Source of the DNA: Candidatus Aenigmatarchaeota archaeon
Lineage (GTDB): Archaea; Aenigmatarchaeota; Aenigmatarchaeia; QMZP01; QMZT01
Length of the DNA stretch: 64,000 nucleotides
Reading direction: 5' to 3'
Assembly: GCA_963726265.1 (NCBI GenBank)
Contig: CAVSBQ010000002.1
Span: 736,001 to 800,000, forward strand
In this document: positions 1 through 64,000 of the stretch, in pieces
Position numbering within the stretch: the stretch's first letter is position 1
Layout of the letters: the number at the start of each line of letters is the position of its first letter
Notes under the pieces: generated by a model
The model's database searches: none
Seen by the model: the letters and a program-made list of their open reading frames with translations, nothing else
What the model was told of the DNA's origin: nothing
Program-made: the position numbers and the translations under genes

Positions 1-177
1 ACGTTCCTGGAAAGGGAGAAGGCGGCGACGGAGAACAAATTGAAGGAGGCGCAGAAAAAATATTTCGAGAAGGGCGCAATCTCCAAAATGGAATACGACA
101 TCACGCTGGACAGGCACAGCAGGAAGCTCGCCGAAATAAAAAAGGAGCTGTCTATACTGAAGGCGAAGGCTCGCTGA
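1..177 (+). CDS. 3' end of a gene truncated by the window edge; helical C-terminus with SHOCT-like motif
   Basis: Frame 1 is open from base 1 to TGA 175-177: TFLEREKAATENKLKEAQKKYFEKGAISKMEYDITLDRHSRKLAEIKKELSILKAKAR. It overlaps the end of the convergent 152..625 gene by 26 nt. Confidence 0.75.
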   Translation, partial: TFLEREKAATENKLKEAQKKYFEKGAISKMEYDITLDRHSRKLAEIKKELSILKAKAR

Positions 178-625
178 CCTTGTTCAGCTCGTAGAATTTC
201 TGCCTGGATATGACTACACCTTTCGTCACGCCGTCCTTTTCCAGCTCCGTCAGGTATTCGCTGCATCTCGTTCTCGACAGATTCAGCTTGACGCTGAGGT
301 CGGACGCTGTCAGCCGCTTGTGCTTGCTGAGCGTCTCTATCACAATCCTTTTCATCTTCAGTTTCCTTATACTGTCGGATTTCGACCGACTCAACGGGAC
401 TAGCGATGACTTCAGGTCATCGACGTTTTTTTCAAGATTTCTTGTGAACTTGCAAATATCGTCAAGACGTTCAGTGATGCCCGAGTTCTTCAGCTCTTCG
501 GCAATCATCTCCCTTATTTTTCCCTTCAGGTATTTTTCGCGCTCCTCTTGAGCGATTTTTGATATGTCTGAGATGTAATTTTTCTTCCCCTTCCCGACCT
601 TCCTGTCCTGCAGAAACCCGAACAT
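152..625 (-). CDS. Winged helix-turn-helix transcriptional regulator with N-terminal coiled-coil
   Basis: C-terminal KRIVIETLSKHKRLTASDLSVKLNLSRTRCSEYLTELEKDGVTKGVVISRQKFYEL has a wHTH pattern. TTTAAA lies 24-29 nt upstream of the ATG. Confidence 0.8.
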   Translation of the reverse strand: MFGFLQDRKVGKGKKNYISDISKIAQEEREKYLKGKIREMIAEELKNSGITERLDDICKFTRNLEKNVDDLKSSLVPLSRSKSDSIRKLKMKRIVIETLSKHKRLTASDLSVKLNLSRTRCSEYLTELEKDGVTKGVVISRQKFYELNKVSEPSPSV

Positions 626-770
626 GCTATTGTATTGTCGATCGACAATTTAAACCTTAGTATAACTGTTAATTTTTTATCCTATATATAATCCGACAGT
701 TACGTATACTATTAGTGTTGTACACTAATGGCCATTAGCGTATGACTAACTTGGGTTGGGTTCAGTTTCT
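626..770. promoter_or_regulatory. Divergent AT-rich promoter region with several dyad-symmetric sites
   Basis: TTTAAA 649-654 and a TATATATA run near 683-690. Perfect palindrome ATTGTCGATCGACAAT 634-649. Inverted repeats TAACTGT/ACAGTTA 663-702 and ATTAGTGT-n3-ACACTAAT 711-729. Palindrome CTAATGGCCATTAG 725-738. Confidence 0.7.
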
Positions 771-1970
771 ATGAACGGCGCGCCTCCGCGGGAACAGATA
801 ATAGAGCTCCTTAAGAAGCATCCGGAAGGCCTGACTATCACGACTATTTCTGAGTTGACCAGGCTCCACAGGCACACGGTGACCAAATACGTCTACGAGC
901 TGAGGGGCGCGGACATCATCCACGAGAGGGAGATAGGCCCCGCGAAGCTGTGCTACATGAAGGACGGCCTCACCAAAAAACAGGAAAAGCAGACCATGAG
1001 CAGGCTCAACAACCACAACATGAAATCGAGCCTGGGCAGCGTGGGCCAGATACAACTTGTCGCCGTGTTCATGTTCCTTGTGCTGGCGCCGGCGGCAGTA
1101 ATAACCGCCTACAACCTTACGAACACGAGCGAAAACACGTCTTTCTCCATGGAGGGATACATCACAGCGAACAACGAGGTCACGTCAGACGTTAGCGACG
1201 GTATGCTGAATGAATTCTGGATGAACATCACCAACGGGACCTTTGGGGAGAATGCAACCAACGAAACCCTGCCTCCGGGGGAAGGAAGCCCGCTCCCGCC
1301 GCAGGACGCAGCAGAGCAGACGAATGAAACAGGCGGAAACGCAACTGTCGATGTCGACGAAACGTTAAACGCAACAAATATCACGCAGCCTGAGAATGAG
1401 GCGAATGAAACCCTTAATATAACCGAGCCATTGAACGAAACCAATGTCACAGTTTCCAATTCGACAATAATAATTTCGGACCTCACCAGCCCGTTCGAAG
1501 TTAACGTCACCGAGGAGTTCAGCATCAAAGCCGTGATAATGTCCCTTTACGGAAGATCGGAAAACATAAGGGTGAATTTATCCGCGCCCGCATCTTTTGA
1601 GGTCGCCAATCAAAATCAGACAATACCATTTTTAGACGAGAACACATCCGCGGAGTTCGCATGGAACGCCACCGCGAGTGAATGCGGCAATTACACGCTT
1701 GGCGTGCTCGCCGAAAGCGACACTTCTTCCGCTTATAAAAATGTTGACGTGTTTGTCGTGTGCCCCGTGGAAAACGTCACGCTGGAAACAGAGACAATCC
1801 AGGGCGACGCCGAAGTGGGCAAGCCTGTCGTATGGAAGAAGATAATCACGGTCAGGAACCCCAACAGGATAAAAGTAGACAACGTCCAGCTCGAGACGGA
1901 AATCCCGGCGAAGGCCTTCAACGCGGAGCTGAAAAAACTAAGACATGTTTTCGGGAATACCGTGACTTGA
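756..1970 (+). CDS. Giant protein fragment 1: winged HTH, hydrophobic helix, Asn/Thr/Glu-rich spacer, Ig-like domain (likely start ATG 771)
   Basis: HTH REQIIELLKKHPEGLTITTISELTRLHRHTVTKYVYELRGADII; hydrophobic LVAVFMFLVLAPAAVITA (~1056-1110); many NxT sequons after it. Confidence 0.75.
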   Translation: MGSVSMNGAPPREQIIELLKKHPEGLTITTISELTRLHRHTVTKYVYELRGADIIHEREIGPAKLCYMKDGLTKKQEKQTMSRLNNHNMKSSLGSVGQIQLVAVFMFLVLAPAAVITAYNLTNTSENTSFSMEGYITANNEVTSDVSDGMLNEFWMNITNGTFGENATNETLPPGEGSPLPPQDAAEQTNETGGNATVDVDETLNATNITQPENEANETLNITEPLNETNVTVSNSTIIISDLTSPFEVNVTEEFSIKAVIMSLYGRSENIRVNLSAPASFEVANQNQTIPFLDENTSAEFAWNATASECGNYTLGVLAESDTSSAYKNVDVFVVCPVENVTLETETIQGDAEVGKPVVWKKIITVRNPNRIKVDNVQLETEIPAKAFNAELKKLRHVFGNTVT

Positions 1971-4900
1971 CATCCCGGAAAGGGAAAGCAGGGTTTTCGC
2001 GGGCTTCACCGAAAGGTTTAACAAAAAAGTAAGCAGATGGAAAGAGGGGACGATGGAGGCGGGCGAGGAGGTCGCCTATGAACTCGGGTATGAAACACCT
2101 GCCCCGCAAAAGGAGGAAATCGAAGAGTACGCGGAAGACGGATGGAAGAAGGAAGTCAGAATAAGCAGCGATTTCGAAGAGGAACATTACAGGAACGTCA
2201 GCGTCACGGTCACGCTGCCCGAGGATATCGATGCTGAGGCCACGATAACCGAGGTCTCGGGCAAAAAAGCATTCGCTGCATGGTGAAGAGCCGAGTTTTC
2301 GAGATGAAGGGTTTCAGGCGGCATGGGCGTTTACTGGAAAGAGCGGGAGCGAAAACAGCCCTTCAGAAGGGATTGACGTGACGCAGGACCCCGTGCATGA
2401 AGTGGAGTTCGCGGATTCTGACGGCGACGGCCAGGCCGACGCCGTTTCATGGAAAGTGCCCCAGCTCTCGGAGCAGACTTACGTGGTGAAGGAGAACGAA
2501 AACAAGATAACTGAAGTTTACGTCGAAGCGCAGAACGGACAGAGAGCCGACATCACGCCCGAGATTATCGAAAAAGCCGACGGCCTTTACGGCATAAAGC
2601 TCGGCGCGAAGAAAAACTTCAGGGCAGGCGCATACAAGCTGGTGATAGTGTCCGGCGACAAGAAAGAGGAGATATGGTTCAACTGGGGTCTGATTTCCAT
2701 AAACACAAGGAGGAGCATCTACCATCCAGGCGAAACCGCGGAGATAATAATGGTCGTCCTTGACAAGTACGGCTATCTTGTCAAGGAGGCGGACGTCACG
2801 CTTGAAATCACCAGCCCGTCCGGAGACAAGACAACCCTGACCACTGCAGCAGGCGAAATCATAGAAAACGGGCCGGGCGTTTACACCGCGGCTTACGATG
2901 TCAAAGAGGAGGGCGAATACGCGCTCTTCGCCAAAAGGAACGACATGGCGAACGTCGAGATAGCGTCCTATTTCGATGCGGCCGCCTTTTACGAGTTCGA
3001 CATAATCCGCAATACACCGGTGACGATTGATCCGACTTCAGGGCCCTTCGAGTCCAACATAACCGTCAAGGCTTACGTTCCGGCTCTCATGTTCACATTC
3101 AAGGAATATCTTCCGAGGGAATTCGAGGTTTTCGACACAGATGCCATAGTCACGGATGAAGGCGAATACAAAGTGCTCACATGGAAAAACGTGACGGACG
3201 GCTCAACCGTCTCGTATGAATTCAACGTCCCGCCCATCTGGCCTTACCTTTACGCCATGGGCCCGGCGAAGGTGATATATAGCGGGCTTTTCGGTGAAAT
3301 GGAATTCACAGAAGCAAGACCATGGATGCTTGCGATCGACCCGACTTATGCATCATATTATCCTTCCGGTTATTCGCTCGTCGGCGACACAGACTACATT
3401 TCCGGCACCATCACTAACCTCAATGCCAACGACGGCAGCTACATGACCTTCCGGCCGTATTACACATTCGATGAAACCACGAACACCAGGGAAGCGATGA
3501 TTACCTACAGGTCCAATACACTGGGAGACAACGACCAGCTGCACTATAAATTGTGGAACGGCAGCATCCAGTCATGGGGAAGCGAGCAGCAGATGAACGA
3601 CGTCGGCGGAACGATAACCGGTAGCAAGGTTGTCTATTGCCCGAGAAGCTCCAGGTACTACGAAAAGATTGCGGTGGCCTACGATGCGCAGGCAAATCCC
3701 GGGTCGCTGGACGCATTCGTATGGAACGGTACCGGATGGACCGATTACGACAACATATTCACGAACATGTCGTTGAATCAAGACGATGCTGTCGCATGGG
3801 ACATAGCCTACGAATCGCTGAGCGGCGATGCCATGTTCATCTACGGCAGGAACTTCACGACATCGTATCTGCCGCGCTCGCAGATTGGCTACAAGACGTG
3901 GAATGGCAGCGCGTGGTCGAGCGAGATGAAGTTCAACCTTTCTACCGATCTCAATGCCTTTTCATGGATAGACATGGTCCCGGACCCTAATTCGGATTAC
4001 ATCGCAGTCGTCATGTTTCAGAACAGCGTCTGGGACAGGTACGCCCTGATATGGAACGGCACGAATTTCATATCCAACACGACCCTGACCACGACCGGCG
4101 GCGCGCAGAACGAGTCCGCCCAGGCGATAGCGTGGGAAGAGACCACAGGCGACGCGATGTTCGTCTGGGGCATTAACACAGCGTCCATCATAAACTATAC
4201 TAAATACTCGAAAACGACCGGCTGGGGTGAGATGCTAACTGCCACCAAGACCGAATGGGGCTCAGACCTCAATTTCATAAAAATGAAAACGCGGCCCGGA
4301 ACAGACTATATGATGCTTGCCGGCGTCTCGGACAACTACGATCTGGATACCATGTACTGGGACGGCACCTCATGGGACACGACGCATCTGGAGCATGACA
4401 GCGGTGTCGGCGACAACTCGGATTCATCCTACAATTTCGATTTTGCCTGGCATCCGGACGGCTCGAACTACGGCGTTCTTGTCTGGTCGAGCAACGTTAC
4501 AAATTCCTTGAACTACAGCGTCTGGGACACTGGAGCTTGGATGCCAAGTAACGCCTCATACAGTGGGGTATCTAGGGCGATGCAATTCATTAAAAATCCG
4601 AGATACACGGAAGGCGATGTGCTCATGCTCGGCTGGGCGGTCAATATAACTTCGTATACCGGAAGGGAGATGAGATACGACGGCGACCTGCAATTCACCG
4701 CAAACGGGACTGTATTTTCCAACAACACCAATTCCTCTGAGTTCGACAGGCATTTCCTCGCTTTCAGCAATTTCGGCGACCCGAACAGCGCGCAGGCGGT
4801 CGTCGAATTCGTCGGGACCGGCGAGAACAAGCCGTGGGACGCGGTCAACGTTTCTGTCGACGCGAGAAGCACGATTGCCGGCAACGTGACGATACAGGTT

Positions 4901-7900
4901 TTCAATTTCCTCACGGGAGCGTATCCTTCATCCGGAAATGGTTATACAACGCAGGCGATATCATCAGGCACGGACACAATGGTAAACAGATACATAAGCA
5001 CCAATGCGAACGACTACAAGAACGATACCTACAACTGGAAGGTGAAAGTCACCTTCACCAACACGACGTATTACGACCCGTTCAATTTCAGCATCGATTA
5101 CATTGTTTTCAACGCGACCATCCCAGACCTCTACCCGACGAACGTTACGGTGCACAACAACGTCACTGCAGTTTATTCAACGCTTTTCGGGACCGGCGAC
5201 CCGCTCGATATAAGAGTGAACATAACCAACTCGAAGCCGGCAACGCCGCTGACAGGCAACCTCACCATCAACATAACCAATTCCACAGGCTACTCATTCA
5301 ACGTCTCCAGGAAGGAGGTGACATGGGCCGCTGCCGGTTCGACGCTGACGAACATGACCAACATCTCCACTGCCGGATGGAACACCGGCAGCTACAATGT
5401 CAACGTAAGCATTTCGTGGTATGACGGGGCGCCATATTCCACTTCGGTCATGTACTATGAGCTTTTTAATCTGACCAACTTGACGGCAAGAATTTATCCC
5501 AGCCCCGGCCTATGCCTTGGAGAAATCGATAATTTTAACGTGACCATTGTGAGCAACTGGACATCCACCATCACGTTCAACATAAGCCGGGTCACACCCT
5601 CCAATTTCACGGTGAGTCCTGTGTCGAAACTGATGAACGCCTCTTTCGAAGCGTCGAACACGACCAATTTCACCGTCACCGTCCCGGCAACCGCAGGAAG
5701 ATACACGATATACTTCAACGTCTCTTACAGAGACCCCAACAATTACAACAAGTCCTTCATCATCAGCAAGGACGTGTACGTGCCGTCGCCGCGCATAACA
5801 GTTTACAGGGAAACGCCGCCGAAAATCGCGAACGCGACCAATTTCAATTCCAGCTTCGTCATCCACAACCTCGAGTGCGGTCCGGCACAGGACGTCTATT
5901 TTGTGGAGCACATCCCAAGCGGATGGTCCGTAATTTCCGCGCCGGGCAATTACAGCATAAATACGAGAAGCGACGGCATCACCGACATAACTTGGTACGT
6001 TCCATATCTCGGCGTGAACGAGTTCCAGATGGTAAACTACACAACCCTTTCGCCTTCGTCCATAACCACGGCGACTTTCGGCAAATGGAACACTTCATAT
6101 CACGACATCGATGGCATAGAATATAATAGCAGCGAGGCATCGACGTATGTCGTGACGAGTGATACCTACGATTACGCCCATTTCTATTTCACGCTGACCA
6201 TGAACGAGACCAACGAAACGAGGGTCCTGCCGACGAACGTGAGCCAATGGTTCATAGTCACGGGCACCAACGTAGGAAGGGCGACTGCGGCGACTGGAGA
6301 ATGGAACTTTACGGTGAAAATACCGACCGGCTGCAACGTGACCAACAACGGGACGGCGACATCATGGGACGCGGGAGGAAGAACGCTGAACTGGACGCTG
6401 AATGAAGACGTGCCTGTCGGCGGCGTAAAGAATTTCACTTTCAAACTCAACTGCACGCAGGACGCGAACGAATACGACCTGCTCCCGACGACGTATTCGA
6501 TACAGACAGGCGAGCTCGAGTATACCGATTCGGTCTCCTATACCGATTACGGAGGCAGCACGACGCGCTCGAACTTCTATCACCCCTTCACACCGGCTCC
6601 GACCGATTCAGCGAGGATAACGAGGTTCGTCTGGTACCTGACGAACGTTGCGCTGGACGCTGGCGAGTATTGCCGTTTCTGGCTGTTCAATGACTCCGGC
6701 ACGGGCAACCTGACGATAAAAGACAACTGGGTCGGCACCGGCGGAACGCAGTACTCCCAAATGGTCGACGAGGACCCGGCCGACTATAACAAGGAGCAGT
6801 TCACCACATTGCCGAACCACGAGCTTCATATACAGATATACGCCCAGGCTAGCTCGGCTACGGCCGAGTACTGCAGGATGACGAGCATAATGTACAGGTG
6901 GAACTGGGGCGGCTACACCACGGAGCAGCAAGGTATGTTCTTCAAGGTCAGGCGCAACACCGAGCCCAAGATATCCGCCTGGAACGTCACACCGGCGCAG
7001 GGCCAGTGGGGTCAGCCCTTCAACTTCACCATAAAGGTTTACGACCAGAGGAATGACACCATAAACGTTTCCCTGTGGTCAAGGCAGGCCGGTACGAGCA
7101 CGTGGAGCATGATAAACTTCACCCAGACAACGAACAGCATCTCGAATCAGTCCATAAATTTCACGCAGCGCTTCTCCTGTGCCGATGCCGACAAGCAATA
7201 CGAATACAAGATTCGCGCAGAGGACCCCTACTATTTCAGGAAGGAAACGCCCGTCGGCTATTACAACGTGACCAGAGACAACGTAATCTTTGACATAATT
7301 TCAGGCCACGGCTCCGGCGCGATCGCCAATCGCAGCTCAGAAAGAACGAATCTCACGCTCCGCCTGAGGATAAGGGACGAGAACGGCTCTTACCTCCAGG
7401 GGCTTAACACCACGCTTTACATATCCCAGCTGGGAACACTTGGCGGCACAATCCTCTGGGACGGCGGCCAGGTCTTCCAGACCAACGCCGCCGGCAACAT
7501 CACATACAATTTCACGGCCGCCGACCACTGCGACAACGAGTCGACGCCATACACCGAAGAAGAATACGAGGTCGGGCCGCACTGGTGGTACGTGAAGATA
7601 AATTCGAACGAAGTCTGCTACAAGCAGACCAACTCGACAGTCGAGGCGGGCGAATACGGCTATTACAATTTCACGACAATAGGCGAGCTGATAAACACGA
7701 TAGTAGCGCCGACAGGCGGAACGATAATACAGCAGGGCAGGGCGAACGTTTCGATAATGACATACATATACAACTTCTGCGAAGAGGCGATGAAAATAAA
7801 CACGACCCATGTCACATTCAATCTTTCCACCGTTGGCGCCAGCTACCTCTGTTCCAGCATCCAGAGGATAGGCGAGAACGTCTACACGTGCACTTGGCAG

Positions 7901-10900
7901 ACTCTCAACAGGACGAACGGCATGTACAACTTCACCATGAAATCCTACGAGGACAACTATTACAACGACACGGTGACTGAAGTTAACGCCGTCGAGATAA
8001 GAACTGTCCCGATGCTCAGGGCCGCGAATGCCACCTACAGGACCGAATCTTGGTCGAGGATGAGAAACTATTCGGTGAACGTGACCGACAACCTCGACGA
8101 CACGGTGAACGTTACCCTTTGGCTCGCAGTCGGCGCCATCGAAGAATCATACGGAAGCCGCTGCTGCGGTCCGAACTGCCCTTCCAACCCAGTGAACTGC
8201 ACTAATGTTGTTCTGAACTGGACCAACATAGAGCTCAACACCAGCAAGCCATGCGAGACCTATGCGGACAAAACCGTGAGATTCTACTTCTCGGCAGAGG
8301 ATACTGAAACTTACACTTATGACACATCAGTCGCCGCTGGCGACTACATAGGCAACAGCGACACGATCAACATGGAAAAGGCCAACACCACCATCGAATA
8401 CGTGGAAGGCAACAACAGCTTCACCGGCGGGGCGCCGGTCTGGTTCAAGCTGAGGGTCAACGACACCGACAACGGGAGTTCCGTTTATATCAGGCCGTCT
8501 TCCGAGCATCCGCTGATATATTTCAACGTAACTACAGACGAGAACGAGAAAGAGAGCTTCGTCTACGTCAACGACACGCGCACGGATTCGGCTGGCTACG
8601 CGAACGTCACCTTCACTCCCGACGGGAGGTTCAGCCTGGGCAACATGACATGGCGCGGCTACGTGCACCCGGGCGACCTCTGCTACAAATACAACATTTC
8701 GAACAACTTTACCGTGGAGATATTCCTGAACTGGCCACCGATGTTCGCCAACATGAGCGTGAACAACAAGACCACGGACAGCAAGGGATGGGGAGGCGGC
8801 TGGAACTTCTCAGTCGAGGTGAAGGACCACGGCTCGGAGGGAGGAAGCCTGAACGTGACCCTGCAGCTCGACACGAAAGACGGCTGGCGCAACATAGAGA
8901 CGAAAAACTGCACGTCCTGCCTTTTGTGGACAAATATAAACTTCACGGATGTCCGGCTCAACTGCTCGGACCTGAACTCTTCGGCGCGTTTCAGGTTCAA
9001 CGTCACGGACAACGCCAACAACGAGAACGGGACAGGCGTCTACGGCACGTTCGGCGTGCTTCCCGATTCCGTCGCTTTCGAACACGTGCGCGGCAACAAC
9101 ACCATAGCCAACAGGAGCGGCTCGCAGAGTGACCTTCTCGTGCTCAGGCTTTACGACCAGAATAACAACACGTACCTTCCGGCAGGAGCGAACGCGACGT
9201 TATGGGTGAGCTGGAACTATTTCGCTTATGACGACGGCTTGGCCGTAAAAACGAATGCGACAGGCCACATAAACAGAAGCTTCGACCCCACGTGCGACAG
9301 CGAAAGCGACTACGAATACGAGGCAAGAAACCAGATATGGCGTGCACAGGTTAATTCGTCGGATACCTGCTACTACCCGAACATAAGCAGCACGTATTAT
9401 CTCAACGTCATGGGCGACCTTAATCTCACGATAATCAAGCCCGACGGCTCGAACAACTACACGTGGGGCGACAATGTTTTCGTCCAGGGCCAGCTCAAGG
9501 ACGACTGCGGCAACACGCTGGACTATGCGAACGTCGAGTTTAACATGAGCGTAGGAAGTCACAGGTACAATTACTCCAACGTCCCCAACCTCGGAGGCGG
9601 CTTCTACCAGGGCGACTGGAATTCCGCCGGAGCGGCGGAAGGCTGGTACAACGTGACCATGTGGGCCAACAAGACTTACCAGCCGAATCCCAACTACAGC
9701 TATTACTACGTTAACCAGACCACGATAGTCCCGCCGTACACGTTCTACCTCAAGACGATACCGATACTGAAATACGCGAATGTCACGCCCAGGCTTGACG
9801 GCTGGGGTGCCGTATATAATTTCAGCGTCAACGTGACCGACGAAGCCGGGGATAACGTAACCGTGATATTCGAGAGGAAGAAATACGGCGTAGACTATTC
9901 CCAGGTCGGGTCTTCGCAGAGCTGCATTTCATGCACGAATTACACGATGCACTGGAACGAGACCTACATGTGTGCCAACCTGAGCGGCAACCCGACGTTC
10001 TATTTCCAGTTCACGGGAACGGACGAGATCGGAAACGAGCGGAAAACACAAACGGCGACTGGCGATTACGTCAACAACGACAACACCTACGTCTTGGATA
10101 AGGACGACGTGCAGATACTTTATTTCGCTGGCAACGAGAGCAAGGTCAACAGGTCAGGAGGCAACTTCACGTTATCCCTGATAATCAACGACACTGACAG
10201 GAGGGCGTACGTCAGCGATTCCGAGGCGACCGCATACCTCAACATAAGCACGAACTCTAGCAACCCCAATTCGCAGAACCTGACCGAGGCGGTCAACATC
10301 ACCGACGGGACGGGCCATGTCAATTTCGACTTCTCGCTCAAGGGAAACTGCAATTACCAGGTCGGAAAGCAGCAATGGTACGGCTATGTGGGGAGCGCAG
10401 ACACATGTTACAAGACCGCCATATCGCCTTCGTTCAACATAACGGTCTTCGGCGACCTGAACGCCAGCATAAGACCGGACAACTACACCAAACACCAGGA
10501 GGAAAACGTTTACATTTACGTAAACATCACGGACGAATGCGGCCATCTTCTATCAGGCCTGAACATATCCGTCCTGATGGTCAAGAATTCCACCCTGAAT
10601 TACACGTGCGGCGACATAGTGGACTACAACAACGGCACCTACCGCTGCAACTGGACGACCACCCAGGCCATGCCAGTTTACAAATACGGCGTCTGGATAC
10701 AGATGAACTCGACCGGCTACTACAACAACGACACGGAATTGCACAATGACGTGGTTTGGCTGCAGAGCTACATAAACAACGCACCCGTTTTCTCAAGCCC
10801 GTCATTCATGCGCGAGGGATGGGGCGCTGCCACGAACTTCAGCGTGCACGTCGACGATCCGGACTACAACAACGTCACCGTCTGGTTCTGGACCTCGGAT

Positions 10901-13900
10901 ACGGGCTCGGAGCCATGGACCCTGAGAAACTACACCAACTGCACGCTTTGCGCCAACACGTACGTGAACTTCTCGCTGTTCCACAACTGCTCCTTCCTCG
11001 GCAACACGTATTATTTCAAGTTCAACGGCACCGACATGAACTACAGCGGCCAGTACGACCTCTCCGGCACGTCGAGCTCGCAGACCTACGATGTCGAAAA
11101 GGATAACGTGAGCGTTTCATTCGTCGCAGGAAGCAACAACGTAGTCAACCGTTCCGGGACGCAGTTCACCAACGAGACCATGATAACCAGGGTCTACGAC
11201 ACCGACAACAAGACGTACGTGGGTTCCGGGGTTTACGGTAAGCTGTGGATCAGATATAATGTAAGCGCTGGTTACGACGGAGGCCTTGAAAACACGACTG
11301 ACGGCAGCGGTTATCTGCGCTTCAACTTCAATCCCGGCTGCGGCTATACAGTCGGCTTCCATAACTGGACTTCGGGCACGACAGTAAACACGTGCTACGA
11401 CGAAGAGAACATGACAACCCCCTCGAATCTCACGATAATCGGCGAACTCATACACACGTTCGACAACGCCAGCTGCGGCGGCAAGGATTACTGCCTGGAC
11501 GGCGAGAACGTCACAATATACATAAACATTAGCGACGACTGCAACGTCTCCGTCTCCGACGCCAGCATGAACATATCCGTTTCGCACGATGTATTTTCGG
11601 CGAATTGCAGCAGCGTCCAGGCGCTCGGCAGCGGGCGCTACAACTGCACCCTTAACATGACCAGCCTGCCCGGAGGCTACTACAACGTCACCGCCGCCAG
11701 CGCAAGGACCTATTTCAACGCGAATTCGACGAAGTTCGTCAACGCGTTCTTCAGGCAGGTCGCGCCATCCCTGAACAACGAGAACGTCGACCCCTCCTCC
11801 ACCTACTGGGCCAGGACCGTTGCAGGCGGACCCAACTTCGCATTCCACGTCAACGTGAGCGACGATGACGACACGCTCACGCTTGAGCTCTGGGAATACA
11901 AGAATTCCACCAGCGGCCCGTGGCAGCTCGCCAACTCGACAGTGCTTTCCGACAGCGTGGGCTATAACGCAACGCGTATCAGGACGTATTATTCCTCTGA
12001 CATAGGTATCTGGTACTGGAAGTTCAACGTCACTGACCAGAGAGGCCTCACATACGAGACCGCGAACCACACACTCGAGGTCACGAAGAGGGCGCTCAAC
12101 ATAAGCCTTCTGGCGGGCAACGAATCGAACGTGACGAGCGTGGGCACCAACAGCACGGAACTGGCCGTAAGCGTGAAGGACGCCGTTGACGGCCAGAACG
12201 TCACGCTTCCCACGTACAAGAAATTCTGGGTCACCACCAACGGCGTCAGCTGGGGTCCGGCGCAGGACATCTCGATTCCGGGTTTCGGCTACATGAACAG
12301 GATATTCGAGCCCGACTGCCCGACCTATTACACCGGAAGGCAGCTGTGGAAGGCGGGCGTAGCCGGCCATACGCAATATTATGATGCCAATTCGAGCAGC
12401 TACGTGCTGTATATATATTCGCAGATGTACCTCAACGTGACGTATCCCAATAACGTGTCCTTTGTCAAGGACAGCTGGGTTCTGATAAACGGGACCATCA
12501 TCGACGAGTGCAGGAACGTTTCCGCCGCGACTGTCAAATTCATATCAGTTAACCAGTATGGCACGGATATTTCGCCGCCATGCACGGCAAACAACTACAC
12601 CGGAGGCATATACAACTGCACGCAGGACATGACCGGAGAGGATTTCGGCCTGAACGCATGGTACAACATCACCATGAACGCTTCGCTGGCGTATTACAAC
12701 ACGACGAGCATGACCTTCCCGCACAGGTACAGGCTTGCTTCTTACCCGGACCTCACCTCGCCCGAAGTCGATCCGCCCGGCGAGGGATGGGGCTACAACT
12801 ATTCCTTCAACGTGACGGTCAACGACCAGGATTCCGGCGACGTCGTGAACGTCAGCTTCTGGTCCGCTTCAGCCTCATCAGGCCCGTGGACTTTCCGCGG
12901 CTCGCAGAATTGGACCAGCGACCAGAACGACCACAAATTCGAGTATCGCCAGGCGTTTACCTGCAGCGATTACACGGCGGACTCGAATCACAGGCTCTAC
13001 TACAAATACAACGTCACCGACACCATAAACTTCACCGACGAGACGAGCCCGACGAATTTCATAGAACTTCAAAAAGACGACGTGTGGTTCGCCAACGTGA
13101 CTGGCAGCGGCATAACCATAAACAGGGAGGGAACGGACACGGGCAGGATAGGCGTGCAGGTTTATGATGACGACTCTTACAGCAAAAACAAGCTCGGCTC
13201 CGGCATAATGGTTTCGTTCTGGCTCACCAACGACTCCGCTAATTACGCTTTCAATCTCACGAACACGACCAACGCGAGCGGCTACGTGTTCTATGATTTC
13301 GAGCCGACCTGCAGCTACGCCGCCGGTTCGCAGCTGTGGTTCGGGGGGACGGAAAATTCGACCTGCTACAAAATGACAAACCAGAGCCAAGGTTCGCAGA
13401 GTCTCGTGGTCCGCGGTCAGTTCAAGAACAATCTCCAGACGCCGGCCAATGGGACGCGCTTCAACGTGACCAACGGCATAACAGTAAGGTTCAACATCTC
13501 CACGGACTGTAGCAACGAGGGCATAGTCAGCGGAGCGACGACGAAAAGCGTGACGCTCATCCATAACCAGACCGGCGCTACATCATCCTGCGTGACGGTC
13601 AACGACGAAGGCAACGGCTGGTACAACTGCACCTGGTCCTCGACAGGTCAGCCCGAGGGCAACTGGAGCATCAACGTCACGACGGGCAAGAACGACTACA
13701 ACCCGAACACGACGGTATGGCTCAACAGGTTCTTCCTCGACAACCGCGGCCAGGCCGCCGAAAACCAGACCTTCGCCCCGTCGCAGGGCGGCTGGGGCAC
13801 GACTTATACTTACAATATCTCCATAGCAGATCCTGAAGGCGACACGGTGACATGCGTCCTGTGGACCAACACCACGGGCTCCGGATGGATAAACAGGGGC

Positions 13901-16900
13901 AGCAGCGCCGTCGCCGGTTCGGGCAACTGCTCGGTGCAGGTGAGCAACTTCAACTACACGGACGTCGGCGCCTCCCAATACAGATTCGCAATCAATGACA
14001 CTTACAACGCGCTTGAGACCGCGAATTTCAGCGGGCCCGTGATAAACAATGACAGCGTTACCGTAATCCACAGCGCGGGCAACAACACGAACGTCAACAG
14101 GAGCATGGACCAGACCACGCTGCTCGGGGTGAGGGTCAACGACACGGACAATGGCCAGCCTACATCCGGCATAGACACGACTTTCTGGGTATCATATACC
14201 AACAATTCCGTGGATTACGACACCGGTTTCCTCAACCAGACCTCTTCGGACGGCTACTCTTATTACAGTTTCAACGCGACATGCGGCTACACGGTCGGCG
14301 TCCACAACTGGAAGGCCGGCGTGACGGATGGCATGATACAACAAGACTAATTCCTCGACCTTCACCGTCAACATAACCGGAGACCTCATACCGACTATCA
14401 TCAGCCCGCTCGGAGGCGTTGCAGGCGTATACCCGCGCGGCCAGAACATAACCCTGCGCGGCTATCTCGCATCGGACTGCCCCTCCGAAACCATGACTGG
14501 CACGCCGTCGACTATGAGATATTCCAACAGCTCGGGCAGCTATTATTGCTCCAATGTCATCGACGACGGCGGAGGCTACTACAACTGCACCTTCAACACG
14601 TCCTCGCTGGCGGTGGGCTGGTATAACCTGACCATGAACTATTCCAGGCAGCATTACAACGCGAATTCGACCACGAAGACCAGCGCCTTCTTCATAGAGA
14701 CCGCGCCAAGGCTCGCCGTCCCGAACATAAGCAAGACACTGGGCGGCTGGGGGGAGACTTACATATTCTCCGTAAACGTGAGCGATGAGGACAGCGATAA
14801 TGTAAGAGTATATGCATGGTACAGGAAGCTTCCAAGCGGTGCATGGACCCAGATAGGCTCCTACAACCAGACCAGCGGCATGAACAAAACCGTTACCTTC
14901 ACCACCTCCTTCCAGTTCACGGACATGGGCAACCTGACGTTCAAGTTCAACGTCACGGACGACGCGGACACCCCCGTTTCTGGCGGCACGCAGTACACCG
15001 ACGAAATCCAGGCGGGCTTCAATTTCACGCTCGAAGCCGACGACGTGACTTTCATTTATGTTGCCGGCAACGAGACCACGATCAACAGGGTCGGAGCTAA
15101 CACCGCCACATTCACACTCTCGCTTTATGATACCGACGTGGGCGCTGCTGTCACGATGAACGAGAACGGCACGTTCTGGGTCACGACGAACGAGAGCGAC
15201 CCAAATTCATGGAGGAGCGCCACACAGAAATTCTTCGTCACAACGCTTAGCTACGACTTCAATCCCGACTGCAATTACCAGACTGGCAAGCAGAAATGGA
15301 AAGGAGGTCTGATAAGCGGCGGCTCGGGCTACTACAAGAACACCAACTCGTCCATCTACAACGTCACCATAACATCCGAATACACTCCATACATATACTA
15401 CCCGAAGGGCAGGAGCTTCGACAGGGATAATCTGTCGATGACAATAACCCTGAGCATGAACCTCACGGACAACGAAGCCGCCTGCGGCCTGGTCAGCGGC
15501 GCCACCGTAATGTTCAACGTCACCAACACCAGCTACGTCCGCCAGGCGACCGACTACGGCACCGGCTGGTACAATTACACCATACCGCAGACAGACTTCG
15601 CGGGCTGGAGCTACGGTTGGTACACTCTTCAGGCAAACGCGACGAGGCAATATTACCCGACCAACGTAAGCACGACTTACCCGGTTCGTTCTATCTTGCA
15701 TCGAGGCCATCTCTCGGTTCGGCAACCTCTGCCAGAGGGTGTCCGTACTGGGGCTGCCCCGCGAACTTCTCCATCGAGGTCACGGACAACGACGGCGGCA
15801 ACGTGACGGTCTTCCTGTGGAAGAAGATAGACACGGGCGGCCAGTGGGAATACCTGGGCAACGCGTCCTGCGGTCCGTGCTCAAGCACGCCGCTGCAGAT
15901 AAATTCGTCTTTCGACTGCGGCGACATAGGAACCAACTACTTCAAGTTCAACGCCACGGACAACTGGAACTACACCGCCACAACCGGCGAAAACAGCAAC
16001 CCCTTCAGCGTGAACCCGAATCTCGCTACAGTCTCTTACGTCACGGACGACAGCATCAGCATGACTAGGGAGGGCACATCCGCCTACAATCTTACGGTAT
16101 TCTTCAACGACATAACCAGAAGCCAGCCGGTGCTTACCGGAACGAACGGCACATTCTACGTGACCATGGACGGCACCAGCTTCGGCTTCGATAATGAACA
16201 CCACGACCAACTCCAGCGGCCACCTGAATTACCAGCTCGGGCCCAACTGCTCGTATTCGGTCGGCCTGCAGAGGTGGCACGCTGTCCTTGATAATGATAA
16301 TTGCTATTACGACGCTTCGCCTTCACCCGAAAACTTCACCTTCACCATAGCCGGCCAGCTCAAGAGCAAAATCGACACGCCGGCGCAGGGCTCCCAGTAC
16401 CTTGCGACGAGCCTGATTCCCATAAGATTCAACGTCACTTCCGACTGCATCTCTGAAGAAGGAAGGATATCGAATTCCAGCACGTCGCTCGAGCTTTATT
16501 CGCCCACCGCCGAGTACCAGCAATGCACGCCACTTTACAACGAGAGCGGCTCCAACGCAGGCTACTACAACTGCACGTGGGACTCGGCAGGCGACCTGGT
16601 TGGCATGTGGGGCATAAGGATTAACGCCAGCAAGACAGGCTATAACATCAATTCTACCCTCTACACGAACTGGATAAACCTCACCAACTCCGCGCCAGAG
16701 GGCAGCAACATGGACGTAACGCCAGACCAGGGAGGATGGGGGAGCATTTTCAACTATTCGATAAACGTTTCTGACGCCGACAATGACAACGTCAACTGCA
16801 CGCTCTTCGTATCAACTGACGCGGGCCTTTCATGGACCCAGAAGGGCTCGATGGTAGTCTACGGCGGGCATGACCTCTGCTGGGTCGAGGTCAGCGATTT

Positions 16901-19900
16901 CAGCTGCCTGGATGACATGGGAACCGACAACTACTTCAAGTTCACGCTTTACGACACGAAGGTGCAGATTGAGACAAGCAACATGTCCGGACCCAACATA
17001 ACCGTCGATTCCGTCAGCATAACGCATCTGCAGGGCAACAACCAGAACGTGAACAGGACTGCTCAGCAGATAACGCTCAAGGTCAGCGTCAACGATACAA
17101 CCAAGGGCCAGGGTATCTCATCCGTGCCCGCCTATTTCAACATAACGCGCGATGGCCAGAATTACACCTATCTTTACGAGGCGACTACCGCCTCGGGTAA
17201 TGCCACTCATACCTTCACGCCAGGCTGCGACTTCAACGCGACGCTGCAGAAATGGCACGTCTTCATAAACGACACGTGCTATGCCAACACGAGCAGCTCG
17301 GCCTTCAACATGACCGTATACGGCAGGCTAAACAACAGCATATTGCAGCCGACGGGCGGGGAATACCTGCGCGGCAGCAACGTGACCATACGACTCAACG
17401 TTTCGGATTATTATTGCGGCCAGCTGGCCGCGTCGGTGCTGCCGACAACGATAAACATATCCTCCGTAAGCCAGCTTACTTCCGTCACCTATCCGTGCAC
17501 GCCCATAGTCAATGACGGCGGCGGCTACTACAACTGCACCTTCAACACGTCCTTGATGAACCCGAGGGGCTACAACATAAACGCTTACACCTCAAGGACC
17601 TACTTCAACGCACACAACTACACGATCACTTATACCGCCGGCCAGCCCAAGGGCTTCTTCGTCGACACGGCGCCTCTCCTCACCTATCCGAAGCTCAACA
17701 CGACAGGCTACGACGGCGACGCGGGCGAGAACGGCTCCTGGTCCGAGCCGAGAAAATTCACGGTAAACGTCACCGACGAGGACGGCGACGTATATGTCGC
17801 CGTAAGGCTGTGGAAAAGAGATTACACTGTCGGCTCGGGCTGGGGCAGCTGGCAGCAGGTCGGCTCGGCAAAGAGTTTGAACACTGAAGCCAATAACACA
17901 CTCGTCGAATTTAACGAGGCCGGCAACCTGACGTCTCCTTACAATCCCGATGGCGACCTTGGAATATGGGAGTACAAGTTCAACGTCACCGACAACCCGA
18001 CCATGCCAAAAACCGGCGGAACGACCTACAGTTACCAAATCAACGGGAGCAACTACACGGTCGAGAAGGACGACATGGAGATACATTACTACAGCGGCGG
18101 GGAAGGAAATATCGTATGGAGGAACGGCTCAGATTCAATCATACTCTCCGTGCAGGCATGGTCAGTCGACCAGCAGAAATATATCGACTCCGGCGAGGCG
18201 GACGCCATGGTGTGGATAACAAAGGACCATTCCACTTTCGAGAACGTGACGGCTCCGGGATACCTATCTAACCTCGGCAACGGCACCATCAATCACACGT
18301 TCTTCCCCAACACAGGAGACTGCGCCTACGACGTCGGCGTCCAGTACTGGATAATAGGCGTGGAAAACAACGCCAGATTCAAGGACACGAACTCGAGCGG
18401 CAACGAGAACGTCAGCATATGGACTTTCCTGAATGGGTCCATAAACTCTCCTGACGGCGAAGTCTATCTGAAGGACCCGAACATCAACGTTACCTTCAAC
18501 ATGAGCGTCTGGGACGAGTGTAACGAAGGCGTAACGAGTCCCGACGACGTGAGCATAACGCTTACAGAAATCGAAGGCACACAGAAATACGCCGGCATAA
18601 CTTCCATACAGGACCTCGGAGGAGGGGAATATTTCTACAACTGGAGCACGGAAAACATCGAAACGCTCGGCATGTACAACATGACATTTGCCATGAGCAA
18701 AAATTATTATACCGACCTTTCGCTTTTCCGCAATCCCGCATTCCAGCTGACATCAGCGCCTCAACTATCGTTTAACGTAGACCCTCCGCTTGAAACGTCA
18801 GGCGAAGGCGGCTGGGGAGAGGACTACGACTTCAGGATAGCGGTGATGAAATCTGACGGCCTTCCGTTCAACGTCAGCCTCTGGTACAAGCACAACCAGT
18901 CATCGGAATGGACGCTGCTGAAGATGGTGGAATTGATCAGCGAAGGCTGGAGCAATCCGAGCGACTTCTACAACATGCAGTTCAACTGCACCGACATAAC
19001 GCCGGCGAATGACAACGCCTCCTACAAGTTCAACGCGAGCGACCAGTTCGGCTACACCGCCGAGCTGCCGGCAATAAACTTTACCATATTCAAGGACGAC
19101 GCCGCCGTTTATTACGACGACGCGGGCTCCAACATAATCATAAACAGGGAAGGCTCCTCCACCGGCCTGTTCAGGGTCAGGATAAACGATACCGACAGGT
19201 CACTTGTCGGCGTAGGAAACAACATATCGGGCGTATTTTACGTAACCACAGACAACGTAAACTATCTCACAACCTACCTCAACAGCACTAATGCGGATTC
19301 GAGACTCGTACTGAACTTCGACCCGAACTGCTCGCACGGCTACGGGCCGCAGAAATGGAAAGGCGGAACGTTCGGCGACACATGTTACAAAGACGTGAAC
19401 GTGTCAGAGAGATCATTAACAGTCAACGGCACGCTGAAGAACAACATCCAGCAGCCCAACTGGACCATCGGCCAGCCGTCGTTCAACGTCACGGACCAGA
19501 TCCTGCTCAGGCTTAATACGACCTCCGACTGTTCCGGCGAGGGAATGATATCAGGCAGTTCGGTTAGCTTGTATCTCAAAGCCCCGAATGGAAGCGTATA
19601 CTCATGCACGCCGGTCAACAGCGAAACAGGCGCTGATGCCGGGCGTTATAACTGCACTTGGAATTCGAATGACAAGCCGGAGGGCAACTGGACCGTCAAC
19701 ATGACGTCCACGAGGCAATACTTCCTGCCGAACACGACGACTCTTACCAACTGGTTCTGGCTCGAGAACAAGAACGCGACCGAAACCGACCTCAAGGTCA
19801 CGCCGCCACAGGACGGCTGGACCAGGCTCTACAACTACACCGTCCTGGTCAACGACGCCGACTCCGACGTGGTCAACTGCTCACTATATATCAACAAGTC

Positions 19901-22900
19901 CGACGGCCAGGGCTGGCTATACAAGGGCTCCAACATCCTCTACAACGCAAGCGGCATAGTGAACAGGAACTGTTCCGTCACCGTCCATGACTTCACGGGC
20001 GACGACATCGGCAACAACTCCTTCCGCTTCCTCATCAACGACAGCGAACCCGCGAACGTCCACTACACCTCAACAGCGTATGGCCCGTATCTCGAGGAGG
20101 CGAACACGACAGTGGGTCACCACGCTGGCAATGGCTCGACCGTGAACATATCCGACTATTCCGAGGATTACACCACGCTTCTTTCAGTGCAGGCCAACGA
20201 CACTGACAATGAATCCTTCGCCCCGAATGCCAACGTGACATTCTGGATGTACTATAATCTGACAGCGATGGCACCGGGATATGTCACGCCGACGAACTCG
20301 ACGGGCCATGCCAACTACGATTTCAACCCGGACTGCAACTACTCGGCCGGCAACTGGGAATGGTTCGCTGGCGTGACCGACGCGTATTACGAGGACAAGA
20401 ACACGACGAGGTTTAACGTAACACTTTTAGAAGACATAAACGTGAACCTGATTTCACCGCTTGGGCTGGAGGATGTCAGGGGTAACAACATAACCATAAG
20501 GTTCGGGCTTTATGACTCGTGCAATAGGAACATAACAGGCGTGTCTGGCATCAACATAACGATGTCAAATGATATCACGGGCCAGATATTCAACTGCACC
20601 AATATCATTGGGGAAGGAAACGGCGTATACAACTGCACGTTCAACACTTCGGCCAACCCGGGCATCATGCCAGCGGGGAGTTATGGCATAGAAATAAATT
20701 CATGGAAGCAGTATTACAACCGCGACAATACCAGCCTGCCTTTTATAGGTGATTCCCAGTCTTTCTACATAGAAACTCCGCCATCGCTTTTCAGCGCGAA
20801 GGTGAATGCGAGCCAGTTGGGAGGAAGCGTAGGCTCGTGGTCCGAGGACTGGAACTTCAGCGTAAACGTCACGGACGAGGACGGCGATGAGGTCACGGTC
20901 GTTTTGTGGGAAAGGAAGTACACGTCAGGCTCGGGATGGAGCAGCTGGCAGCCGGTCGGGAGCACAAGCTGCGGGGAGGGAACGGAAATTTGCAACAACA
21001 ATGTCGTTTCCATACCTGTTGATGGTTATACCCACTATAACGGACAGCAACCGACGACGGCGAATGACACTTGGTCATTCAAATTCAACTGCACGGATGA
21101 AGCCGGAAAACCAACTGAGGGCGGAAATCAGTACAGCTACGAAATATCGGGCTATAACTACACGATAGAAAGGGACGACATAAACATAACACTCTACGCC
21201 GGTTATAATACCACTCTGGACAGGAACGGCACGGCGAACTTGACGCTGTCGGTAATGGTCTATGATATAGACCTTGGAAGAAACCTGACCGGAGGCGAGG
21301 CCAAGGGCAATGTGTGGATAAGCAAGAACGGGACCAATCTGGAATACGTGACCCAGGTCAACGTTATCAACGGCTTATTCAGCTACACTTTCCAGCCCGA
21401 AGACTGCAATTACAAGGTGGGAGTGCAGCACTGGATAATAGGGCTAATCAATTACAACAACTGGTTCAAGGTCACCAACGCGACAATGGCCAACATAACG
21501 CTTTACGCCCCCCTAAACGGAACCATAAACACGCCGAATGGTGAGACATATCCCGGAGGGACCTATCCCGGGGAATATATGATCCCAATATGGTTCAGCG
21601 TCTTCGAGATGGATTGCCCTGCGAACTACGTCGGGAATTTGGATAATAAATCTCTGAAAATAAACCCCTCTGACGGAGATCCAAGTTATCCGACTATCCT
21701 TGGTAGCAGCATATATGATTGGAGCAATGGAAGCTACAATTATTCGTGGGATTCAAATAAGGTAAAGGAATGGTATAACATAACGGCAATTCTTGGGGAG
21801 CAATATTATTACCCGATTAATGTAACCAAACCGAATGCATTTGCACTTTCAAGTGCGCCACAACTTTCCTCGCCCTCGCACAGCATCAGCTATCCGGTTG
21901 GCGGTGACGGCGGCTGGGGGGAAACGCATAGGTTTACCGTCTATCAACAGGACGCGGACGGGAACAATCTAACTCTATATTTATGGTACAGGTTCACGCC
22001 ATCGGATACTTGGATTTTGCTTAACCAGACCGTTGTCCAGGGGGATCCTGGGCAGGCCACGCCGTATTTCTATGATTACAGCGGTTTCGACTGCTCGAAC
22101 ATAACGCCCCCCGGTGACAACAGCCAGTTCAAATGGAACGTCACGGATACGGCCAACTTCCACGACGAAACAGACGTGATTAACTTCACCGTCCTGAAGG
22201 ACGACGTGTCAGTGGATTATGTTTCGGGATTCGACCTGAACATAAACAGGGACGGAACCAACAGCGGGCTTTTCGTGGTCCAGATAAACGACACTGACAG
22301 GAACAATGTCGGCGTTGGAGAGGGAGTGCCCGGCATCTTCTACGTGACTACGGACGGAACGAATTTCCTCACCACTTATCAGAACGACAGCACGTCCGAT
22401 TCGATGCTGTCGCTTAACTTCGACCCGAACTGCTCGCACAGCCCTGGCATCCAAAAATGGACCGGAGGCGTCTGGAACGACACGTGCTACAAGGACAGGA
22501 ACATGACGGGTTCGCCGAGGGAGTTCACCGTATACGGCCAGCTCAAGAACAACATCCAGCAGCCCAACTGGACGAGCGGCCAGCCGTCGTTCAACGTCAC
22601 GAACCAGATATTGTTCAGGTTCAATACCACTTCGGACTGTTTGGTCGATGGGCTGGTAAACAACACAGGGACGTCCATATATCTGCATGCGCCCAACGGA
22701 AGCAACTACACCTGCTCGCCCATGAAAAACGAGACCGGCGTGAACGCCGGCTACTACAACTGCACGTGGGACTCCAGCGACAAGCCCGAGGGAAATTGGA
22801 CGCTCAACACGACCTCGGTTAAAACCTACTATTATCAGAACCAAACCATACTTACCAACTGGTTCTGGCTCGAGAACAAGAACGCTACCGAGACCGACCT

Positions 22901-25900
22901 CAAGGTCACGCCGCCACAGGACGGCTGGACCAGGCTCTACAACTACACCGTGCTGATCAACGACGCCGACTCCGACACCGTCAACTGCTCCTTGTACATC
23001 AACAAGTCCGACGGCCAGGGCTGGCTATACAAGGGCTCCAACTTCCTCTACAATGCAAGCGGCATAGTGAACAGGAACTGTTCCGTCACCGTCCATGACT
23101 TCACGGGCGACGACATCGGCAACAACTCCTTCCGCTTCCTCATCAACGACAGCGAACCAGCGAACGTCCACTACACGTCCGTCGCGTATGGCCCGTATCT
23201 CGAGGAGGCGAACACATCAGTATTCCATGGTTACGGCAACATGAGCACCATAAACATATCCGATGCCCTCGCCAACTACACGGGCCTGCTTTCGGTCAGG
23301 GTAAACGATACCGATAACGTAAGCGCGGCGCCAAACGTGAATGTCACGTTCTGGGTTTATTATAACTCGACCACAATCGCTTCAGGCGTGGTTAACAAGA
23401 CGAACTCGACGGGACACGCAAATTATTATTTCAACCCCGACTGCAACTATTCCGCCGGCAACTGGCAGTGGTCTGCAGGGGTCACGGATAATTATTACGA
23501 GGACAAGAACACGACGACGTTCAACGTCACCCTCAAGGAATATATGAATATAAACATACTTTCGCCCCTCGGAAGCGAGCACATCAAGGGCAGCAACATA
23601 ACCATACGCTTCCTTCTGAACGACTCATGCGGCAGGAACATAACCGGAGTGTCCGACATAAACATAACGATGAGGAGCGTGCTCACCGGCATTGTTTTCA
23701 ACTGCACCAATCCTGTCGCGGAAGGCAACGGCTATTACAACTGCACCTTCAACACTTCGCAGAACCCGAGCCCGATGTCCGTGAGGGGATATGACATGGA
23801 GATAGTTTCCGCCAAGCAGTATTACCATCGCCAGAACAATAGCATAAGCTATGCGGCAGGCTCTTCCGGCTTCTTCATAGAAACGGCCCCCCTGCTCGAG
23901 CAGCCCAAACTCAACACCAGCGGCTACGACGGCAACACGGGCGAGAACGGCTCCTGGTCGGAGGAAAGGAACTTCACGGTAAACGTCACCGACGAGGATG
24001 GGGATCAGGTCACAGTAAACCTGTTCAAGAGCCAGTATAACAACGTTTCCGGCTGGGGAGCATGGGAACTGGTGGACACGAAGTTCTTCTCCGATACAAA
24101 TAAGACAAGGGTAACCTTCACGGAAGGGACCTCGGTGTACAACGCACTCGTCCATCTCGGGGTGTGGAAATACAAGTTCAACGCGACCGATGAGGCCACG
24201 AACCCGAACCCGCTGGGAGGAAACACATACTCTCATGAAATAAGCGGCTCAAATTACACGGTGGAAAAGGACGACATGAGCATAACGTACGTTTCAGGCA
24301 GCGGAGGAAGCACATGGAGGAACGGGACAGACAGCAGGATACTTTCAGTGCAGGTAACATCGATCGACCAGAACAGGAACCTTTCGCAGGAAGAGGCCAT
24401 TGCAGTGGTCTGGATTACAAAGAACGGGACAAACTACCAGAATGTCACATCTTTCGAGAGCCAGGACGCCTACAAGACGATGGAGGGCGGCTTCGTGAAC
24501 TACACCCTTGAGCCCGACTGCACTTACAACGTGGGCGTCCAGTACTGGAAGATAGGCATAGTAAACAACCCCAAGTTCAAGGACACCAACGTCACAGGGG
24601 TTTACAACGCTACCATAAACGCCTACCTCAACGGCACAATCATAACGCCTGACGCAGGGGTTTACAGGAGGGCATCTGACGTGAACGTGCCTTTCAACTT
24701 ATCGGTTTTCGATGACTGCAACCGCGGCGTCGACGGCCTTGACAGCACCAACATAACGGTGAAGACCTCAGGAGATCCCCCGAAGTCCAACCTCACTATA
24801 ACCGCTTACGGGAATGGCTCTTATTTCAACAACTGGAGCACGATGACCATATTTACCCTTGGCCTTTACAACATGACTTTCAGGGCAACCGAGCAGTATT
24901 ACACGAGCCTGTATCTCTTCAGGGAGAACGCCTTCAGGCTGGCGACGGCGCCGGAAGTGGAGAACTATGCCCCCTTCATAGATGTTGACAATGACTACGG
25001 CTGGGGGGAGAATTTCAATTTCATAATGAGGTGCAGGAAAGCGGACAGCTTCCCCTTCAACGTGAGCCTGTGGTTCAGGAAAAACCAGACAGCTGACTGG
25101 CAGCTGCTGGAGACGAATGAATGCACTTCGTCAGGAACGACGTGGAATACCTCCGTGTCGCAGGAGCACTTCTCGGACACGTATTTCTCATGCCAGGACA
25201 TAACGCCGTCCCTGGGTAACGCGTCATACAAGTTCAACGCCACCGATGCGTTCGGCTTCACGGCGGAGGCGCCGGCGCTCAACTTCACCATCATCAGGGA
25301 CGACGTCAACGTCTATTACGACAATCAGGGCTCAGGCATAACCATAAACAGGGAGGGCTCCGAGACCGGCCTGCTGCGCGTCAAGGTCAACGATTCCGAC
25401 AGGGGCAACGTTGGAGTCGGAGAGAATGTTTCAGGAGCATTTTTCGTCACCCTTGACGGTTCTTCTTACGGAACCGTTCATCCAAACACCACAACCTCCG
25501 ATTCCAAGCTGGGCATTGATTTTGAACCCAACTGCAGCCACGGCTACGGAACGCAGAAATGGAGGGGCGGGACATGGAACGACGCCTGCTACAAGGACAA
25601 GAACACCAGCCAGGAATATTCCATGACGGTGAGAGGCCAGCTCAAGAACAACATCCAGCGGCCCAACTGGACCAGCGGCCAGCCGTCGTTCAACGTCACA
25701 GACCAGATATTGCTGAGGCTCAACGCCACGTCCGACTGTCCATCGGAAGGGGCGATAGCATCAACGGACGTTGACCTCTACCTCAACGCCCCGAACGGAA
25801 GCGTATACTCCTACACCCAGATGAACAACGAAACGTCCGTGCCCGGATGGTACAACTACACCTGGGACTCCAGCGACATGCCCGAGGGAAATTGGACGCT

Positions 25901-28900
25901 CGTGCTTAATTCATCGAGGCAGTATTTCCTGCCTAACACGACGACTCTTACCAACTGGTTCTGGCTCGAGAACAAGAACGCGACCGAAGCCGACCTCAAG
26001 GTCACGCCAGCCCAGGACGGCTGGACCAGGCTCTACAACTACACCGTCCTGGTCAACGACGCCGACTCCGACGTAGTCAACTGCTCACTTTACATCAACA
26101 AGTCCGACGGCCAGGGATGGATATACAAGGGCTCCAACATCCTCTACAACTCAACAGGCATAGTGAACAGGAACTGTTCGGTGGCGGTACACGACTTCAC
26201 GGGCGACGACATCGGCAACAACTCCTTCCGCTTCCTCATCAACGACAGCGAACCCGCGAACGTCCACTACACCTCAACAGCGTATGGCCCGTATCTTGAA
26301 GAAGCGAACGTCACGATACTTTACATCGCAGGCAACAACTCATACGTAAACATAAGCAATTCGAATCCAGACAACGCCATTTCACTCGTGCTGAGAGTCA
26401 ACGACACGGATAATTCGTCATACCCTTCGGGCGTCAACGCTACCATATGGGTCATGTTCAACGAGAGCGCATGGGACAGCGGCAACTTTTCCCAGACGGC
26501 GAACGGCTACATAAACTACACCTTCGACCCTAACTGCAGCTATAAGCCGGGCACAAGGCCATGGAATGGCGGGACGACAGACAATTATTATGACGACAGG
26601 AATTACACCGGCAACCTGACCATACGCGTCATAGGCGACCTGAACAACACCTTAATCTCACCGCTCAGTTCCATGGGCGCTTCCTCACAATACCTGCCGC
26701 GGCTCGAACGTGACAATAAGGGTGCGGCTGAGGGATTTGTGCGGCAACAACATCACGGGCGCCGCCTCCAACATAACTCTCAGGATGATGCATAACGACA
26801 CGGGCCAGCAGTTCAACTGCACCGGCATACTCGAGGAAGGCAACGGCACCTACAACTGCACCTTCAACACGTCCGGCATGCCCGCGAAATTCTACCACAT
26901 AAACATGTTCTCCAACAGGAGCTATTACAATCCCGACAACGACACTGCGAACCTCGCCTTCTTCATAGACACAGCGCCCGTGCTTTCCGGCTGGTCGCTC
27001 ATGCCTTCGGGGGACGGCGGCTGGGGCGAAGAATACACGTTCATGGTCAACGTGAGCGACGAGGACGGCGACATCATGGAGGTCTGCGCCTACGCCAACA
27101 AGAGCAACACGTGGGGCAGTGCCGGCTGCAACCTGACGGTCGCTGGCATTAACCAGACGGTCATATTCATAAAGGCCAGCGACACGTATTTCCACAGCGG
27201 CGACATAGGTCCTGCGGAATACAAGTTCAACGTCACGGACAGCGGGAACAACCCCTACGTCGGCGGCTCGCAATACTCGGACCAGACACCTGTCACGCCT
27301 TTCACGGTAGCAGGAGACGACGTGTTCATCAATGTCACGCTGGGCAACAACAGCGTTGTCAACAGGACCAGTCCCGACTTCCTCTGGGAAGTCAAGATGT
27401 ACGACACGGACCTGGAACCCGACGAGGAAGTATACGCCGGGACCGAAGGCATGTTCTATTACACGAAGAACATATCGAGCGGCTTGTGGTACCAGTCGGA
27501 GGTAAAAACCACAAGCGGCGGCGCCAGCGCCGGCATAATCAGGTTCAGGGACGAGGATCCTGAGGCGGAATTCTACGACTGCTCCTTCGTGATAGGCCCG
27601 CAAATGTGGAAGGCCGGCTTAATAACGAGCGACATATACAAGCCGATAAATTCATCGGTAGCCAACTGGAGCATGATCACCACCAACATAACCGCCGTGC
27701 AGCTAGACCCGGACGGCATATCGAGGGTCAGGGGCGTCGACAGCATAGTGTTCCGCGCGAACGTGACGGACGACTGCGGCGCGCTGGCCGGAGCGACTGT
27801 CACTTTCAACGTGCTTCAGCAGGGAAGCGAGGCCGTGAAGGAAGCGTGCTCAGGCACGCTTTACCAGGGGAACGGGATATACAACTGCACGATGACGGCC
27901 GGGACGCATTCGTCATGGAACACCGGCTGGTATAACGCGACGACCGTTGCCGGCAAAACTTACTATAACGGGACCACCTACAAGAAAAACAGCTCCTTCT
28001 ACTTGGCCACGGTGCCGGTCATAGGGAGCACGGCTGCCCAGGCGGCTTCGGGCTCGTCCGGCGGATGGGGCGAGTCATGGAGCTTCCTTGTCAACAACCT
28101 CCAGGACCTGGACGGGGGCTGGATGAACGTATCGCTGTGGGCGAATCTCACGGGAAGCTGGGAATATCTTAACAGCACCAACACGACCGCGACGTCGTTC
28201 CTGAGCTTTACCGGCCATTCAGTTTAACTGCTCGGATTTGCTCGGCCAGACCTCCAGCCAGAAGCAGTACAACATAACCGCGATAGACGAATGGAACTAC
28301 AGGGACGAGGACGTGCAGGCCTTCACGCTTGCTCAGGGACGACACCCAGACATATTACATAGAAGGCTCCAGCACGACGGTCCCAATATACAGGGAAGGC
28401 GCGAACACAAGGCTGCTCAAGGCCAGGATAAACGACAGCGACAGGAACGACCTCGGCCTTGGCGGCGGCGTGAAAGGCGCTTTCAGGATGATGACCAACT
28501 TTACAAACGACACCTATCCCGGTGCTTTCATATTCATAAACATGACAACGACCGATGCCGACGGGAACCTTTCATACACTTTCGATCCCAACTGCACTTT
28601 CAGCGTTGGTCTTCTCAAGATGGTATGCGGGTTCTTACAATGACACTTGTTATGACGATGATTTATTCTACATGGGGCAGCAGGGTACTGGTATACGGCC
28701 AGCTCAAGAACAACATTCAGCAGCCCAACTGGACCAGCGGCCAGCCCGTCGTCGCCGTAGGCAACAACGTAACCATAAGGTTCAACGTCTCGACCGACTG
28801 CGGCAACGAGGGCCTCCAGACCGGCCTTTCGAACGCCACCATACGACTCAGGTCGCCGACGGGTGTATGGGAACACTGCAACTCGACGCAATACGTCTTC

Positions 28901-31900
28901 GACGAGGGCAACGGCTATTATAACTGCACCTGGGACACGTTCCTACACCAGGGAGGCAACTGGTCCATAGAGATAAACACGTCCAAAGGCAATTATTCAT
29001 CCAACAGCACGCTGCTAGTGAACTACATCTACCTGAACAACACGCCGCCCGCCTATGGCAATCTTTCAGTGACGCCGGGCGAGGATGGCTGGGGCGTGGT
29101 CTTCAATTACAGCGTCGACGTATGGGACCCACAGACGGACAACGTCACATGCAAGCTTTTCGTCAGGACCAATAATTACGACAAGACATGGGTGCTCAAG
29201 AACTCGACTCTTATCATAGGCGGCAGGGGTAAGTGCTCGCTCACGGTAAGCGATTTCGACTGCCTCGACATCGGCAACGACAGCGTCAACAGGTTCATGT
29301 TCGAGCTCTACGACGGCACCAACATCCTCCCCACGTCCAACGTTTCCGCGCCCAACATCACGGCCAACAGCGTCAGTATATCATATTATTACGGCAATAT
29401 GTCCCTGCTCAACAGGTCCAACGCAGAACCGGAGCATTCAGCGTTTCTCGCGGTATTCGTGAACGATACGGACAGGAACGAGTCTGCTCCGGCAAACGTG
29501 GACGTGACTTTCTGGATAACGCTTAACGCATCGAACCCGTCCAGCTGGGATGACGGCAACCTCACGGAGACCAACTCATCCGGCTTTGCCAACGTGACCT
29601 TCAACCCGGAGTGCAGCCCTTTCTACACGGTCGGCAACCATTCGTGGAAGGCAGGGACGACTGACGGATGCTACCAGAAACTGAATACAAGCGAGGAGCT
29701 CAACCTCACGATACGCGGGACCCTTGTGCCGCAGATAATATACATGCTTCCGCCTTCTCCGGGCCTGGGGGATGAAATCCTGAGAGGCGAGAACATCACG
29801 CAGCAGGTCTACGTGGACAGCGACTGCGAGGGCGATGCCGTCAATGACGCCAATGTCAGCATGGGTTTCACCAACGAGAACGGGGATTTCTACGGCTGCG
29901 CTCCCCGTTTACAGGATAGTCTCTCCCGGCGTCTACGAATGCGAGAGGAACACGACAGACATGCGCGCCAGATGGTACAACACGAGCACGAATTCCACCA
30001 GGGAGCTTTACAACATGAACGCCACGATGCTCGCCGACCACTTCTTCATAAAGACCATGCCGGTGCTGTCGTCGCCCAACATAACCAAAGACCCGGCCGG
30101 CTGGGGCGAGGCCAGAAACTTCACAGTGAACGTCACGGACGAGGACCTCGACAACGTCTCGATCCAGCTTTACGCGAGATGCGTATCGACCGTATTCGGA
30201 AGCTGCCCCGGCATATATAGCGACAGTGACTGGCATTTCGAAAACGAGCAGACGCTCACGTCCCCAATAAATGCGACAGCGTACATCAGCCTCGGCAGCA
30301 ATTTCTACGGCGTAGGCTGCCCGACCAGGGGCAACTGGAGCTACAGGTTCAATGCAACGGACATCCCCCATGACTACAAGGACGCGACCCAGCCTGCGAA
30401 TTTCAGCGTCGAGAGGGACGACGTGATATTCGAGCCATTCGCCGGCTACAACAACCCGATGGCATGGAGGAACGGGACGAATTCGACGCTCCTCAGCGTG
30501 AGGGTATATGACAACGACAGCGGAGAGTATGCAGGTTCCGGCAACGCGACCGTGTGGGTGACCAAAAACGCGTCCAATCCCGTGTCATGGGACGTGGGCA
30601 AATTCATAGGCATAAACGGCAGCGGCTACATAAACTACAACTTCCTTGACGAAGGGGAGATGCCGATGCACGAATGCAATTACACGGTCGGCAGGCACAA
30701 CTGGACCGCGGGCGTCGGCGGCATAAGCGAGGACATCTGCTACAAGACGGCCAACTCTTCAATATATAATCTAACCATGTGGGGCGAGCTGAGGCCGAGG
30801 GTCACTTACCCGACAGGCCTCAAGGGCTTCCTCGTCGGCGACCAGATAAACATAACCGGCTACGTCGAGGACGACTGCTCATACAGGACAGGCCTCGGCA
30901 TCGAGGGCGTGGACCTGGACCCGGCTTCGCCGTCGCAGAGATACATGATAAGGGGCGAGTCGGGAACGCCAACGCGTTACTGCACCGCCAATTGGCAGGA
31001 GGGGAGCGGATACTACAACTGCACGTGGGATTCCACAAGCCAACTGAGGATTAACTGGAACATAACGATGAGCGTGAACAAGACGTATTACGCCCCCAAC
31101 TCGACGATGGAAGGCAGGGCATTCCACCTGGGAACCGCCCCGCTCGTATCAACCCCCACGGTCCAGCCTGCATCAGAAGGATGGGGCTACAGGTTCACCT
31201 TCAACGTCTATTTCACCGACTCGGATAACGATGTGAACAATGTGTCGTTATGGAAGAGCTTCAACAACGCCACATGGGATTTCGTCAATTCGACGCAGAT
31301 AGCATCTTCCGGGATAACCCTTACGTTCTACCAGAGATTCACCTGCAGCGATTCGCAGCAGACGCCCGGCAGGCTGAACTACTTCAAGTTCAACACGACC
31401 GACCCGTTCAACTACACGTCCGAGACGACGTCTTCGACGTTCAACGTCACGGAGGACAGCGTCACTCTCACGCTTAACAACTCTGCGAGCACCGACACGG
31501 TAAGGAGGATGGGCAGCAACAATGCACTGCTCAAGTACAGGATAAAGGATGACGATTACAGCCAGTCCGGCAACGCGACATACCCGAGCGGCGTGGCGGC
31601 TCTGGTATGGATAACCAGCAACGGCACCGCATATTCCAATGTTAAAACCTGCACGTCAAGCAGCGGCCACTGCGAAGTAAATTACGATCCTAACTGTTCG
31701 ACCTCGCTTGCAGGCGTGCAGCGCTGGAAAGGAGGAACCAACGACACTTGTTACGAATATGAAAACTCCACCAACAGGTCACTCGAGGTCATAGGGCAGC
31801 TCAACGTTTCCATCGTGAACCCCGTGGCGAACATCATACTCAACAGAAACACGACCGTCGCGTTCAACGCGTCCGTATACGACGAATGCAACCTCGGCAT

Positions 31901-34900
31901 AAACGATTCCAACGTTTACTGGTTCAACGAAAGCATGAGCCTGCTTGCGACGGGCCACAACGCGACGTGGCTGGTGCCCTACAACTACCCGCTCGGCTCC
32001 GGCAAAACCATAAACGCAAGCACCAACAGGACATCCTACGACGGCAAGAGCAACGCCACGACAATTTACATATATGGCTGGGCGGAGCCCGACGCGATGA
32101 GCCCTGCAGAAGCGACCGTGTACATCGCAGGAGGCAGCAAGACGATAAAATGCCACGTGAGGGACACGAACACGCACGAGAACCTCGTCGGCTATAACGT
32201 AAGCTTATACGTCAACGGCGCCTATCAGGGGTCGGAGCTGACGGTCGGCGATTCCGGCAATGAAGGCAACGCCTCCTTCATGTTCAGCACCAACAGGCCT
32301 GCCGGCTATTACAACATCACGTGCTCGATAGGCAGCGATAACGTCATGTATTACAACGTCTCGACTGCCAACATAACCCACGAAATCCGCGTGTCCAGGC
32401 CGCTCATAATAGACCAGATAGTCAGGGTTCCATCCAACGGCATCATATACAGGAACGATTCCTTCTCTCCTTACCACGTCAACGTCACCGTGCACATCAA
32501 GGACGCCGAGCTAAGCGGGGAGGGAGCAGACAACGCTACGGTGCTCTTCTATAACCACTCGCAGGAATACATCGGCAACTGCACGACGAACGTATCAGGC
32601 TGGTGCAACGAGAGCGTGGCATGGAATCCCGAAGACACCATAGCGCCTAACTATTACAACATCTACATGAATGCCACGAAGCCGTACACCAACGAGAATT
32701 CGACGACCAATTCAACAAGCATAGACGTGTGGGGCAGATACCTGGCCAACATAAGCAAGCCAGATGAGGGCTCGCTTTACGGCAAGGGCGCGCTCATACC
32801 ATTCAACGCCAGCATAAGGGACGAAGACTGGAACTGGTTCATGGGGACGATGAACGTTTACTGGTACAACGATACGAACGATTACATCTACATGACCGTT
32901 TCAGGCGAGCTTAGCACCTTTGATTCCAGTTCGCAGGACCCCGGCTTCAGGAATTTCACCGCCAGGACCCAGCTGGGCCTTGCCCACTATTACTCCGAGA
33001 ATGACAGTGTCACGGTGCAGATGACCGGCTGGTCGATCGCTTCATGGGAATACCCCCCGCACCTCTCTGCTGTAAGGTATCCCTATGAGTTCCAGAGGGT
33101 CTGCAGGGTCATCGATTACATTTCGATGACGGGCGTGCCCAACTATCCCGTCAACATGTCTTACTGGAACGCGACGTCAGGCCAGTGGGTTTACAACGGC
33201 ACATACGTCACGAACGCCAGCGGCCACGTAAACGCAAGCTGGACGCCGTGGGACAAGGGCAACGTGACCTTCAACTGCACGATAGGCAACAACGCCACGC
33301 TGCAATACACGGCAAAGGAAGGCAACGAGAGCGCGGCCGCAATAATCTGGGTCAGGGACGAGGTCCCGCCAAACATAACAGGCGTCACCATCCTCCCGAA
33401 CGCCAGCATAGAGGCCTATCTCAACACGACGAACATCTCGGCAAACGTGACGGATGACTATATGGTATGGGACGTATGGGCGCGCCTTGGCCTGCCCAAC
33501 GGCAGCTATGAAAACAAGAGCATGAGCAACATAACGCTTACGACCTACAGGGTGGTTTACCCGCCCAAACTGAACGGCACATACAACGTGACGATATATG
33601 CAAAAGACAAGGGACCCGAATACAACATAAACAGTTCCGGCCCGTATTATTTCACGGTCTGGGGCAAGGCGAATGGAAGGGTAGGCCAGAACGCGACCGT
33701 TTACGCCGGCGGCATAACCCAGATTAATCCGTTCGTCTTCAACCTCACAATCAACTTCACCAACAACGGGCCGCCGCATGCATACGAGGCGAACGTCAGC
33801 ATATATGATCGTTCATCGCCGACGTCGAATGTTTCAACAGGCTACGTGACATACAACGAAACCTCGCATTACTGCGGCAACATGACCAACGGCTCGCTGT
33901 GCCAGTGGACCGTGCTCATCACGGTGCTTGCCGCTACTCCGCCGACTGGCATATACGTCTATGGCAACGCGACCTGGATGGAGCCCGACAGGACGAACGC
34001 TTCATACGCCAATTACACCTACGTCATAGTCGCTTCCAACCCGGTCATAGAAATCCTCGAGAGCGGCATCAACAGGACGACCCCGCACGACAAGGTCACA
34101 TACGTCGACAACCTGACCGTGTATTCAGGCGGCAACGACAGGATAACCAACATACAGCTCGGCAATCTCGGAGGCAACTTCGACCTTAACTGCTACGACT
34201 GCGGCCTGACCATCGTTCCGAACTCCCAGGGAGACCTTGCAGCGGGCTATAATTTCACTTCGGACATCTGGGTCACCATTCCCAAGGGCAAGCCGCCCGG
34301 CAACTACTGGACCTACATAACGGTCAACTCCACGAACGCCGGCTCGGACATATACCTCATGAACCTCACCGTCCCGCTGAATTCTTCATGGCTGAGAACG
34401 CCGTCGTCCTTCCCGGTCATAATCGCGCAGCCCAACGCCAACGGCCTGGTGGGCAGGTTCAACGTCACGAACGACGGCAACGTCAAGATAGATTTCATGA
34501 GCGTTAAAAGGGAAGCCGCAGGTCCTCTCGTGGCGGTCAACCCGGAAGGCTTCTCCGTCGACACGATGTCGACCAGGGAAATAAATATCACGTACACGAT
34601 ACCCATAGGCTATCCGAACGGCCTGTATTACGGCGTGATTGCGATAAGGAACGACACGCTGCCAGCGGACCCGGTCGAGCAGACGATTTCATTCTGGCTT
34701 AACGTCACAGACCTCGCCCCGAACATAAGCAGCTACAGCGTGGAACCAAGGAATTTCGAGGCGGGCTTCGAAACCGTCATCATAAACGCCACAATCACCG
34801 ATAACATCGCGGTCGACAAGGGATGGACTGAAATAGAGAGGCCCGGGGAATACGTGAGCTATTCCAGCAGCCAGACGATGATGCACAACGCGACCGCGCC

Positions 34901-37900
34901 CGATGACGGTTTCAATTACACCGAAGGCATAAACTCGACCGGCACCATGCAGCAGTTCAACGTGACCGTTTACAACTGGAATGCTGACACCTTCATCTAC
35001 GTCAACATAACTGTCAACGGCCTGCTGATAACGGGCAATCATTCCATCGAGAACGGCACGAACTTCACCATCGACGCAGTCGCCGCCGGCGCGAACCTTT
35101 CGCTTCCGGCCAACCACGACATAAACATAACCATCTATAATTCCGCAGGCGACCAGCTGGAAGCCAGTTACACGTCATGGCTTTCCTACAGGATATTGCA
35201 CGGCCAGCTGATAAAAACCATGATGGACAGGAACGTTTCGTTCTTCAACACGACATACTGGACCAACGTGACTGGCTACCACAAGCTGAGAATATGCGCG
35301 AATGACACGTCGGCCAGGACAGCGTGCACCGCTGACATAAGCCTGCTGGCCGCGGGCAACACCAGCATCATAGTAACACCGAATGCCACCGTGATAAACG
35401 TCACCAACATAACCACCATCGCGGGCCAGAGTTTCGGAGTGGCTTTCAACGTCTCCAACGCCGGTTATGCCAGGGCATACAATGTGATCGCCAACGTGTC
35501 TTACCTGGCGGGCTGGTCTGCCGTACCGGAGGGCTTCTACTTCGGCACGCTTTACAGGACTAACGTCTCGTCCAACCTTACTGTCATAACCGTGCCGCCG
35601 TCCACGGTCCCGGGAGAATACAATGCATACATAACCGCCAACTGGACTAATCTCAACGCATCCAATCTTGGTACGAATTTGACGGCCATAATATTCAACG
35701 TGAGCGCCAACCCGATGATAGACCTCCAGGACAGGATACCGCCTTCAGGCGAAGAGGTGATAAGCGCCGGCAGCGAAAGGAATATCACCTTCAACATCAC
35801 GTCGATAGGCAACGTCAACGCGACCAACATCACGTTCAGCTGCAGTTCCGGAATCGTTTGTATGAACTTCTCCCCCGTGTTCAGCACAGCTCTAATTCCG
35901 GTTATGGAAAGCAACGCGACGCAGCTCGTTAACGTGAGCGTCTCCATCGCCTGGAACTTCCCCGCAGGCCCATACAACGGCACCATAACCGCAACGGGCG
36001 ACGGGACCTCGGATTCCTCGCCCATTTACGTAACCATCCCCGCGAACGTTTCATGGAGCATGGAGCCGAACAACATAACCAGGGAAGTGTTACAGGGAAC
36101 GAGCGGATTTTCGGCTTAATAGCAGTCAGGAACATGGGCAACGTCTACGCAGGCCTTACCGTCGATCCAGATAGGACTGGAACGTACCGCCCGGCTACAT
36201 CATCCTACACGCCTGCAGCATTTCACCTGGACATAGGGGAAATAGAATATATTGTATGTCAATTACAGCGCTGCCCGTGACTTACATCACATCCACATAC
36301 ACGGGCAAAATATGGACCTCAACGTAACATCCTACGATGAAGAGAATTCCAGAAAATATCCTCATAAACATAACCATACATCCCTACTCCGTCAACATCA
36401 TCTCGCCGACAGAGGCGAGCCCGAAGCTCAACGTCTCTCCCGGCGACATCGGTGCAGGCCAGGATAAACATCACCTACGGCACGTCGCCCGTCACGCAGA
36501 ACATGACCTTCAACCTTTCGCTTTACAACAGCACCATGCGCTCGTACGTCACGCTCACGTCGCAGAGCTACAACTCGACCAACGGGCTGTGGTACGTGAA
36601 CTTCACCGCGCCGAACGCTCGCGCTGCAGAAGGGCTACGACCTCAACGTCACCGCGACCTACAACAGGTATGGCAATGCAGAACGTCACTTATTATGACA
36701 CCGAGGCCAAGGCCGTCGTATACAAGGACGAGGTGCCGCCAGAGATTGTGATATCCGTGCCAGCGAGGGTGCCGGCCAACAACACCGCGACAGTTTATGC
36801 GAACATAACCGACCAGGGCGGCGTGCAGAACGCGAGCATAATCGTCTATAACCCGAACGGCACCGCGCAATACGGCAACATGACCTTCATTTCGAAGAGC
36901 ATCGACACGTATGTCTACAGATATGATTACATCAACACGACCTCGACCGGAATCTACACGATCAACGTGACCAGCTGCGACATGTCAGGCAACTGCAACT
37001 CGACCAACAAGACCTTCGAAATATTCCTGGGCATCTGGTTCTCAGGTTACGCCATAGACATCTTCAACTCCAGCCACCCGGTCATACGCCAGGAATTCAG
37101 GTTCTACGACGACTACGGCCAGCTGCTCATGAACTTCACCGGCAACTCCCTGACCGGCTTGTATAACGAGAGCATAGACTCGAGGATATATGACATCGCG
37201 GTCAGGTTCTGGAACGACAGCATCTCGCTCCTGACCGTGCCGATGTTCGTGAACATACACAACCCCATACAGTTCGGCAGCGTCCCGAACACCAGGGTGT
37301 CCCTGCTGGGCGCCGGGGTCTACAGGAGCGTGTGGGTCAACAACTCGATGAACTATTCGATGGGGAACATCTCGCTCAATTACTCCAGGTATGAAGAGCA
37401 GATCAACCCCGTCAACATCAGCCTTTACCATTGCAGTTCATTCAATTCCATTTCGTTCTGCCAGTCCGGATGGAGCAGGATGACCGTGGCGGTCAACACC
37501 ACGACCACCACCATAACCGCCAACTCGACCGACCTTAACGGCGTTTTTGTGATAGCCGACTTCATCTGCGGCGACGGCAGCTGCTCGTCAGCTTCCGGAG
37601 AATCGATGGCCAACTGCCCGCTCGACTGCGTCATAATAACCCCGCCTGTTACTCCTCCGGGGGGCGGAGGCGCGGCTGGCGGAGCGGGAGCCGGGGCCGC
37701 GGCAGGCGCCGGAGCCGCCGCAGGCGCAGCGGGAGCGGCGCAGGTCCCGGTCGAGATAAAGTCGACGCTGATATTCGTCACGCTAAGACCCGGCGAGCAC
37801 GAAATACACTCGATAGACATAACCAACAACCTTGGCAATGCCGTCGAGGTCGAGAATAGCGTGATCGGCAACGCCTGGGAGCTTGTCCAGATTGAAAAGC

Positions 37901-39600: not shown

Positions 39601-39624
39601 TGAAAAATGCGCGGCAAAACACAA

Positions 39625-39689
39625 GATTGATTAATTTTCTTTTTTCCGGTTTCCACTACTATTTATTTTATAGTAATTAATTAATTATT
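39625..39689 (+). promoter_or_regulatory. AT-rich spacer with a T-tract (possible archaeal terminator) and a TATA-like element for the next gene
   Basis: TTTTCTTTTTT after the giant gene stop; TTTATTTTATA 17-28 nt before ATG 39690. Confidence 0.45.
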
Positions 39690-41309
39690 ATGGCGGGGAA
39701 AAGGGTGAAAACCACTAGTGTAAAGAAGGCCGCGCCAAAGATCGCGGCAAAAGCGAAGGACAAGGCTTCTTCTAAAGCTTCCAAGATCGTAACAAAAACC
39801 CAGGCAAAAAGCGCGCTTCCTTCTGAGAGCCTTGAGCAGCTGATGCACGAGAAAGAGGAGATACAGGCTCTGCTGTCGTCGCTTGAGGATGCTTACACTG
39901 AGGCGGCGATACTCGAGGACGACTACAACGACATAAAGGCCAAGAACGAGAAGAAGCTCGAGGACATAAGCAGGAAGATAGACATCCTCGCGAAAAGCCA
40001 GCCTGCCGCTGAAATGCCTGCAGTTGATCTGGCGGAGATGGCGAAACCCGCCGCAGCTTTCAGGATGCCGAAGATTCCGGTTTACGAGGAAGCCCCTCCT
40101 GAAGAGGAAGAACCAAAAGTCAAGGAAAAGTCTAAAAAAGAAAAGGCCGCAACCGAGGCGTTAGGCGCAGAGGACCTGAAGAAGCTCGAGGTCGACCTGG
40201 CGGAGAAGATAAGGCAGATGGTCGAGGACATAGGCGCGAAGGTTAGCGAGAAGGACCTGCTGGAGATGAAGAACAGCTTCGCCAAATTCGAGGCCGAGAT
40301 AGACAAGATGAAGGCGCAGGTCGAGGCGGTCAAAGAAGGCAGGAAGGTCGACGACGACAAAATACAGCGGGTCATTGAAGGCCTGGCCGAGGTAAGGACG
40401 ATGGTCTACGGCAGGGAGGCGTCGACCAAGGAGCAGGAGATAAAGTTCGAGAAGGCGATGGACATCATGGGCAGGATAGAGCCGGAGAAGATAATAATGG
40501 AAATCGGCAGGAGGGACAAGGAGATAAGCAATACCGGCCTCCGCATGAGCAAGCTCGAGGAAACGTCAAAGGAGTTCGGCGAGATGCTGAAGAGGATCGA
40601 GACGCTGCTGCGCAACGTCGGAAGCCTCGAGCACGTCATCACCATAAGCAATGAGGCATCCGAGAAGCTCATGATCATGGAAAACATCCAGAGGAGCAAC
40701 CAGAAGATGATGGACAAGATACAGGGCATCTACGCCGAGCTTAGCAAGAGGATGGAGGAATTCATGCTTTACCGCGCGAAACAGGACAGGATAGACGACC
40801 TGATGAACGACGTCATGAAGAACATGGACGACCTGACGACGAGGTCCGCGTATTTCGTGACCAAGGACGATCTCGAGTCGCTCAAGGCGAGCATACAGAC
40901 CACAATCGCCTCAGCGCCGGCTGCGCCGTCGGAGGCTTCGGGCCTGCAGGCGCAGAAGGAAGAGATAGAGATGCTGATGAAGTCCATGGAAGACGAATTC
41001 AAGAGCAGGACCATATCCAAGGAAGAATACGAGAAGATGAAGAAGGCGAACACGGCAAAGCTCATGGAGCTTGAAAGCAAGATAAGGAGCGGAACGGCGG
41101 CTCCGCTGCAGCCTCGCGTCTTCGAGAAACCGAAGCCCGCGAAGTCCGCTCCGAACAAGCCGAAGGAAACCCGGGAGGCAAAGCCGTCGAAAGAGATGAA
41201 AAGCAAGAATGACATGATGCTCAGGGACCTGGAGGACACTTACAGGAAGGGCTTCATCAGCAAGGAAGCTTACGATAAGACGAAGAAGATGATTTTGGGA
41301 AAAAGGTGA
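39690..41309 (+). CDS. Cytoplasmic coiled-coil protein with three SHOCT/CdvA-like helical motifs and a Lys/Ala-rich N-terminus
   Basis: 539 aa, E/K-rich heptads, no TM. Motifs LEDAYTEAAILEDDY, MEDEFKSRTISKEEY and LEDTYRKGFISKEAY. Confidence 0.85.
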   Translation: MAGKRVKTTSVKKAAPKIAAKAKDKASSKASKIVTKTQAKSALPSESLEQLMHEKEEIQALLSSLEDAYTEAAILEDDYNDIKAKNEKKLEDISRKIDILAKSQPAAEMPAVDLAEMAKPAAAFRMPKIPVYEEAPPEEEEPKVKEKSKKEKAATEALGAEDLKKLEVDLAEKIRQMVEDIGAKVSEKDLLEMKNSFAKFEAEIDKMKAQVEAVKEGRKVDDDKIQRVIEGLAEVRTMVYGREASTKEQEIKFEKAMDIMGRIEPEKIIMEIGRRDKEISNTGLRMSKLEETSKEFGEMLKRIETLLRNVGSLEHVITISNEASEKLMIMENIQRSNQKMMDKIQGIYAELSKRMEEFMLYRAKQDRIDDLMNDVMKNMDDLTTRSAYFVTKDDLESLKASIQTTIASAPAAPSEASGLQAQKEEIEMLMKSMEDEFKSRTISKEEYEKMKKANTAKLMELESKIRSGTAAPLQPRVFEKPKPAKSAPNKPKETREAKPSKEMKSKNDMMLRDLEDTYRKGFISKEAYDKTKKMILGKR

Positions 41310-41329
41310 GGTAAATCCGCCATGCGAAG

Positions 41330-44300
41330 TTGTTTTTGGCGTTTGCAATATTGTCCGTCATGGTGCTGGCGAGCATGTCCGGCATCTTTTCTCAGCAATA
41401 CGAGGACAAGTGGTGGGACGCCAACTGGCATTTCAGGGTCGGCATAGAGATAAACAACACGGGCTACAACAGGACTAACTGGACCGTCGAATACGCCATC
41501 AATTTCACCCAGGTCCTCCACAACATGAGCCTCTACGAAACGTTCGACGAGAACTCGACGCGCGTGGTGGAGTATAATTCCAGCGGCTCCATACTGCATG
41601 AAATCCCGTCGCAGTTCGACAAAGGCGACGGTTACGCTGCGGGTACGAACGCGGCCGGAACCGTCGTATTCACCATGAACGGCACCACCGTCGCGAACCA
41701 GAAGCGCTACTTTTACGTCTACTTCGACACGCTTGAGCACGGCAGCAAGGCCGTGGCAAATTACGCCACCGACCTTGTCTACAACTATACCGGCGGCATG
41801 GGGGAATTCAACATAAACAACTCGCTCTTCCGCTGGTGGATGGACACGGAGCGTGGAGAGAACACCTCGGGCATTTACTACGTGAGGAATGTCCGCGAGA
41901 ATACGGATGACGAAAACGAGATACTGAGGGTCAACGATTCCAACAACATGACGGTCGAGTATTCGCAGCTTTCGAACGCGACGGACAGGTTCGGCTTCGA
42001 CTTCAGGAACAACGCGACCTTCAAATACGCGGGCCCGGTCAGGATAGTGGTGGAGCAGCGCGGGGACGAGGTATACTGGAACCAGCCCGACAACAAGACC
42101 AACGAAGGCTACATGATAAAACGCTATACCTTTTACCGCTACAGCGACTGGATTAAAATAGAGCAAATTTACGTCAACAACGCGAGCTACAACATCACGA
42201 GGAACTCGACGGTCGCCGGCGCGCTCGCGCTTGACATTTATTATTCCTTCATGACCTCCGGCTACAGCACCTATTCCAACATGTCGAACACCATCGACCC
42301 AGGCTCCTACGGCTGGGCTTCGGAGGCCACCGGAACATGGTGGATAGGCATACTGAACCTTTACGAGAACGGCACCAGCAACTTCTTCGGCCTCGAGGAC
42401 AGCACGGCAGGAAGGCTGGGCATACAGCTCAACCTGACCAACATAAGCGCCGGCAGCTCAATAAGGCATGTCGCCGCCATCCAGTTCAACGGAAGCGGCC
42501 AGGCAGGCCAGGAAGAATATTTCAGGAACTTCGTTAACCAGAGCATCACTTCGCTTGATATAACAACCCTTGGCGGCGAGGCATGGACGGTCGTTACCGG
42601 CAAAAAATTCTACATGAACGCCACAAACGAGGCAAGCATATTCAACAGGAACGAGAGCATCAGGATATGGGCGAACATCACCGATCACTACAACCTGTCG
42701 AAGTTCGTCAATGCCAGCCTAAACCTCGGAGGCGCGGGCGAACTCAACCTGACGCTTTACGACGACGGCGCGCATGGCGACGGCGGGGCGAACGACAGCA
42801 TATATGCATACACCTACAACCTGTCCGATGCCGCCGCAGTGGGCGTGTGGAACGCGACGTTCAGGGTTTACAACGTGAGCGGCTACCTGCTCAACACGAG
42901 CTCATTAACGTTCAACGTCACCAACGTCTACAACGTCACGGTCAACATCTCGAACCCGACCGGCTTCACAGAAAGGCTCATAAACACGACGGTTTACGTG
43001 AAAAACTTCAGGGGCGACTCGTGGATTACGGGCGCAAGCCTGAACTGCGCTTTCGATTCCACCCCGGTGCCGTCACAGAACATAACTGACAAGGGGAACG
43101 GCACGTACAACGTCCTGTTCACCGCACCGTCTTACGCAGGGCTGTTCACGCTCGCGTGCAACGCGACGAGGAACAACAACACCGGCTACGCCACGGAAGA
43201 GTTCACGTGCGAGACCTACACCACCAACATAACCATAATGCCCACGCCCCAGAATTTCACGGCGGCGAATGTCACGTCCTATTCGAACCAGACCTTCAAC
43301 CTGAGCGTCTTCGCCTTGAACACCGCGAACGGAACGGCGTATGACATGAACCTATCGCTGGTCTTCTCCACACCGAACATAACCGCCAATGTGACGCAGC
43401 AGGGATGCGGCAACGTGTTCATCTCCAAGAACTGCACCAAAACCTTCCAGGTCATAATCACGAGCCTGACGCCCCAAGGCAACTACACGGCAAACATAAG
43501 CGCCTCCTGGAGGAACTCCAACGCGTCTGTCGCAGGCCATAACAGCACCATCATGAACATCACAGTCATGCCGAATCCCATCCTCAACGTTTCAGACACT
43601 TACATGATCGCCCTGATAGCGGCAGGCAAGGTACTCAGGAACATAAAGAACGTCACCGTTTATTCCCTGGGCAACGAGCCCCTCTCCAACGTCAGTTTCA
43701 ATGTTTTCAATTTCGGCAACAACTTCACCTTCGGTTTCGTCCCCGCGAATCTCACCTTGCTCGGAGCCGGGACGTCGCAAAGCGTGGAGATATGGCTCAA
43801 CGCCACCGCGGACACGCCGCCCGGCGAATACAACGGCACCATAAACGTGACGACTTCGAACGACGGCTCAAAGGCCATGAACCTCACCATCGCCGTCTCC
43901 GGAACCAACATGTCGCTGGTGCTTGACAAATACAATTTCACCGCAGAGAACGTGACATGGTACCAGAACCAGAGCTTCCCGCTTTACATCAACACCAGCA
44001 ACATGGGCAACTCGACAGCATACAACGTCAGCATGATGCTCAATTTCTCCGACACCAACATAACTTCCAGCGCAAATACTTATGCCTGCGGCAACGTCCC
44101 CAAAGGCGCGCTTTGCAACGCGTCCTTCGCCATAAACATCCTCAACCGCACCCATTCGGGCAACTACACCATCAACGTCAGCATCCAGTGGGAAGACCCT
44201 GACCAGGGGACTAGCTCCAACACGACTCTCTTCAACATAACAGTCACGTCGCACATAAACCTTTCCATACCGCAGAATTCCATCTCGAACAACGTCACCC

Positions 44301-47248
44301 ACGGGACCGAGAAGGAGATAGGCATCCTCATACTGAACTCGACGGGCAACGACCCCGTGGAGAACATAAACTTTACCGTCTACAACTTCAGCTCTGATTT
44401 CACCTTCGAGTTCATCCCCTCCAGCATCTCCTGGCTCGGAGGCGAATACCCCCAGGGCCTCAAGATAAATGCGACCGTGAGGTATGGCCAGCCGCCCGGG
44501 ACATACGCAGGGATACTCAACGTCACCAGCTCCAACAGCGGCAACAAGGCAATAAACCTCACGCTGGAGGTGCCGACTTCGATGACTTGGAACATGAGCG
44601 CTACCTACTGCGAGAAGGTCGAGTCGCCCGAAGAGGGGACGGCCTGCGAAATCGTGGTCAACAACACGGGCAACGTCATCGTAAACTACAGCATAACGCC
44701 CGTCGCCAATGCGACGAACATGTTCAACTACACGTGGACGAACAAGACCAGCTTCGTCGTCCCCAACGGGACTTTCGTGACCTTCGCCGTCCTTTACAAC
44801 ATAACCAACCAGACCATAAAATTCTACTATGCCAATTACACTGTCGACGCCCTGCAGGGCGGCTCAAGCCCGGACAGCCTGCTGCTGCAGATAATCCTCA
44901 ACCCCTTCATAAAGCCGAACGTCGAGGTTTTCGTCTACCCCAACATGACCGAGCAGACTGATGGGGTGTGGATATACGCCAACGTCACCGACCAGTCGGG
45001 CGCTGGCATAGCCGACGGCAACGTGACCGCGACGGTAAGAAAACCGGACGGCACGAATTCGACGGTGGCCATGCTTTTCTACAGCGGCGTGCACACGGGC
45101 GGCGTTTCAAGATGGAAAATACAATACCCGAGCAACTTCAGCGGCGGCGCGAACACGACGCTCAAGGGCTACTATAACATAAGCATTTTCGCAATCGATG
45201 GCCAGGGCAAGAACACCACACACAATACGACTGCCTTTTTAATATACTATAAGCTCTTTGTCGAACTCAACGCCAGCCAGCACGCATACAGGGGCGATTC
45301 GCTGGAGATAAGGCTCAGGTCTCATGACGCTCTGGGAGCGCCGCTGCCGGGAGCCAGCGTGAATCTCACGCTCACGGACCCCAACGGCGGCAACAAGGAC
45401 TACTACATGTGGGGCGGCAAGTATTTCGTAACGGATTCAAACGGAGACGCGGGAGGCTTTTATCTCATACCGTCGAATGCGATACTCGGCAACTACACCT
45501 TCGCTTCCAATGCCTCATACAACGAGACCACTGTCAGCAGGACGATACAAAACACATCTTCGCTGCAGTTTGACGTGAGGGACGTGAGCGAAGTGTCGGC
45601 GATGGCTGACATTCCCGACCCCGTTTACAGGGACAAGGTGATGCCGATCAGCATCTTCATCCTCGACCACGGCGAATGCGTCCAGACAGAGCCCGACACC
45701 ATAGAGCTCACGATATATTATACCGAGGGCTATTCGCTCCAGCAGTGGAGGAGGCTTACGAAGCTGAACCTTACCCAGAACTCGACATGCTTCTACACGT
45801 ACGGTGAACTCATCGGCAGCAACGTCCTGACAGGCAGTTATCTGGCCGTCCTGAGGGTCGGCTATGGCGACAAGGAGGCATGGGACCTGAAGGCTTTCAG
45901 GATAACTACCGGCGGCCCATACGACGTCGCTGTGAACATGCTGGAGACGTCCGTCCCGAAGGCCGACTACGTCGACTTCGAGCTGCTGCTCACGAACATG
46001 GGCGGCACGACGCCGGACGTCCTTGTCGAATACTGGGTCTCGGGGGCGAATCAGACATGGGATTACAGGTCCGAATCCATCATGGTCAACGCCTATGCGA
46101 ACAGAACGCTGTTGAGGAGCCTCTACATCCGGTCTGACCAGTCGGTCGGCCAGTATTACGTGAACGCGAAGGTCACGTACGACCCGATAAACAACCTTTA
46201 CGCGATTGCAAACTCAAGTTTCACCGTCACTGAGGCCGCTGCAGAACAGCCTCCAGGCGGGGCGCCGGGAGGCGGCGCAGAAGAGGGCGGAGGAGCTGCG
46301 ATTTCTTCCGCGCCGCCCAAGATAGAAATCATACGATACCCGCAGGAGCTCGGCATGGAGCTGGATACGGTAAAATATCCCGTCGTCGAGGTGAAGAACT
46401 CAGGCGGCTCCAAGCTGTATAACGTGACGCTCAGGCTGAGCGGGATTCCCTCGCCGTGGGTACAGGAAATAACGCCGAAGGTCATACCGGAAATCCCGGT
46501 GGGCAACATCTCCATCTTCACCATAACGCTAAAGATTCCGCCAACCGCGGAAGCGAAGGAATACGCGGGCCAGATAATCGCCGACGCGAACATCACGAAA
46601 GACGAGAAGACGTTCTCGCTCACGCTTTTCACGACCCGCGCGCAGCTCATCAGCTGGGAGATAGACAGGCTGAAGAAGGCGCTGCAGCAATTCGAGGTCG
46701 ACGTCGAAAGCGCGAAGAAGGCCGGCAAGAACGTTAAGGACGTCACCCCATACATCGACCAGATAAAGGAGCAGATAAGGCTCGCCGAGGACTACCTGGG
46801 AAAGAAGATGTATGACGAGTCGCTCAGCGCGGTCCAGAGCGGCTGGAGCATGCTCGAAAAGGCGAGATACCTTCTGGCTCAGGCGCCGTTCACCGAGATA
46901 CTTATAGAGACGATATTCCCGCCGTGGCTCATCGCCCTGCTGGTCGTGCTCGTGGTCGCGATAGCCATACTGCTGTTCTTCGTGAGGAGGATGAAGGGCG
47001 TTTTCGACAGGATATTCAGGATGCAGGCGCCCGGAGGCGGCGGGGCGGCGAAGCCTTCGGTCATGGTCGAGAAGATGAAGGAGCGGGAGAACCTGGGAAA
47101 GGAAGAGATGAACATCAGAAAGGTCATGGGCCTGCTGGAGAGGCAGTACAAGGAAGGCCTCATAACCGAAAACGCCTACATGAGCCTCAAGGCAAGGAAC
47201 GAGGAGAAGCTTGCGAAAATCGAGCAGATGAAAGCGGCGATGAAGTGA
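41330..47248 (+). CDS. Large (~1,970 aa) secreted, C-terminally membrane-anchored surface glycoprotein; true start probably ATG 41322
   Basis: Hydrophobic signal FLAFAILSVMVLASM. WWDANWHFRVGIEI resembles a DUF2341-like start, and LYDDGAHGDGGANDSIY follows. Ig-like repeats, G/P/A linker, TM WLIALLVVLVVAIAILLFFV (~46925-46984), and cytoplasmic tail LERQYKEGLITENAY. Confidence 0.9.
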   Translation: MFLAFAILSVMVLASMSGIFSQQYEDKWWDANWHFRVGIEINNTGYNRTNWTVEYAINFTQVLHNMSLYETFDENSTRVVEYNSSGSILHEIPSQFDKGDGYAAGTNAAGTVVFTMNGTTVANQKRYFYVYFDTLEHGSKAVANYATDLVYNYTGGMGEFNINNSLFRWWMDTERGENTSGIYYVRNVRENTDDENEILRVNDSNNMTVEYSQLSNATDRFGFDFRNNATFKYAGPVRIVVEQRGDEVYWNQPDNKTNEGYMIKRYTFYRYSDWIKIEQIYVNNASYNITRNSTVAGALALDIYYSFMTSGYSTYSNMSNTIDPGSYGWASEATGTWWIGILNLYENGTSNFFGLEDSTAGRLGIQLNLTNISAGSSIRHVAAIQFNGSGQAGQEEYFRNFVNQSITSLDITTLGGEAWTVVTGKKFYMNATNEASIFNRNESIRIWANITDHYNLSKFVNASLNLGGAGELNLTLYDDGAHGDGGANDSIYAYTYNLSDAAAVGVWNATFRVYNVSGYLLNTSSLTFNVTNVYNVTVNISNPTGFTERLINTTVYVKNFRGDSWITGASLNCAFDSTPVPSQNITDKGNGTYNVLFTAPSYAGLFTLACNATRNNNTGYATEEFTCETYTTNITIMPTPQNFTAANVTSYSNQTFNLSVFALNTANGTAYDMNLSLVFSTPNITANVTQQGCGNVFISKNCTKTFQVIITSLTPQGNYTANISASWRNSNASVAGHNSTIMNITVMPNPILNVSDTYMIALIAAGKVLRNIKNVTVYSLGNEPLSNVSFNVFNFGNNFTFGFVPANLTLLGAGTSQSVEIWLNATADTPPGEYNGTINVTTSNDGSKAMNLTIAVSGTNMSLVLDKYNFTAENVTWYQNQSFPLYINTSNMGNSTAYNVSMMLNFSDTNITSSANTYACGNVPKGALCNASFAINILNRTHSGNYTINVSIQWEDPDQGTSSNTTLFNITVTSHINLSIPQNSISNNVTHGTEKEIGILILNSTGNDPVENINFTVYNFSSDFTFEFIPSSISWLGGEYPQGLKINATVRYGQPPGTYAGILNVTSSNSGNKAINLTLEVPTSMTWNMSATYCEKVESPEEGTACEIVVNNTGNVIVNYSITPVANATNMFNYTWTNKTSFVVPNGTFVTFAVLYNITNQTIKFYYANYTVDALQGGSSPDSLLLQIILNPFIKPNVEVFVYPNMTEQTDGVWIYANVTDQSGAGIADGNVTATVRKPDGTNSTVAMLFYSGVHTGGVSRWKIQYPSNFSGGANTTLKGYYNISIFAIDGQGKNTTHNTTAFLIYYKLFVELNASQHAYRGDSLEIRLRSHDALGAPLPGASVNLTLTDPNGGNKDYYMWGGKYFVTDSNGDAGGFYLIPSNAILGNYTFASNASYNETTVSRTIQNTSSLQFDVRDVSEVSAMADIPDPVYRDKVMPISIFILDHGECVQTEPDTIELTIYYTEGYSLQQWRRLTKLNLTQNSTCFYTYGELIGSNVLTGSYLAVLRVGYGDKEAWDLKAFRITTGGPYDVAVNMLETSVPKADYVDFELLLTNMGGTTPDVLVEYWVSGANQTWDYRSESIMVNAYANRTLLRSLYIRSDQSVGQYYVNAKVTYDPINNLYAIANSSFTVTEAAAEQPPGGAPGGGAEEGGGAAISSAPPKIEIIRYPQELGMELDTVKYPVVEVKNSGGSKLYNVTLRLSGIPSPWVQEITPKVIPEIPVGNISIFTITLKIPPTAEAKEYAGQIIADANITKDEKTFSLTLFTTRAQLISWEIDRLKKALQQFEVDVESAKKAGKNVKDVTPYIDQIKEQIRLAEDYLGKKMYDESLSAVQSGWSMLEKARYLLAQAPFTEILIETIFPPWLIALLVVLVVAIAILLFFVRRMKGVFDRIFRMQAPGGGGAAKPSVMVEKMKERENLGKEEMNIRKVMGLLERQYKEGLITENAYMSLKARNEEKLAKIEQMKAAMK

Positions 47249-47430
47249 CGCCGCAACACTAAATACCCATAATAAATAGGACATCCGTGCAAAAAAGCAG
47301 CTGATTTTTAGGCCGTTCCAACAAACGGTTAATGTTCCAGGAAGGGGGGTGGGTATTTAATAACCCCCCGGGAATAGTATATTTATATAAGTAATGGCCC
47401 TTTCATACAGGAAAGTAATGGCGTGGTCGC

Positions 47431-48093
47431 ATGAGAACCAAGCAGAAGATAACGGACTACAAGAATTTCTGGCTCATATGGATAAACTGCGCCGGCGGCG
47501 AAAAAGGGATATCGCTTTTTGAGATACAGACCAGCTGGGACGTGAAGACGAACTACCTCTACCACAACGAGGTCGGCCTTAAAAGCCCGCTCTTCCGCAG
47601 CATGACGAGGGAGAATTACATAACCAAGGAAGGCAAGCGGCTGAAGGCAAAGTTCGAGTGGATTCCCGCGTATGTCAGGGAGAAATACCCCGCGAAGGAA
47701 ACGAACGAAAGCTGGCTGCCCGATTTCCTGATAAGAACCAGGTGGCCGGCCGTCCAGAAATTCATGGAGAAATACCATGCCGTCCTTTTCGACGTGAAAA
47801 ACCTGAAGATTCTATACAGGAACGACAAGGAGCTCGTGGGGCGGTATGGCCCGCAGATATTCGCGGACGTTCTCCTTTACGTGCTCTTCTCGAACCTCAG
47901 GGTCTTCTGCAAGAAATACGAAGCCGACGTCGTGCTCCGCATGATTACGACGTCCATATCAATCGCCTGCGAGAGGGACATAATGAATTACATGCGCGTG
48001 ATCGACTCGAAACTCGGGAAGGTGGTCGACTTCCCCGTGCTCGTTCGCGACGAAAACGAGCTCTCGAGGATGCTGTGCGCACTCAAGTGGTGA
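47431..48093 (+). CDS. Hypothetical protein (220 aa)
   Basis: ATG-started ORF with codon usage like its neighbours and an upstream TATATTTATATAA. No motif recognised. Confidence 0.75.
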   Translation: MRTKQKITDYKNFWLIWINCAGGEKGISLFEIQTSWDVKTNYLYHNEVGLKSPLFRSMTRENYITKEGKRLKAKFEWIPAYVREKYPAKETNESWLPDFLIRTRWPAVQKFMEKYHAVLFDVKNLKILYRNDKELVGRYGPQIFADVLLYVLFSNLRVFCKKYEADVVLRMITTSISIACERDIMNYMRVIDSKLGKVVDFPVLVRDENELSRMLCALKW

Positions 48094-48153
48094 AGCAACG
48101 GCCAACGAAGCAAAGATTTAAGAAATAAAAACAAGGTATACGCAGAGGGTAAT

Positions 48154-48924
48154 ATGAGCAGGGTAATAGGCATAATTTCCGGCAAGGGTGGGGTTGGCAA
48201 GACGACCGTAGTGGCGAATCTCGGCTCCATCCTCGCGCAGAAGTTCAAGAAAGACGTCATCGTCATCGACTGCAACGTCTCGACGTCGCATCTCGGGCTC
48301 TACCTGGGCATGTATTACACGCCCGTCACTTTGAACCAGGCCCTTACAGGCGAGGCGAAAATAGAGGATGCCATTTACAATTATCACATAAGCGGCTTGC
48401 GCGTCATACCAGCGTCGCTTTCGTTCAGCGACCTGAAGGGCGTGGACATCGCGCGCCTGAGGAACACGATAAAGAAACTCTTTGGCAAGGCGGACATCAT
48501 ACTACTCGACGCCGCTCCCGGCCTCGGCAGGGAGGCGATGGCGACGGTCCGCGCGTCGGACGAGGTCATATTCGTGAACACGCCGTTCGTGCCGTCGACG
48601 ATGGACATCATAAAATGCCATCAGGTGGCGAATGAGATGGGCGTCAAGCCGCTGGGAGTGATACTCAACATGGTGGGCAGGGAGAAATACGAGCTCACGC
48701 CCAAGGAGGTCGAGGAGCTCATAGAGCTGCCCGTCATATCCAGCATACCCGTGGACAAGAACGTGTTGCGCAGCCTCGCGCTCAAGATGCCAGTCGTCCT
48801 TTTCTCGCCGGGTTCGCCTTCGAGCAAGGAATTCGTCCGCCTGGCCGCGCACCTGCTCGGCGAGAAGTACGAGCCCGAGGGGCTTTTCACAAACTTCTTC
48901 AGGATGTTCTCCAGAAAGAAGTAA
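48154..48924 (+). CDS. minD: MinD/ParA-family ATPase (archaeal MinD type)
   Basis: Deviant Walker A SGKGGVGKTT, IILLDAAPGLG and LGVILNMV. C-terminal amphipathic helix GLFTNFFRMFSRKK. Confidence 0.92.
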   Translation: MSRVIGIISGKGGVGKTTVVANLGSILAQKFKKDVIVIDCNVSTSHLGLYLGMYYTPVTLNQALTGEAKIEDAIYNYHISGLRVIPASLSFSDLKGVDIARLRNTIKKLFGKADIILLDAAPGLGREAMATVRASDEVIFVNTPFVPSTMDIIKCHQVANEMGVKPLGVILNMVGREKYELTPKEVEELIELPVISSIPVDKNVLRSLALKMPVVLFSPGSPSSKEFVRLAAHLLGEKYEPEGLFTNFFRMFSRKK

Positions 48925-48952
48925 TTTATAGAAACCTCGCGAAATTATCTAT

Positions 48953-49219
48953 ATGATGTATGAGATTGCTGTCATAGCTCTGCTCGCGGTAATCTGCTTT
49001 TTATTATACAAGTTATATAGAATAAAATATACGGTTGGGGCAGGCAGAACGGGGTTTATACCCGAGAATCTGAAGAAGGACCTCGATGACATCGTTCCGG
49101 AGAGAAAAAGGGAAACGGAGATGAGGTTCAGCGACATTAATGCTAGAATTTCCGGGCTCGAACGAAGGCTCGAAAAGAGTGAAAGGTTTGTCGAAAAGCT
49201 TATCGAAGAGCTTGGTTAA
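48953..49219 (+). CDS. Small single-TM protein with cytoplasmic coiled-coil
   Basis: N-terminal IAVIALLAVICFLLY followed by INARISGLERRLEKSERFVEKL. Confidence 0.75.
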   Translation: MMYEIAVIALLAVICFLLYKLYRIKYTVGAGRTGFIPENLKKDLDDIVPERKRETEMRFSDINARISGLERRLEKSERFVEKLIEELG

Positions 49220-49224
49220 TCGGG

Positions 49225-51171
49225 GTGTCTTGCATGGCTAAAAAAACGAAGGGTGAATTCGAAAAAATGGGCGATCTGGGCAAGGGTGTCGACGAATCCG
49301 AGGGCGACGCCGAAAAAAACATAGAAGAGATAGAAAATTTCGACGCAACCAAGCCGCAGGGAAAGGCTTCCGAAGAGGCCGGCGAGGAAACCGGAGGGAA
49401 GAAAAAGAAGAAGCGGGCGACCGAGGACGTCGATGCTCTAAGGGAAGAGCTTGAGCAGGAGAAGGAAAAATCAAAGGGCCTCGCTGCGATAATAGAGAAA
49501 GTCTCAGCCGCTTCAGGCGACGAAGAGCCGGAGGAAGAAAGAAGCTCCAGTAATAATAGTGATAATTCTGCCGAAGTCGATTCAAAAATAAGGTCAATCG
49601 AAGGCAAGATAAACGACCAGGTCCAGACGCAGATTAAGGACGTGCGCACTGCCATAACCGCGATGGCCTCGAAGATAGACGAGGTTTCCAAGGCGGAAAA
49701 ATCCGAGAAGGCGGGCAGCAAGGTCAAGGACATGGTGGACAAGCTCGAGGCGGACACGTCCAAGAGGATATCCGACCTTCAGGAAGAGATAAGGAAGATG
49801 GTCGAGCGGATAGAGCAGCCGAGGAAGGAGGAAGAGGTGTCCAAAGGACTGGCGGTCTTCGGCGGGCGCGTCGACCTGAAGAACGACATACTCGAGATAA
49901 AAAGCTCCATAAAGGAACTCGAAAAAAGCATCCGCGAGGTGAAGGAAGAAGCCGACACAAGGATAACGAGGGTGAGGGAGCAGATAAAAGTCCTTGAGCG
50001 CATGCCCATGCTGGAGGAAAAAATCGAGGGCCTCACGGAGCGCATGAGCCCCGCCAACATCGAGAAGCTGAAAAAATTCGTATTTTCCGCCGACGAGATA
50101 ACGGGCGAGATCATACCCAACGAGGTCGAGAAGAAGCTTTCCAAGGACCTGACGCCCGTGTTCAACGACATGCGCGGCATCAGGAGCGACATAGAGAAGC
50201 TCAGCGAGAACATAAAGACGCTCTTCAACGAGACAAACTACTTCAAGGGAGAGATAAAGACGCTCTACAAGATGGGCGATTATATTTCCGAGCTGCAGGC
50301 CGAGAAGGAGAAGACGCACAGCAAGATAAACGAGAAGGAAGCGAATCTAATCTCGATGATGAACAAGCTCGAGGCGGTCTTGCAGAAGAAGGCGGACCTC
50401 ATGAACGAGCGGCTTGAGAAATTCGACAGGATGTTCACGGGCAAGCTTGAGGACAAGGCCAAGGAGTTCTTCGACGAGTTGACAGAATCGAAGTTCCTCG
50501 AGCTCGAGGACAGGACGGAGAAGAACCTCGCGGTCTCGCGGGCGAAGGTCAACGACATGTTTTCGAAGTTCGTCCAGTTCCAGAACGTCGTCAACCCGAC
50601 GCTTTCCCTGATAAAGGAGGAGATAGAAAAGACGAACACCCGCCTGGATAAGCTGAAGGTGAAGCACGACGAGTTCGAGAAGGACATAGAGGAGAACGCG
50701 AAGGACATGTTCAACGACATAGTGGGGCCCCAGATAAAGGCCATAAGCAACGAAACTGCGAAGTTCACCAAGGACGTCAGCGGCCGCCTCGAGGACTTCG
50801 AGGCGGAGTTCGTCCAGTTCCAGAACGTCGTCAACCCTACCCTCACCCTCTTCAAGAACGACATCTCGAAGCTCGACACGAAAATCGAGAAGCAGAAGAC
50901 GCGCCAGGACTCGTTCAAGGAGGACGTCAAGGAAATCGCTGACGTCAGGAAGGAAATCGAGGGCATGAGGGAATGGGTGAAGTATTTCGAGGCGAAGCAG
51001 AAGGAGAACGAGAAGCACATGCTCGTCCTCGGCAGCAAGCTTGACGAGACCGTCGCCGAATTCAACGCCATCGTCAAGGAAACCATTGCGGAGAAGAAGA
51101 AGTTCGAGGACGAAAACCGCAAGCAGAGGGAAAAGATAAATATACTTCTTAAAGAGCTGAAAAGCGGATGA
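49225..51171 (+). CDS. Long coiled-coil protein (likely start ATG 49234)
   Basis: 648 aa, E/K-rich. Internal 80-aa repeat (FVQFQNVVNPTL at 50569 and 50809). The stop overlaps the next start (ATGA). Confidence 0.85.
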   Translation: MSCMAKKTKGEFEKMGDLGKGVDESEGDAEKNIEEIENFDATKPQGKASEEAGEETGGKKKKKRATEDVDALREELEQEKEKSKGLAAIIEKVSAASGDEEPEEERSSSNNSDNSAEVDSKIRSIEGKINDQVQTQIKDVRTAITAMASKIDEVSKAEKSEKAGSKVKDMVDKLEADTSKRISDLQEEIRKMVERIEQPRKEEEVSKGLAVFGGRVDLKNDILEIKSSIKELEKSIREVKEEADTRITRVREQIKVLERMPMLEEKIEGLTERMSPANIEKLKKFVFSADEITGEIIPNEVEKKLSKDLTPVFNDMRGIRSDIEKLSENIKTLFNETNYFKGEIKTLYKMGDYISELQAEKEKTHSKINEKEANLISMMNKLEAVLQKKADLMNERLEKFDRMFTGKLEDKAKEFFDELTESKFLELEDRTEKNLAVSRAKVNDMFSKFVQFQNVVNPTLSLIKEEIEKTNTRLDKLKVKHDEFEKDIEENAKDMFNDIVGPQIKAISNETAKFTKDVSGRLEDFEAEFVQFQNVVNPTLTLFKNDISKLDTKIEKQKTRQDSFKEDVKEIADVRKEIEGMREWVKYFEAKQKENEKHMLVLGSKLDETVAEFNAIVKETIAEKKKFEDENRKQREKINILLKELKSG

Positions 51172-54100
51172 GCGAACTGACAGAACTCGAGGAAGCGATG
51201 AGGAGCCTCAAGAAGGACAATCTTGAGAAGAAGAGGCTGGTCGCGGAACTCGAGGACGAGAAGAAATACATCGAGGAGCGGAACCGCTACCTCATCGAAA
51301 AGCTCAAGCAGGCCGGCGTGCTTTACGAGGAGTCGGGAAAGCGGCTCATGGATTTCGTTAACGAGAACGTTAAGCCGCTCAAGGCTAAGCTTTCCGAGTT
51401 CGAAGCTATGGCGCAGAAAACCAAGGAATACGAAAAATCCATAGCCGTCGCGCTGAAGCGAATCACTGAATTCGAAGCCATTATCGGCGACTTCAAGAAC
51501 GAGGTCATCAAGGGCGATGAGAAGGAGGCCGGCCTTTCCGGAGAGCTAGGCGAGATGAAGAAGGCGCTTGCCGAGATGGCGAAAAGGATAGCCAGAGTGC
51601 AGACCTTCGGCTCCGAGGAGCTTGGCGAGAAGGTCGAGGAGATTAAAGCGAAGTTCGGCGAGGACACGAGGAAGATAGAGGACGAGTTCAGCGTGCTCAA
51701 GCTGGGCGTGGGCAGCGCGATAGACAACTTCAAGAAGGAGTTCGAACGCCAGGCGAACGCCCTCCGCAACGAGATGGAGAAGGTCGACATAAAGAAGGCC
51801 AAAGAGCTGGGCGACGCGCTCGCGCAAGTGGCAGAGGAGCTGAACAAAACCAAGACCGATTTCTCGAAATCGATGGTTATGCTTGAAAAGTCAGTCGAGA
51901 AGCTCGACATGAAGAAGACGAAGGAAATGGACACGACTCTCACGACCCTTTCATCCAGCCTCGACGAACGCTTCGGCAACCTGGCGGCGGACGTCGAGAA
52001 GCGCGTCGAGCAGGCGGAGAGCGAGCTCAAGGGGTTCAGGGTCGACCTCGAAAAGACGCTGGGGAAAACCAAGCTCGAGGCGCGGGACTTCATGGACGTG
52101 AAGGCGAAGGAGTTCGACTCGCTTCTGCAGGAACTCAAGGCGAAAATGAACGAGCAGCTCAAGGTTTCTTCCGAGCAGTGGAGCAAGAACCTCGGCACCC
52201 TCAGGACGGATCTCATAGTCACCAAGAAGGAAGTTGAAAAGCTCATAGCCACGATAAACAGGAAAGTCGAGCTGGGCGAGGAGAGAAGGGAGAAGAAGCT
52301 CGAAGCCGGCTTCGCGCACATGAACGCCTCTGTCGCCAAAAGGCTCGACGACGAGACGGAGCAGATTTACGGCCAGCTGGGCGACATAACCGGCAGCATC
52401 GAGGACCTGAAGGCGAACCTCGACAAGAAGGTCATGGACACGGAAAAGGAGATGGCGAGGTTCAAGGTGGAACTCGAGAAAACGCTGGGAAAAGCGAAGG
52501 TCGATACGCGCGACTTCGTCGCGTCCAAGGCGAAGGAGTTCGATGCCGTCCTGGCGGGGATGAAGGCCAAGGTCGACGATCAGGTGGCGGCCTCGGCATC
52601 TGTCTGGGACAAGAACCTCGGCGCGCTGAGGTCGGATCTGGTGAGCACGCAAGAGGAAGTCGAGAAGCTCATCGGCTCGATAAACAGGAAAGTCGAGCTC
52701 GGCGAGGAGCGGAGGGAGAAGAAGCTCGACGCCGCAACCTTAGCGATACAGACCTCACTTTCCAAAAAAATCGACGCGGCCGCCGACGAAATTTACGCCA
52801 AGGTCGACGACATAGACGGGAACGTCGATGCCTTTAAGGAAGGCACGACCAAAACGATAGACTCTCTGAGGAAGGCAATCGATCTCGGAGAGGTGAAGAG
52901 AAAAGAGGACATAGACAAGATAATAAAGAACTTCATGGTTGTCAAGGGCGAGGTGGACGAGAAGATACGCGAGGTTTCAGCCGGGCTTGATAAATTTTCA
53001 AAGACTTCCGAGGTTCTCCGCCGCCAGATAACTAAGGAAAGCCTAGCCGGCGTGCAGGAAAGGGTCAAGGCGATAATCGCCGAGCTCGAGAAGAAGTTCG
53101 AGGTAGTCGAGGACGGGATCATTGACAAGATAGCGACCCTCGAAAGCGACGTGGACGAGCTTAATGCCGGCTTCCAGGGCATCGCCAACTCCGTCAAGAC
53201 GGAAACTGAAAGGAAGCTGGATTTTCTCAGGAAGGAGTTCGAGAAGCGCGACATAGCGAGGGATAAAGGCGTCGACTCGTTCGCCAAGACGCTCCAGAAG
53301 ACGGTCGACGCGAAATTCGACTCGCTCATCACGAAAATGGACGCGAGGCTCAAGGAGACGGAGGACGAAACGAATTCCGTCAGGAAAGACGTCGACAGCT
53401 TCACAGTCGACCTCAGCGAGAAGTTCGACTCCATCATAAGCAGCAAATCGAAAAATTTCGAGAAGATGATGGAAGCGCTTGTCACCCAGACGAAAGCCAT
53501 ACAGAAGGACGTCAACCTTACCATAAACGATTTCAAGAAAGAAGTCGAAAGAAGCGATATCCACAAGAAGGCCGAGATAGAGAGGTTCCTCAAGGAATTC
53601 GTCGTCGAGAGGGGCAGGATAGAGGAGAAGATAAAGCAGGTCGATGCGAAGCTTTCCGAGTTCTCGGCGATGAGAAAAGAGTTGAAGAAGGAGATATACA
53701 ACGAGAGCCTTGCCGGCGTAAACCAGCGGGTAAAGGACATAATAGAAGGCATAGAGGAGAGGTTCGGGAACTCGCGCAATGAAATGGAAAACAGGGTCTC
53801 GGAGCTGATGAAGAGCGTCGACATGAGGGTCAGGGAGACCGAGGCCAGCCTTAACGGCATAAAGGCCGAAATGGGCAGGACGACCGGAAAGCTGCGCGAC
53901 GACGTGGACAAGATTACGGGCAAGAAGGCCGGCGAGGTCGACAGGGTCGCGGCAAAGCTGAGGACTGACGTGGACGTAAGGGTAAAGGCAACGACGTCCG
54001 AGCTTTACGAAAGCATGGACGCGGTAAAGAATGACATAGTCATGCTGAAAGGCGGCCTGGAGAAACAGGTCGCATCACTCAGGAAGGAGATAGAGCTGGG

Positions 54101-54993
54101 CGAGGCCAAGAGGAGCGACAAGGTCGAGAAAACGAAAGCCGCCGCTGACAGGGAGGTAAAGGTCAGGCTCGACGAATTCTCTGCCAGAACCGAGGCCAGG
54201 ATAAGGGCCTCCGAAGCCGAGCTCAAAGCCCTCAGGGCAGAGCTGGCCGGCGTTGTGGAAAAGCTGAGGGACAGGTTCGATGAAATAATAGAGGAGAAGT
54301 CAGAGACGTTCGAGACGACCATGGATGGCGTGGTCCAGAAATCCGAGAAGGCGAAAAAGGACGCGGAAGCGCTGGTGGAAAACCTGAAGGCGAAATTCCA
54401 GGTCAGGAGAGAAGGAAAGATGGAGGGAGATAGACAAGTCACTCAAAGAGCTCATGTTTGCCAAGGGAGAGATGGAGAGAAGGCTCAAGGAAATCGACGC
54501 TGAAATGCTCAAATTCTCAGAAACCAGGGCGTCTCTCAAGGCCGATGTCATGAAAGACACCTCGTCCCTGATGGACAACAGGCTCTCCTCGTTCTCCGAT
54601 TACAAAAAGACCGAGATAACCGATGCGAAGAAGGCGCTCAAGGGAGATATGCTTGAAATGCGCGATACCGTGACGAAGCTCCTGGACAAGCTGGAAAGGC
54701 TTAACGAGAAAACGAACGCGACAAGGGAAGATCTGGTCACAGTCAAGAGAGCAAGGGTGCTGGTCATAGAGAACGTGAAATCCATAAGCAAGACCGTCGA
54801 AGAGAATGTCGACGTCCGCCTCAGGGATTTCATGAAGGACATGGAGAAGCGCATGCGCACGCAGGAGGCGGCGCTCAACTCGAAGATGGAGACGGTGGAA
54901 AAGAAAGTGGCTTCTGTTTCTGAAAGCGTTTCAAAAGCCAACAAGGAGAAGGAAGAGCAGCTTGAAGAACTTCTCAGGCATGTGGAATCATGA
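51168..54993 (+). CDS. Very long (~1,270 aa) repetitive coiled-coil protein; ORFs 51168..54503 and 54454..54993 joined by a frameshift near 54400
   Basis: The alternate frame reads ERWREIDKSLKELMFAKGEMERRLKEID, matching internal repeats KEDIDKIIKNFMVVKGEVDEKI and KAEIERFLKEFVVERGRIEEKI. ATGA overlaps at both ends. Confidence 0.8.
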
Positions 54994-56183
54994 ACGGCAA
55001 GGTAGACAAGATAAAGGCAAGGATAAACGAGATAAAACGCGAGAAGGAAGAGCTTAGGCAGAAGCATGATTACATAATCGAGCAGGTGAAGAAGGCGTCT
55101 GATGCGAACGCGAAGGATGTGCAGTTCCTTAAAAACGAAGTCACGGGCATCCAGAACAGGCTGGAAAGGAAGGACGAGAGCATGACTGGCATGCGCTCGT
55201 TCATGAACTCGCTCGATAAAAAGCTTTCCGTCCTCGAGAGCAGGCACGCCGCCATGAAAGAGCGGATGGAAGAGGAGATGAAAATCGCCGAAAGGGAGTT
55301 GGGTTCCGAGCTCAACGAAAAGGCCAAGGCGATAAACTTGAACATGTCCGCCCAGCTCAGGGAATCGCTTTCGAAGTCTCTCAGGGATGTCCAGGCCGTC
55401 AAGGACGCGCTAAAGAAGGCCGAAGAAAGGAACGGCGAACACGACACGGACATCTCCAGGCTGATAGCGGAAAGGAACAACATAAGCAAGGCGCTCTCCG
55501 AACTTGAGGGCAGGAACGATGCCATAAAAAATACCATCAGTGAGAAAATAAGCGCCATAGAAAAGGCGATGATGACGGAAATAGCCAATGCCAAGGCGCT
55601 TGAAGCCCGCCTGGACAAGGACGTGAAGGATTTCGAGAAGTTCGCGAGCGGCCAGAAATCGAGGATGGCGGAATTCGAGGCGAGCGTGCTCGGCAAGATA
55701 GACATGTTCGCCCTGAACAGGGAAAACCTCAAAAGAGATTTCGCCTCGCTGTCGACGGACTTCAAGAACCTGCTGGCTCACATAGATTCCATAAAGGAAA
55801 AATACGCCTTTGTCGAGAACCGTCTAAAAAATGCGGAGCTGGGCCTCGAGAATTTCAAGAAGAGCAGCGACGAGCTTTTTGCGGAGCTGCGCTCGGAGCA
55901 GAAGGGCTTCAGGGAGGATATTGTAGCGAAGCTCAACGAGGCGAACGAAAAAATCGTCGGCCGCCTGGCTCAGGACGAAAGCAAGAGCGCGTCCGAAATC
56001 GCGAAGCAGGCCGATGAAATAAAGGTCTTCCGGGCGCACATGACCCAGTTCATAAACGATTTCGTGAACAACTACGAGAAGCGCTTCGAGAAGATGAAGA
56101 GCGACATGGACCAGGCCCTCGGGACAATGGAGCAGCACGCGAAGGAGCAGGCACGCCAGCCCAGAGCGGTGATATTCGAATAA
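54990..56183 (+). CDS. Coiled-coil protein (397 aa)
   Basis: Continuous heptad-like E/K/L pattern and no TM. ATGA overlap with the upstream gene. Confidence 0.85.
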   Translation: MNGKVDKIKARINEIKREKEELRQKHDYIIEQVKKASDANAKDVQFLKNEVTGIQNRLERKDESMTGMRSFMNSLDKKLSVLESRHAAMKERMEEEMKIAERELGSELNEKAKAINLNMSAQLRESLSKSLRDVQAVKDALKKAEERNGEHDTDISRLIAERNNISKALSELEGRNDAIKNTISEKISAIEKAMMTEIANAKALEARLDKDVKDFEKFASGQKSRMAEFEASVLGKIDMFALNRENLKRDFASLSTDFKNLLAHIDSIKEKYAFVENRLKNAELGLENFKKSSDELFAELRSEQKGFREDIVAKLNEANEKIVGRLAQDESKSASEIAKQADEIKVFRAHMTQFINDFVNNYEKRFEKMKSDMDQALGTMEQHAKEQARQPRAVIFE

Positions 56184-56211
56184 AATCAGTTTAGGCCTGA
56201 CTTTTTTATGC

Positions 56212-56478
56212 TTATTCAACGCCCTTGTTTTTGAAAAGGTATACCGCGCCTATCGCGACTATGACTATGAATATCGCGGCGAGCACGACGTCGAATGACT
56301 GCGAGAAAAGGCCGATGCTCGCGGTCGCCTTGTTTATGCTCTCAACGGCCCTGCCTTCAAGGCCTCTCTGGAACTGGCCGAAGGCGAGGAGGCTGACCGA
56401 GACCGCAAAGACTATGACAATCCCGTAGATGAACATGAGATAACTTGCCTTGGCTCGCTTCGTTTCTTTCACTCCCAT
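56212..56478 (-). CDS. Small two-TM membrane protein
   Basis: Two hydrophobic stretches, YLMFIYGIVIVFAVSVSLLAF and VVLAAIFIVIVAIGAVYLF. Confidence 0.75.
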   Translation of the reverse strand: MGVKETKRAKASYLMFIYGIVIVFAVSVSLLAFGQFQRGLEGRAVESINKATASIGLFSQSFDVVLAAIFIVIVAIGAVYLFKNKGVE

Positions 56479-56522
56479 GATAATTAATTCTCCTGCAAAT
56501 TTTAAATAGAATACGCACCTTT

Positions 56523-57449
56523 CTATTCCAGTATCTCCGCCTTGTCTATGATGCCGTCGCCGTCCATGTCATACCCTCTCACGACGCGCGAGATTTTGGA
56601 ATGGTCGAAGCGGTTGCCTTTAAGGATTCTTTCTGGGTCGCTCATGAAGGCGAGTATTGCCGCCCTCGTCCCCGGGAAGCGCTTGCCTGCGAATACGAGT
56701 ATCTTTTTCGTCCGGTTCCACGGATTCTCGACAAGATTTATCGAGCCGAACTGGTCGTCCCTGTAGACGTTGTTCGAAATGCGCGATATGATGTCCCTTT
56801 TGTTAAGGTCGAAATTCACGGGCAGCATTTTGTTGAGCCGCCTGGTTATCATGTTGACCACGGGCCCGCCGACGAGTATGAGATTCCCTTTCATGTCCTT
56901 TTCCCGCATCTCGATGTCGAGCTTGTAGTTGGGCGTTACGCGTTCACTCGCTAAAGAACCGAGGAACAACGCCAAGTCTATCGCCGTCGGCGAATCCAAC
57001 GCGCGTTCTTTCCATGGCCCGTGCGGGTCAGGCGAGCCGATGACGATGGTGAAGTCGATTTTGCCGTGGCGTATGAAGGGCTCCAGCGATTTTTTATGAG
57101 CAGGCGCGGCCGCTTCCAGTTTCTCCCATTTCGCCTCGCCGAGCTTGAACGCAAATGCCTTCTCCTTCGCCTGATAGAATTTCGCCAGCGTCCCCTTCCT
57201 TTTCTCGCTTCTTACCTCCTCCACGAGGCCGTGCTCCTTGAACTTGTTTATGTAATAGTAAACCTTCTGCTCGTGCTCCCCCATCTTCCTTGCTATGTCT
57301 ATCGGGCATCGCGGCGAGGCGAGCGCCTGAAAAATTTTGAAGCCGAGCGGGTTTGACAGCACTTTAAGCGCGTCTGGCCTCTCGAATAGCCTCGCGGGCA
57401 TTATTTCATTGGCTTTCCCAGTTCGCATGATGTAGTGTCTTTCACCCAT
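56523..57449 (-). CDS. ArsR-like HTH regulator fused to an S-layer-C-terminal-like alpha/beta domain
   Basis: HTH LKVLSNPLGFKIFQALASPRCPIDIARKMGEHEQKVYYYINKFKEHGLVE. C-terminal NLILVGGPVVNMIT...ILVFAGKRFPGTRAA. Confidence 0.75.
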   Translation of the reverse strand: MGERHYIMRTGKANEIMPARLFERPDALKVLSNPLGFKIFQALASPRCPIDIARKMGEHEQKVYYYINKFKEHGLVEEVRSEKRKGTLAKFYQAKEKAFAFKLGEAKWEKLEAAAPAHKKSLEPFIRHGKIDFTIVIGSPDPHGPWKERALDSPTAIDLALFLGSLASERVTPNYKLDIEMREKDMKGNLILVGGPVVNMITRRLNKMLPVNFDLNKRDIISRISNNVYRDDQFGSINLVENPWNRTKKILVFAGKRFPGTRAAILAFMSDPERILKGNRFDHSKISRVVRGYDMDGDGIIDKAEILE

Positions 57450-57589
57450 GGCATCACATATACTATGGTTTTTTTTGTAATATTTAAACTTTTGTTTTAA
57501 TAAAGCATTTAAATAACCCGGCGTGCAAGATGAATGTTATGAAAATTTCTTTAATAAAGCGTTTATATGGGCGGGGAGAATGAATTTTC
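57450..57589. promoter_or_regulatory. Divergent promoter region with a duplicated BRE/TATA-like 19-mer
   Basis: TTTAATAAAGCATTTAAAT 57496-57514 and TTTAATAAAGCGTTTATAT 57550-57568. The second TATA lies 22-28 nt before the glmS ATG. Confidence 0.65.
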
Positions 57590-59356
57590 ATGTGCGGCAT
57601 AATCGGCTACGTGGGAGCGAAGGAAGCGACCAAGATACTTTTTGATGCTCTGAGGCGCCTGGAATATCGCGGATACGACTCATACGGCTTCGCCACGCTG
57701 GACAAAGGAAAGCTGTGGATAAGGAAAAGCAAGGGCAAGATAAGCGAGGCCGGCTTCGAGAAACTGCCCGGATCGGTCGGAATCGCGCACACGAGATGGG
57801 CGACCCACGGAAAAGTTTCGAAAGCAAATGCCCACCCCCATGTCGACTGCGAGAAGCGCATCGCGATCATACACAACGGCATAATAGAGAATTTCGAGGC
57901 CCTGAAAAAGGACCTTGTGAAAAAAGGCCACATTTTCAAGTCCGATACGGACAGCGAAATAATATCGCACCTCATAGAGGACAACCTGGACCTCGGCTTT
58001 CCCGGGGCCGTGAGAAGGACCATGCGGCTCCTGAAAGGACGGTCATCCATTCTTGCCATCAAGGACGATTTCGACGGCATAGTGGCAGCGAGGAACGGCT
58101 CTCCGCTCATCCTGGGCGCGGGCAAGGGCGAGTATTTCATCGCTTCCGACGTTCCCGCTTTCCTGAACAGGACGAAAGACGTCATGTATCTGGACGACGG
58201 CGAGATGGTCCTGATGGAGCGCGGCAGGAAGCCGCAGTTCATCAGCATGGAGAGCGGCAGGACCGTAAAAAAGAGGATAATAAGAATAGACTGGGCCGCG
58301 AAGCAGGCGGAGAAAGGCGACTACGAGCATTTCATGATAAAGGAGATAATGGAGCAGAAGGAAACTATAATACGCGCCATAAACCAGAACGACGCCGAGA
58401 TAAAGAGGGTGGCGAAGGAGATAAACAGGGCGTATGGCGTGTTCCTCACGGGTTGCGGGACGGCGGGGAACGTATGCCACACGGGTGAATACATTTTTTC
58501 CAAGATTGCCGGGAAGCACGTCAATTTCATCGTGTCCTCGGAGTTCCCCAATTACAAGGATTTCCTCACTAGGAAAACGCTTCTCATAACGGTCTCGCAA
58601 AGCGGCGAGACCGCCGACGTCCTAGAGGCGGTGAAGGCGGCTAAGGAGAAGGGAGTGAGGGTCATATCCCTCGTGAACGTGCGCGGCTCTTCGCTGGACC
58701 GCATGTCCGACTTCACGTTCCACATACATGCAGGGCCCGAGAAGGCGGTGGCCTCGACCAAGGCGACGACCGCGCAGCTCGCCATACTTTACCTTCTCGC
58801 GTATGCGTGCGCTGGCAGGGTGGCCGAGGGCAAGATGCTCCTGCTTGACACCGCCTCGAAGATAAACGACATGCTCAACCCCAGGTATGAGGACAGGATA
58901 AAGAAACTTGCAAGAATGATGCACAGGAAGAGAGACATATACATCATAGCGCGCTCGCTAAACTATCCCATGGCAATGGAAGCCGCCATAAAGGTCATGG
59001 AAGTCAGCTACATCCACGCGCACGGCTTTGCCGGCGGCGAGCTCAAGCACGGCCCGATCGCGCTGATAAAAAAAGGGACGCCCTGCATAGTCCTGACCGG
59101 AGGCAGTTCAGACCACGCGGAGCACGACATAATAAACAACGCCATGGAAGTCAAGGCCAGGGGCGGCTTCATGATAGGCGTCGGGCCGAAAAAATACGAC
59201 GTCTTCGATTTCTGGATAAGGACGCCCGACGTCGGCTTGGCCTCGCCGATGGTCAACATCATCCCCATACAGCTTCTCGCATACCACCTGGGCAGGCACA
59301 GGGGCTGCGAAATTGATACCCCGCGCAACCTCGCCAAATCCGTAACGGTCAAGTAG
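57590..59356 (+). CDS. glmS: Glutamine--fructose-6-phosphate aminotransferase (isomerizing)
   Basis: MCGIIGY N-terminus, RLEYRGYDS, HTRWATHG, HNGIIENF, SQSGETAD, GELKHGP and PRNLAKSVTV. Confidence 0.98.
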   Translation: MCGIIGYVGAKEATKILFDALRRLEYRGYDSYGFATLDKGKLWIRKSKGKISEAGFEKLPGSVGIAHTRWATHGKVSKANAHPHVDCEKRIAIIHNGIIENFEALKKDLVKKGHIFKSDTDSEIISHLIEDNLDLGFPGAVRRTMRLLKGRSSILAIKDDFDGIVAARNGSPLILGAGKGEYFIASDVPAFLNRTKDVMYLDDGEMVLMERGRKPQFISMESGRTVKKRIIRIDWAAKQAEKGDYEHFMIKEIMEQKETIIRAINQNDAEIKRVAKEINRAYGVFLTGCGTAGNVCHTGEYIFSKIAGKHVNFIVSSEFPNYKDFLTRKTLLITVSQSGETADVLEAVKAAKEKGVRVISLVNVRGSSLDRMSDFTFHIHAGPEKAVASTKATTAQLAILYLLAYACAGRVAEGKMLLLDTASKINDMLNPRYEDRIKKLARMMHRKRDIYIIARSLNYPMAMEAAIKVMEVSYIHAHGFAGGELKHGPIALIKKGTPCIVLTGGSSDHAEHDIINNAMEVKARGGFMIGVGPKKYDVFDFWIRTPDVGLASPMVNIIPIQLLAYHLGRHRGCEIDTPRNLAKSVTVK

Positions 59357-59387
59357 GTTTAAAAGCCGCTGCGGACAAATTATTATT

Positions 59388-59816
59388 ATGGCAGCAGACG
59401 CAATCACCAATCTGGTTTCAAGCCTGGGTGTCGATTTCACCCATCCGATAACACTGGCCATAAACCTGATATTGTCCACCATAATCGGGGGCATCGTGCT
59501 GCTGATACTGGTGGAGATATTCGGCAAGAAATTCAAGGAAAGCGTCCATCCTGTAAATGCGTTCGTGGTGGTCCTGATAATAAACATCATCAACCTGCTC
59601 GGGGTCACGGCTTTTATAATGCCCTACATATCATCCGTTCCGCTCGTCGGCGTTATTCTCCCGGCCGTGATATGGGTAGTGCTCATAAAGCTGTTCTTCA
59701 AGGAAATGAAAATCACGCACGCTTTGCTGGTGGGCATAATAGGATACGCGCTCAGCATATACGTCATACCGTATCTTGTCGCACTGGCCAGCGGTTTCGT
59801 GCCTAGCTTCGGTTGA
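59388..59816 (+). CDS. Hypothetical integral membrane protein (about 4 TM)
   Basis: 142 aa, almost entirely hydrophobic helices. Confidence 0.8.
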   Translation: MAADAITNLVSSLGVDFTHPITLAINLILSTIIGGIVLLILVEIFGKKFKESVHPVNAFVVVLIINIINLLGVTAFIMPYISSVPLVGVILPAVIWVVLIKLFFKEMKITHALLVGIIGYALSIYVIPYLVALASGFVPSFG

Positions 59817-61056
59817 GCTTCGCGGCCAGGAAAGTCTGACCGCATTTTGTAATTTTTACACTCAGGAATTTCCCCATAAGGTCCTTTTCGCTTTCCACTA
59901 TCACGGGCCTGTAGGCTTCGTTCCTGCCCATAAATTGACCCTTCCCTTTGCCCCGTTCGGTGACCAGGATTTCGCATCTCCTGCCGGCCCATGCCCCGCT
60001 CTTCTCAAGTGCGATTTCCTTCACGAGGGCCGCCATCCTTTTCGAGCGTTCCTTGACAACCTTGTTGTCAAGCTGTTTCATATGAGCAGCTTCCGTGCCC
60101 GGTCTGGCGCCGAACTTCGAGACGTTCACGATGTCCGGCTTTATCCTCTCGATTAGTTCCAGCGTCTTCTCGAAATCGCCTTCGCTTTCTCCCGGGAAGC
60201 CGACTATCACGTCCGTGGAAAGCGTTATGTCGGGGAAGGCGCGTCTGAACTCGCTGACTAGCGTCTCGAAATCCCTGACAGCGTAATCCCTTTTCATCAG
60301 CTTCAGGACCCTGTCCGAGCCTGACTGGACAGGGATGTGGACGAACTTGTAGACCTTCGGGTCTTTGTAGGCGGCAAGCAAGGCCTTCATAAGCGGCCTG
60401 AGATGCGAAGGGTTCATCATGCCTATGCGGATTCTGAAATCACCTCTTATTTCTGTTATCCGTCCGATGAGTTTTGCGAGGTCAGTCCCTGTATCCAGAC
60501 CGTAGCATGAGTTGTCCTGGCTCGTGAGCCATATCTCCCTGCACCCGCCCTTTACCGCATCATTCACGTCTTTCGCTATATCATCAATAATTCTCGATTT
60601 CAGCTCTCCTCTGGCCAGTTTGACTATGCAGTAAGCGCAATTTCCCAGGCAGCCGCTCGATATCTCCGTTATGCCGACGAGCGGGTTTTTCCTGATTTTG
60701 CGCGGGCTTGCCTTCGCTTCCTTTGCCTCTTTTGACAGAAGCTTTGCTATCTCATCCGGCCTGTGCGAAGATAGGAACAGCGCCTGCGGAGCGATGGCCC
60801 TGAACATCCCTACGTCAGCAGCGCAGCCTGCTATGACGAGCGTCTTGCCGGGATAATTTTTCACGATAAGCTTTATCCTGTCCCTCAGCCTGTTTTCAGT
60901 CGGCGTTTTTACTATGCACGTGTTCAGCAGGATAGCATCGGCTTTCGCGATGGCCTTCGTCACCTTCATCCCGTTCGCGGCCAGCGCGCCCTCCATGGTC
61001 TCGGAGCGCGCCTGGTTAGCCGAGCAGCCGTAGGTCTCGACGTAAACTCGTTTCAT
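59803..61056 (-). CDS. mtaB: MiaB-like radical SAM tRNA methylthiotransferase, probably archaeal t6A37 methylthiotransferase
   Basis: UPF0004 domain VYVETYGCSAN...LNTC...AGC, CxxxCxxC motif CLGNCAYC, HIPVQSGS, DVIVGFPGE and a C-terminal TRAM domain. Start taken at MKRVYV (61056). Confidence 0.88.
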   Translation of the reverse strand: MKRVYVETYGCSANQARSETMEGALAANGMKVTKAIAKADAILLNTCIVKTPTENRLRDRIKLIVKNYPGKTLVIAGCAADVGMFRAIAPQALFLSSHRPDEIAKLLSKEAKEAKASPRKIRKNPLVGITEISSGCLGNCAYCIVKLARGELKSRIIDDIAKDVNDAVKGGCREIWLTSQDNSCYGLDTGTDLAKLIGRITEIRGDFRIRIGMMNPSHLRPLMKALLAAYKDPKVYKFVHIPVQSGSDRVLKLMKRDYAVRDFETLVSEFRRAFPDITLSTDVIVGFPGESEGDFEKTLELIERIKPDIVNVSKFGARPGTEAAHMKQLDNKVVKERSKRMAALVKEIALEKSGAWAGRRCEILVTERGKGKGQFMGRNEAYRPVIVESEKDLMGKFLSVKITKCGQTFLAAKLNRS

Positions 61057-61085
61057 GATGAGAAATGACAGCTTTGGTTTAAAAA

Positions 61086-61994
61086 TCACTGGTCAAGCAG
61101 CAAGTTTAAAACATGCTGCAACTCGGGAAAATCCAATTTTTCTGCCCTACTCCGGATTATCTGCTCTATGAGATGCTTGTCAGCCATGGTTATCCTAAGA
61201 TTTCTGGTTTTAAGTTTTTTTGATACGGTTCTTTTGAAAAGATTTGTTGCGTAATTTCCTAGTTTGTCGTCTGTTAGATTCTGGTTTTTATAATCAGTCA
61301 GCATTCTGTTCAAAATGCTTGGAGGTATTCCAACGCCATATTTTATTGAAAAATCAGTTACAAATACATTGAAAGTCCTTTGATTCATTGTAGTAACATC
61401 CACTTTCTCTCTTTTGCATATTTTTTCAAATTTCTGGAGCACGGCATACATCTGATCTCTTATGATTTCCCGCCCCTTCTCCATCCATATTTTCTCATTA
61501 TAACCGGTTTCCATCACACCTTCTCTTTCAAGCATCGAAGGGTCGACGTATTTTGATATGATGCTAGGTTTGAGCTTGATCTTCGTTGACCAGCCATAAG
61601 AAATGCCTTTTACAATTTTATCCCCAGTGTATATCTCATTTTTACCCAATATCCCTTCTACTATCTTTCTATGAGGTTCGGAAAGTTCACCTATTCTGTC
61701 GCCCAAAGCACGCCATGCCTCATAGATTAATGAACTTCTATCCAGTTGATATTTATCAGAAGGGTCAAGATTTTCAGGTCCAAGTGTCGTCATTCTCGCT
61801 CGTCTTTCGGCTTCGCCCTTTTCAATTTTTGCTTGTATCACATCGACTCTGAAATATGCGAACTCCCTCCCCCTCCTATAGGGTTTTCCATCCCGCATTA
61901 CCGGTCTTAGATATTTGTCTACCTGCTCTTTTGAAACATCCAAATATTCAGCTGCTTCAGAGCGGCTGACTAGGTCTGGTACATATTTTTTCAT
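61086..61994 (-). CDS. Low-GC hypothetical protein with possible N-terminal excisionase/MerR-like HTH
   Basis: 302-aa ORF with LVSRSEAAEYLDVSKEQVDKYL. Markedly AT-rich relative to its flanks. Confidence 0.7.
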   Translation of the reverse strand: MKKYVPDLVSRSEAAEYLDVSKEQVDKYLRPVMRDGKPYRRGREFAYFRVDVIQAKIEKGEAERRARMTTLGPENLDPSDKYQLDRSSLIYEAWRALGDRIGELSEPHRKIVEGILGKNEIYTGDKIVKGISYGWSTKIKLKPSIISKYVDPSMLEREGVMETGYNEKIWMEKGREIIRDQMYAVLQKFEKICKREKVDVTTMNQRTFNVFVTDFSIKYGVGIPPSILNRMLTDYKNQNLTDDKLGNYATNLFKRTVSKKLKTRNLRITMADKHLIEQIIRSRAEKLDFPELQHVLNLLLDQ

Positions 61995-62056
61995 GTTAAC
62001 AAATAGAGATTATTCAAAAGTTTTTTATTTGTGTATTGAGCCTAATCGGCATCATT

Positions 62057-62572
62057 TCAACTTTCCGTTACAATCATCTTGATGTTCAGGTTCGCCTCGT
62101 ATTGCAGGATTTTCTCGTTCGCCGTCCAGGCGCCCGTTTTATGCGTAACCACGTCGCACCTCGGGCCGTAGGCCAGGCTTTCGATGTAGCCGCTCTCGTT
62201 CTCCGGCTCGACTATGATGCAGTAGTCGAGGCTCGGCTTTATCACGCTTCCGACGAGCTGCGGGACCAGCTCGAAGGAAAGGTTCCTGCATTCCACGCCC
62301 CCGCAGTTCCTGTACGGCGTCATGTAGGCGCACGACATGGTCGAGGAGATGGTGTCGCAGTAGCCGCCGTAGCCCGTGTTGCGCCTGAGGACGGAAATCA
62401 GAAGGTTGTGGGCGTAGAGATTGTAATACTCGTTCTGCACGGGCTTCAGCGACGATATGACCAGGAATATGCCAAGCCCCATGAATATGACTATTACTAG
62501 GACTATCAGTATCATGCTAGTCTGCCCTTTCATATCGGAATGGCCGCAATCCTTTCCCATTTTCAACCCCAT
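62057..62572 (-). CDS. Pilin-like protein with class III signal peptide
   Basis: MKGQ-TSMILIVLVIVIFMGLGIFLVI followed by a Cys-containing exported domain. TGATG overlap with the upstream gene. Confidence 0.75.
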   Translation of the reverse strand: MGLKMGKDCGHSDMKGQTSMILIVLVIVIFMGLGIFLVISSLKPVQNEYYNLYAHNLLISVLRRNTGYGGYCDTISSTMSCAYMTPYRNCGGVECRNLSFELVPQLVGSVIKPSLDYCIIVEPENESGYIESLAYGPRCDVVTHKTGAWTANEKILQYEANLNIKMIVTES

Positions 62573-63093
62573 CAGCTGTTATACAGTCCCACGGTCAGCC
62601 TGCCTATGTCTATCTCCCCGCTCGTCTTCCTGTAGATGTTAACGGGGATGTCGAAGGCAATAGCCTCGCCTTCGTGCTTGCAGTAGCTCCACTTGCCGCA
62701 CAGCGGGTAGTTTTCAAGGCTGCATTCCTCTGGGACATCGGAGGATGCAAGCGTCTCGACTTCCGCATACCACCCCGTGCCGTAGAGCTTCTCCAGCTCC
62801 GCGCACGTTATCGCGGTGAGCTTCGAGTCCTCGAGCATGGAGCCTTCCTCGAACGTGTTCTTGTTTATGTAAGGCGAGTTGGTGAACGCGCGTAGCAGGA
62901 ACTCCGCTTTCGCATACGTGACCCTTCTCTGCTCCGAGCCTATGGTGCTCATCTGCCACCCGGTCAGGAACAGCGTTATCAGGACTATCACCAGCAGGAC
63001 GAAAAAGCTGAGCAGGACGTATTCCATCAGGTGCGCTTGGCCTTTGCTGCTTCTTTTCATGTTCATGCCAGTCATTCCATTCATTACCATCAT
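62572..63093 (-). CDS. Pilin-like protein with class III signal peptide (start 63093 or 63060 rather than 63264)
   Basis: KRSSKGQ-AHLMEYVLLSFFVLLVIVLITLFL. ATG 63093 overlaps the upstream TGA (ATGA). Confidence 0.75.
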   Translation of the reverse strand: MMVMNGMTGMNMKRSSKGQAHLMEYVLLSFFVLLVIVLITLFLTGWQMSTIGSEQRRVTYAKAEFLLRAFTNSPYINKNTFEEGSMLEDSKLTAITCAELEKLYGTGWYAEVETLASSDVPEECSLENYPLCGKWSYCKHEGEAIAFDIPVNIYRKTSGEIDIGRLTVGLYNS

Positions 63094-64000
63094 GCGCACC
63101 CCATGCTGTCCAGCTCCCTGTATTTGGCCGCGGAAGCCCTTACGTATCCGGCGAATTCGTGCACGTCGTTCTCGTTTGGCGAGGCTGGCGAGGCCTTGAG
63201 CTTCGGTATGACATCCTTCAGCGAGTTGAGGATGCCGGTGAACTCGGCAAGCGAGGTCCCGCACCTGCGGTTCATTTCGGCGTCGGTAGTCAGGATGGCG
63301 GCCTCATTGACGGAGATGTCAGCCGCTACTTCCATCTCGCCCAGGAGCTTCTGGTTCACGTATTCGTAAAATTCTTTGCCACCTAGCAGCAGCGCCGCGA
63401 CGTCGAGGCCGTTCTTGTAAATGTATTTGTCATACCCGTCGTCGCTCCTTATGTAAACATAGCCCAGGTCGTCGTCCGCGGGCTGGACCAGGAAATCCAC
63501 GTCCTTCATCTCCTCGGACACGGTGACTATGGTGAAGTTCCTGCTCCTGAAATACTCCGCGTTTTCGCAGGTGGCGAGTTCGGTATCGTCAGTGAGCATC
63601 CTGGGCATTATCGCCTCCGTGAACCTGTATTTTTCCCAGCCGAACCAGAACTCGCTGCCGCTGCACCCGAAGCCGAACTTGACCTTCGCCGCCGCGCTTT
63701 CCGAGGACGGCAGGAAGCGCGTTATGTTGCCGACCACGGTCATGGCCCTCGCCCTGTCGCCTAGCGGGACGAAAATGACGCTGTAGTCCGGCATGGCCTC
63801 TATGAAGTAGAATTTCCACCAGCCGAGGTCGTATTCGTTGCGGTGGAGCGAAAGCTTCCTGGCCGGCAGCAGCAGTAGTGGGACAGGCTCCATGTTGACC
63901 ATCGCTATCGAGGTCTCTATGAAGGGCGGCCTGTAGCCCAGCATGACCTCCGCGTCGCCAGTCTCGAAATCGCCCGATATGCCCGTGGTGTAGGCGTTTT
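63090..64000 (-). CDS. Hypothetical protein, 5' end outside the window, coupled to the pilin-like genes
   Basis: The frame stays open from 63944 to the window edge (NAYTTGISGDFETGDAEVM...). Confidence 0.7.
   Translation of the reverse strand, partial: NAYTTGISGDFETGDAEVMLGYRPPFIETSIAMVNMEPVPLLLLPARKLSLHRNEYDLGWWKFYFIEAMPDYSVIFVPLGDRARAMTVVGNITRFLPSSESAAAKVKFGFGCSGSEFWFGWEKYRFTEAIMPRMLTDDTELATCENAEYFRSRNFTIVTVSEEMKDVDFLVQPADDDLGYVYIRSDDGYDKYIYKNGLDVAALLLGGKEFYEYVNQKLLGEMEVAADISVNEAAILTTDAEMNRRCGTSLAEFTGILNSLKDVIPKLKASPASPNENDVHEFAGYVRASAAKYRELDSMGCA

Follow-up and report, generated by a model that had tools for sequence, protein, structure and literature searches.

Gene Content and Order of the Cluster

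The window analyzed in this study, a stretch of 64,000 nucleotides, was confirmed to hold a genuine gene cluster in an Aenigmatarchaeota genome of 1.1 Mb that is 88% complete (Table 1). The original prediction had described a co-oriented run with short spacers or ATGA overlaps, headed by a divergent HTH gene and free of metabolic genes, and this description was borne out. The + strand carries every gene from 777 to 56183, the HTH_24 match of the divergent winged-helix gene at the head is over its cut-off, no metabolic gene intervenes, and the gaps are, in order, 89, 20, 182, 60, 28, 14, -4, and -4 bases, the final two being ATGA overlaps. The exact gene order is kept in 14 of 20 stretches from relatives, and is therefore beyond chance. 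The 182-base gap lies 5' of gene 47431, which likely has its own promoter; because this gap contains an AT-rich TATA-like box, which recurs in relatives, the run may comprise two or more transcripts.

The regulator at the head likely controls the cluster. Its homologue was found in 30 of 61 relatives and is divergent, ~3 kb or less from the 5' end of the giant gene, in 10 of 11 relatives picked by where the giant or 47431 lies; four further relatives, picked via the homologue itself, also show a divergent arrangement near this end.

Table 1. Features of the cluster, with positions in the window.
Feature	Position	Strand	Basis
Divergent regulator, C-terminal winged helix	152..625	-	Pfam HTH_24, 34 bits (cut-off 21.9)
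Giant surface protein, ~12,900 aa across assembly indels	777..39600	+	Frame-break analysis; intact frames in relatives
Cytoplasmic HerA/FtsK-superfamily ATPase domain (DUF87) of the giant	38527..39600	+	Pfam DUF87 and HerA_C over cut-off
Near-constant partner: cytoplasmic helical core (~residues 185-400) and three SHOCT-like repeats	39690..41309	+	Sequence and synteny
Second surface protein, ~1,970 aa: signal peptide, Ig-like domains, one membrane helix, cytoplasmic tail	41330..47248	+	Pfam, hydropathy
Winged-helix and helical-domain protein, marker of the add-on module	47431..48093	+	Structure model
Archaeal MinD: deviant Walker A, likely C-terminal membrane-targeting helix	48154..48924	+	TIGR01969, 236.8 bits (cut-off 201.75)
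88-aa protein: N-terminal membrane helix, short coiled coil	48953..49219	+	Hydropathy
Long cytoplasmic coiled-coil protein 1	49234..51171	+	30% K+E, no membrane helix
Long coiled-coil protein 2, apolipoprotein-like repeats	51168..54993	+	One gene, frameshifted near 54400
Coiled-coil protein 3	54990..56183	+	N-terminus related to that of protein 2

The Giant Surface Protein Is Encoded by a Single Gene

The region 777-39600 is not several genes but a single gene broken by single-base assembly insertions. The frame breaks were checked against independent short-read contigs from four runs, including X1, X2, and X3. The extra bases at 1965 and at 14334 were each absent in three of the four runs compared. 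Those at 2278-2338 were absent in X2 contigs, with one of these places also absent in X3, and those at 26696, 28222, 28329, and 29902 were absent in X2 contigs, 28329 also in X3; at 26696, the X1 and X3 contigs span the site without a listed gap. For the breaks near 15680, 16190, and 36100-36700, no correction was found among the rows listed. In relatives, record L051, whose ATPase is 96% identical, has 3,691 stop-free codons colinear with 28470-39597, and genome G014 has one frame of 14,525 aa with both ends matching the window giant. Intact giant frames in relatives span about 8,400-14,526 aa and end in the same membrane-anchored HerA-type ATPase, and 20 of the 150 ATPase matches listed sit in frames of 8,399-14,526 aa. 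The more than 12 frame breaks within the window, corrected only in part, might suggest that the gene is a decaying pseudogene in this genome, but every break open to checking proved to be a single extra base that independent contigs lack, one short-read run carries near-identical DNA, and the frame is open in L051; decay is very improbable.

The N-terminal end of the giant consists of a winged helix and a signal/anchor helix, followed by a sequon-rich ectodomain (5-6 N-glycosylation sequons per 100 aa), and the C-terminal end of one C-proximal membrane region, the HerA-type ATPase, and a helical tip. The bulk of the ectodomain has a repeat spacing of ~335 aa, known from sequence periodicity, with scattered Ig-type Pfam matches (MG2 and NPCBM_assoc over cut-off, Big_1 and Big_7 under). 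No solved structure matched the 2378 fragment over its first 1,000 aa.

The ATPase Domain Resembles HerA

The Walker A G and K, the Walker B D, and the RE-RKWG and SQ motifs are invariant in 81 of 81 aligned rows of the ATPase domain, and the Walker B E is kept in 78. The domain model (pLDDT 93), in which three helices at residues 292-356 form the C-terminal tip, had as its best structural match HerA 4d2i (Z 25.8, rmsd 3.1, 259 aligned). In NCBIfam the ATPase scored far under every cut-off (HerA family, 31.5 bits vs. 800), and the best match was CedD. With these two best matches and two winged-helix domains within the cluster, a contact-dependent DNA or nucleotide import machine like crenarchaeal Ced could be envisaged, in which the giant would be a tether and 47431 a DNA-binding receiver. 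However, CedD was matched at 39 bits against a cut-off of 600, the domain has 357 aa against 460-600 for HerA chains, with much of the HerA helical insertion missing, and neither a CedA-like multi-helix channel nor a nuclease was found in the cluster, so that we regard such import as quite improbable.

The Partner Protein and the Second Surface Protein

A homologue of the 39690 gene lies directly 3' of the ATPase in 77 of 78 giant-type matches, in at least 48 of 72 paralogous ATPase matches, and in 49 of 59 informative Woesearchaeota-type loci. Among 274 genomes, the ATPase was found in 123 and the 39690 gene in 136, both in 119 and neither in 134. The trees of the two proteins have 32 of 43 well-supported splits in common, vs. 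at most one after label shuffling, a figure that does not amount to co-evolution as kin share history. Complex prediction for the ATPase domain and the 39690 core scored 0.00, which points neither way. The partner matched no Pfam family over cut-off (weak SHOCT matches in 5 of 39 members), and its core matched only unnamed Nanobdellota/Aenigmatarchaeota clusters in the ESM Atlas (0.87-0.90). Homology between this core and coiled-coil protein 1 is not claimed, the alignment being weak (57.9%).

The cytoplasmic tail of the second surface protein carries the same SHOCT-like motif as the partner, and its profile matches 40 of 41 members of the 39690 family. The second surface protein lies 20 kb or less from the ATPase in 17 of 20 stretches, mostly of other orders. 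The motif and this protein both occur in Aenigmatarchaeota, and neither was found in 78 Woesearchaeota-type loci.

The same ATPase-partner pair occurs under very different ectodomains, from ~700 to 14,500 aa. The role of the pair might lie in exporting the giant and other envelope proteins, assembling them, or keeping them under tension, as in a cell-wall-like coat or an anchor to particles, and nothing would pass between the cell and a host. The matches of the ATPase model to the protein-secretion ATPases VirB4 (Z 22.8) and EccC (Z 17.0) point the same way, as do neighboring genes that mostly encode surface proteins. Yet the giant has its own N-terminal signal helix and would need no special exporter for membrane passage, and its stalk is costly, with 39 kb making up more than 3% of the 1.1-Mb genome. 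We consider a role in the envelope alone decidedly unlikely.

The MinD and Coiled-Coil Module

Gene 47431 had been left as an unassigned hypothetical. Its model (pLDDT 88) predicts an N-terminal winged-helix fold, with an ArsR-like winged helix as the best structural match at a middling score (Z 7.6, rmsd 2.6, 74 aligned, residues 4-87). The lack of a family still holds: Foldseek gave no match at E<=0.001, with the C-terminal part barely covered, and the ESM Atlas gave no family (best 0.81).

The product of 48154 is an archaeal MinD (TIGR01969) by its score, the deviant Walker A KGGVGKT, and a putative C-terminal amphipathic helix in a Phe/Lys-rich C-terminus. Within this order, the MinD copies linked to the cluster group together in a single clade (support 0.96) that excludes the other MinD of the genome. 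Since the genome has four FtsZ/tubulin-family genes, these are another possible client of MinD. Homologues of the 88-aa protein sit behind MinD in most stretches, and coiled-coil protein 1 has a homologue in 35 of 61 relatives. The frames 51168-54503 and 54454-54993 are one gene, fused as a single frame of 1,096-1,387 aa in three relatives. The N-termini of coiled-coil proteins 2 and 3 aligned over 74 columns with an hhalign probability of 94.6%, although coiled coils can align by composition.

Linkage and Distribution of the Core and the Add-On

The cluster consists of a core, the giant ATPase and the 39690 protein, and an optional add-on, which comprises 47431, MinD, the small membrane protein, and the coiled coils. 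The original prediction of one apparatus stands insofar as the genes travel together, but they are not indivisible. In this order, 47431 was present in 28 of 28 giant-bearing genomes. It was not the case that the majority of relatives carry the MinD/coiled-coil block with the adhesin-ATPase missing or elsewhere: 38 of the 50 genomes with 47431 have a giant-type ATPase. The remaining 12 are mostly fragmented bins, of which five carry a piece of the second surface protein and one a partial ATPase; in G048 (6 contigs) and G269, 47431 was present and a giant-type ATPase was not found. Conversely, neither 47431 nor the long coiled-coil gene was found in 35 of 73 giant-bearing genomes, and MinD or 47431 in none of the 78 Woesearchaeota-type loci. 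The add-on block lies apart from the giant in at least seven genomes (G044, G035, G042, G032, G260, G261, and G126), and in G044 it adjoins a different surface-protein cluster. The cluster is split and inverted in family f5, 47431 lies at the 5' end of the giant in G110 and G117, and another order (G176, G178, and G179) has the same gene set in shuffled order. Fisher tests of co-occurrence were not used because they are overstated where genomes are kin.

None of the six cluster genes searched for had a match in genome G008 (92% complete), where unrelated genes occupy the 12.8 kb that follow the glmS flank. A loss of the cluster in G003, of the same genus, was not accepted: every cluster gene sought is absent, but so is the flanking glmS, and the region is perhaps missing from the bin. 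A candidate decayed cluster in G051 was dropped, as N-joins flank the piece.

This distribution could also reflect two adjoining but separate systems linked only by envelope-gene clustering: on one side the SPEARE-like adhesin-ATPase, its partner, and the second surface protein, and on the other a MinD/winged-helix/coiled-coil module serving cell division, shape, or chromosome anchoring. The patchy occurrence of the add-on, the splits in f5, the arrangement in G044, the likely separate promoter before 47431, and the four FtsZ-family genes are consistent with this. Archaeal segregation cassettes have a winged-helix gene beside a ParA/MinD ATPase, and 47431 next to MinD resembles them. However, a division or segregation module should be near-universal, and yet 47431 was found in 50 of 274 genomes and the N-terminal profile of coiled-coil protein 2 in 39 of 274, both almost wholly inside the range of the giant, and the adjacency persists through the gene shuffling in another order. 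We find two separate systems somewhat unlikely.

A Proposed Host-Contact Apparatus

We tentatively favor, at a little short of even confidence, the reading that this conserved Aenigmatarchaeota cluster around a giant HerA-type ATPase surface protein forms a host-contact apparatus whose core is fixed and whose positioning module is optional. In the core, whose linkage is observed, the ATPase domains would form a ring like that of HerA and bundle several giant stalks, which would reach and grip the host cell, and the ring would pump a polymer, whether protein or nucleic acid, across this contact. The 39690 protein may be a cytoplasmic collar or adaptor of the ring, and in Aenigmatarchaeota its SHOCT-like arms might recruit the second surface protein by docking onto the matching motif of that protein's tail. 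In the add-on, whose co-occurrence is observed, the long coiled coils could, together with MinD and the small membrane protein, act as a membrane-attached landmark and scaffold confining the apparatus to a single site, and 47431 could be a regulator or DNA link. A single polar attachment organelle, as suggested by the gene content, is plausible. A multi-helix membrane channel was not found in the cluster, which speaks against a pump unless the giants' own helices form one.

A bolder reading is that a contact-dependent transport machine exists throughout DPANN, with the giant ATPase and the 39690 collar as its conserved core. In Aenigmatarchaeota, MinD, the winged-helix protein, and the coiled-coil cytoskeleton would build this machine into one feeding organelle at the cell pole, its stalk measuring ~0.4-0.5 micrometres; it would be an undescribed secretion or uptake class, with the cluster as its full parts list. 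We think this unlikely.

The attachment organelles of DPANN archaea have been imaged, and the cluster offers a candidate parts list with a hierarchy: the ATPase-partner pair across two DPANN lineages, the second surface protein joined by a shared motif, and the optional MinD/coiled-coil module. Published giant adhesin-ATPases had been treated as nearly stand-alone genes. The giants rank among the longest archaeal proteins, and archaeal genes of more than 10,000 aa are reported to be rare (10.1101/2023.11.21.568195). Expression and testing of the small cytoplasmic pieces would not require a culture of the organism.

Comparison With Known Systems

SPEARE and giant membrane-anchored surface proteins have been published for Nanohaloarchaeota (Hamm et al., 2019, PMC6642349; Reva et al., 2023, PMC10266531), a precedent for the giant-ATPase design that had been missed in the original prediction. 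According to Hamm et al., similar intracellular parts occur in Aenigmarchaeota, Woesearchaeota, and Micrarchaeota, proteomics detected a nanohaloarchaeal giant of the same design, and no SPEARE-like sequences were present in Nanoarchaeota, the lineage with imaged attachment organelles (PMC6642349). Compared by published description, the window giant shares the signal helix, a very long ectodomain, the C-proximal membrane helix, a cytoplasmic VirB4/TraG/HerA-like ATPase, and the coiled tip; the Ig-like ectodomain may correspond here to the region with the scattered matches and the repeat. In contrast, the window giant is longer (~12,900 aa, relatives to 14,526, vs. 9,409 for the largest in Reva et al., PMC10266531) and has an N-terminal winged helix, and no laminin-G or protease Pfam match (E<=0.01) was found in the window fragments or the intact G014 giant, where divergent copies could be missed. 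The SPEARE serine protease domain of Hamm et al. is itself disputed by Reva et al. (PMC10266531). The locus of Reva et al. has a second VirB4/TraG ATPase gene directly downstream, where the 39690 partner stands here. The accessible text of PMC6642349 and PMC10266531 makes no mention of the second surface protein or the MinD/coiled-coil module, and a literature search, with most subscription papers outside it, found no description of the partner or the add-on.

The RecA-like core, Walker A, Walker B, and arginine-finger motif are shared with HerA of Sulfolobus solfataricus (4d2i) and with VirB4/TrwB/FtsK/EccC, but here a compact domain is fused via a membrane helix to a giant ectodomain, with no HAS-barrel match and no nurA/mre11/rad50 or type IV secretion genes nearby. 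Unlike in Ced import or type IV secretion, with their multi-helix channel subunits, the cluster proteins have at most two predicted membrane regions each.

Bacterial polar hubs include Scy-ParA of Streptomyces and DivIVA-MinD-RacA of Bacillus, and by gene content the long coiled coils and the HTH protein beside MinD may be likened to them. In Haloferax volcanii, MinD4 is described as positioning archaella and chemosensory arrays (10.1101/2020.04.03.021790). It is likewise an archaeal MinD with a likely membrane-targeting helix, but its known cargoes are not evident here, because neither CheW nor archaellin was found in this genome (88% complete); the candidate cargo is instead the giant adhesin.

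In Nanobdellota, cryo-ET defines an attachment organelle made up of a cone, a portal, and a filament where the cell touches its host. No more than one such large structure is described per cell, together with a thin filament several hundred nm long and further filaments in the cytoplasm (PMC11104419, PMC11420986, 10.64898/2026.06.04.730037). Although this organelle was imaged in another lineage than that of the cluster, an extended giant stalk would fit the scale of the described filament.

Gene structure and cluster organization

The cluster is real and conserved, and the 12,940 codons of its giant surface protein belong to a single gene. Seven long frames (756-39600) abut or overlap where the frame switches; in one relative's DNA record (L051), 3,691 codons without a stop are colinear with 28470-39597, and a genome of the same family as the source (G014) carries one frame of 14,525 aa that shares both ends with the window's giant, the winged helix and signal helix at its start and the ATPase at its end. 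Contigs built from the short reads of four public runs, one of them largely 99% identical, do not have the extra base at 1965, 2278-2338, 14334, 26696, 28222, 28329 and 29902, in a comparison whose rows took in the listed breaks only; at 26696, contigs of two runs span the place without a listed gap. A frameshift near 54400, in a coiled-coil gene, is likewise absent from three relatives. That the giant, for all its frame switches, is a pseudogene is hardly credible.

The density of N-glycosylation sequons in the ectodomain is 5-6 per 100 residues, and a motif recurs in it at multiples of ~335 residues. An Ig-like domain is ~4 nm long, and the stalk could reach 0.4-0.5 micrometres if it holds ~110 of them.

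At the start of the giant (1040-1130), and at 5' ends in L063, L187-L190 and L193-L196, a K-S-x(1-5)-G-Q motif with a hydrophobic stretch recurs, which is common to giants and the short secreted genes preceding them and resembles the G-Q starts of the neighbouring pilin-like genes. Such a start could be a prepilin-type (class III) signal, though the stretch is followed by a site like those of signal peptidase I. Where the N-terminal winged helix sits varies between genomes: it can be part of the giant, part of a short gene upstream, or a free-standing gene.

The original prediction described a co-oriented run with short spacers, headed by a divergent HTH regulator and uninterrupted by metabolic genes, and this was borne out: all genes at 777-56183 lie on one strand, with spacers of 89, 20, 182, 60, 28, 14, -4 and -4 bases, and Pfam found no metabolic family among them. 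Of 11 relatives picked regardless of the regulator, 10 have it at the 5' end of the giant. At 41306-41330, the second surface protein of relatives starts with a GTG that abuts or overlaps the partner's stop; in the window an in-frame stop follows that GTG, which may be a further assembly error. In relatives, KaiC/RAD55-like, response-regulator and sensor genes, labelled from sequence starts, repeatedly lie beside or inside the cluster (L047, L067, L074, L081, L083, L100, L179).

Features of the cluster and its surroundings (window coordinates unless another record is named)
Feature	Coordinates	Strand
Divergent winged-helix regulator	152-625	-
Giant surface protein	777-39600	+
ATPase domain of giant	38527-39600	+
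Partner (39690)	39690-41309	+
Second surface protein	41330-47248	+
47431	47431-48093	+
MinD (48154)	48154-48924	+
88-aa membrane protein		+
Long coiled coils	to 56183	+
HTH domain fused to S-layer-like outer domain (Pfam S_layer_C over cut-off; adjoins glmS in relatives too)	56523-57449	-
MiaB-like radical SAM gene, 302-aa gene without family, row of pilin-like genes	59803-64000	-
Pilin-like genes with G-Q starts	62057-63264	-
Apparent frameshift in at least one pilin-like gene	near 63090-63264	-
Further surface-protein frames immediately upstream of regulator (outside window)	G000:C2 733007-737174	
Frameshifted stretch paralogous to giant's repeats, ~20 kb past cluster (outside window)	G000:C2 812435-820628	
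Second conserved surface cluster, in a relative	L095:10055-19998	

The ATPase and its partner

The ATPase is fused to the giant as its last 357 residues, and its Walker A, Walker B and arginine-finger motifs are invariant or nearly so across 81 aligned sequences. Its model (pLDDT 93) matches HerA best (Z 25.8), followed by DndH (24.1) and VirB4 (22.8), with TrwB, FtsK and EccC at Z 17-19; the domain scores far under the HerA and CedD family cut-offs. Two alternatives would give such a motor another task: envelope export or assembly with no host transfer, which is rather improbable, and DNA import, which is decidedly so.

Among 150 listed ATPase matches, 20 lie in frames of 8,399-14,526 aa, each at ≥58% identity, the cut chosen in the analysis for giant-type matches, a few of which fall in ~730-aa frames. 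Homologues with shorter ectodomains carry the source labels Woesearchaeota, Nanoarchaeota and Micrarchaeota. The 39690 family lies ≤2 kb downstream of 77 of the 78 giant-type matches among those listed, with one exception where the contig runs out; for the 72 paralogues that are more distant, the figure is at least 48, a lower bound since each search listed 150 matches. Across the 274 phylum genomes, 123 have the ATPase, 136 the partner, 119 both and 134 neither. The trees of ATPase and partner have 32 of 43 well-supported splits in common, an agreement that kinship alone could produce.

When metagenomes were scanned with 22 aligned proteins, several of which bear the label Woesearchaeota, the best 80 of 519 matches gave 78 loci without taxon names. 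Nineteen were too short for downstream reading; in 49 of the other 59 a 39690-family core follows the ATPase within 3 kb, and MinD, 47431 and the second surface protein were found in none of the 78. A Woesearchaeota-type cluster (L101, L113, L119, L125, L137, L177, L178) opens with a small gene (presumably ribbon-helix-helix-like) and a surface protein of ~1,000 aa; next come a surface protein bearing the ATPase, another small gene and the 39690-family core, and often a 2,200-2,700-aa surface protein. A ~230-aa MG2-containing module is common to the giant and seven of these large proteins. The second surface protein's cytoplasmic tail and 40 of 41 Aenigmatarchaeota partners share a SHOCT-like motif; since neither this motif nor the second surface protein was found in the Woesearchaeota-type loci, the pattern suggests a motif-to-motif link between the two proteins.

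The add-on genes and a plausible model

The 48154 protein is an archaeal MinD above the family cut-off, and cluster-linked copies from the source's order form their own clade. 47431 has a confident model whose N-terminal part matches a winged helix with a middling Z (7.6), and the three long proteins are lysine/glutamate-rich and lack membrane helices. The source genome (G000, 1.13 Mb, 88% complete), in which the window spans C2:736001-800000, has four FtsZ-family genes; neither CheW nor archaellin was found in it.

Conservation of gene neighbourhood held in the source's order, where partner, second surface protein, 47431, MinD and coiled coils follow the ATPase in the same order in 14 of 20 stretches; in two, 47431 and MinD lie inverted at their usual place, one is interrupted and three end too early. 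Another 20 stretches, all but one from other orders, have the partner downstream in 19 cases and the second surface protein in 17; a MinD of some kind is present in 15, and in 4 of the stretches MinD is followed by long coiled coils. Three genomes (G176, G178, G179) have the full set shuffled, and in G110 and G117 47431 is at the giant's 5' end.

The distribution is nested. 47431 occurs in 50 of 274 genomes, by single query and by profile, including all 28 giant-bearing genomes of the source's order, and 38 of the 50 have a giant-type ATPase. Of the other 12, five carry a clear fragment of the second surface protein, and in G042 the contig breaks off at an incomplete ATPase; G048 and G269 appear to be genuine exceptions. 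The long coiled-coil gene was found in 39 of 274 genomes. Neither it nor 47431 was found in 35 of 73 giant-bearing genomes, where divergent forms could escape, as the G178 and G179 coiled coils did. In seven genomes (G044, G035, G042, G032, G260, G261, G126) the add-on is found behind unrelated genes, at a distance of ≥20 kb or on a different contig. Therefore, the add-on appears to depend on the giant, whereas the giant does not depend on the add-on.

A second conserved surface cluster (also in L078, L082, L086, L090 and L097) comprises paired ~295-aa secreted proteins, several Ig-like membrane proteins, a ~790-aa protein and another MinD. In other orders it is located behind the second surface protein, and in G044 it borders the add-on; it was not found in the source genome.

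The original prediction of one apparatus thus is supported in its linkage but not as an indivisible machine. Two independent neighbouring systems, to which the giants lacking add-on markers, the seven separated loci and a TATA-like box before 47431, recurring in relatives, all point, are unlikely, though to be reckoned with, beside the shared order and co-occurrence. We tentatively prefer a core of giant-ATPase and 39690 with an optional add-on, quite possibly a host-contact apparatus. In this host-contact model, the ATPase domains would form a ring bundling several giant stalks, which would grip the host; the motor would pump a polymer, 39690 could serve as a collar, and MinD and the coiled coils may position the apparatus.

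Comparison with known systems

Attachment organelles have been imaged (PMC11104419, PMC11420986, 10.64898/2026.06.04.730037). The literature searched gave no published account of the 39690 partner or the add-on. Excerpts of Hamm et al. (PMC6642349) describe the SPEARE proteins and report parts like their intracellular ones from Aenigmarchaeota, not from Nanoarchaeota; excerpts of Reva et al. (PMC10266531) reread SPEARE as an Ig stalk and a membrane helix, followed by a VirB4/TraG-like ATPase with a coiled tip, and propose 'straws'. As far as these excerpts describe them, the present giant resembles them in working design; however, it gave no match to the laminin-G and protease features of SPEARE, and its cluster lacks the second ATPase downstream of the Reva giants. 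Since this comparison is by published description and not by sequence, we file the giant as SPEARE-like, not as a member. The cluster is a multi-gene version of the published giant-ATPase design.

Follow-up and report, generated by a model that had tools for sequence, protein, structure and literature searches.

Giant membrane-anchored extracellular proteins of Nanohaloarchaeota were named SPEARE proteins by Hamm et al. (2019), and the portion of that publication available to us reports proteomics showing that one SPEARE protein is made, gives laminin-G as universal in the ectodomains and notes similar cytoplasmic domains in Aenigmarchaeota (PMC6642349). In the available portion of a 2023 re-analysis, proteins of 8,880 and 9,409 aa are resolved into a signal peptide, about 75 Ig-like domains, a transmembrane (TM) helix, a VirB4/TraG-like ATPase and a coiled coil; a VirB4/TraG-family ATPase gene lies directly downstream at the nanohaloarchaeal SPEARE loci, and an effector-injecting type IV secretion-like system is proposed for nanohaloarchaea (PMC10266531). 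Archaeal proteins of more than 10,000 aa have been counted in a survey whose available text places them mostly in Asgard archaea (10.1101/2023.11.21.568195).

In this study, we analyzed a window of 64,000 nucleotides from a Candidatus Aenigmatarchaeota archaeon (assembly GCA_963726265.1, contig CAVSBQ010000002.1, positions 736,001 to 800,000), in which positions 771–39600 make up a single gene, encoding a giant DPANN surface protein of the SPEARE type. The initial annotation of this DNA had proposed one very long polypeptide whose surface region is connected by a TM helix to an FtsK/HerA-superfamily ATPase, and our results support it, although an N-terminal winged helix and a first TM helix had been missed. 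Its statement that no characterized protein has this architecture was wrong, since the arrangement is the SPEARE design as given in the available text of both descriptions (PMC6642349, PMC10266531). The features discussed below are as follows.

152–625, minus strand: divergent small winged helix-turn-helix (wHTH) protein of 157 aa (Pfam HTH_24, 2.2e-8)
634–649, no strand: 16-bp perfect palindrome ATTGTCGATCGACAAT beside the start of the divergent wHTH gene (upstream alignment)
683–691, plus strand: TATA-like box CTATATATA of the giant gene, conserved in 9 upstream regions
719–734, no strand: operator-like site, here TGTACACTAATGGCCA, with a degenerate right half TGGCCA (upstream alignment)
771–39600, plus strand: entire giant gene, about 12,940 codons once 19 shifts are corrected (open-frame chain, Viterbi segmentation, colinear relatives)
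771–965, plus strand: N-terminal cytoplasmic wHTH, residues 1–65 (AF2, Foldseek, conservation)
1050–1109, plus strand: first TM helix, a signal anchor with the N-terminus inside, residues 94–113, hydrophobic sequence IQLVAVFMFLVLAPAAVITA
1110–38403, plus strand: Asn/Thr-rich ectodomain of about 12,400 residues (sequons, composition, Pfam)
6464–32300, plus strand: super-repeat zone with a unit of about 1,000 aa (self-BLAST)
37654–37740, plus strand: Gly/Ala-rich linker ahead of membrane-proximal NEW3-like domains (translation)
38404–38532, plus strand: second TM helix and basic stop-transfer patch (translation; helix 2–29 of the AF2 model)
38533–39399, plus strand: cytoplasmic HerA/FtsK-superfamily ATPase domain (Pfam, AF2, fold match, motifs)
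39400–39600, plus strand: C-terminal helical, coiled-coil-like tail and stop codon (AF2 helices, translation)
39690–41309, plus strand: partner gene for a 539-aa Lys/Glu-rich coiled-coil protein with no TM helix (conserved neighborhood)

Twelve stop-to-stop open frames of the plus strand overlap in an unbroken chain over 750–39600, and the coding signal, scored with codon usage trained on long ORFs, changes frame at the overlaps and shows no gap there. Viterbi segmentation puts these switches near 1965, 2263–2372, 14337, 15684, 16188, 26700, 28214, 28330, 28634 and 29896, with several more between 36090 and 36676. When successive window frames are set against the uninterrupted ORFs of relatives, the giant gene has 19 frame shifts in total (near 1965, 2263, 14333, 15683, 16190, 26697, 28222, 28330, 28620, 28672, 29903, 36108, 36254, 36273, 36325, 36345, 36448, 36617 and 36681), most of them a single extra base in the window. 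Frameshift-aware alignment resolves eight shifts packed into the 600 nt of 36108–36681, and relatives are continuous over all 19 junctions. Because some switches sit in frames that are open by chance (e.g., 28330 and 36449), ORF lists alone understate the number of shifts; the earlier claim that more than 10 ORFs join into one 38.8-kb frame is true, with more shifts than were then seen. The corrected frames contain no stop in 12,747 codons, and about 190 further codons lie in the dense stretch 36108–36681, giving a protein of about 12,940 residues. The start proposed at 771 is also correct, as the first ~400 residues, despite their HTH-protein-like appearance, are the N-terminus of the same ORF in three relatives (G072, G087 and G089).

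The relatives bridge the breaks at several distances. G072 has a single open frame of 14,526 aa that is colinear with window positions 768–39594 in twelve pieces following the window frames. Within the same genus, contigs of G087 are open throughout (C13, 3,868 aa; C25, 2,281 aa, the whole contig; C2, 4,465 aa), as is the 866-aa frame of G089:C15, and these two genomes jointly cover 19 of 19 shift sites with consecutive residues. Identity to G087 and G089 is 58–92% outside the divergent stretch 36089–36634 and 35% inside it. The database protein P0122 (3,755 aa) is colinear with 28329–39597. The ATPase end is matched in 54 of the 91 genomes of the same order, with open frames of 14,526 aa in G072, 13,519 in G034, 13,462 in G033, 13,314 in G012, 8,399 in G031 and others; a stop is present in only one of the 73 matches listed (one TAG, in G037). 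The ~12,940 residues found here are therefore no record, since relatives reach 14,526 aa. Sequencing runs with parts of the giant gene are sediment metagenomes (shares 0.13–0.38).

It is important to establish whether the breaks are errors or biology. In all likelihood the 19 breaks are indel errors of the assembly. Outside the giant gene, the same segmentation run genome-wide yielded 84 frameshift-like switches. Pfam was applied to 20 of these, picked for long segments on both sides, and at least 6 proved to interrupt a single conserved domain or gene, the profile continuing at an adjacent position after the break; 7 were ordinary gene boundaries and the remainder ambiguous. The split genes include a class I aminoacyl-tRNA synthetase, DUF362, GatB/E, GatD, a Na/H exchanger and FBPase. 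Frames of the synthetase measure 974–984 aa in 4 of 4 congeners vs 597 aa here, and those of FBPase 385–424 aa vs 219 aa here (also 4 of 4). Homopolymer runs of at least 3 bases contain or adjoin about half of the 19 sites, a context that does not settle the type of error. Contigs of four other runs were compared over 16751–36750, where stretches without contig cover, such as 28500–28694 in X2, carry no information on breaks. Among the indels listed, other-run contigs are one base short at 26696 (X2), 28222 (X2), 28329 (X1, X2 and X3) and 29902 (X2), and all four of these one-base differences fall at predicted shifts. At 26696 the X1 and X3 contigs carry the extra base of the window, and X3 has no deletion exactly at 29902 but its contig is one base shorter over 29790–30322; therefore some of the breaks may exist in real populations. 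A further shift, suggested at 16822–16844 by indels in the X2 and X3 contigs, was dropped: the window frame is intact and conserved relative to G087 there.

Were the shifts present in the organism's DNA, the gene would be a real pseudogene of this strain, with the giant protein lost or only fragments made, and we regard this as improbable. The match of X1 and X3 to the window at 26696 speaks for it, as do the clustering of eight shifts in 600 nt and a shift density (19 in 38.8 kb) above that of the rest of the genome, for which the estimate is rough (84 candidates, about a third confirmed in the sample of 20). Pseudogene decay that left 19 neutral indels should also have brought several nonsense substitutions, yet the corrected codons hold none, and residues remain conserved relative to G087 past each shift. 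Moreover, the same kind of break interrupts essential genes of this assembly that are intact in 4 of 4 congeners, and the extra base at 28329 is missing in three independent runs. Another reading takes the ORFs at face value, as separate genes: an operon of large surface proteins together with a 1,087-aa membrane ATPase and a 400-aa wHTH membrane protein. ORF callers would indeed give about 9–11 genes, and lone wHTH-TM ORFs of 336–397 aa exist in four genera (g2, g7, g16 and g38), close to the 404 aa of the first ORF here. This reading is barely credible, however, given same-genus continuous ORFs that are homologous through every junction, where the new frame has no start codon; frame 2, for example, is homologous from 2264–2282 while its first start codon is at 2378. 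No fragment has its own start or a signal peptide at a junction.

The first 12 corrected segments carry 748 N-X-S/T sequons (6.35 per 100 aa; N 10.5%, T 10.6%), a count that spans residue 1 to nt 36107 and thus includes ~113 N-terminal cytoplasmic and TM residues. Pfam matches on the ectodomain are scattered and of beta-sandwich type only (MG2, filamin, invasin D3 and NEW3), with YtkA as well. Self-BLAST finds a paralogous match for 44 of 65 windows of 200 aa, with a period of ~1,000 aa from roughly 6.5 to 32 kb, and the repeat units near 19.2, 22.2 and 25.2 kb are 57–85% identical. Laminin-G was not found by Pfam at E up to 0.01 in any of the 11 ORF pieces, and no protease or toxin-like domain was detected in the giant protein.

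The N-terminus of this protein differs from a conventional exported N-terminus: an N-terminal Sec signal peptide is absent, and a wHTH, a linker and a TM helix stand in its place. Because the wHTH and first TM helix replace the signal peptide, both ends of the protein are cytoplasmic in this clade. The AF2 model of the wHTH has three helices and a beta hairpin (pLDDT 86–91), and Foldseek relates it to MarR/ArsR/AspA-type wHTH domains (E about 2e-4); a Pfam HTH_11 match is weak (6e-4) and under the Pfam cut-offs. Identity of this module among 9 relatives is 56–79%, above that of the ectodomain, and the helix LHRHTVT-Y-YEL is invariant. The first TM helix, kept in 9 of 9 aligned relatives, is preceded by a basic linker, followed by N-glycosylation sequons and modeled as a long helix (AF2). 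Genera g1 and g4 carry the module as part of the giant ORF, and it also occurs in the standalone ORFs mentioned above; in two other families of this order, giant ORFs begin with ordinary signal peptides. It matched in none of 120 database relatives of at least 1,904 aa (from 240 proteins of the 597–5,000 aa classes), which says little because most of the close ones are cut N-terminally at contig ends. Complex prediction between wHTH residues 1–85 and ATPase residues 30–386 scored 0.00, which is evidence neither way.

At the other end, the TM helix, basic patch and ATPase motif set reported in the initial annotation are all present in the translation. The helix (38404–38484) is followed by the basic patch RRLFATWRGKKKKGKR (38485–38532, including KKKKGKR), and then by GATGSGKS (38665–38688), VFDPT (38743–38757), LLLIYDEVH (39037–39063), REFRKWG (39121–39141) and MISQ (39154–39165); no variation is seen in Walker A, Walker B, REFRKWG or SQ across the 34 sequences aligned. 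The top two Pfam matches are DUF87 (3e-11) and HerA_C (1.3e-8). FtsK_SpoIIIE reaches 20.6 bits, below its cut-off of 24, and T4SS-DNA_transf 24.2 bits vs a domain-alone cut-off of 20.1, with no single stretch passing alone. The AF2 model of the domain, built with 34 sequences (pLDDT 89.6), finds its best solved fold in HerA of S. solfataricus (4d2i, E 1.6e-14), and bacterial defense HerAs come next. The TcpA coupling protein ranks 37 and the FtsK motor 2ius ranks 39 among the fold matches, and no VirB4 chain is among the matches listed. The earlier reading that a HAS barrel and NurA/Mre11/Rad50 are missing also holds: ~45 residues, modeled with only two short strands, separate the TM helix from Walker A, and Pfam finds none of these repair genes among the window ORFs. 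The tail consists of helices 321–346, 352–366 and 370–385 of the model. A separate canonical DUF87 gene (L001) is also carried by this genome.

A search with the ATPase domain, made by classes of protein length, found that fusions to long ectodomains are very frequent. Homologues numbered 849 at 597–1,903 aa and 287 at 1,904–5,000 aa, and the G087 orthologue as query added a set of 242 ATPase-domain homologues of 2,455–7,814 aa. The possibility, raised with the initial proposal, that homologous ATPases are never fused to long extracellular regions is contradicted by these 287 and 242 long relatives. Named homologues are mostly DUF87 proteins of Aenigmatarchaeota, Micrarchaeota, Woesearchaeota, Nanoarchaeota and Nanohaloarchaea. 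NEW3, filamin, Big or laminin-G domains are present in many of the homologues, and more distant family members do have laminin-G (PF13385 or PF02210). A 2,130-aa protein of a Nanohaloarchaeota archaeon (P0166) is 52% identical over 99% of the ATPase domain, and a 7,378-aa protein of a Nanohaloarchaea archaeon (P0248) is 58% identical to the G087 orthologue.

Like the SPEARE proteins in the available text of PMC6642349 and PMC10266531, the giant protein combines an ectodomain made of beta-sandwich domains of the adhesion type with a TM helix close to the C-terminus and, on the cytoplasmic side, a conserved P-loop ATPase and then a coiled coil. The ATPases are homologous, at 52–58% identity over the whole domain to proteins named as Nanohaloarchaeota or Nanohaloarchaea. 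The differences from those accounts are a length of ~12,900 residues vs 5,998–9,409, a wHTH and TM anchor instead of a Sec signal peptide, no detected laminin-G, protease or toxin-like domain, no adjacent VirB4/TraG-type ATPase gene, and a freshwater sediment rather than hypersaline habitat. The N-terminal winged helix with its TM helix, the conserved promoter palindromes and the coiled-coil partner gene go beyond the published descriptions, as far as their available portions extend.

Three further kinds of system offer partial comparisons. HerA (4d2i; DUF87/PF01935) is the best fold and sequence match of the core, including Walker A and B and the other motifs, whereas here the domain belongs to a giant, membrane-tethered protein that has no HAS barrel and no NurA/Mre11/Rad50 neighbors. 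Coupling proteins and FtsK are membrane-tethered ring ATPases of the same superfamily, and by analogy the ATPase here may also form a ring. Each chain of a coupling protein crosses the membrane twice and keeps both termini in the cytoplasm, which matches the topology here, and the gamma domain of FtsK is a winged helix on the motor's own polypeptide, as in the giant protein. They differ in being weaker fold matches, with FtsK_SpoIIIE under its cut-off, and in that a loop of 12,400 residues lies between the TM helices here and the winged helix is N-terminal. Membrane-tethered regulators such as ToxR/CadC and ArnR of Sulfolobus carry their DNA-binding domain on the cytoplasmic side of a TM helix. 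The giant protein has a putative DNA-binding domain in the same position, and operator-like palindromes in its gene's own promoter, although the putative regulator domain here is the first 65 residues of a surface protein of 12,900 residues.

The promoter region is 145 bp long and divides the giant gene from the divergent wHTH gene, whose start codon is conserved beside the first palindrome in the aligned upstream regions. ATTGTCGATCGACAAT is perfect in 6 of 9 orthologous upstream regions, has one change in 2 and is a variant in 1, and it occurs at one place in the genome. The TATA-like CTATATATA is a candidate promoter element. In 8 of 9 loci TGTACA-N4-TGTACA lies ~50 nt ahead of the start codon (the exception is the locus studied here), and the operator-like site at 719–734 also occurs at only one place in the genome. 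The genes downstream of the giant gene encode the 539-aa coiled-coil protein and a surface protein of 1,972 aa. In each of the 11 related loci the ATPase end is immediately followed by a homologue of the partner (31–67% identity), and the partner belongs to no Pfam family. A ParA/MinD-type ATPase gene is found at 48154–48924. Pfam found no VirB4/TraG-family gene or other type IV secretion component in the window. A SHOCT-like motif, seen by eye in the C-terminal tails of the giant protein, its partner and the 1,972-aa neighbor, was rejected; Pfam at E up to 5 gave no SHOCT family there.

The single gene, its topology, the intact and conserved ATPase motif set, the conserved partner gene and the conserved promoter sites are established by sequence, models and relatives. 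Along the protein, a cytoplasmic winged helix is followed by the first TM helix, ~12,400 presumably glycosylated residues outside the cell, the second TM helix, the HerA-like ATPase and the helical tail, with the outside part built from beta-sandwich domains, including the ~1,000-aa super-repeats. The ectodomain is probably a host-contact fiber. The ATPase probably assembles into a ring, to judge from HerA/FtsK-type ATPases, and probably acts at the site of contact, on a polymer or on the fiber itself. If the ring is a hexamer, it might bundle six stalks, as the initial annotation suggested. Feedback on expression is the probable role of the winged helix, through binding to the conserved palindrome in the gene's own promoter.

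The ATPase could alternatively drive secretion, delivering effectors to the host through a type IV secretion-like system, rather than being a motor acting on DNA or the fiber, as in the system proposed for nanohaloarchaea. The T4SS-DNA_transf score, the presence of TcpA among the fold matches and a two-TM topology that would resemble that of coupling proteins point in this direction. The best sequence and fold matches are nevertheless HerA proteins, VirB4 is missing from the matches listed and the window offers none of the type IV genes looked for, so that a secretion motor seems unlikely. A more elaborate version of the HerA-like reading is a bolder conjecture and a longer shot still: the protein would be a self-limiting machine with two working ends, combining co-transcriptional autorepression by the winged helix with a DNA-handling port at the fiber base for uptake of host DNA. 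The winged helix, first off the ribosome, would bind TGTACA-N4-TGTACA where transcription of its gene begins, before synthesis of the 39-kb message is complete, and because it binds during transcription few copies would be built at a time. Winged helix and motor would lie side by side under the two TM helices of each chain, twelve per hexamer, and through a port at the base of the host-contact fiber a nucleotide-poor symbiont would import host DNA. Our preferred reading remains the host-contact fiber with a HerA-like ATPase at its base and probable feedback by the winged helix.

These findings bear on both annotation and biology. Automatic annotation of this locus would yield about ten unrelated hypothetical proteins, and in an assembly with indel errors even in essential genes, gene calls and claims of pseudogenes or split genes need polishing first. 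The grouping of the ATPase with HerA, not VirB4, by sequence and fold matches bears on the published type IV secretion hypothesis. The clade also provides experimental handles, namely a candidate DNA-binding domain on the N-terminal membrane anchor, operator-like promoter palindromes and an always-present coiled-coil partner gene. SPEARE-type proteins take up ~3% of a 1.1-Mb genome and are the foremost candidates for the means by which DPANN archaea may attach to their hosts and exploit them.

Downstream of the giant gene and its 539-aa coiled-coil partner lie a second large surface protein, a ParA/MinD-type ATPase with a series of long coiled-coil proteins (648, 1,111, 179 and 397 aa), and the gene of a 308-aa protein on the opposite strand.

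Genes downstream of the giant gene and its partner (window coordinates)
41330-47248, plus strand: second large surface protein, 1,972 aa
48154-48924, plus strand: ParA/MinD-type ATPase
48154-56183, plus strand: the same ATPase followed by the coiled-coil series
56523-57449, minus strand: 308-aa protein with an HTH_20 match and an S_layer_C match (S-layer outer domain)

The 1,972-aa protein combines NEW3 and MG2 domains with a signal peptide and 124 sequons; its C-terminal TM helix is followed by a short helical cytoplasmic tail, and it carries no ATPase. No TM helix was seen in the 308-aa protein. Inspection by eye revealed a short motif common to the C-terminal tails of the three proteins listed below, consisting of G, a hydrophobic residue, I/F and S/T, with Y and K a few residues later. 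A Pfam search of this motif returned no family.

Tails with the motif (window coordinates)
39400-39597: giant protein
41100-41306: coiled-coil partner
47051-47245: 1,972-aa neighbor

Two of the coiled-coil proteins overlap at window 54454-54503. This overlap, marked as a frame switch, may be a further assembly frameshift. Genome-wide, ~84 frameshift-like switches were flagged, and a sample of 20 suggests that about one third are true frame shifts. Outside the window, gene-splitting frame shifts occur in this assembly (G000:C2, e.g., at 84235, 225682, 293894, 297204, 487550 and 835163), where the split essential or conserved genes include class I aaRS, DUF362, GatB/E, GatD, a Na/H exchanger and FBPase. 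Two of these genes, the class I aaRS and FBPase, were compared with the four congeners, and both are unbroken in all four. Over window 16751-36750, contigs from other sequencing runs skip ahead or jump back many times, by 0.1-6 kb, inside the repeat zone, a pattern that fits either repeat collapse or strain variants differing in the number of ~1,000-aa super-repeats.

The promoter-proximal site TGTACA-N4-TGTACA is present in eight of nine orthologous loci (window 719-734 compared with L021-L028, its orthologous upstream regions). The window reads TGTACACTAATGGCCA there, and its palindrome is another one, of 14 bp, CTAATGGCCATTAG; the deviation could be true divergence or an assembly error.

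The source genome contains two more DUF87 matches.

Further DUF87 matches (contig coordinates)
G000:C2:340595-341233 (L001): canonical-looking HerA in a 694-aa frame, adjoining an EamA transporter gene
G000:C2:832162-832647 (L003): weaker match in a 447-aa frame

In other genera, the winged-helix and first TM helix (wHTH-TM) module of the giant protein's N-terminus occurs as stand-alone ORFs of 336-397 aa (G079:C2, G080:C8, G078:C32, G069:C104, G052:C45, G053:C24, G019:C3 and G017:C9). Wherever both were seen, the stand-alone ORF and the ATPase end were on separate contigs. Given these stand-alone ORFs, fusion of the module with the giant gene may be a lineage-specific event.

Follow-up and report, generated by a model that had tools for sequence, protein, structure and literature searches.

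A winged helix-turn-helix domain fused to the N-terminal hydrophobic helix of an aenigmatarchaeal giant surface protein, with a predicted autoregulatory operator

DPANN archaea devote several percent of a 1-Mb genome to a single giant surface protein, for which a role in host contact has been proposed, and the literature searched holds no description of how such a protein is controlled. The window analyzed here, a 64,000-nucleotide stretch of DNA from a Candidatus Aenigmatarchaeota archaeon, carries the gene for one of these giants, and the chain begins with a helix-turn-helix (HTH) domain placed ahead of a hydrophobic helix. What is a DNA-binding domain doing at the head of a surface protein? 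An earlier note on this DNA had offered two answers: a doubly anchored loop that tethers DNA at a motor, or a membrane-bound HTH peptide that remains after signal cleavage and acts on the adjacent promoter. We favor a form of the latter, with a probability of roughly 0.55. The first ~113 residues would serve as an unusually large export signal, its cytoplasmic n-region being a sequence-specific winged-HTH (wHTH) autorepressor, and cleavage would leave a stub that feeds back on the gene. This reading names a regulator, predicts a 16-bp operator and a cut site, and comes with natural loss variants, and its predictions could be tested with a 90-residue protein and an oligonucleotide, without culturing.

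The leader and its giant chain

The deposited sequence has no stop in frame 3 from 750 until the TGA at 1968–1970; the ORF has 399 aa, and this one frame holds the ATG at 771, the HTH, an internal ATG, a GQ pair, and the hydrophobic helix (Table 1). The fusion of HTH, basic linker, and hydrophobic helix is real. The segment 771–1115 is matched in 15 of 60 relatives at 49–77% identity without a stop, over nearly full length in 14 and up to a contig end in one, so the homologs keep the fusion. Residues G92 and Q93 are invariant in 10 of 10 alignment rows, as are P107, I111, A113, and N115. Two artifacts were rejected: a chance extension of the ORF, by the retention of the fusion in those 15 relatives, and an indel between 960 and 1050, which the earlier note had named together with a stop as the event that would undo its claim, by independent contigs of three runs that are gap-free there (X1 902–1541, X2 916–1218, X4 707–1399).

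Table 1. Features of the leader locus and giant gene, in window coordinates.
Feature	Position	Strand	Basis
Divergent regulator, 157 aa: long helical N-part and C-terminal winged HTH (helix SRTRCSEY)	152..625	-	HTH_24
Palindrome TTGTCGATCGACAA, probable target of the divergent regulator	635..648	.	predicted
TATA-like box of the giant gene, TATATATA	683..690	+	predicted; conserved directly before CGACA in relatives
CGACA half-site directly past the TATA box, putative second site of the divergent regulator	694..698	+	predicted
Candidate operator of the fused wHTH, TGTACACTAATGGCCA at 719-734 plus overlapping near-palindrome	719..741	.	
Winged HTH, residues 1-63, recognition helix HRHTVTKY	771..959	+	Pfam, alignment, AlphaFold, Foldseek
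Basic linker helix, residues 69-85, containing internal ATG 1020 (M84)	975..1025	+	AlphaFold model, alignment
Conserved GQ ahead of the hydrophobic helix; near class III rules but departing from them here (SVG/QIQLV)	1044..1049	+	
Hydrophobic helix, final residues P-A-A-V-I-T-A; signal peptidase I predicted to cut after A113 (1109/1110)	1056..1109	+	predicted
N-x-S/T-rich linker and first Ig-like domain (about 1434-1643)	1110..1967	+	short-leader profile
Remainder of the giant chain, split by frameshifts; ends with a HerA/VirB4-like ATPase and coiled coil	1966..39600	+	

Residues 6–63 form a winged HTH in the AlphaFold model, which was computed from a 10-row alignment: a three-helix bundle followed by a β-hairpin wing (H6-16, H23-30, H34-46, E50-55, E58-63) at a pLDDT of about 90. 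Beyond it, the model places the linker helix and a long helix at residues 90–121. The Foldseek matches of the model are winged-helix proteins at probability 1.00, among them the archaeal centromere-binding protein AspA, which is the best (E 1.3e-4, TMq 0.47), and members of the MarR family. AspA (plasmid pNOB8) and MarR-type repressors (PDB 4rs8, 5k5q) thus have the winged-helix fold in common with the leader, but they are about 20% identical to it, soluble, and free of an export signal. In sequence searches, Pfam HTH_11 aligns to residues 7–46 with an E of 1.1e-4, below its cut-off, and no named Pfam or NCBIfam HTH family reaches its curated cut-off (HTH_11, 22.4 of 25 bits; ArsR/SmtB, 16.6 of 55). 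An atlas comparison returned only soluble HTH clusters with scores of 0.79–0.81, the best of which (0.81) is a lead only. The HTH-like domain that the earlier note had read in frame with the N-terminal hydrophobic helix is thereby borne out by the open frame, the contigs, and the structure search.

Downstream of the leader, the giant gene in the window falls into at least nine frame pieces that reach 39600. The frame breaks lie at 1965, 2338, 14334, and further on, to 36330. Among the indel rows listed, a base is absent from the contigs at 1965 and 14334 in three of four runs and at 2338 in two of four. Pieces of X1 are identical to the window over 830 nt, and X1 is therefore a near-identical strain. 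The early breaks are spanned by uninterrupted proteins of two relatives (G001 and G002), and the later pieces of the window are colinear with the final 4,270 residues of the G014 protein. The breaks are likely assembly errors. Three adjacent housekeeping genes carry no frameshift, and because these neighbors are unbroken, the giant gene may instead be truly decaying in this strain.

The complete architecture is seen in two relatives. The giant of G014 is a single 14,519-aa ORF with hydrophobic segments at 91 and 14,122. In G137, which belongs to another family, the single ORF is 14,236 aa long; its hydrophobic segments lie at 94 and 13,836, and a third one scores weakly. Both carry a HerA/VirB4-like ATPase at the C-terminal end. 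The ATPase region matches DUF87 and HerA_C in Pfam; its best NCBIfam matches are the DNA translocases CedD and HerA, both far under cut-offs, and its matches among PDB sequences are weak and HerA-like. In the window, a second hydrophobic segment lies at about 38434–38484, with the ATPase and coiled coil beyond. An HTH end and an ATPase end on a single chain, as the earlier note had it, is thus a fact in G014 and G137, together with the two-segment precursor topology, but it does not hold for the window as deposited, where the ORF stops at 399 aa; we infer the single chain for the window's genome from its relatives. Residues 222–291 of the window's leader ORF match a profile of 23 short leaders (described below) with an E of 9.6e-7, which suggests that its first Ig-like domain is weakly related to their C-terminal domain; the same profile has no match in the G014 and G137 giants. 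The G137 giant (locus L095) has at about residues 250–400 a region that resembles an intein/Hint insertion, ending in ...VWSSN.

Promoter and candidate operator

The intergenic region ahead of the leader is shared with a divergent regulator that matches Pfam HTH_24 with an E of 2.2e-8 and has homologs in 122 of 371 phylum genomes, many of them head-to-head with a leader. The recognition helix of these divergent regulators is invariant, SRTRC(S/N)EY. The TGTCG/CGACA elements between the two genes are retained at 13 of 13 loci whose leader lacks the HTH, and thus go with the divergent gene rather than with the fused HTH; the TGTCG/CGACA palindrome had been a candidate site for the fused HTH and was rejected on this count. 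The same intergenic region may be controlled twice, by the divergent regulator through these separate sites as well as by the wHTH. Across the phylum, both predicted TATA boxes are flanked by TGTCG/CGACA, even where no giant gene lies downstream.

A different palindrome goes with the fused HTH. With duplicate rows of one locus removed before counting and a search zone of 130 nt before the HTH, TGTAC-N6-GTACA at no more than one mismatch lies upstream in 38 of 48 leaders with an HRH-type recognition helix, 32 of them exact, against 3 of 1000 in a shuffle control; the motif was derived from the same loci, so the positive count is partly circular, although the controls are independent, and the genomes are related rather than independently sampled. 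By family, the site is found in 12 of 13 leaders of f1, 2 of 3 of f5, 2 of 2 of f6, 9 of 9 of f7, 12 of 12 of f21, 1 of 2 of f27, 0 of 5 of f18, and 0 of 2 of f40, that is, in six of eight families. The ten remaining HRH leaders, including all five of f18 and both of f40, stand at two to three mismatches.

Two sets of controls bear on the link between helix and site. The HTH-less set began as 20 loci with the divergent gene, mostly without a listed HTH neighbor; seven proved to be something else than HTH-less leaders and were dropped (two HRH-type, two NRN-type, three whose neighbors were of another kind or cut off), and 13 were kept. None of these 13 has TGTAC-N6-GTACA within 200 nt, the best standing at three mismatches. 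Paralogs with an NR(A/M)-type helix have a different palindrome in 12 of 12 cases and TGTAC-N6-GTACA in 0 of 12; conversely, the NR(A/M)-type palindrome occurs at 0 of 55 HRH genes. A pattern search for the site hit 66 of 371 genomes of the phylum. Of 12 sites newly fetched in this way, two lie 33 nt before soluble proteins of ~65 aa with the helix HRHTVTKY; no HTH was found near the other ten, which look chance-like. The site occurs once in four of five genomes tested and twice in one, and a regulon scan of genome G000 returned no exact and three one-mismatch sites elsewhere.

The window's own site, TGTACACTAATGGCCA, departs from TGTAC-N6-GTACA by two mismatches and is overlapped by a 20-bp near-palindrome, ACACTAATGG/CCATTAGCGT, at 722–741. 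This variant is real, because the X2 contig is identical to the window over 605–854. In the window and in family f18, TGTACA is replaced by TGGCCA. The central six bases vary by lineage and are often self-complementary (ATTAAT, ACTAGT, AATATT, GAATTC, GCTAGC, ACCGGT; L069–L076, L082–L100).

The location of the site fits a repressor. It lies 19–41 nt downstream of the TATA-adjacent CGACA in 33 of 33 cases among the rows listed. According to the accessible text of PMC4158304, the archaeal TATA box lies 26–27 nt before the transcription start, and repressors bound just past the start block polymerase recruitment in archaea; given this spacing and TATATATA, the window's site would fall a few bases past the predicted start. 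A σ70 promoter scan, which is inapplicable to archaea, gave no sites. Taking the comparative evidence together, the wHTH very probably binds TGTAC-N6-GTACA as its operator and represses its own promoter. Tandem ACA-N4-TGT units with 10- or 13-bp spacing surround the operator at L010, L061, L080, L102, L106, and L177, an arrangement that suggests several dimers side by side.

Fused, split, and HTH-less forms across the phylum

The wHTH is matched in 213 of 371 phylum genomes and, in a 50% library, in 766 representatives at E 0.001 and 32 at 1e-30. The named homologs belong to Ca. Aenigmatarchaeota, the group in which the window's organism is also placed. The wHTH occurs alone (65–100 aa), in short leaders of 240–440 aa that consist of the HTH, the helix, a linker, and one Ig-like domain, and fused to long proteins. 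In G120, G123, and G066, a short leader is followed directly by a separate ORF of 10,206–11,262 aa that carries its own signal and the same HerA/VirB4-like ATPase. A tree of 49 leaders holds 21 long forms, 24 short, and four of unknown length, where long stands for an open frame of at least 550 aa and most such frames end at contig ends. The fused or short state changes eight times on this tree, and at least four changes are forced by well-supported branches. From the split operons and these repeated swaps, it follows that the place of the HTH is at the operon's head, its joining to the ATPase chain being optional.

Leaders without the HTH were found at 13 loci in seven genera of four families. 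Their ectodomain is retained (E 1e-24 to 1e-31 in six of six tested) and is therefore not merely the sensor of the HTH. The wHTH may be a portable module, gained or lost with its operator, and a paralog with an NR-type helix and another operator heads a second operon of secreted proteins. This second wHTH–signal fusion, with the helix NRMTASKY and its own AT-rich palindrome (L173 in G002:C4, L174 in G014:C31, L017, L028, L029), stands before another run of secreted-protein genes; its proteins have 535 and 1,736 aa and one hydrophobic segment. The gene adjoining it presumably encodes a relative of ribosomal protein L11. In two close relatives only, leaders with the helix NRNTVTKY (L099 and L134 in G176, L113 in G177) lack the standard site and have a GAGTGCACTC palindrome in its place. 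The family wHTH also forms the C-terminal end of ~210-aa proteins that resemble restriction-type nuclease folds and occur in tandem ahead of a secreted gene (L135, L158). Genes that follow the leader often begin with two hydrophobic segments, KSxxGQ being repeated before the next (L040, L044, L130, L169, L171).

Fate of the hydrophobic helix and comparison with known systems

In a class I signal, a small residue at -1 and a small or aliphatic residue at -3 stand behind the hydrophobic core. The helix in the window ends in this manner, V-I-T-A/Y-N, where the slash marks the predicted cut. By a home-made cleavage rule that was devised after the leaders had been inspected, 41 of 47 leaders have a (-3,-1)-type end; among the controls, 14 of 138 internal helices have one and, in G000, 1 of 11 pilin-like signals. 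The same end recurs in HTH-less leaders and in downstream operon genes, and the unbroken apolar run is only 13 residues long in 15 of 47 leaders. Class I signal peptides have a short basic n-region, and substrates of signal peptidase I seldom have one as long as ~90 residues; the 47 leaders have 67–106 residues ahead of the helix. The proteases of G000 include a signal peptidase I (a weak match, under cut-off), an A24 peptidase, and an SPP-like protease. On the residues at the helix end, a signal peptidase I cut after A113 is probably favored over other routes.

Combined with the operator, this cut leads to the following scheme. The chain starts with the wHTH, the basic helix, and the hydrophobic helix, an order given by sequence and model. 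The wHTH, on strong comparative grounds, would sit on TGTAC-N6-GTACA, past the TATA box and at or after the putative start, and repress its own gene or operon. Signal peptidase I would cleave after A113, leaving a wHTH–helix stub in the membrane, while the ectodomain would be held by its C-terminal segment with the ATPase inside. The stubs, anchored or freed by a second cut near the GQ, may then pair on the palindrome. Since one repressor subunit would be made per giant chain begun, the outcome would be negative feedback on a ~40-kb gene. That the cut-off signal peptide of the giant is itself a transcription factor, each exported chain leaving one repressor subunit, has an even chance of being right. 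In short leaders, which have no second membrane segment, cleavage would free the Ig domain and so require a partner. The HTH peptide that the earlier note had imagined as a product of signal cleavage, acting on the adjacent promoter, gains support from the operator controls and the cleavable-looking helix.

Other fates of the helix deserve weighing. It could be a permanent anchor, as in an uncleaved transmembrane regulator of the ToxR, CadC, or ArnR type, the giant being a doubly anchored loop and the membrane-held HTH repressing or releasing the promoter according to the state of the ectodomain. All operator evidence is equally compatible with this, the hydrophobic run spans 17–24 residues in 31 of 47 leaders, and 24 of 49 tree rows are short single-pass HTH–helix–outer-domain proteins, the commonest type of transmembrane transcription regulator in the available part of PMC10269533. 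We consider it unlikely, given the conserved helix-breaker and Ala at the end of the helix, the 13-residue runs, the same signal end in HTH-less leaders and downstream operon genes, and the N-terminal Sec signal described for nanohaloarchaeal giants in the accessible portion of PMC10266531. A prepilin-type cut (A24, EppA-like) between G and Q would free a soluble ~92-aa wHTH and keep the helix as a pilin-like anchor of the mature protein. Class III signals of this type resemble the leader in having a Gln at +1 after a small residue and then a hydrophobic helix; in the text available for PMC4371748, EppA requires the +1 Gln, and its sites read KGQV or KGQI with a Glu at +5. A Q at +1 is present in 33 of 47 leaders, the window's among them, G000 encodes K(G/A)Q pilin-like proteins besides its A24 peptidase, stand-alone paralogs of 65–100 aa exist, and KSxxGQ recurs ahead of hydrophobic segments in downstream genes. 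This route is nonetheless quite improbable, as 14 of 47 leaders lack such a Q, K/R at -2 with G/A at -1 occurs in three of 47 (K/R at -2 in 14, mostly KS/Q), Glu at +5 in 0 of 47, and the signal-peptidase-I-like end of the leaders is rare in the pilin-like proteins of G000. The window's own SVG/QIQLV has no K/R at -2, and its GQ, which the earlier note had set before the helix with a class III signal in mind, is not a canonical class III site.

The wHTH could also hold the chromosome at the ATPase or at an attachment organelle, for AspA-like segregation or DNA transfer. AspA-type centromere-binding proteins act together with ParB and ParA at a partition site. A tether would agree with AspA as the top Foldseek match, with CedD and HerA as the best NCBIfam matches of the ATPase (far under cut-offs as they are), and with a MinD/ParA-family gene 47 kb downstream. 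Each point has its counterweight: the AspA match is that of a generic winged helix at 20% identity, the site is close to single-copy, separate chains carry the HTH and the ATPase in all three split operons traced (G120, G123, G066), 13 leaders have no HTH at all, and soluble paralogs share the same site. With fused and short forms swapping at least four times on the tree, the doubly anchored, DNA-tethering loop of the earlier note finds little room, and we regard a tether as very improbable. An equally slim chance is left to chains that mostly start at ATG 1020 without the HTH, or to a palindrome that acts as an RNA hairpin in the 5'-UTR. The internal Met is kept in 10 of 12 same-family (f1) leaders listed, with MK-S ahead of the GQ, and downstream genes begin MKSS...GQ, but leaders of f7 and f21 have no Met at this position; because of the resemblance to the downstream genes, the Met reads best as the former start codon of a secreted gene without the HTH. 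The window's 713–773 has a folding energy of -10.1 kcal/mol, a value for the native sequence alone. Operator variants, on the other hand, include mismatches that break the pairing, the same half-site change appears on both arms as for a DNA site, and the palindrome changes along with the recognition helix.

ArnR is an archaeal membrane-bound regulator and, like ToxR, TcpP, and CadC, shares with the leader a DNA-binding domain, one membrane helix, and an outer domain. The leader falls within the census definition of a transmembrane transcription regulator, a DNA-binding domain plus at least one transmembrane region. It differs from ToxR-type regulators in carrying as its outer part a structural protein of the cell surface that can reach 14,500 aa, in a helix that looks cleavable, and in its predicted target, which is its own promoter. 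It would probably act like an autoregulating membrane regulator but separate from its outer domain. In the available main text of PMC10269533, ‘Aenigm’, ‘DPANN’, and ‘signal peptide’ each occur zero times, and in its nine supplement files ‘Aenigm’, ‘Nanohalo’, and ‘Nanoarchae’ do not occur.

The giants themselves have the layout of known DPANN giants: a long ectodomain, a membrane segment, a HerA/VirB4-like ATPase, and a coiled coil. The available text of PMC10266531 describes the nanohaloarchaeal SPEARE, SVXNc_0300, and BNXNv_0298 as proteins of 8,880–9,409 aa with a plain Sec signal, and these share an export signal, an Ig-like ectodomain, one membrane segment, a VirB4/TraG-like ATPase, and a coiled coil; the aenigmatarchaeal giants, compared by described architecture only, reach 14,236–14,519 aa. 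The term ‘helix-turn-helix’ occurs zero times in that text. The nearest mechanistic analog found is the mouse mammary tumor virus (MMTV) Rem/Env precursor, from which a signal peptide of ~98 aa is cut and then serves as a regulator (PMC5371415, in the part available). No homology is claimed, and the viral case differs in being a eukaryotic virus with a Rev-like RNA regulator and p97-dependent extraction. If cleavage is true, the leader would be a signal peptide that survives as a DNA-binding repressor, a feedback whose analog was found only in a retrovirus. The literature searched, whose coverage stops short of most subscription journals, holds no description of a wHTH–signal–giant fusion; in the available main text of bioRxiv 2023.11.21.568195, ‘Aenigm’, ‘HTH’, and ‘VirB4’ occur zero times, although its supplements could list such proteins.

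Behind the giant, the block 39690–56183 is conserved in G014 too. Its genes encode a coiled-coil protein, a secreted Ig-rich protein of 1,972 aa, an uncharacterized protein of 220 aa, a MinD-like ATPase whose C-terminal tail is hydrophobic, and long coiled-coil proteins. This block could position the giant. Further downstream, at 56523–57449 on the minus strand, an HTH_20 domain is fused to an S_layer_C-like domain, and inspection by eye shows no obvious membrane helix.
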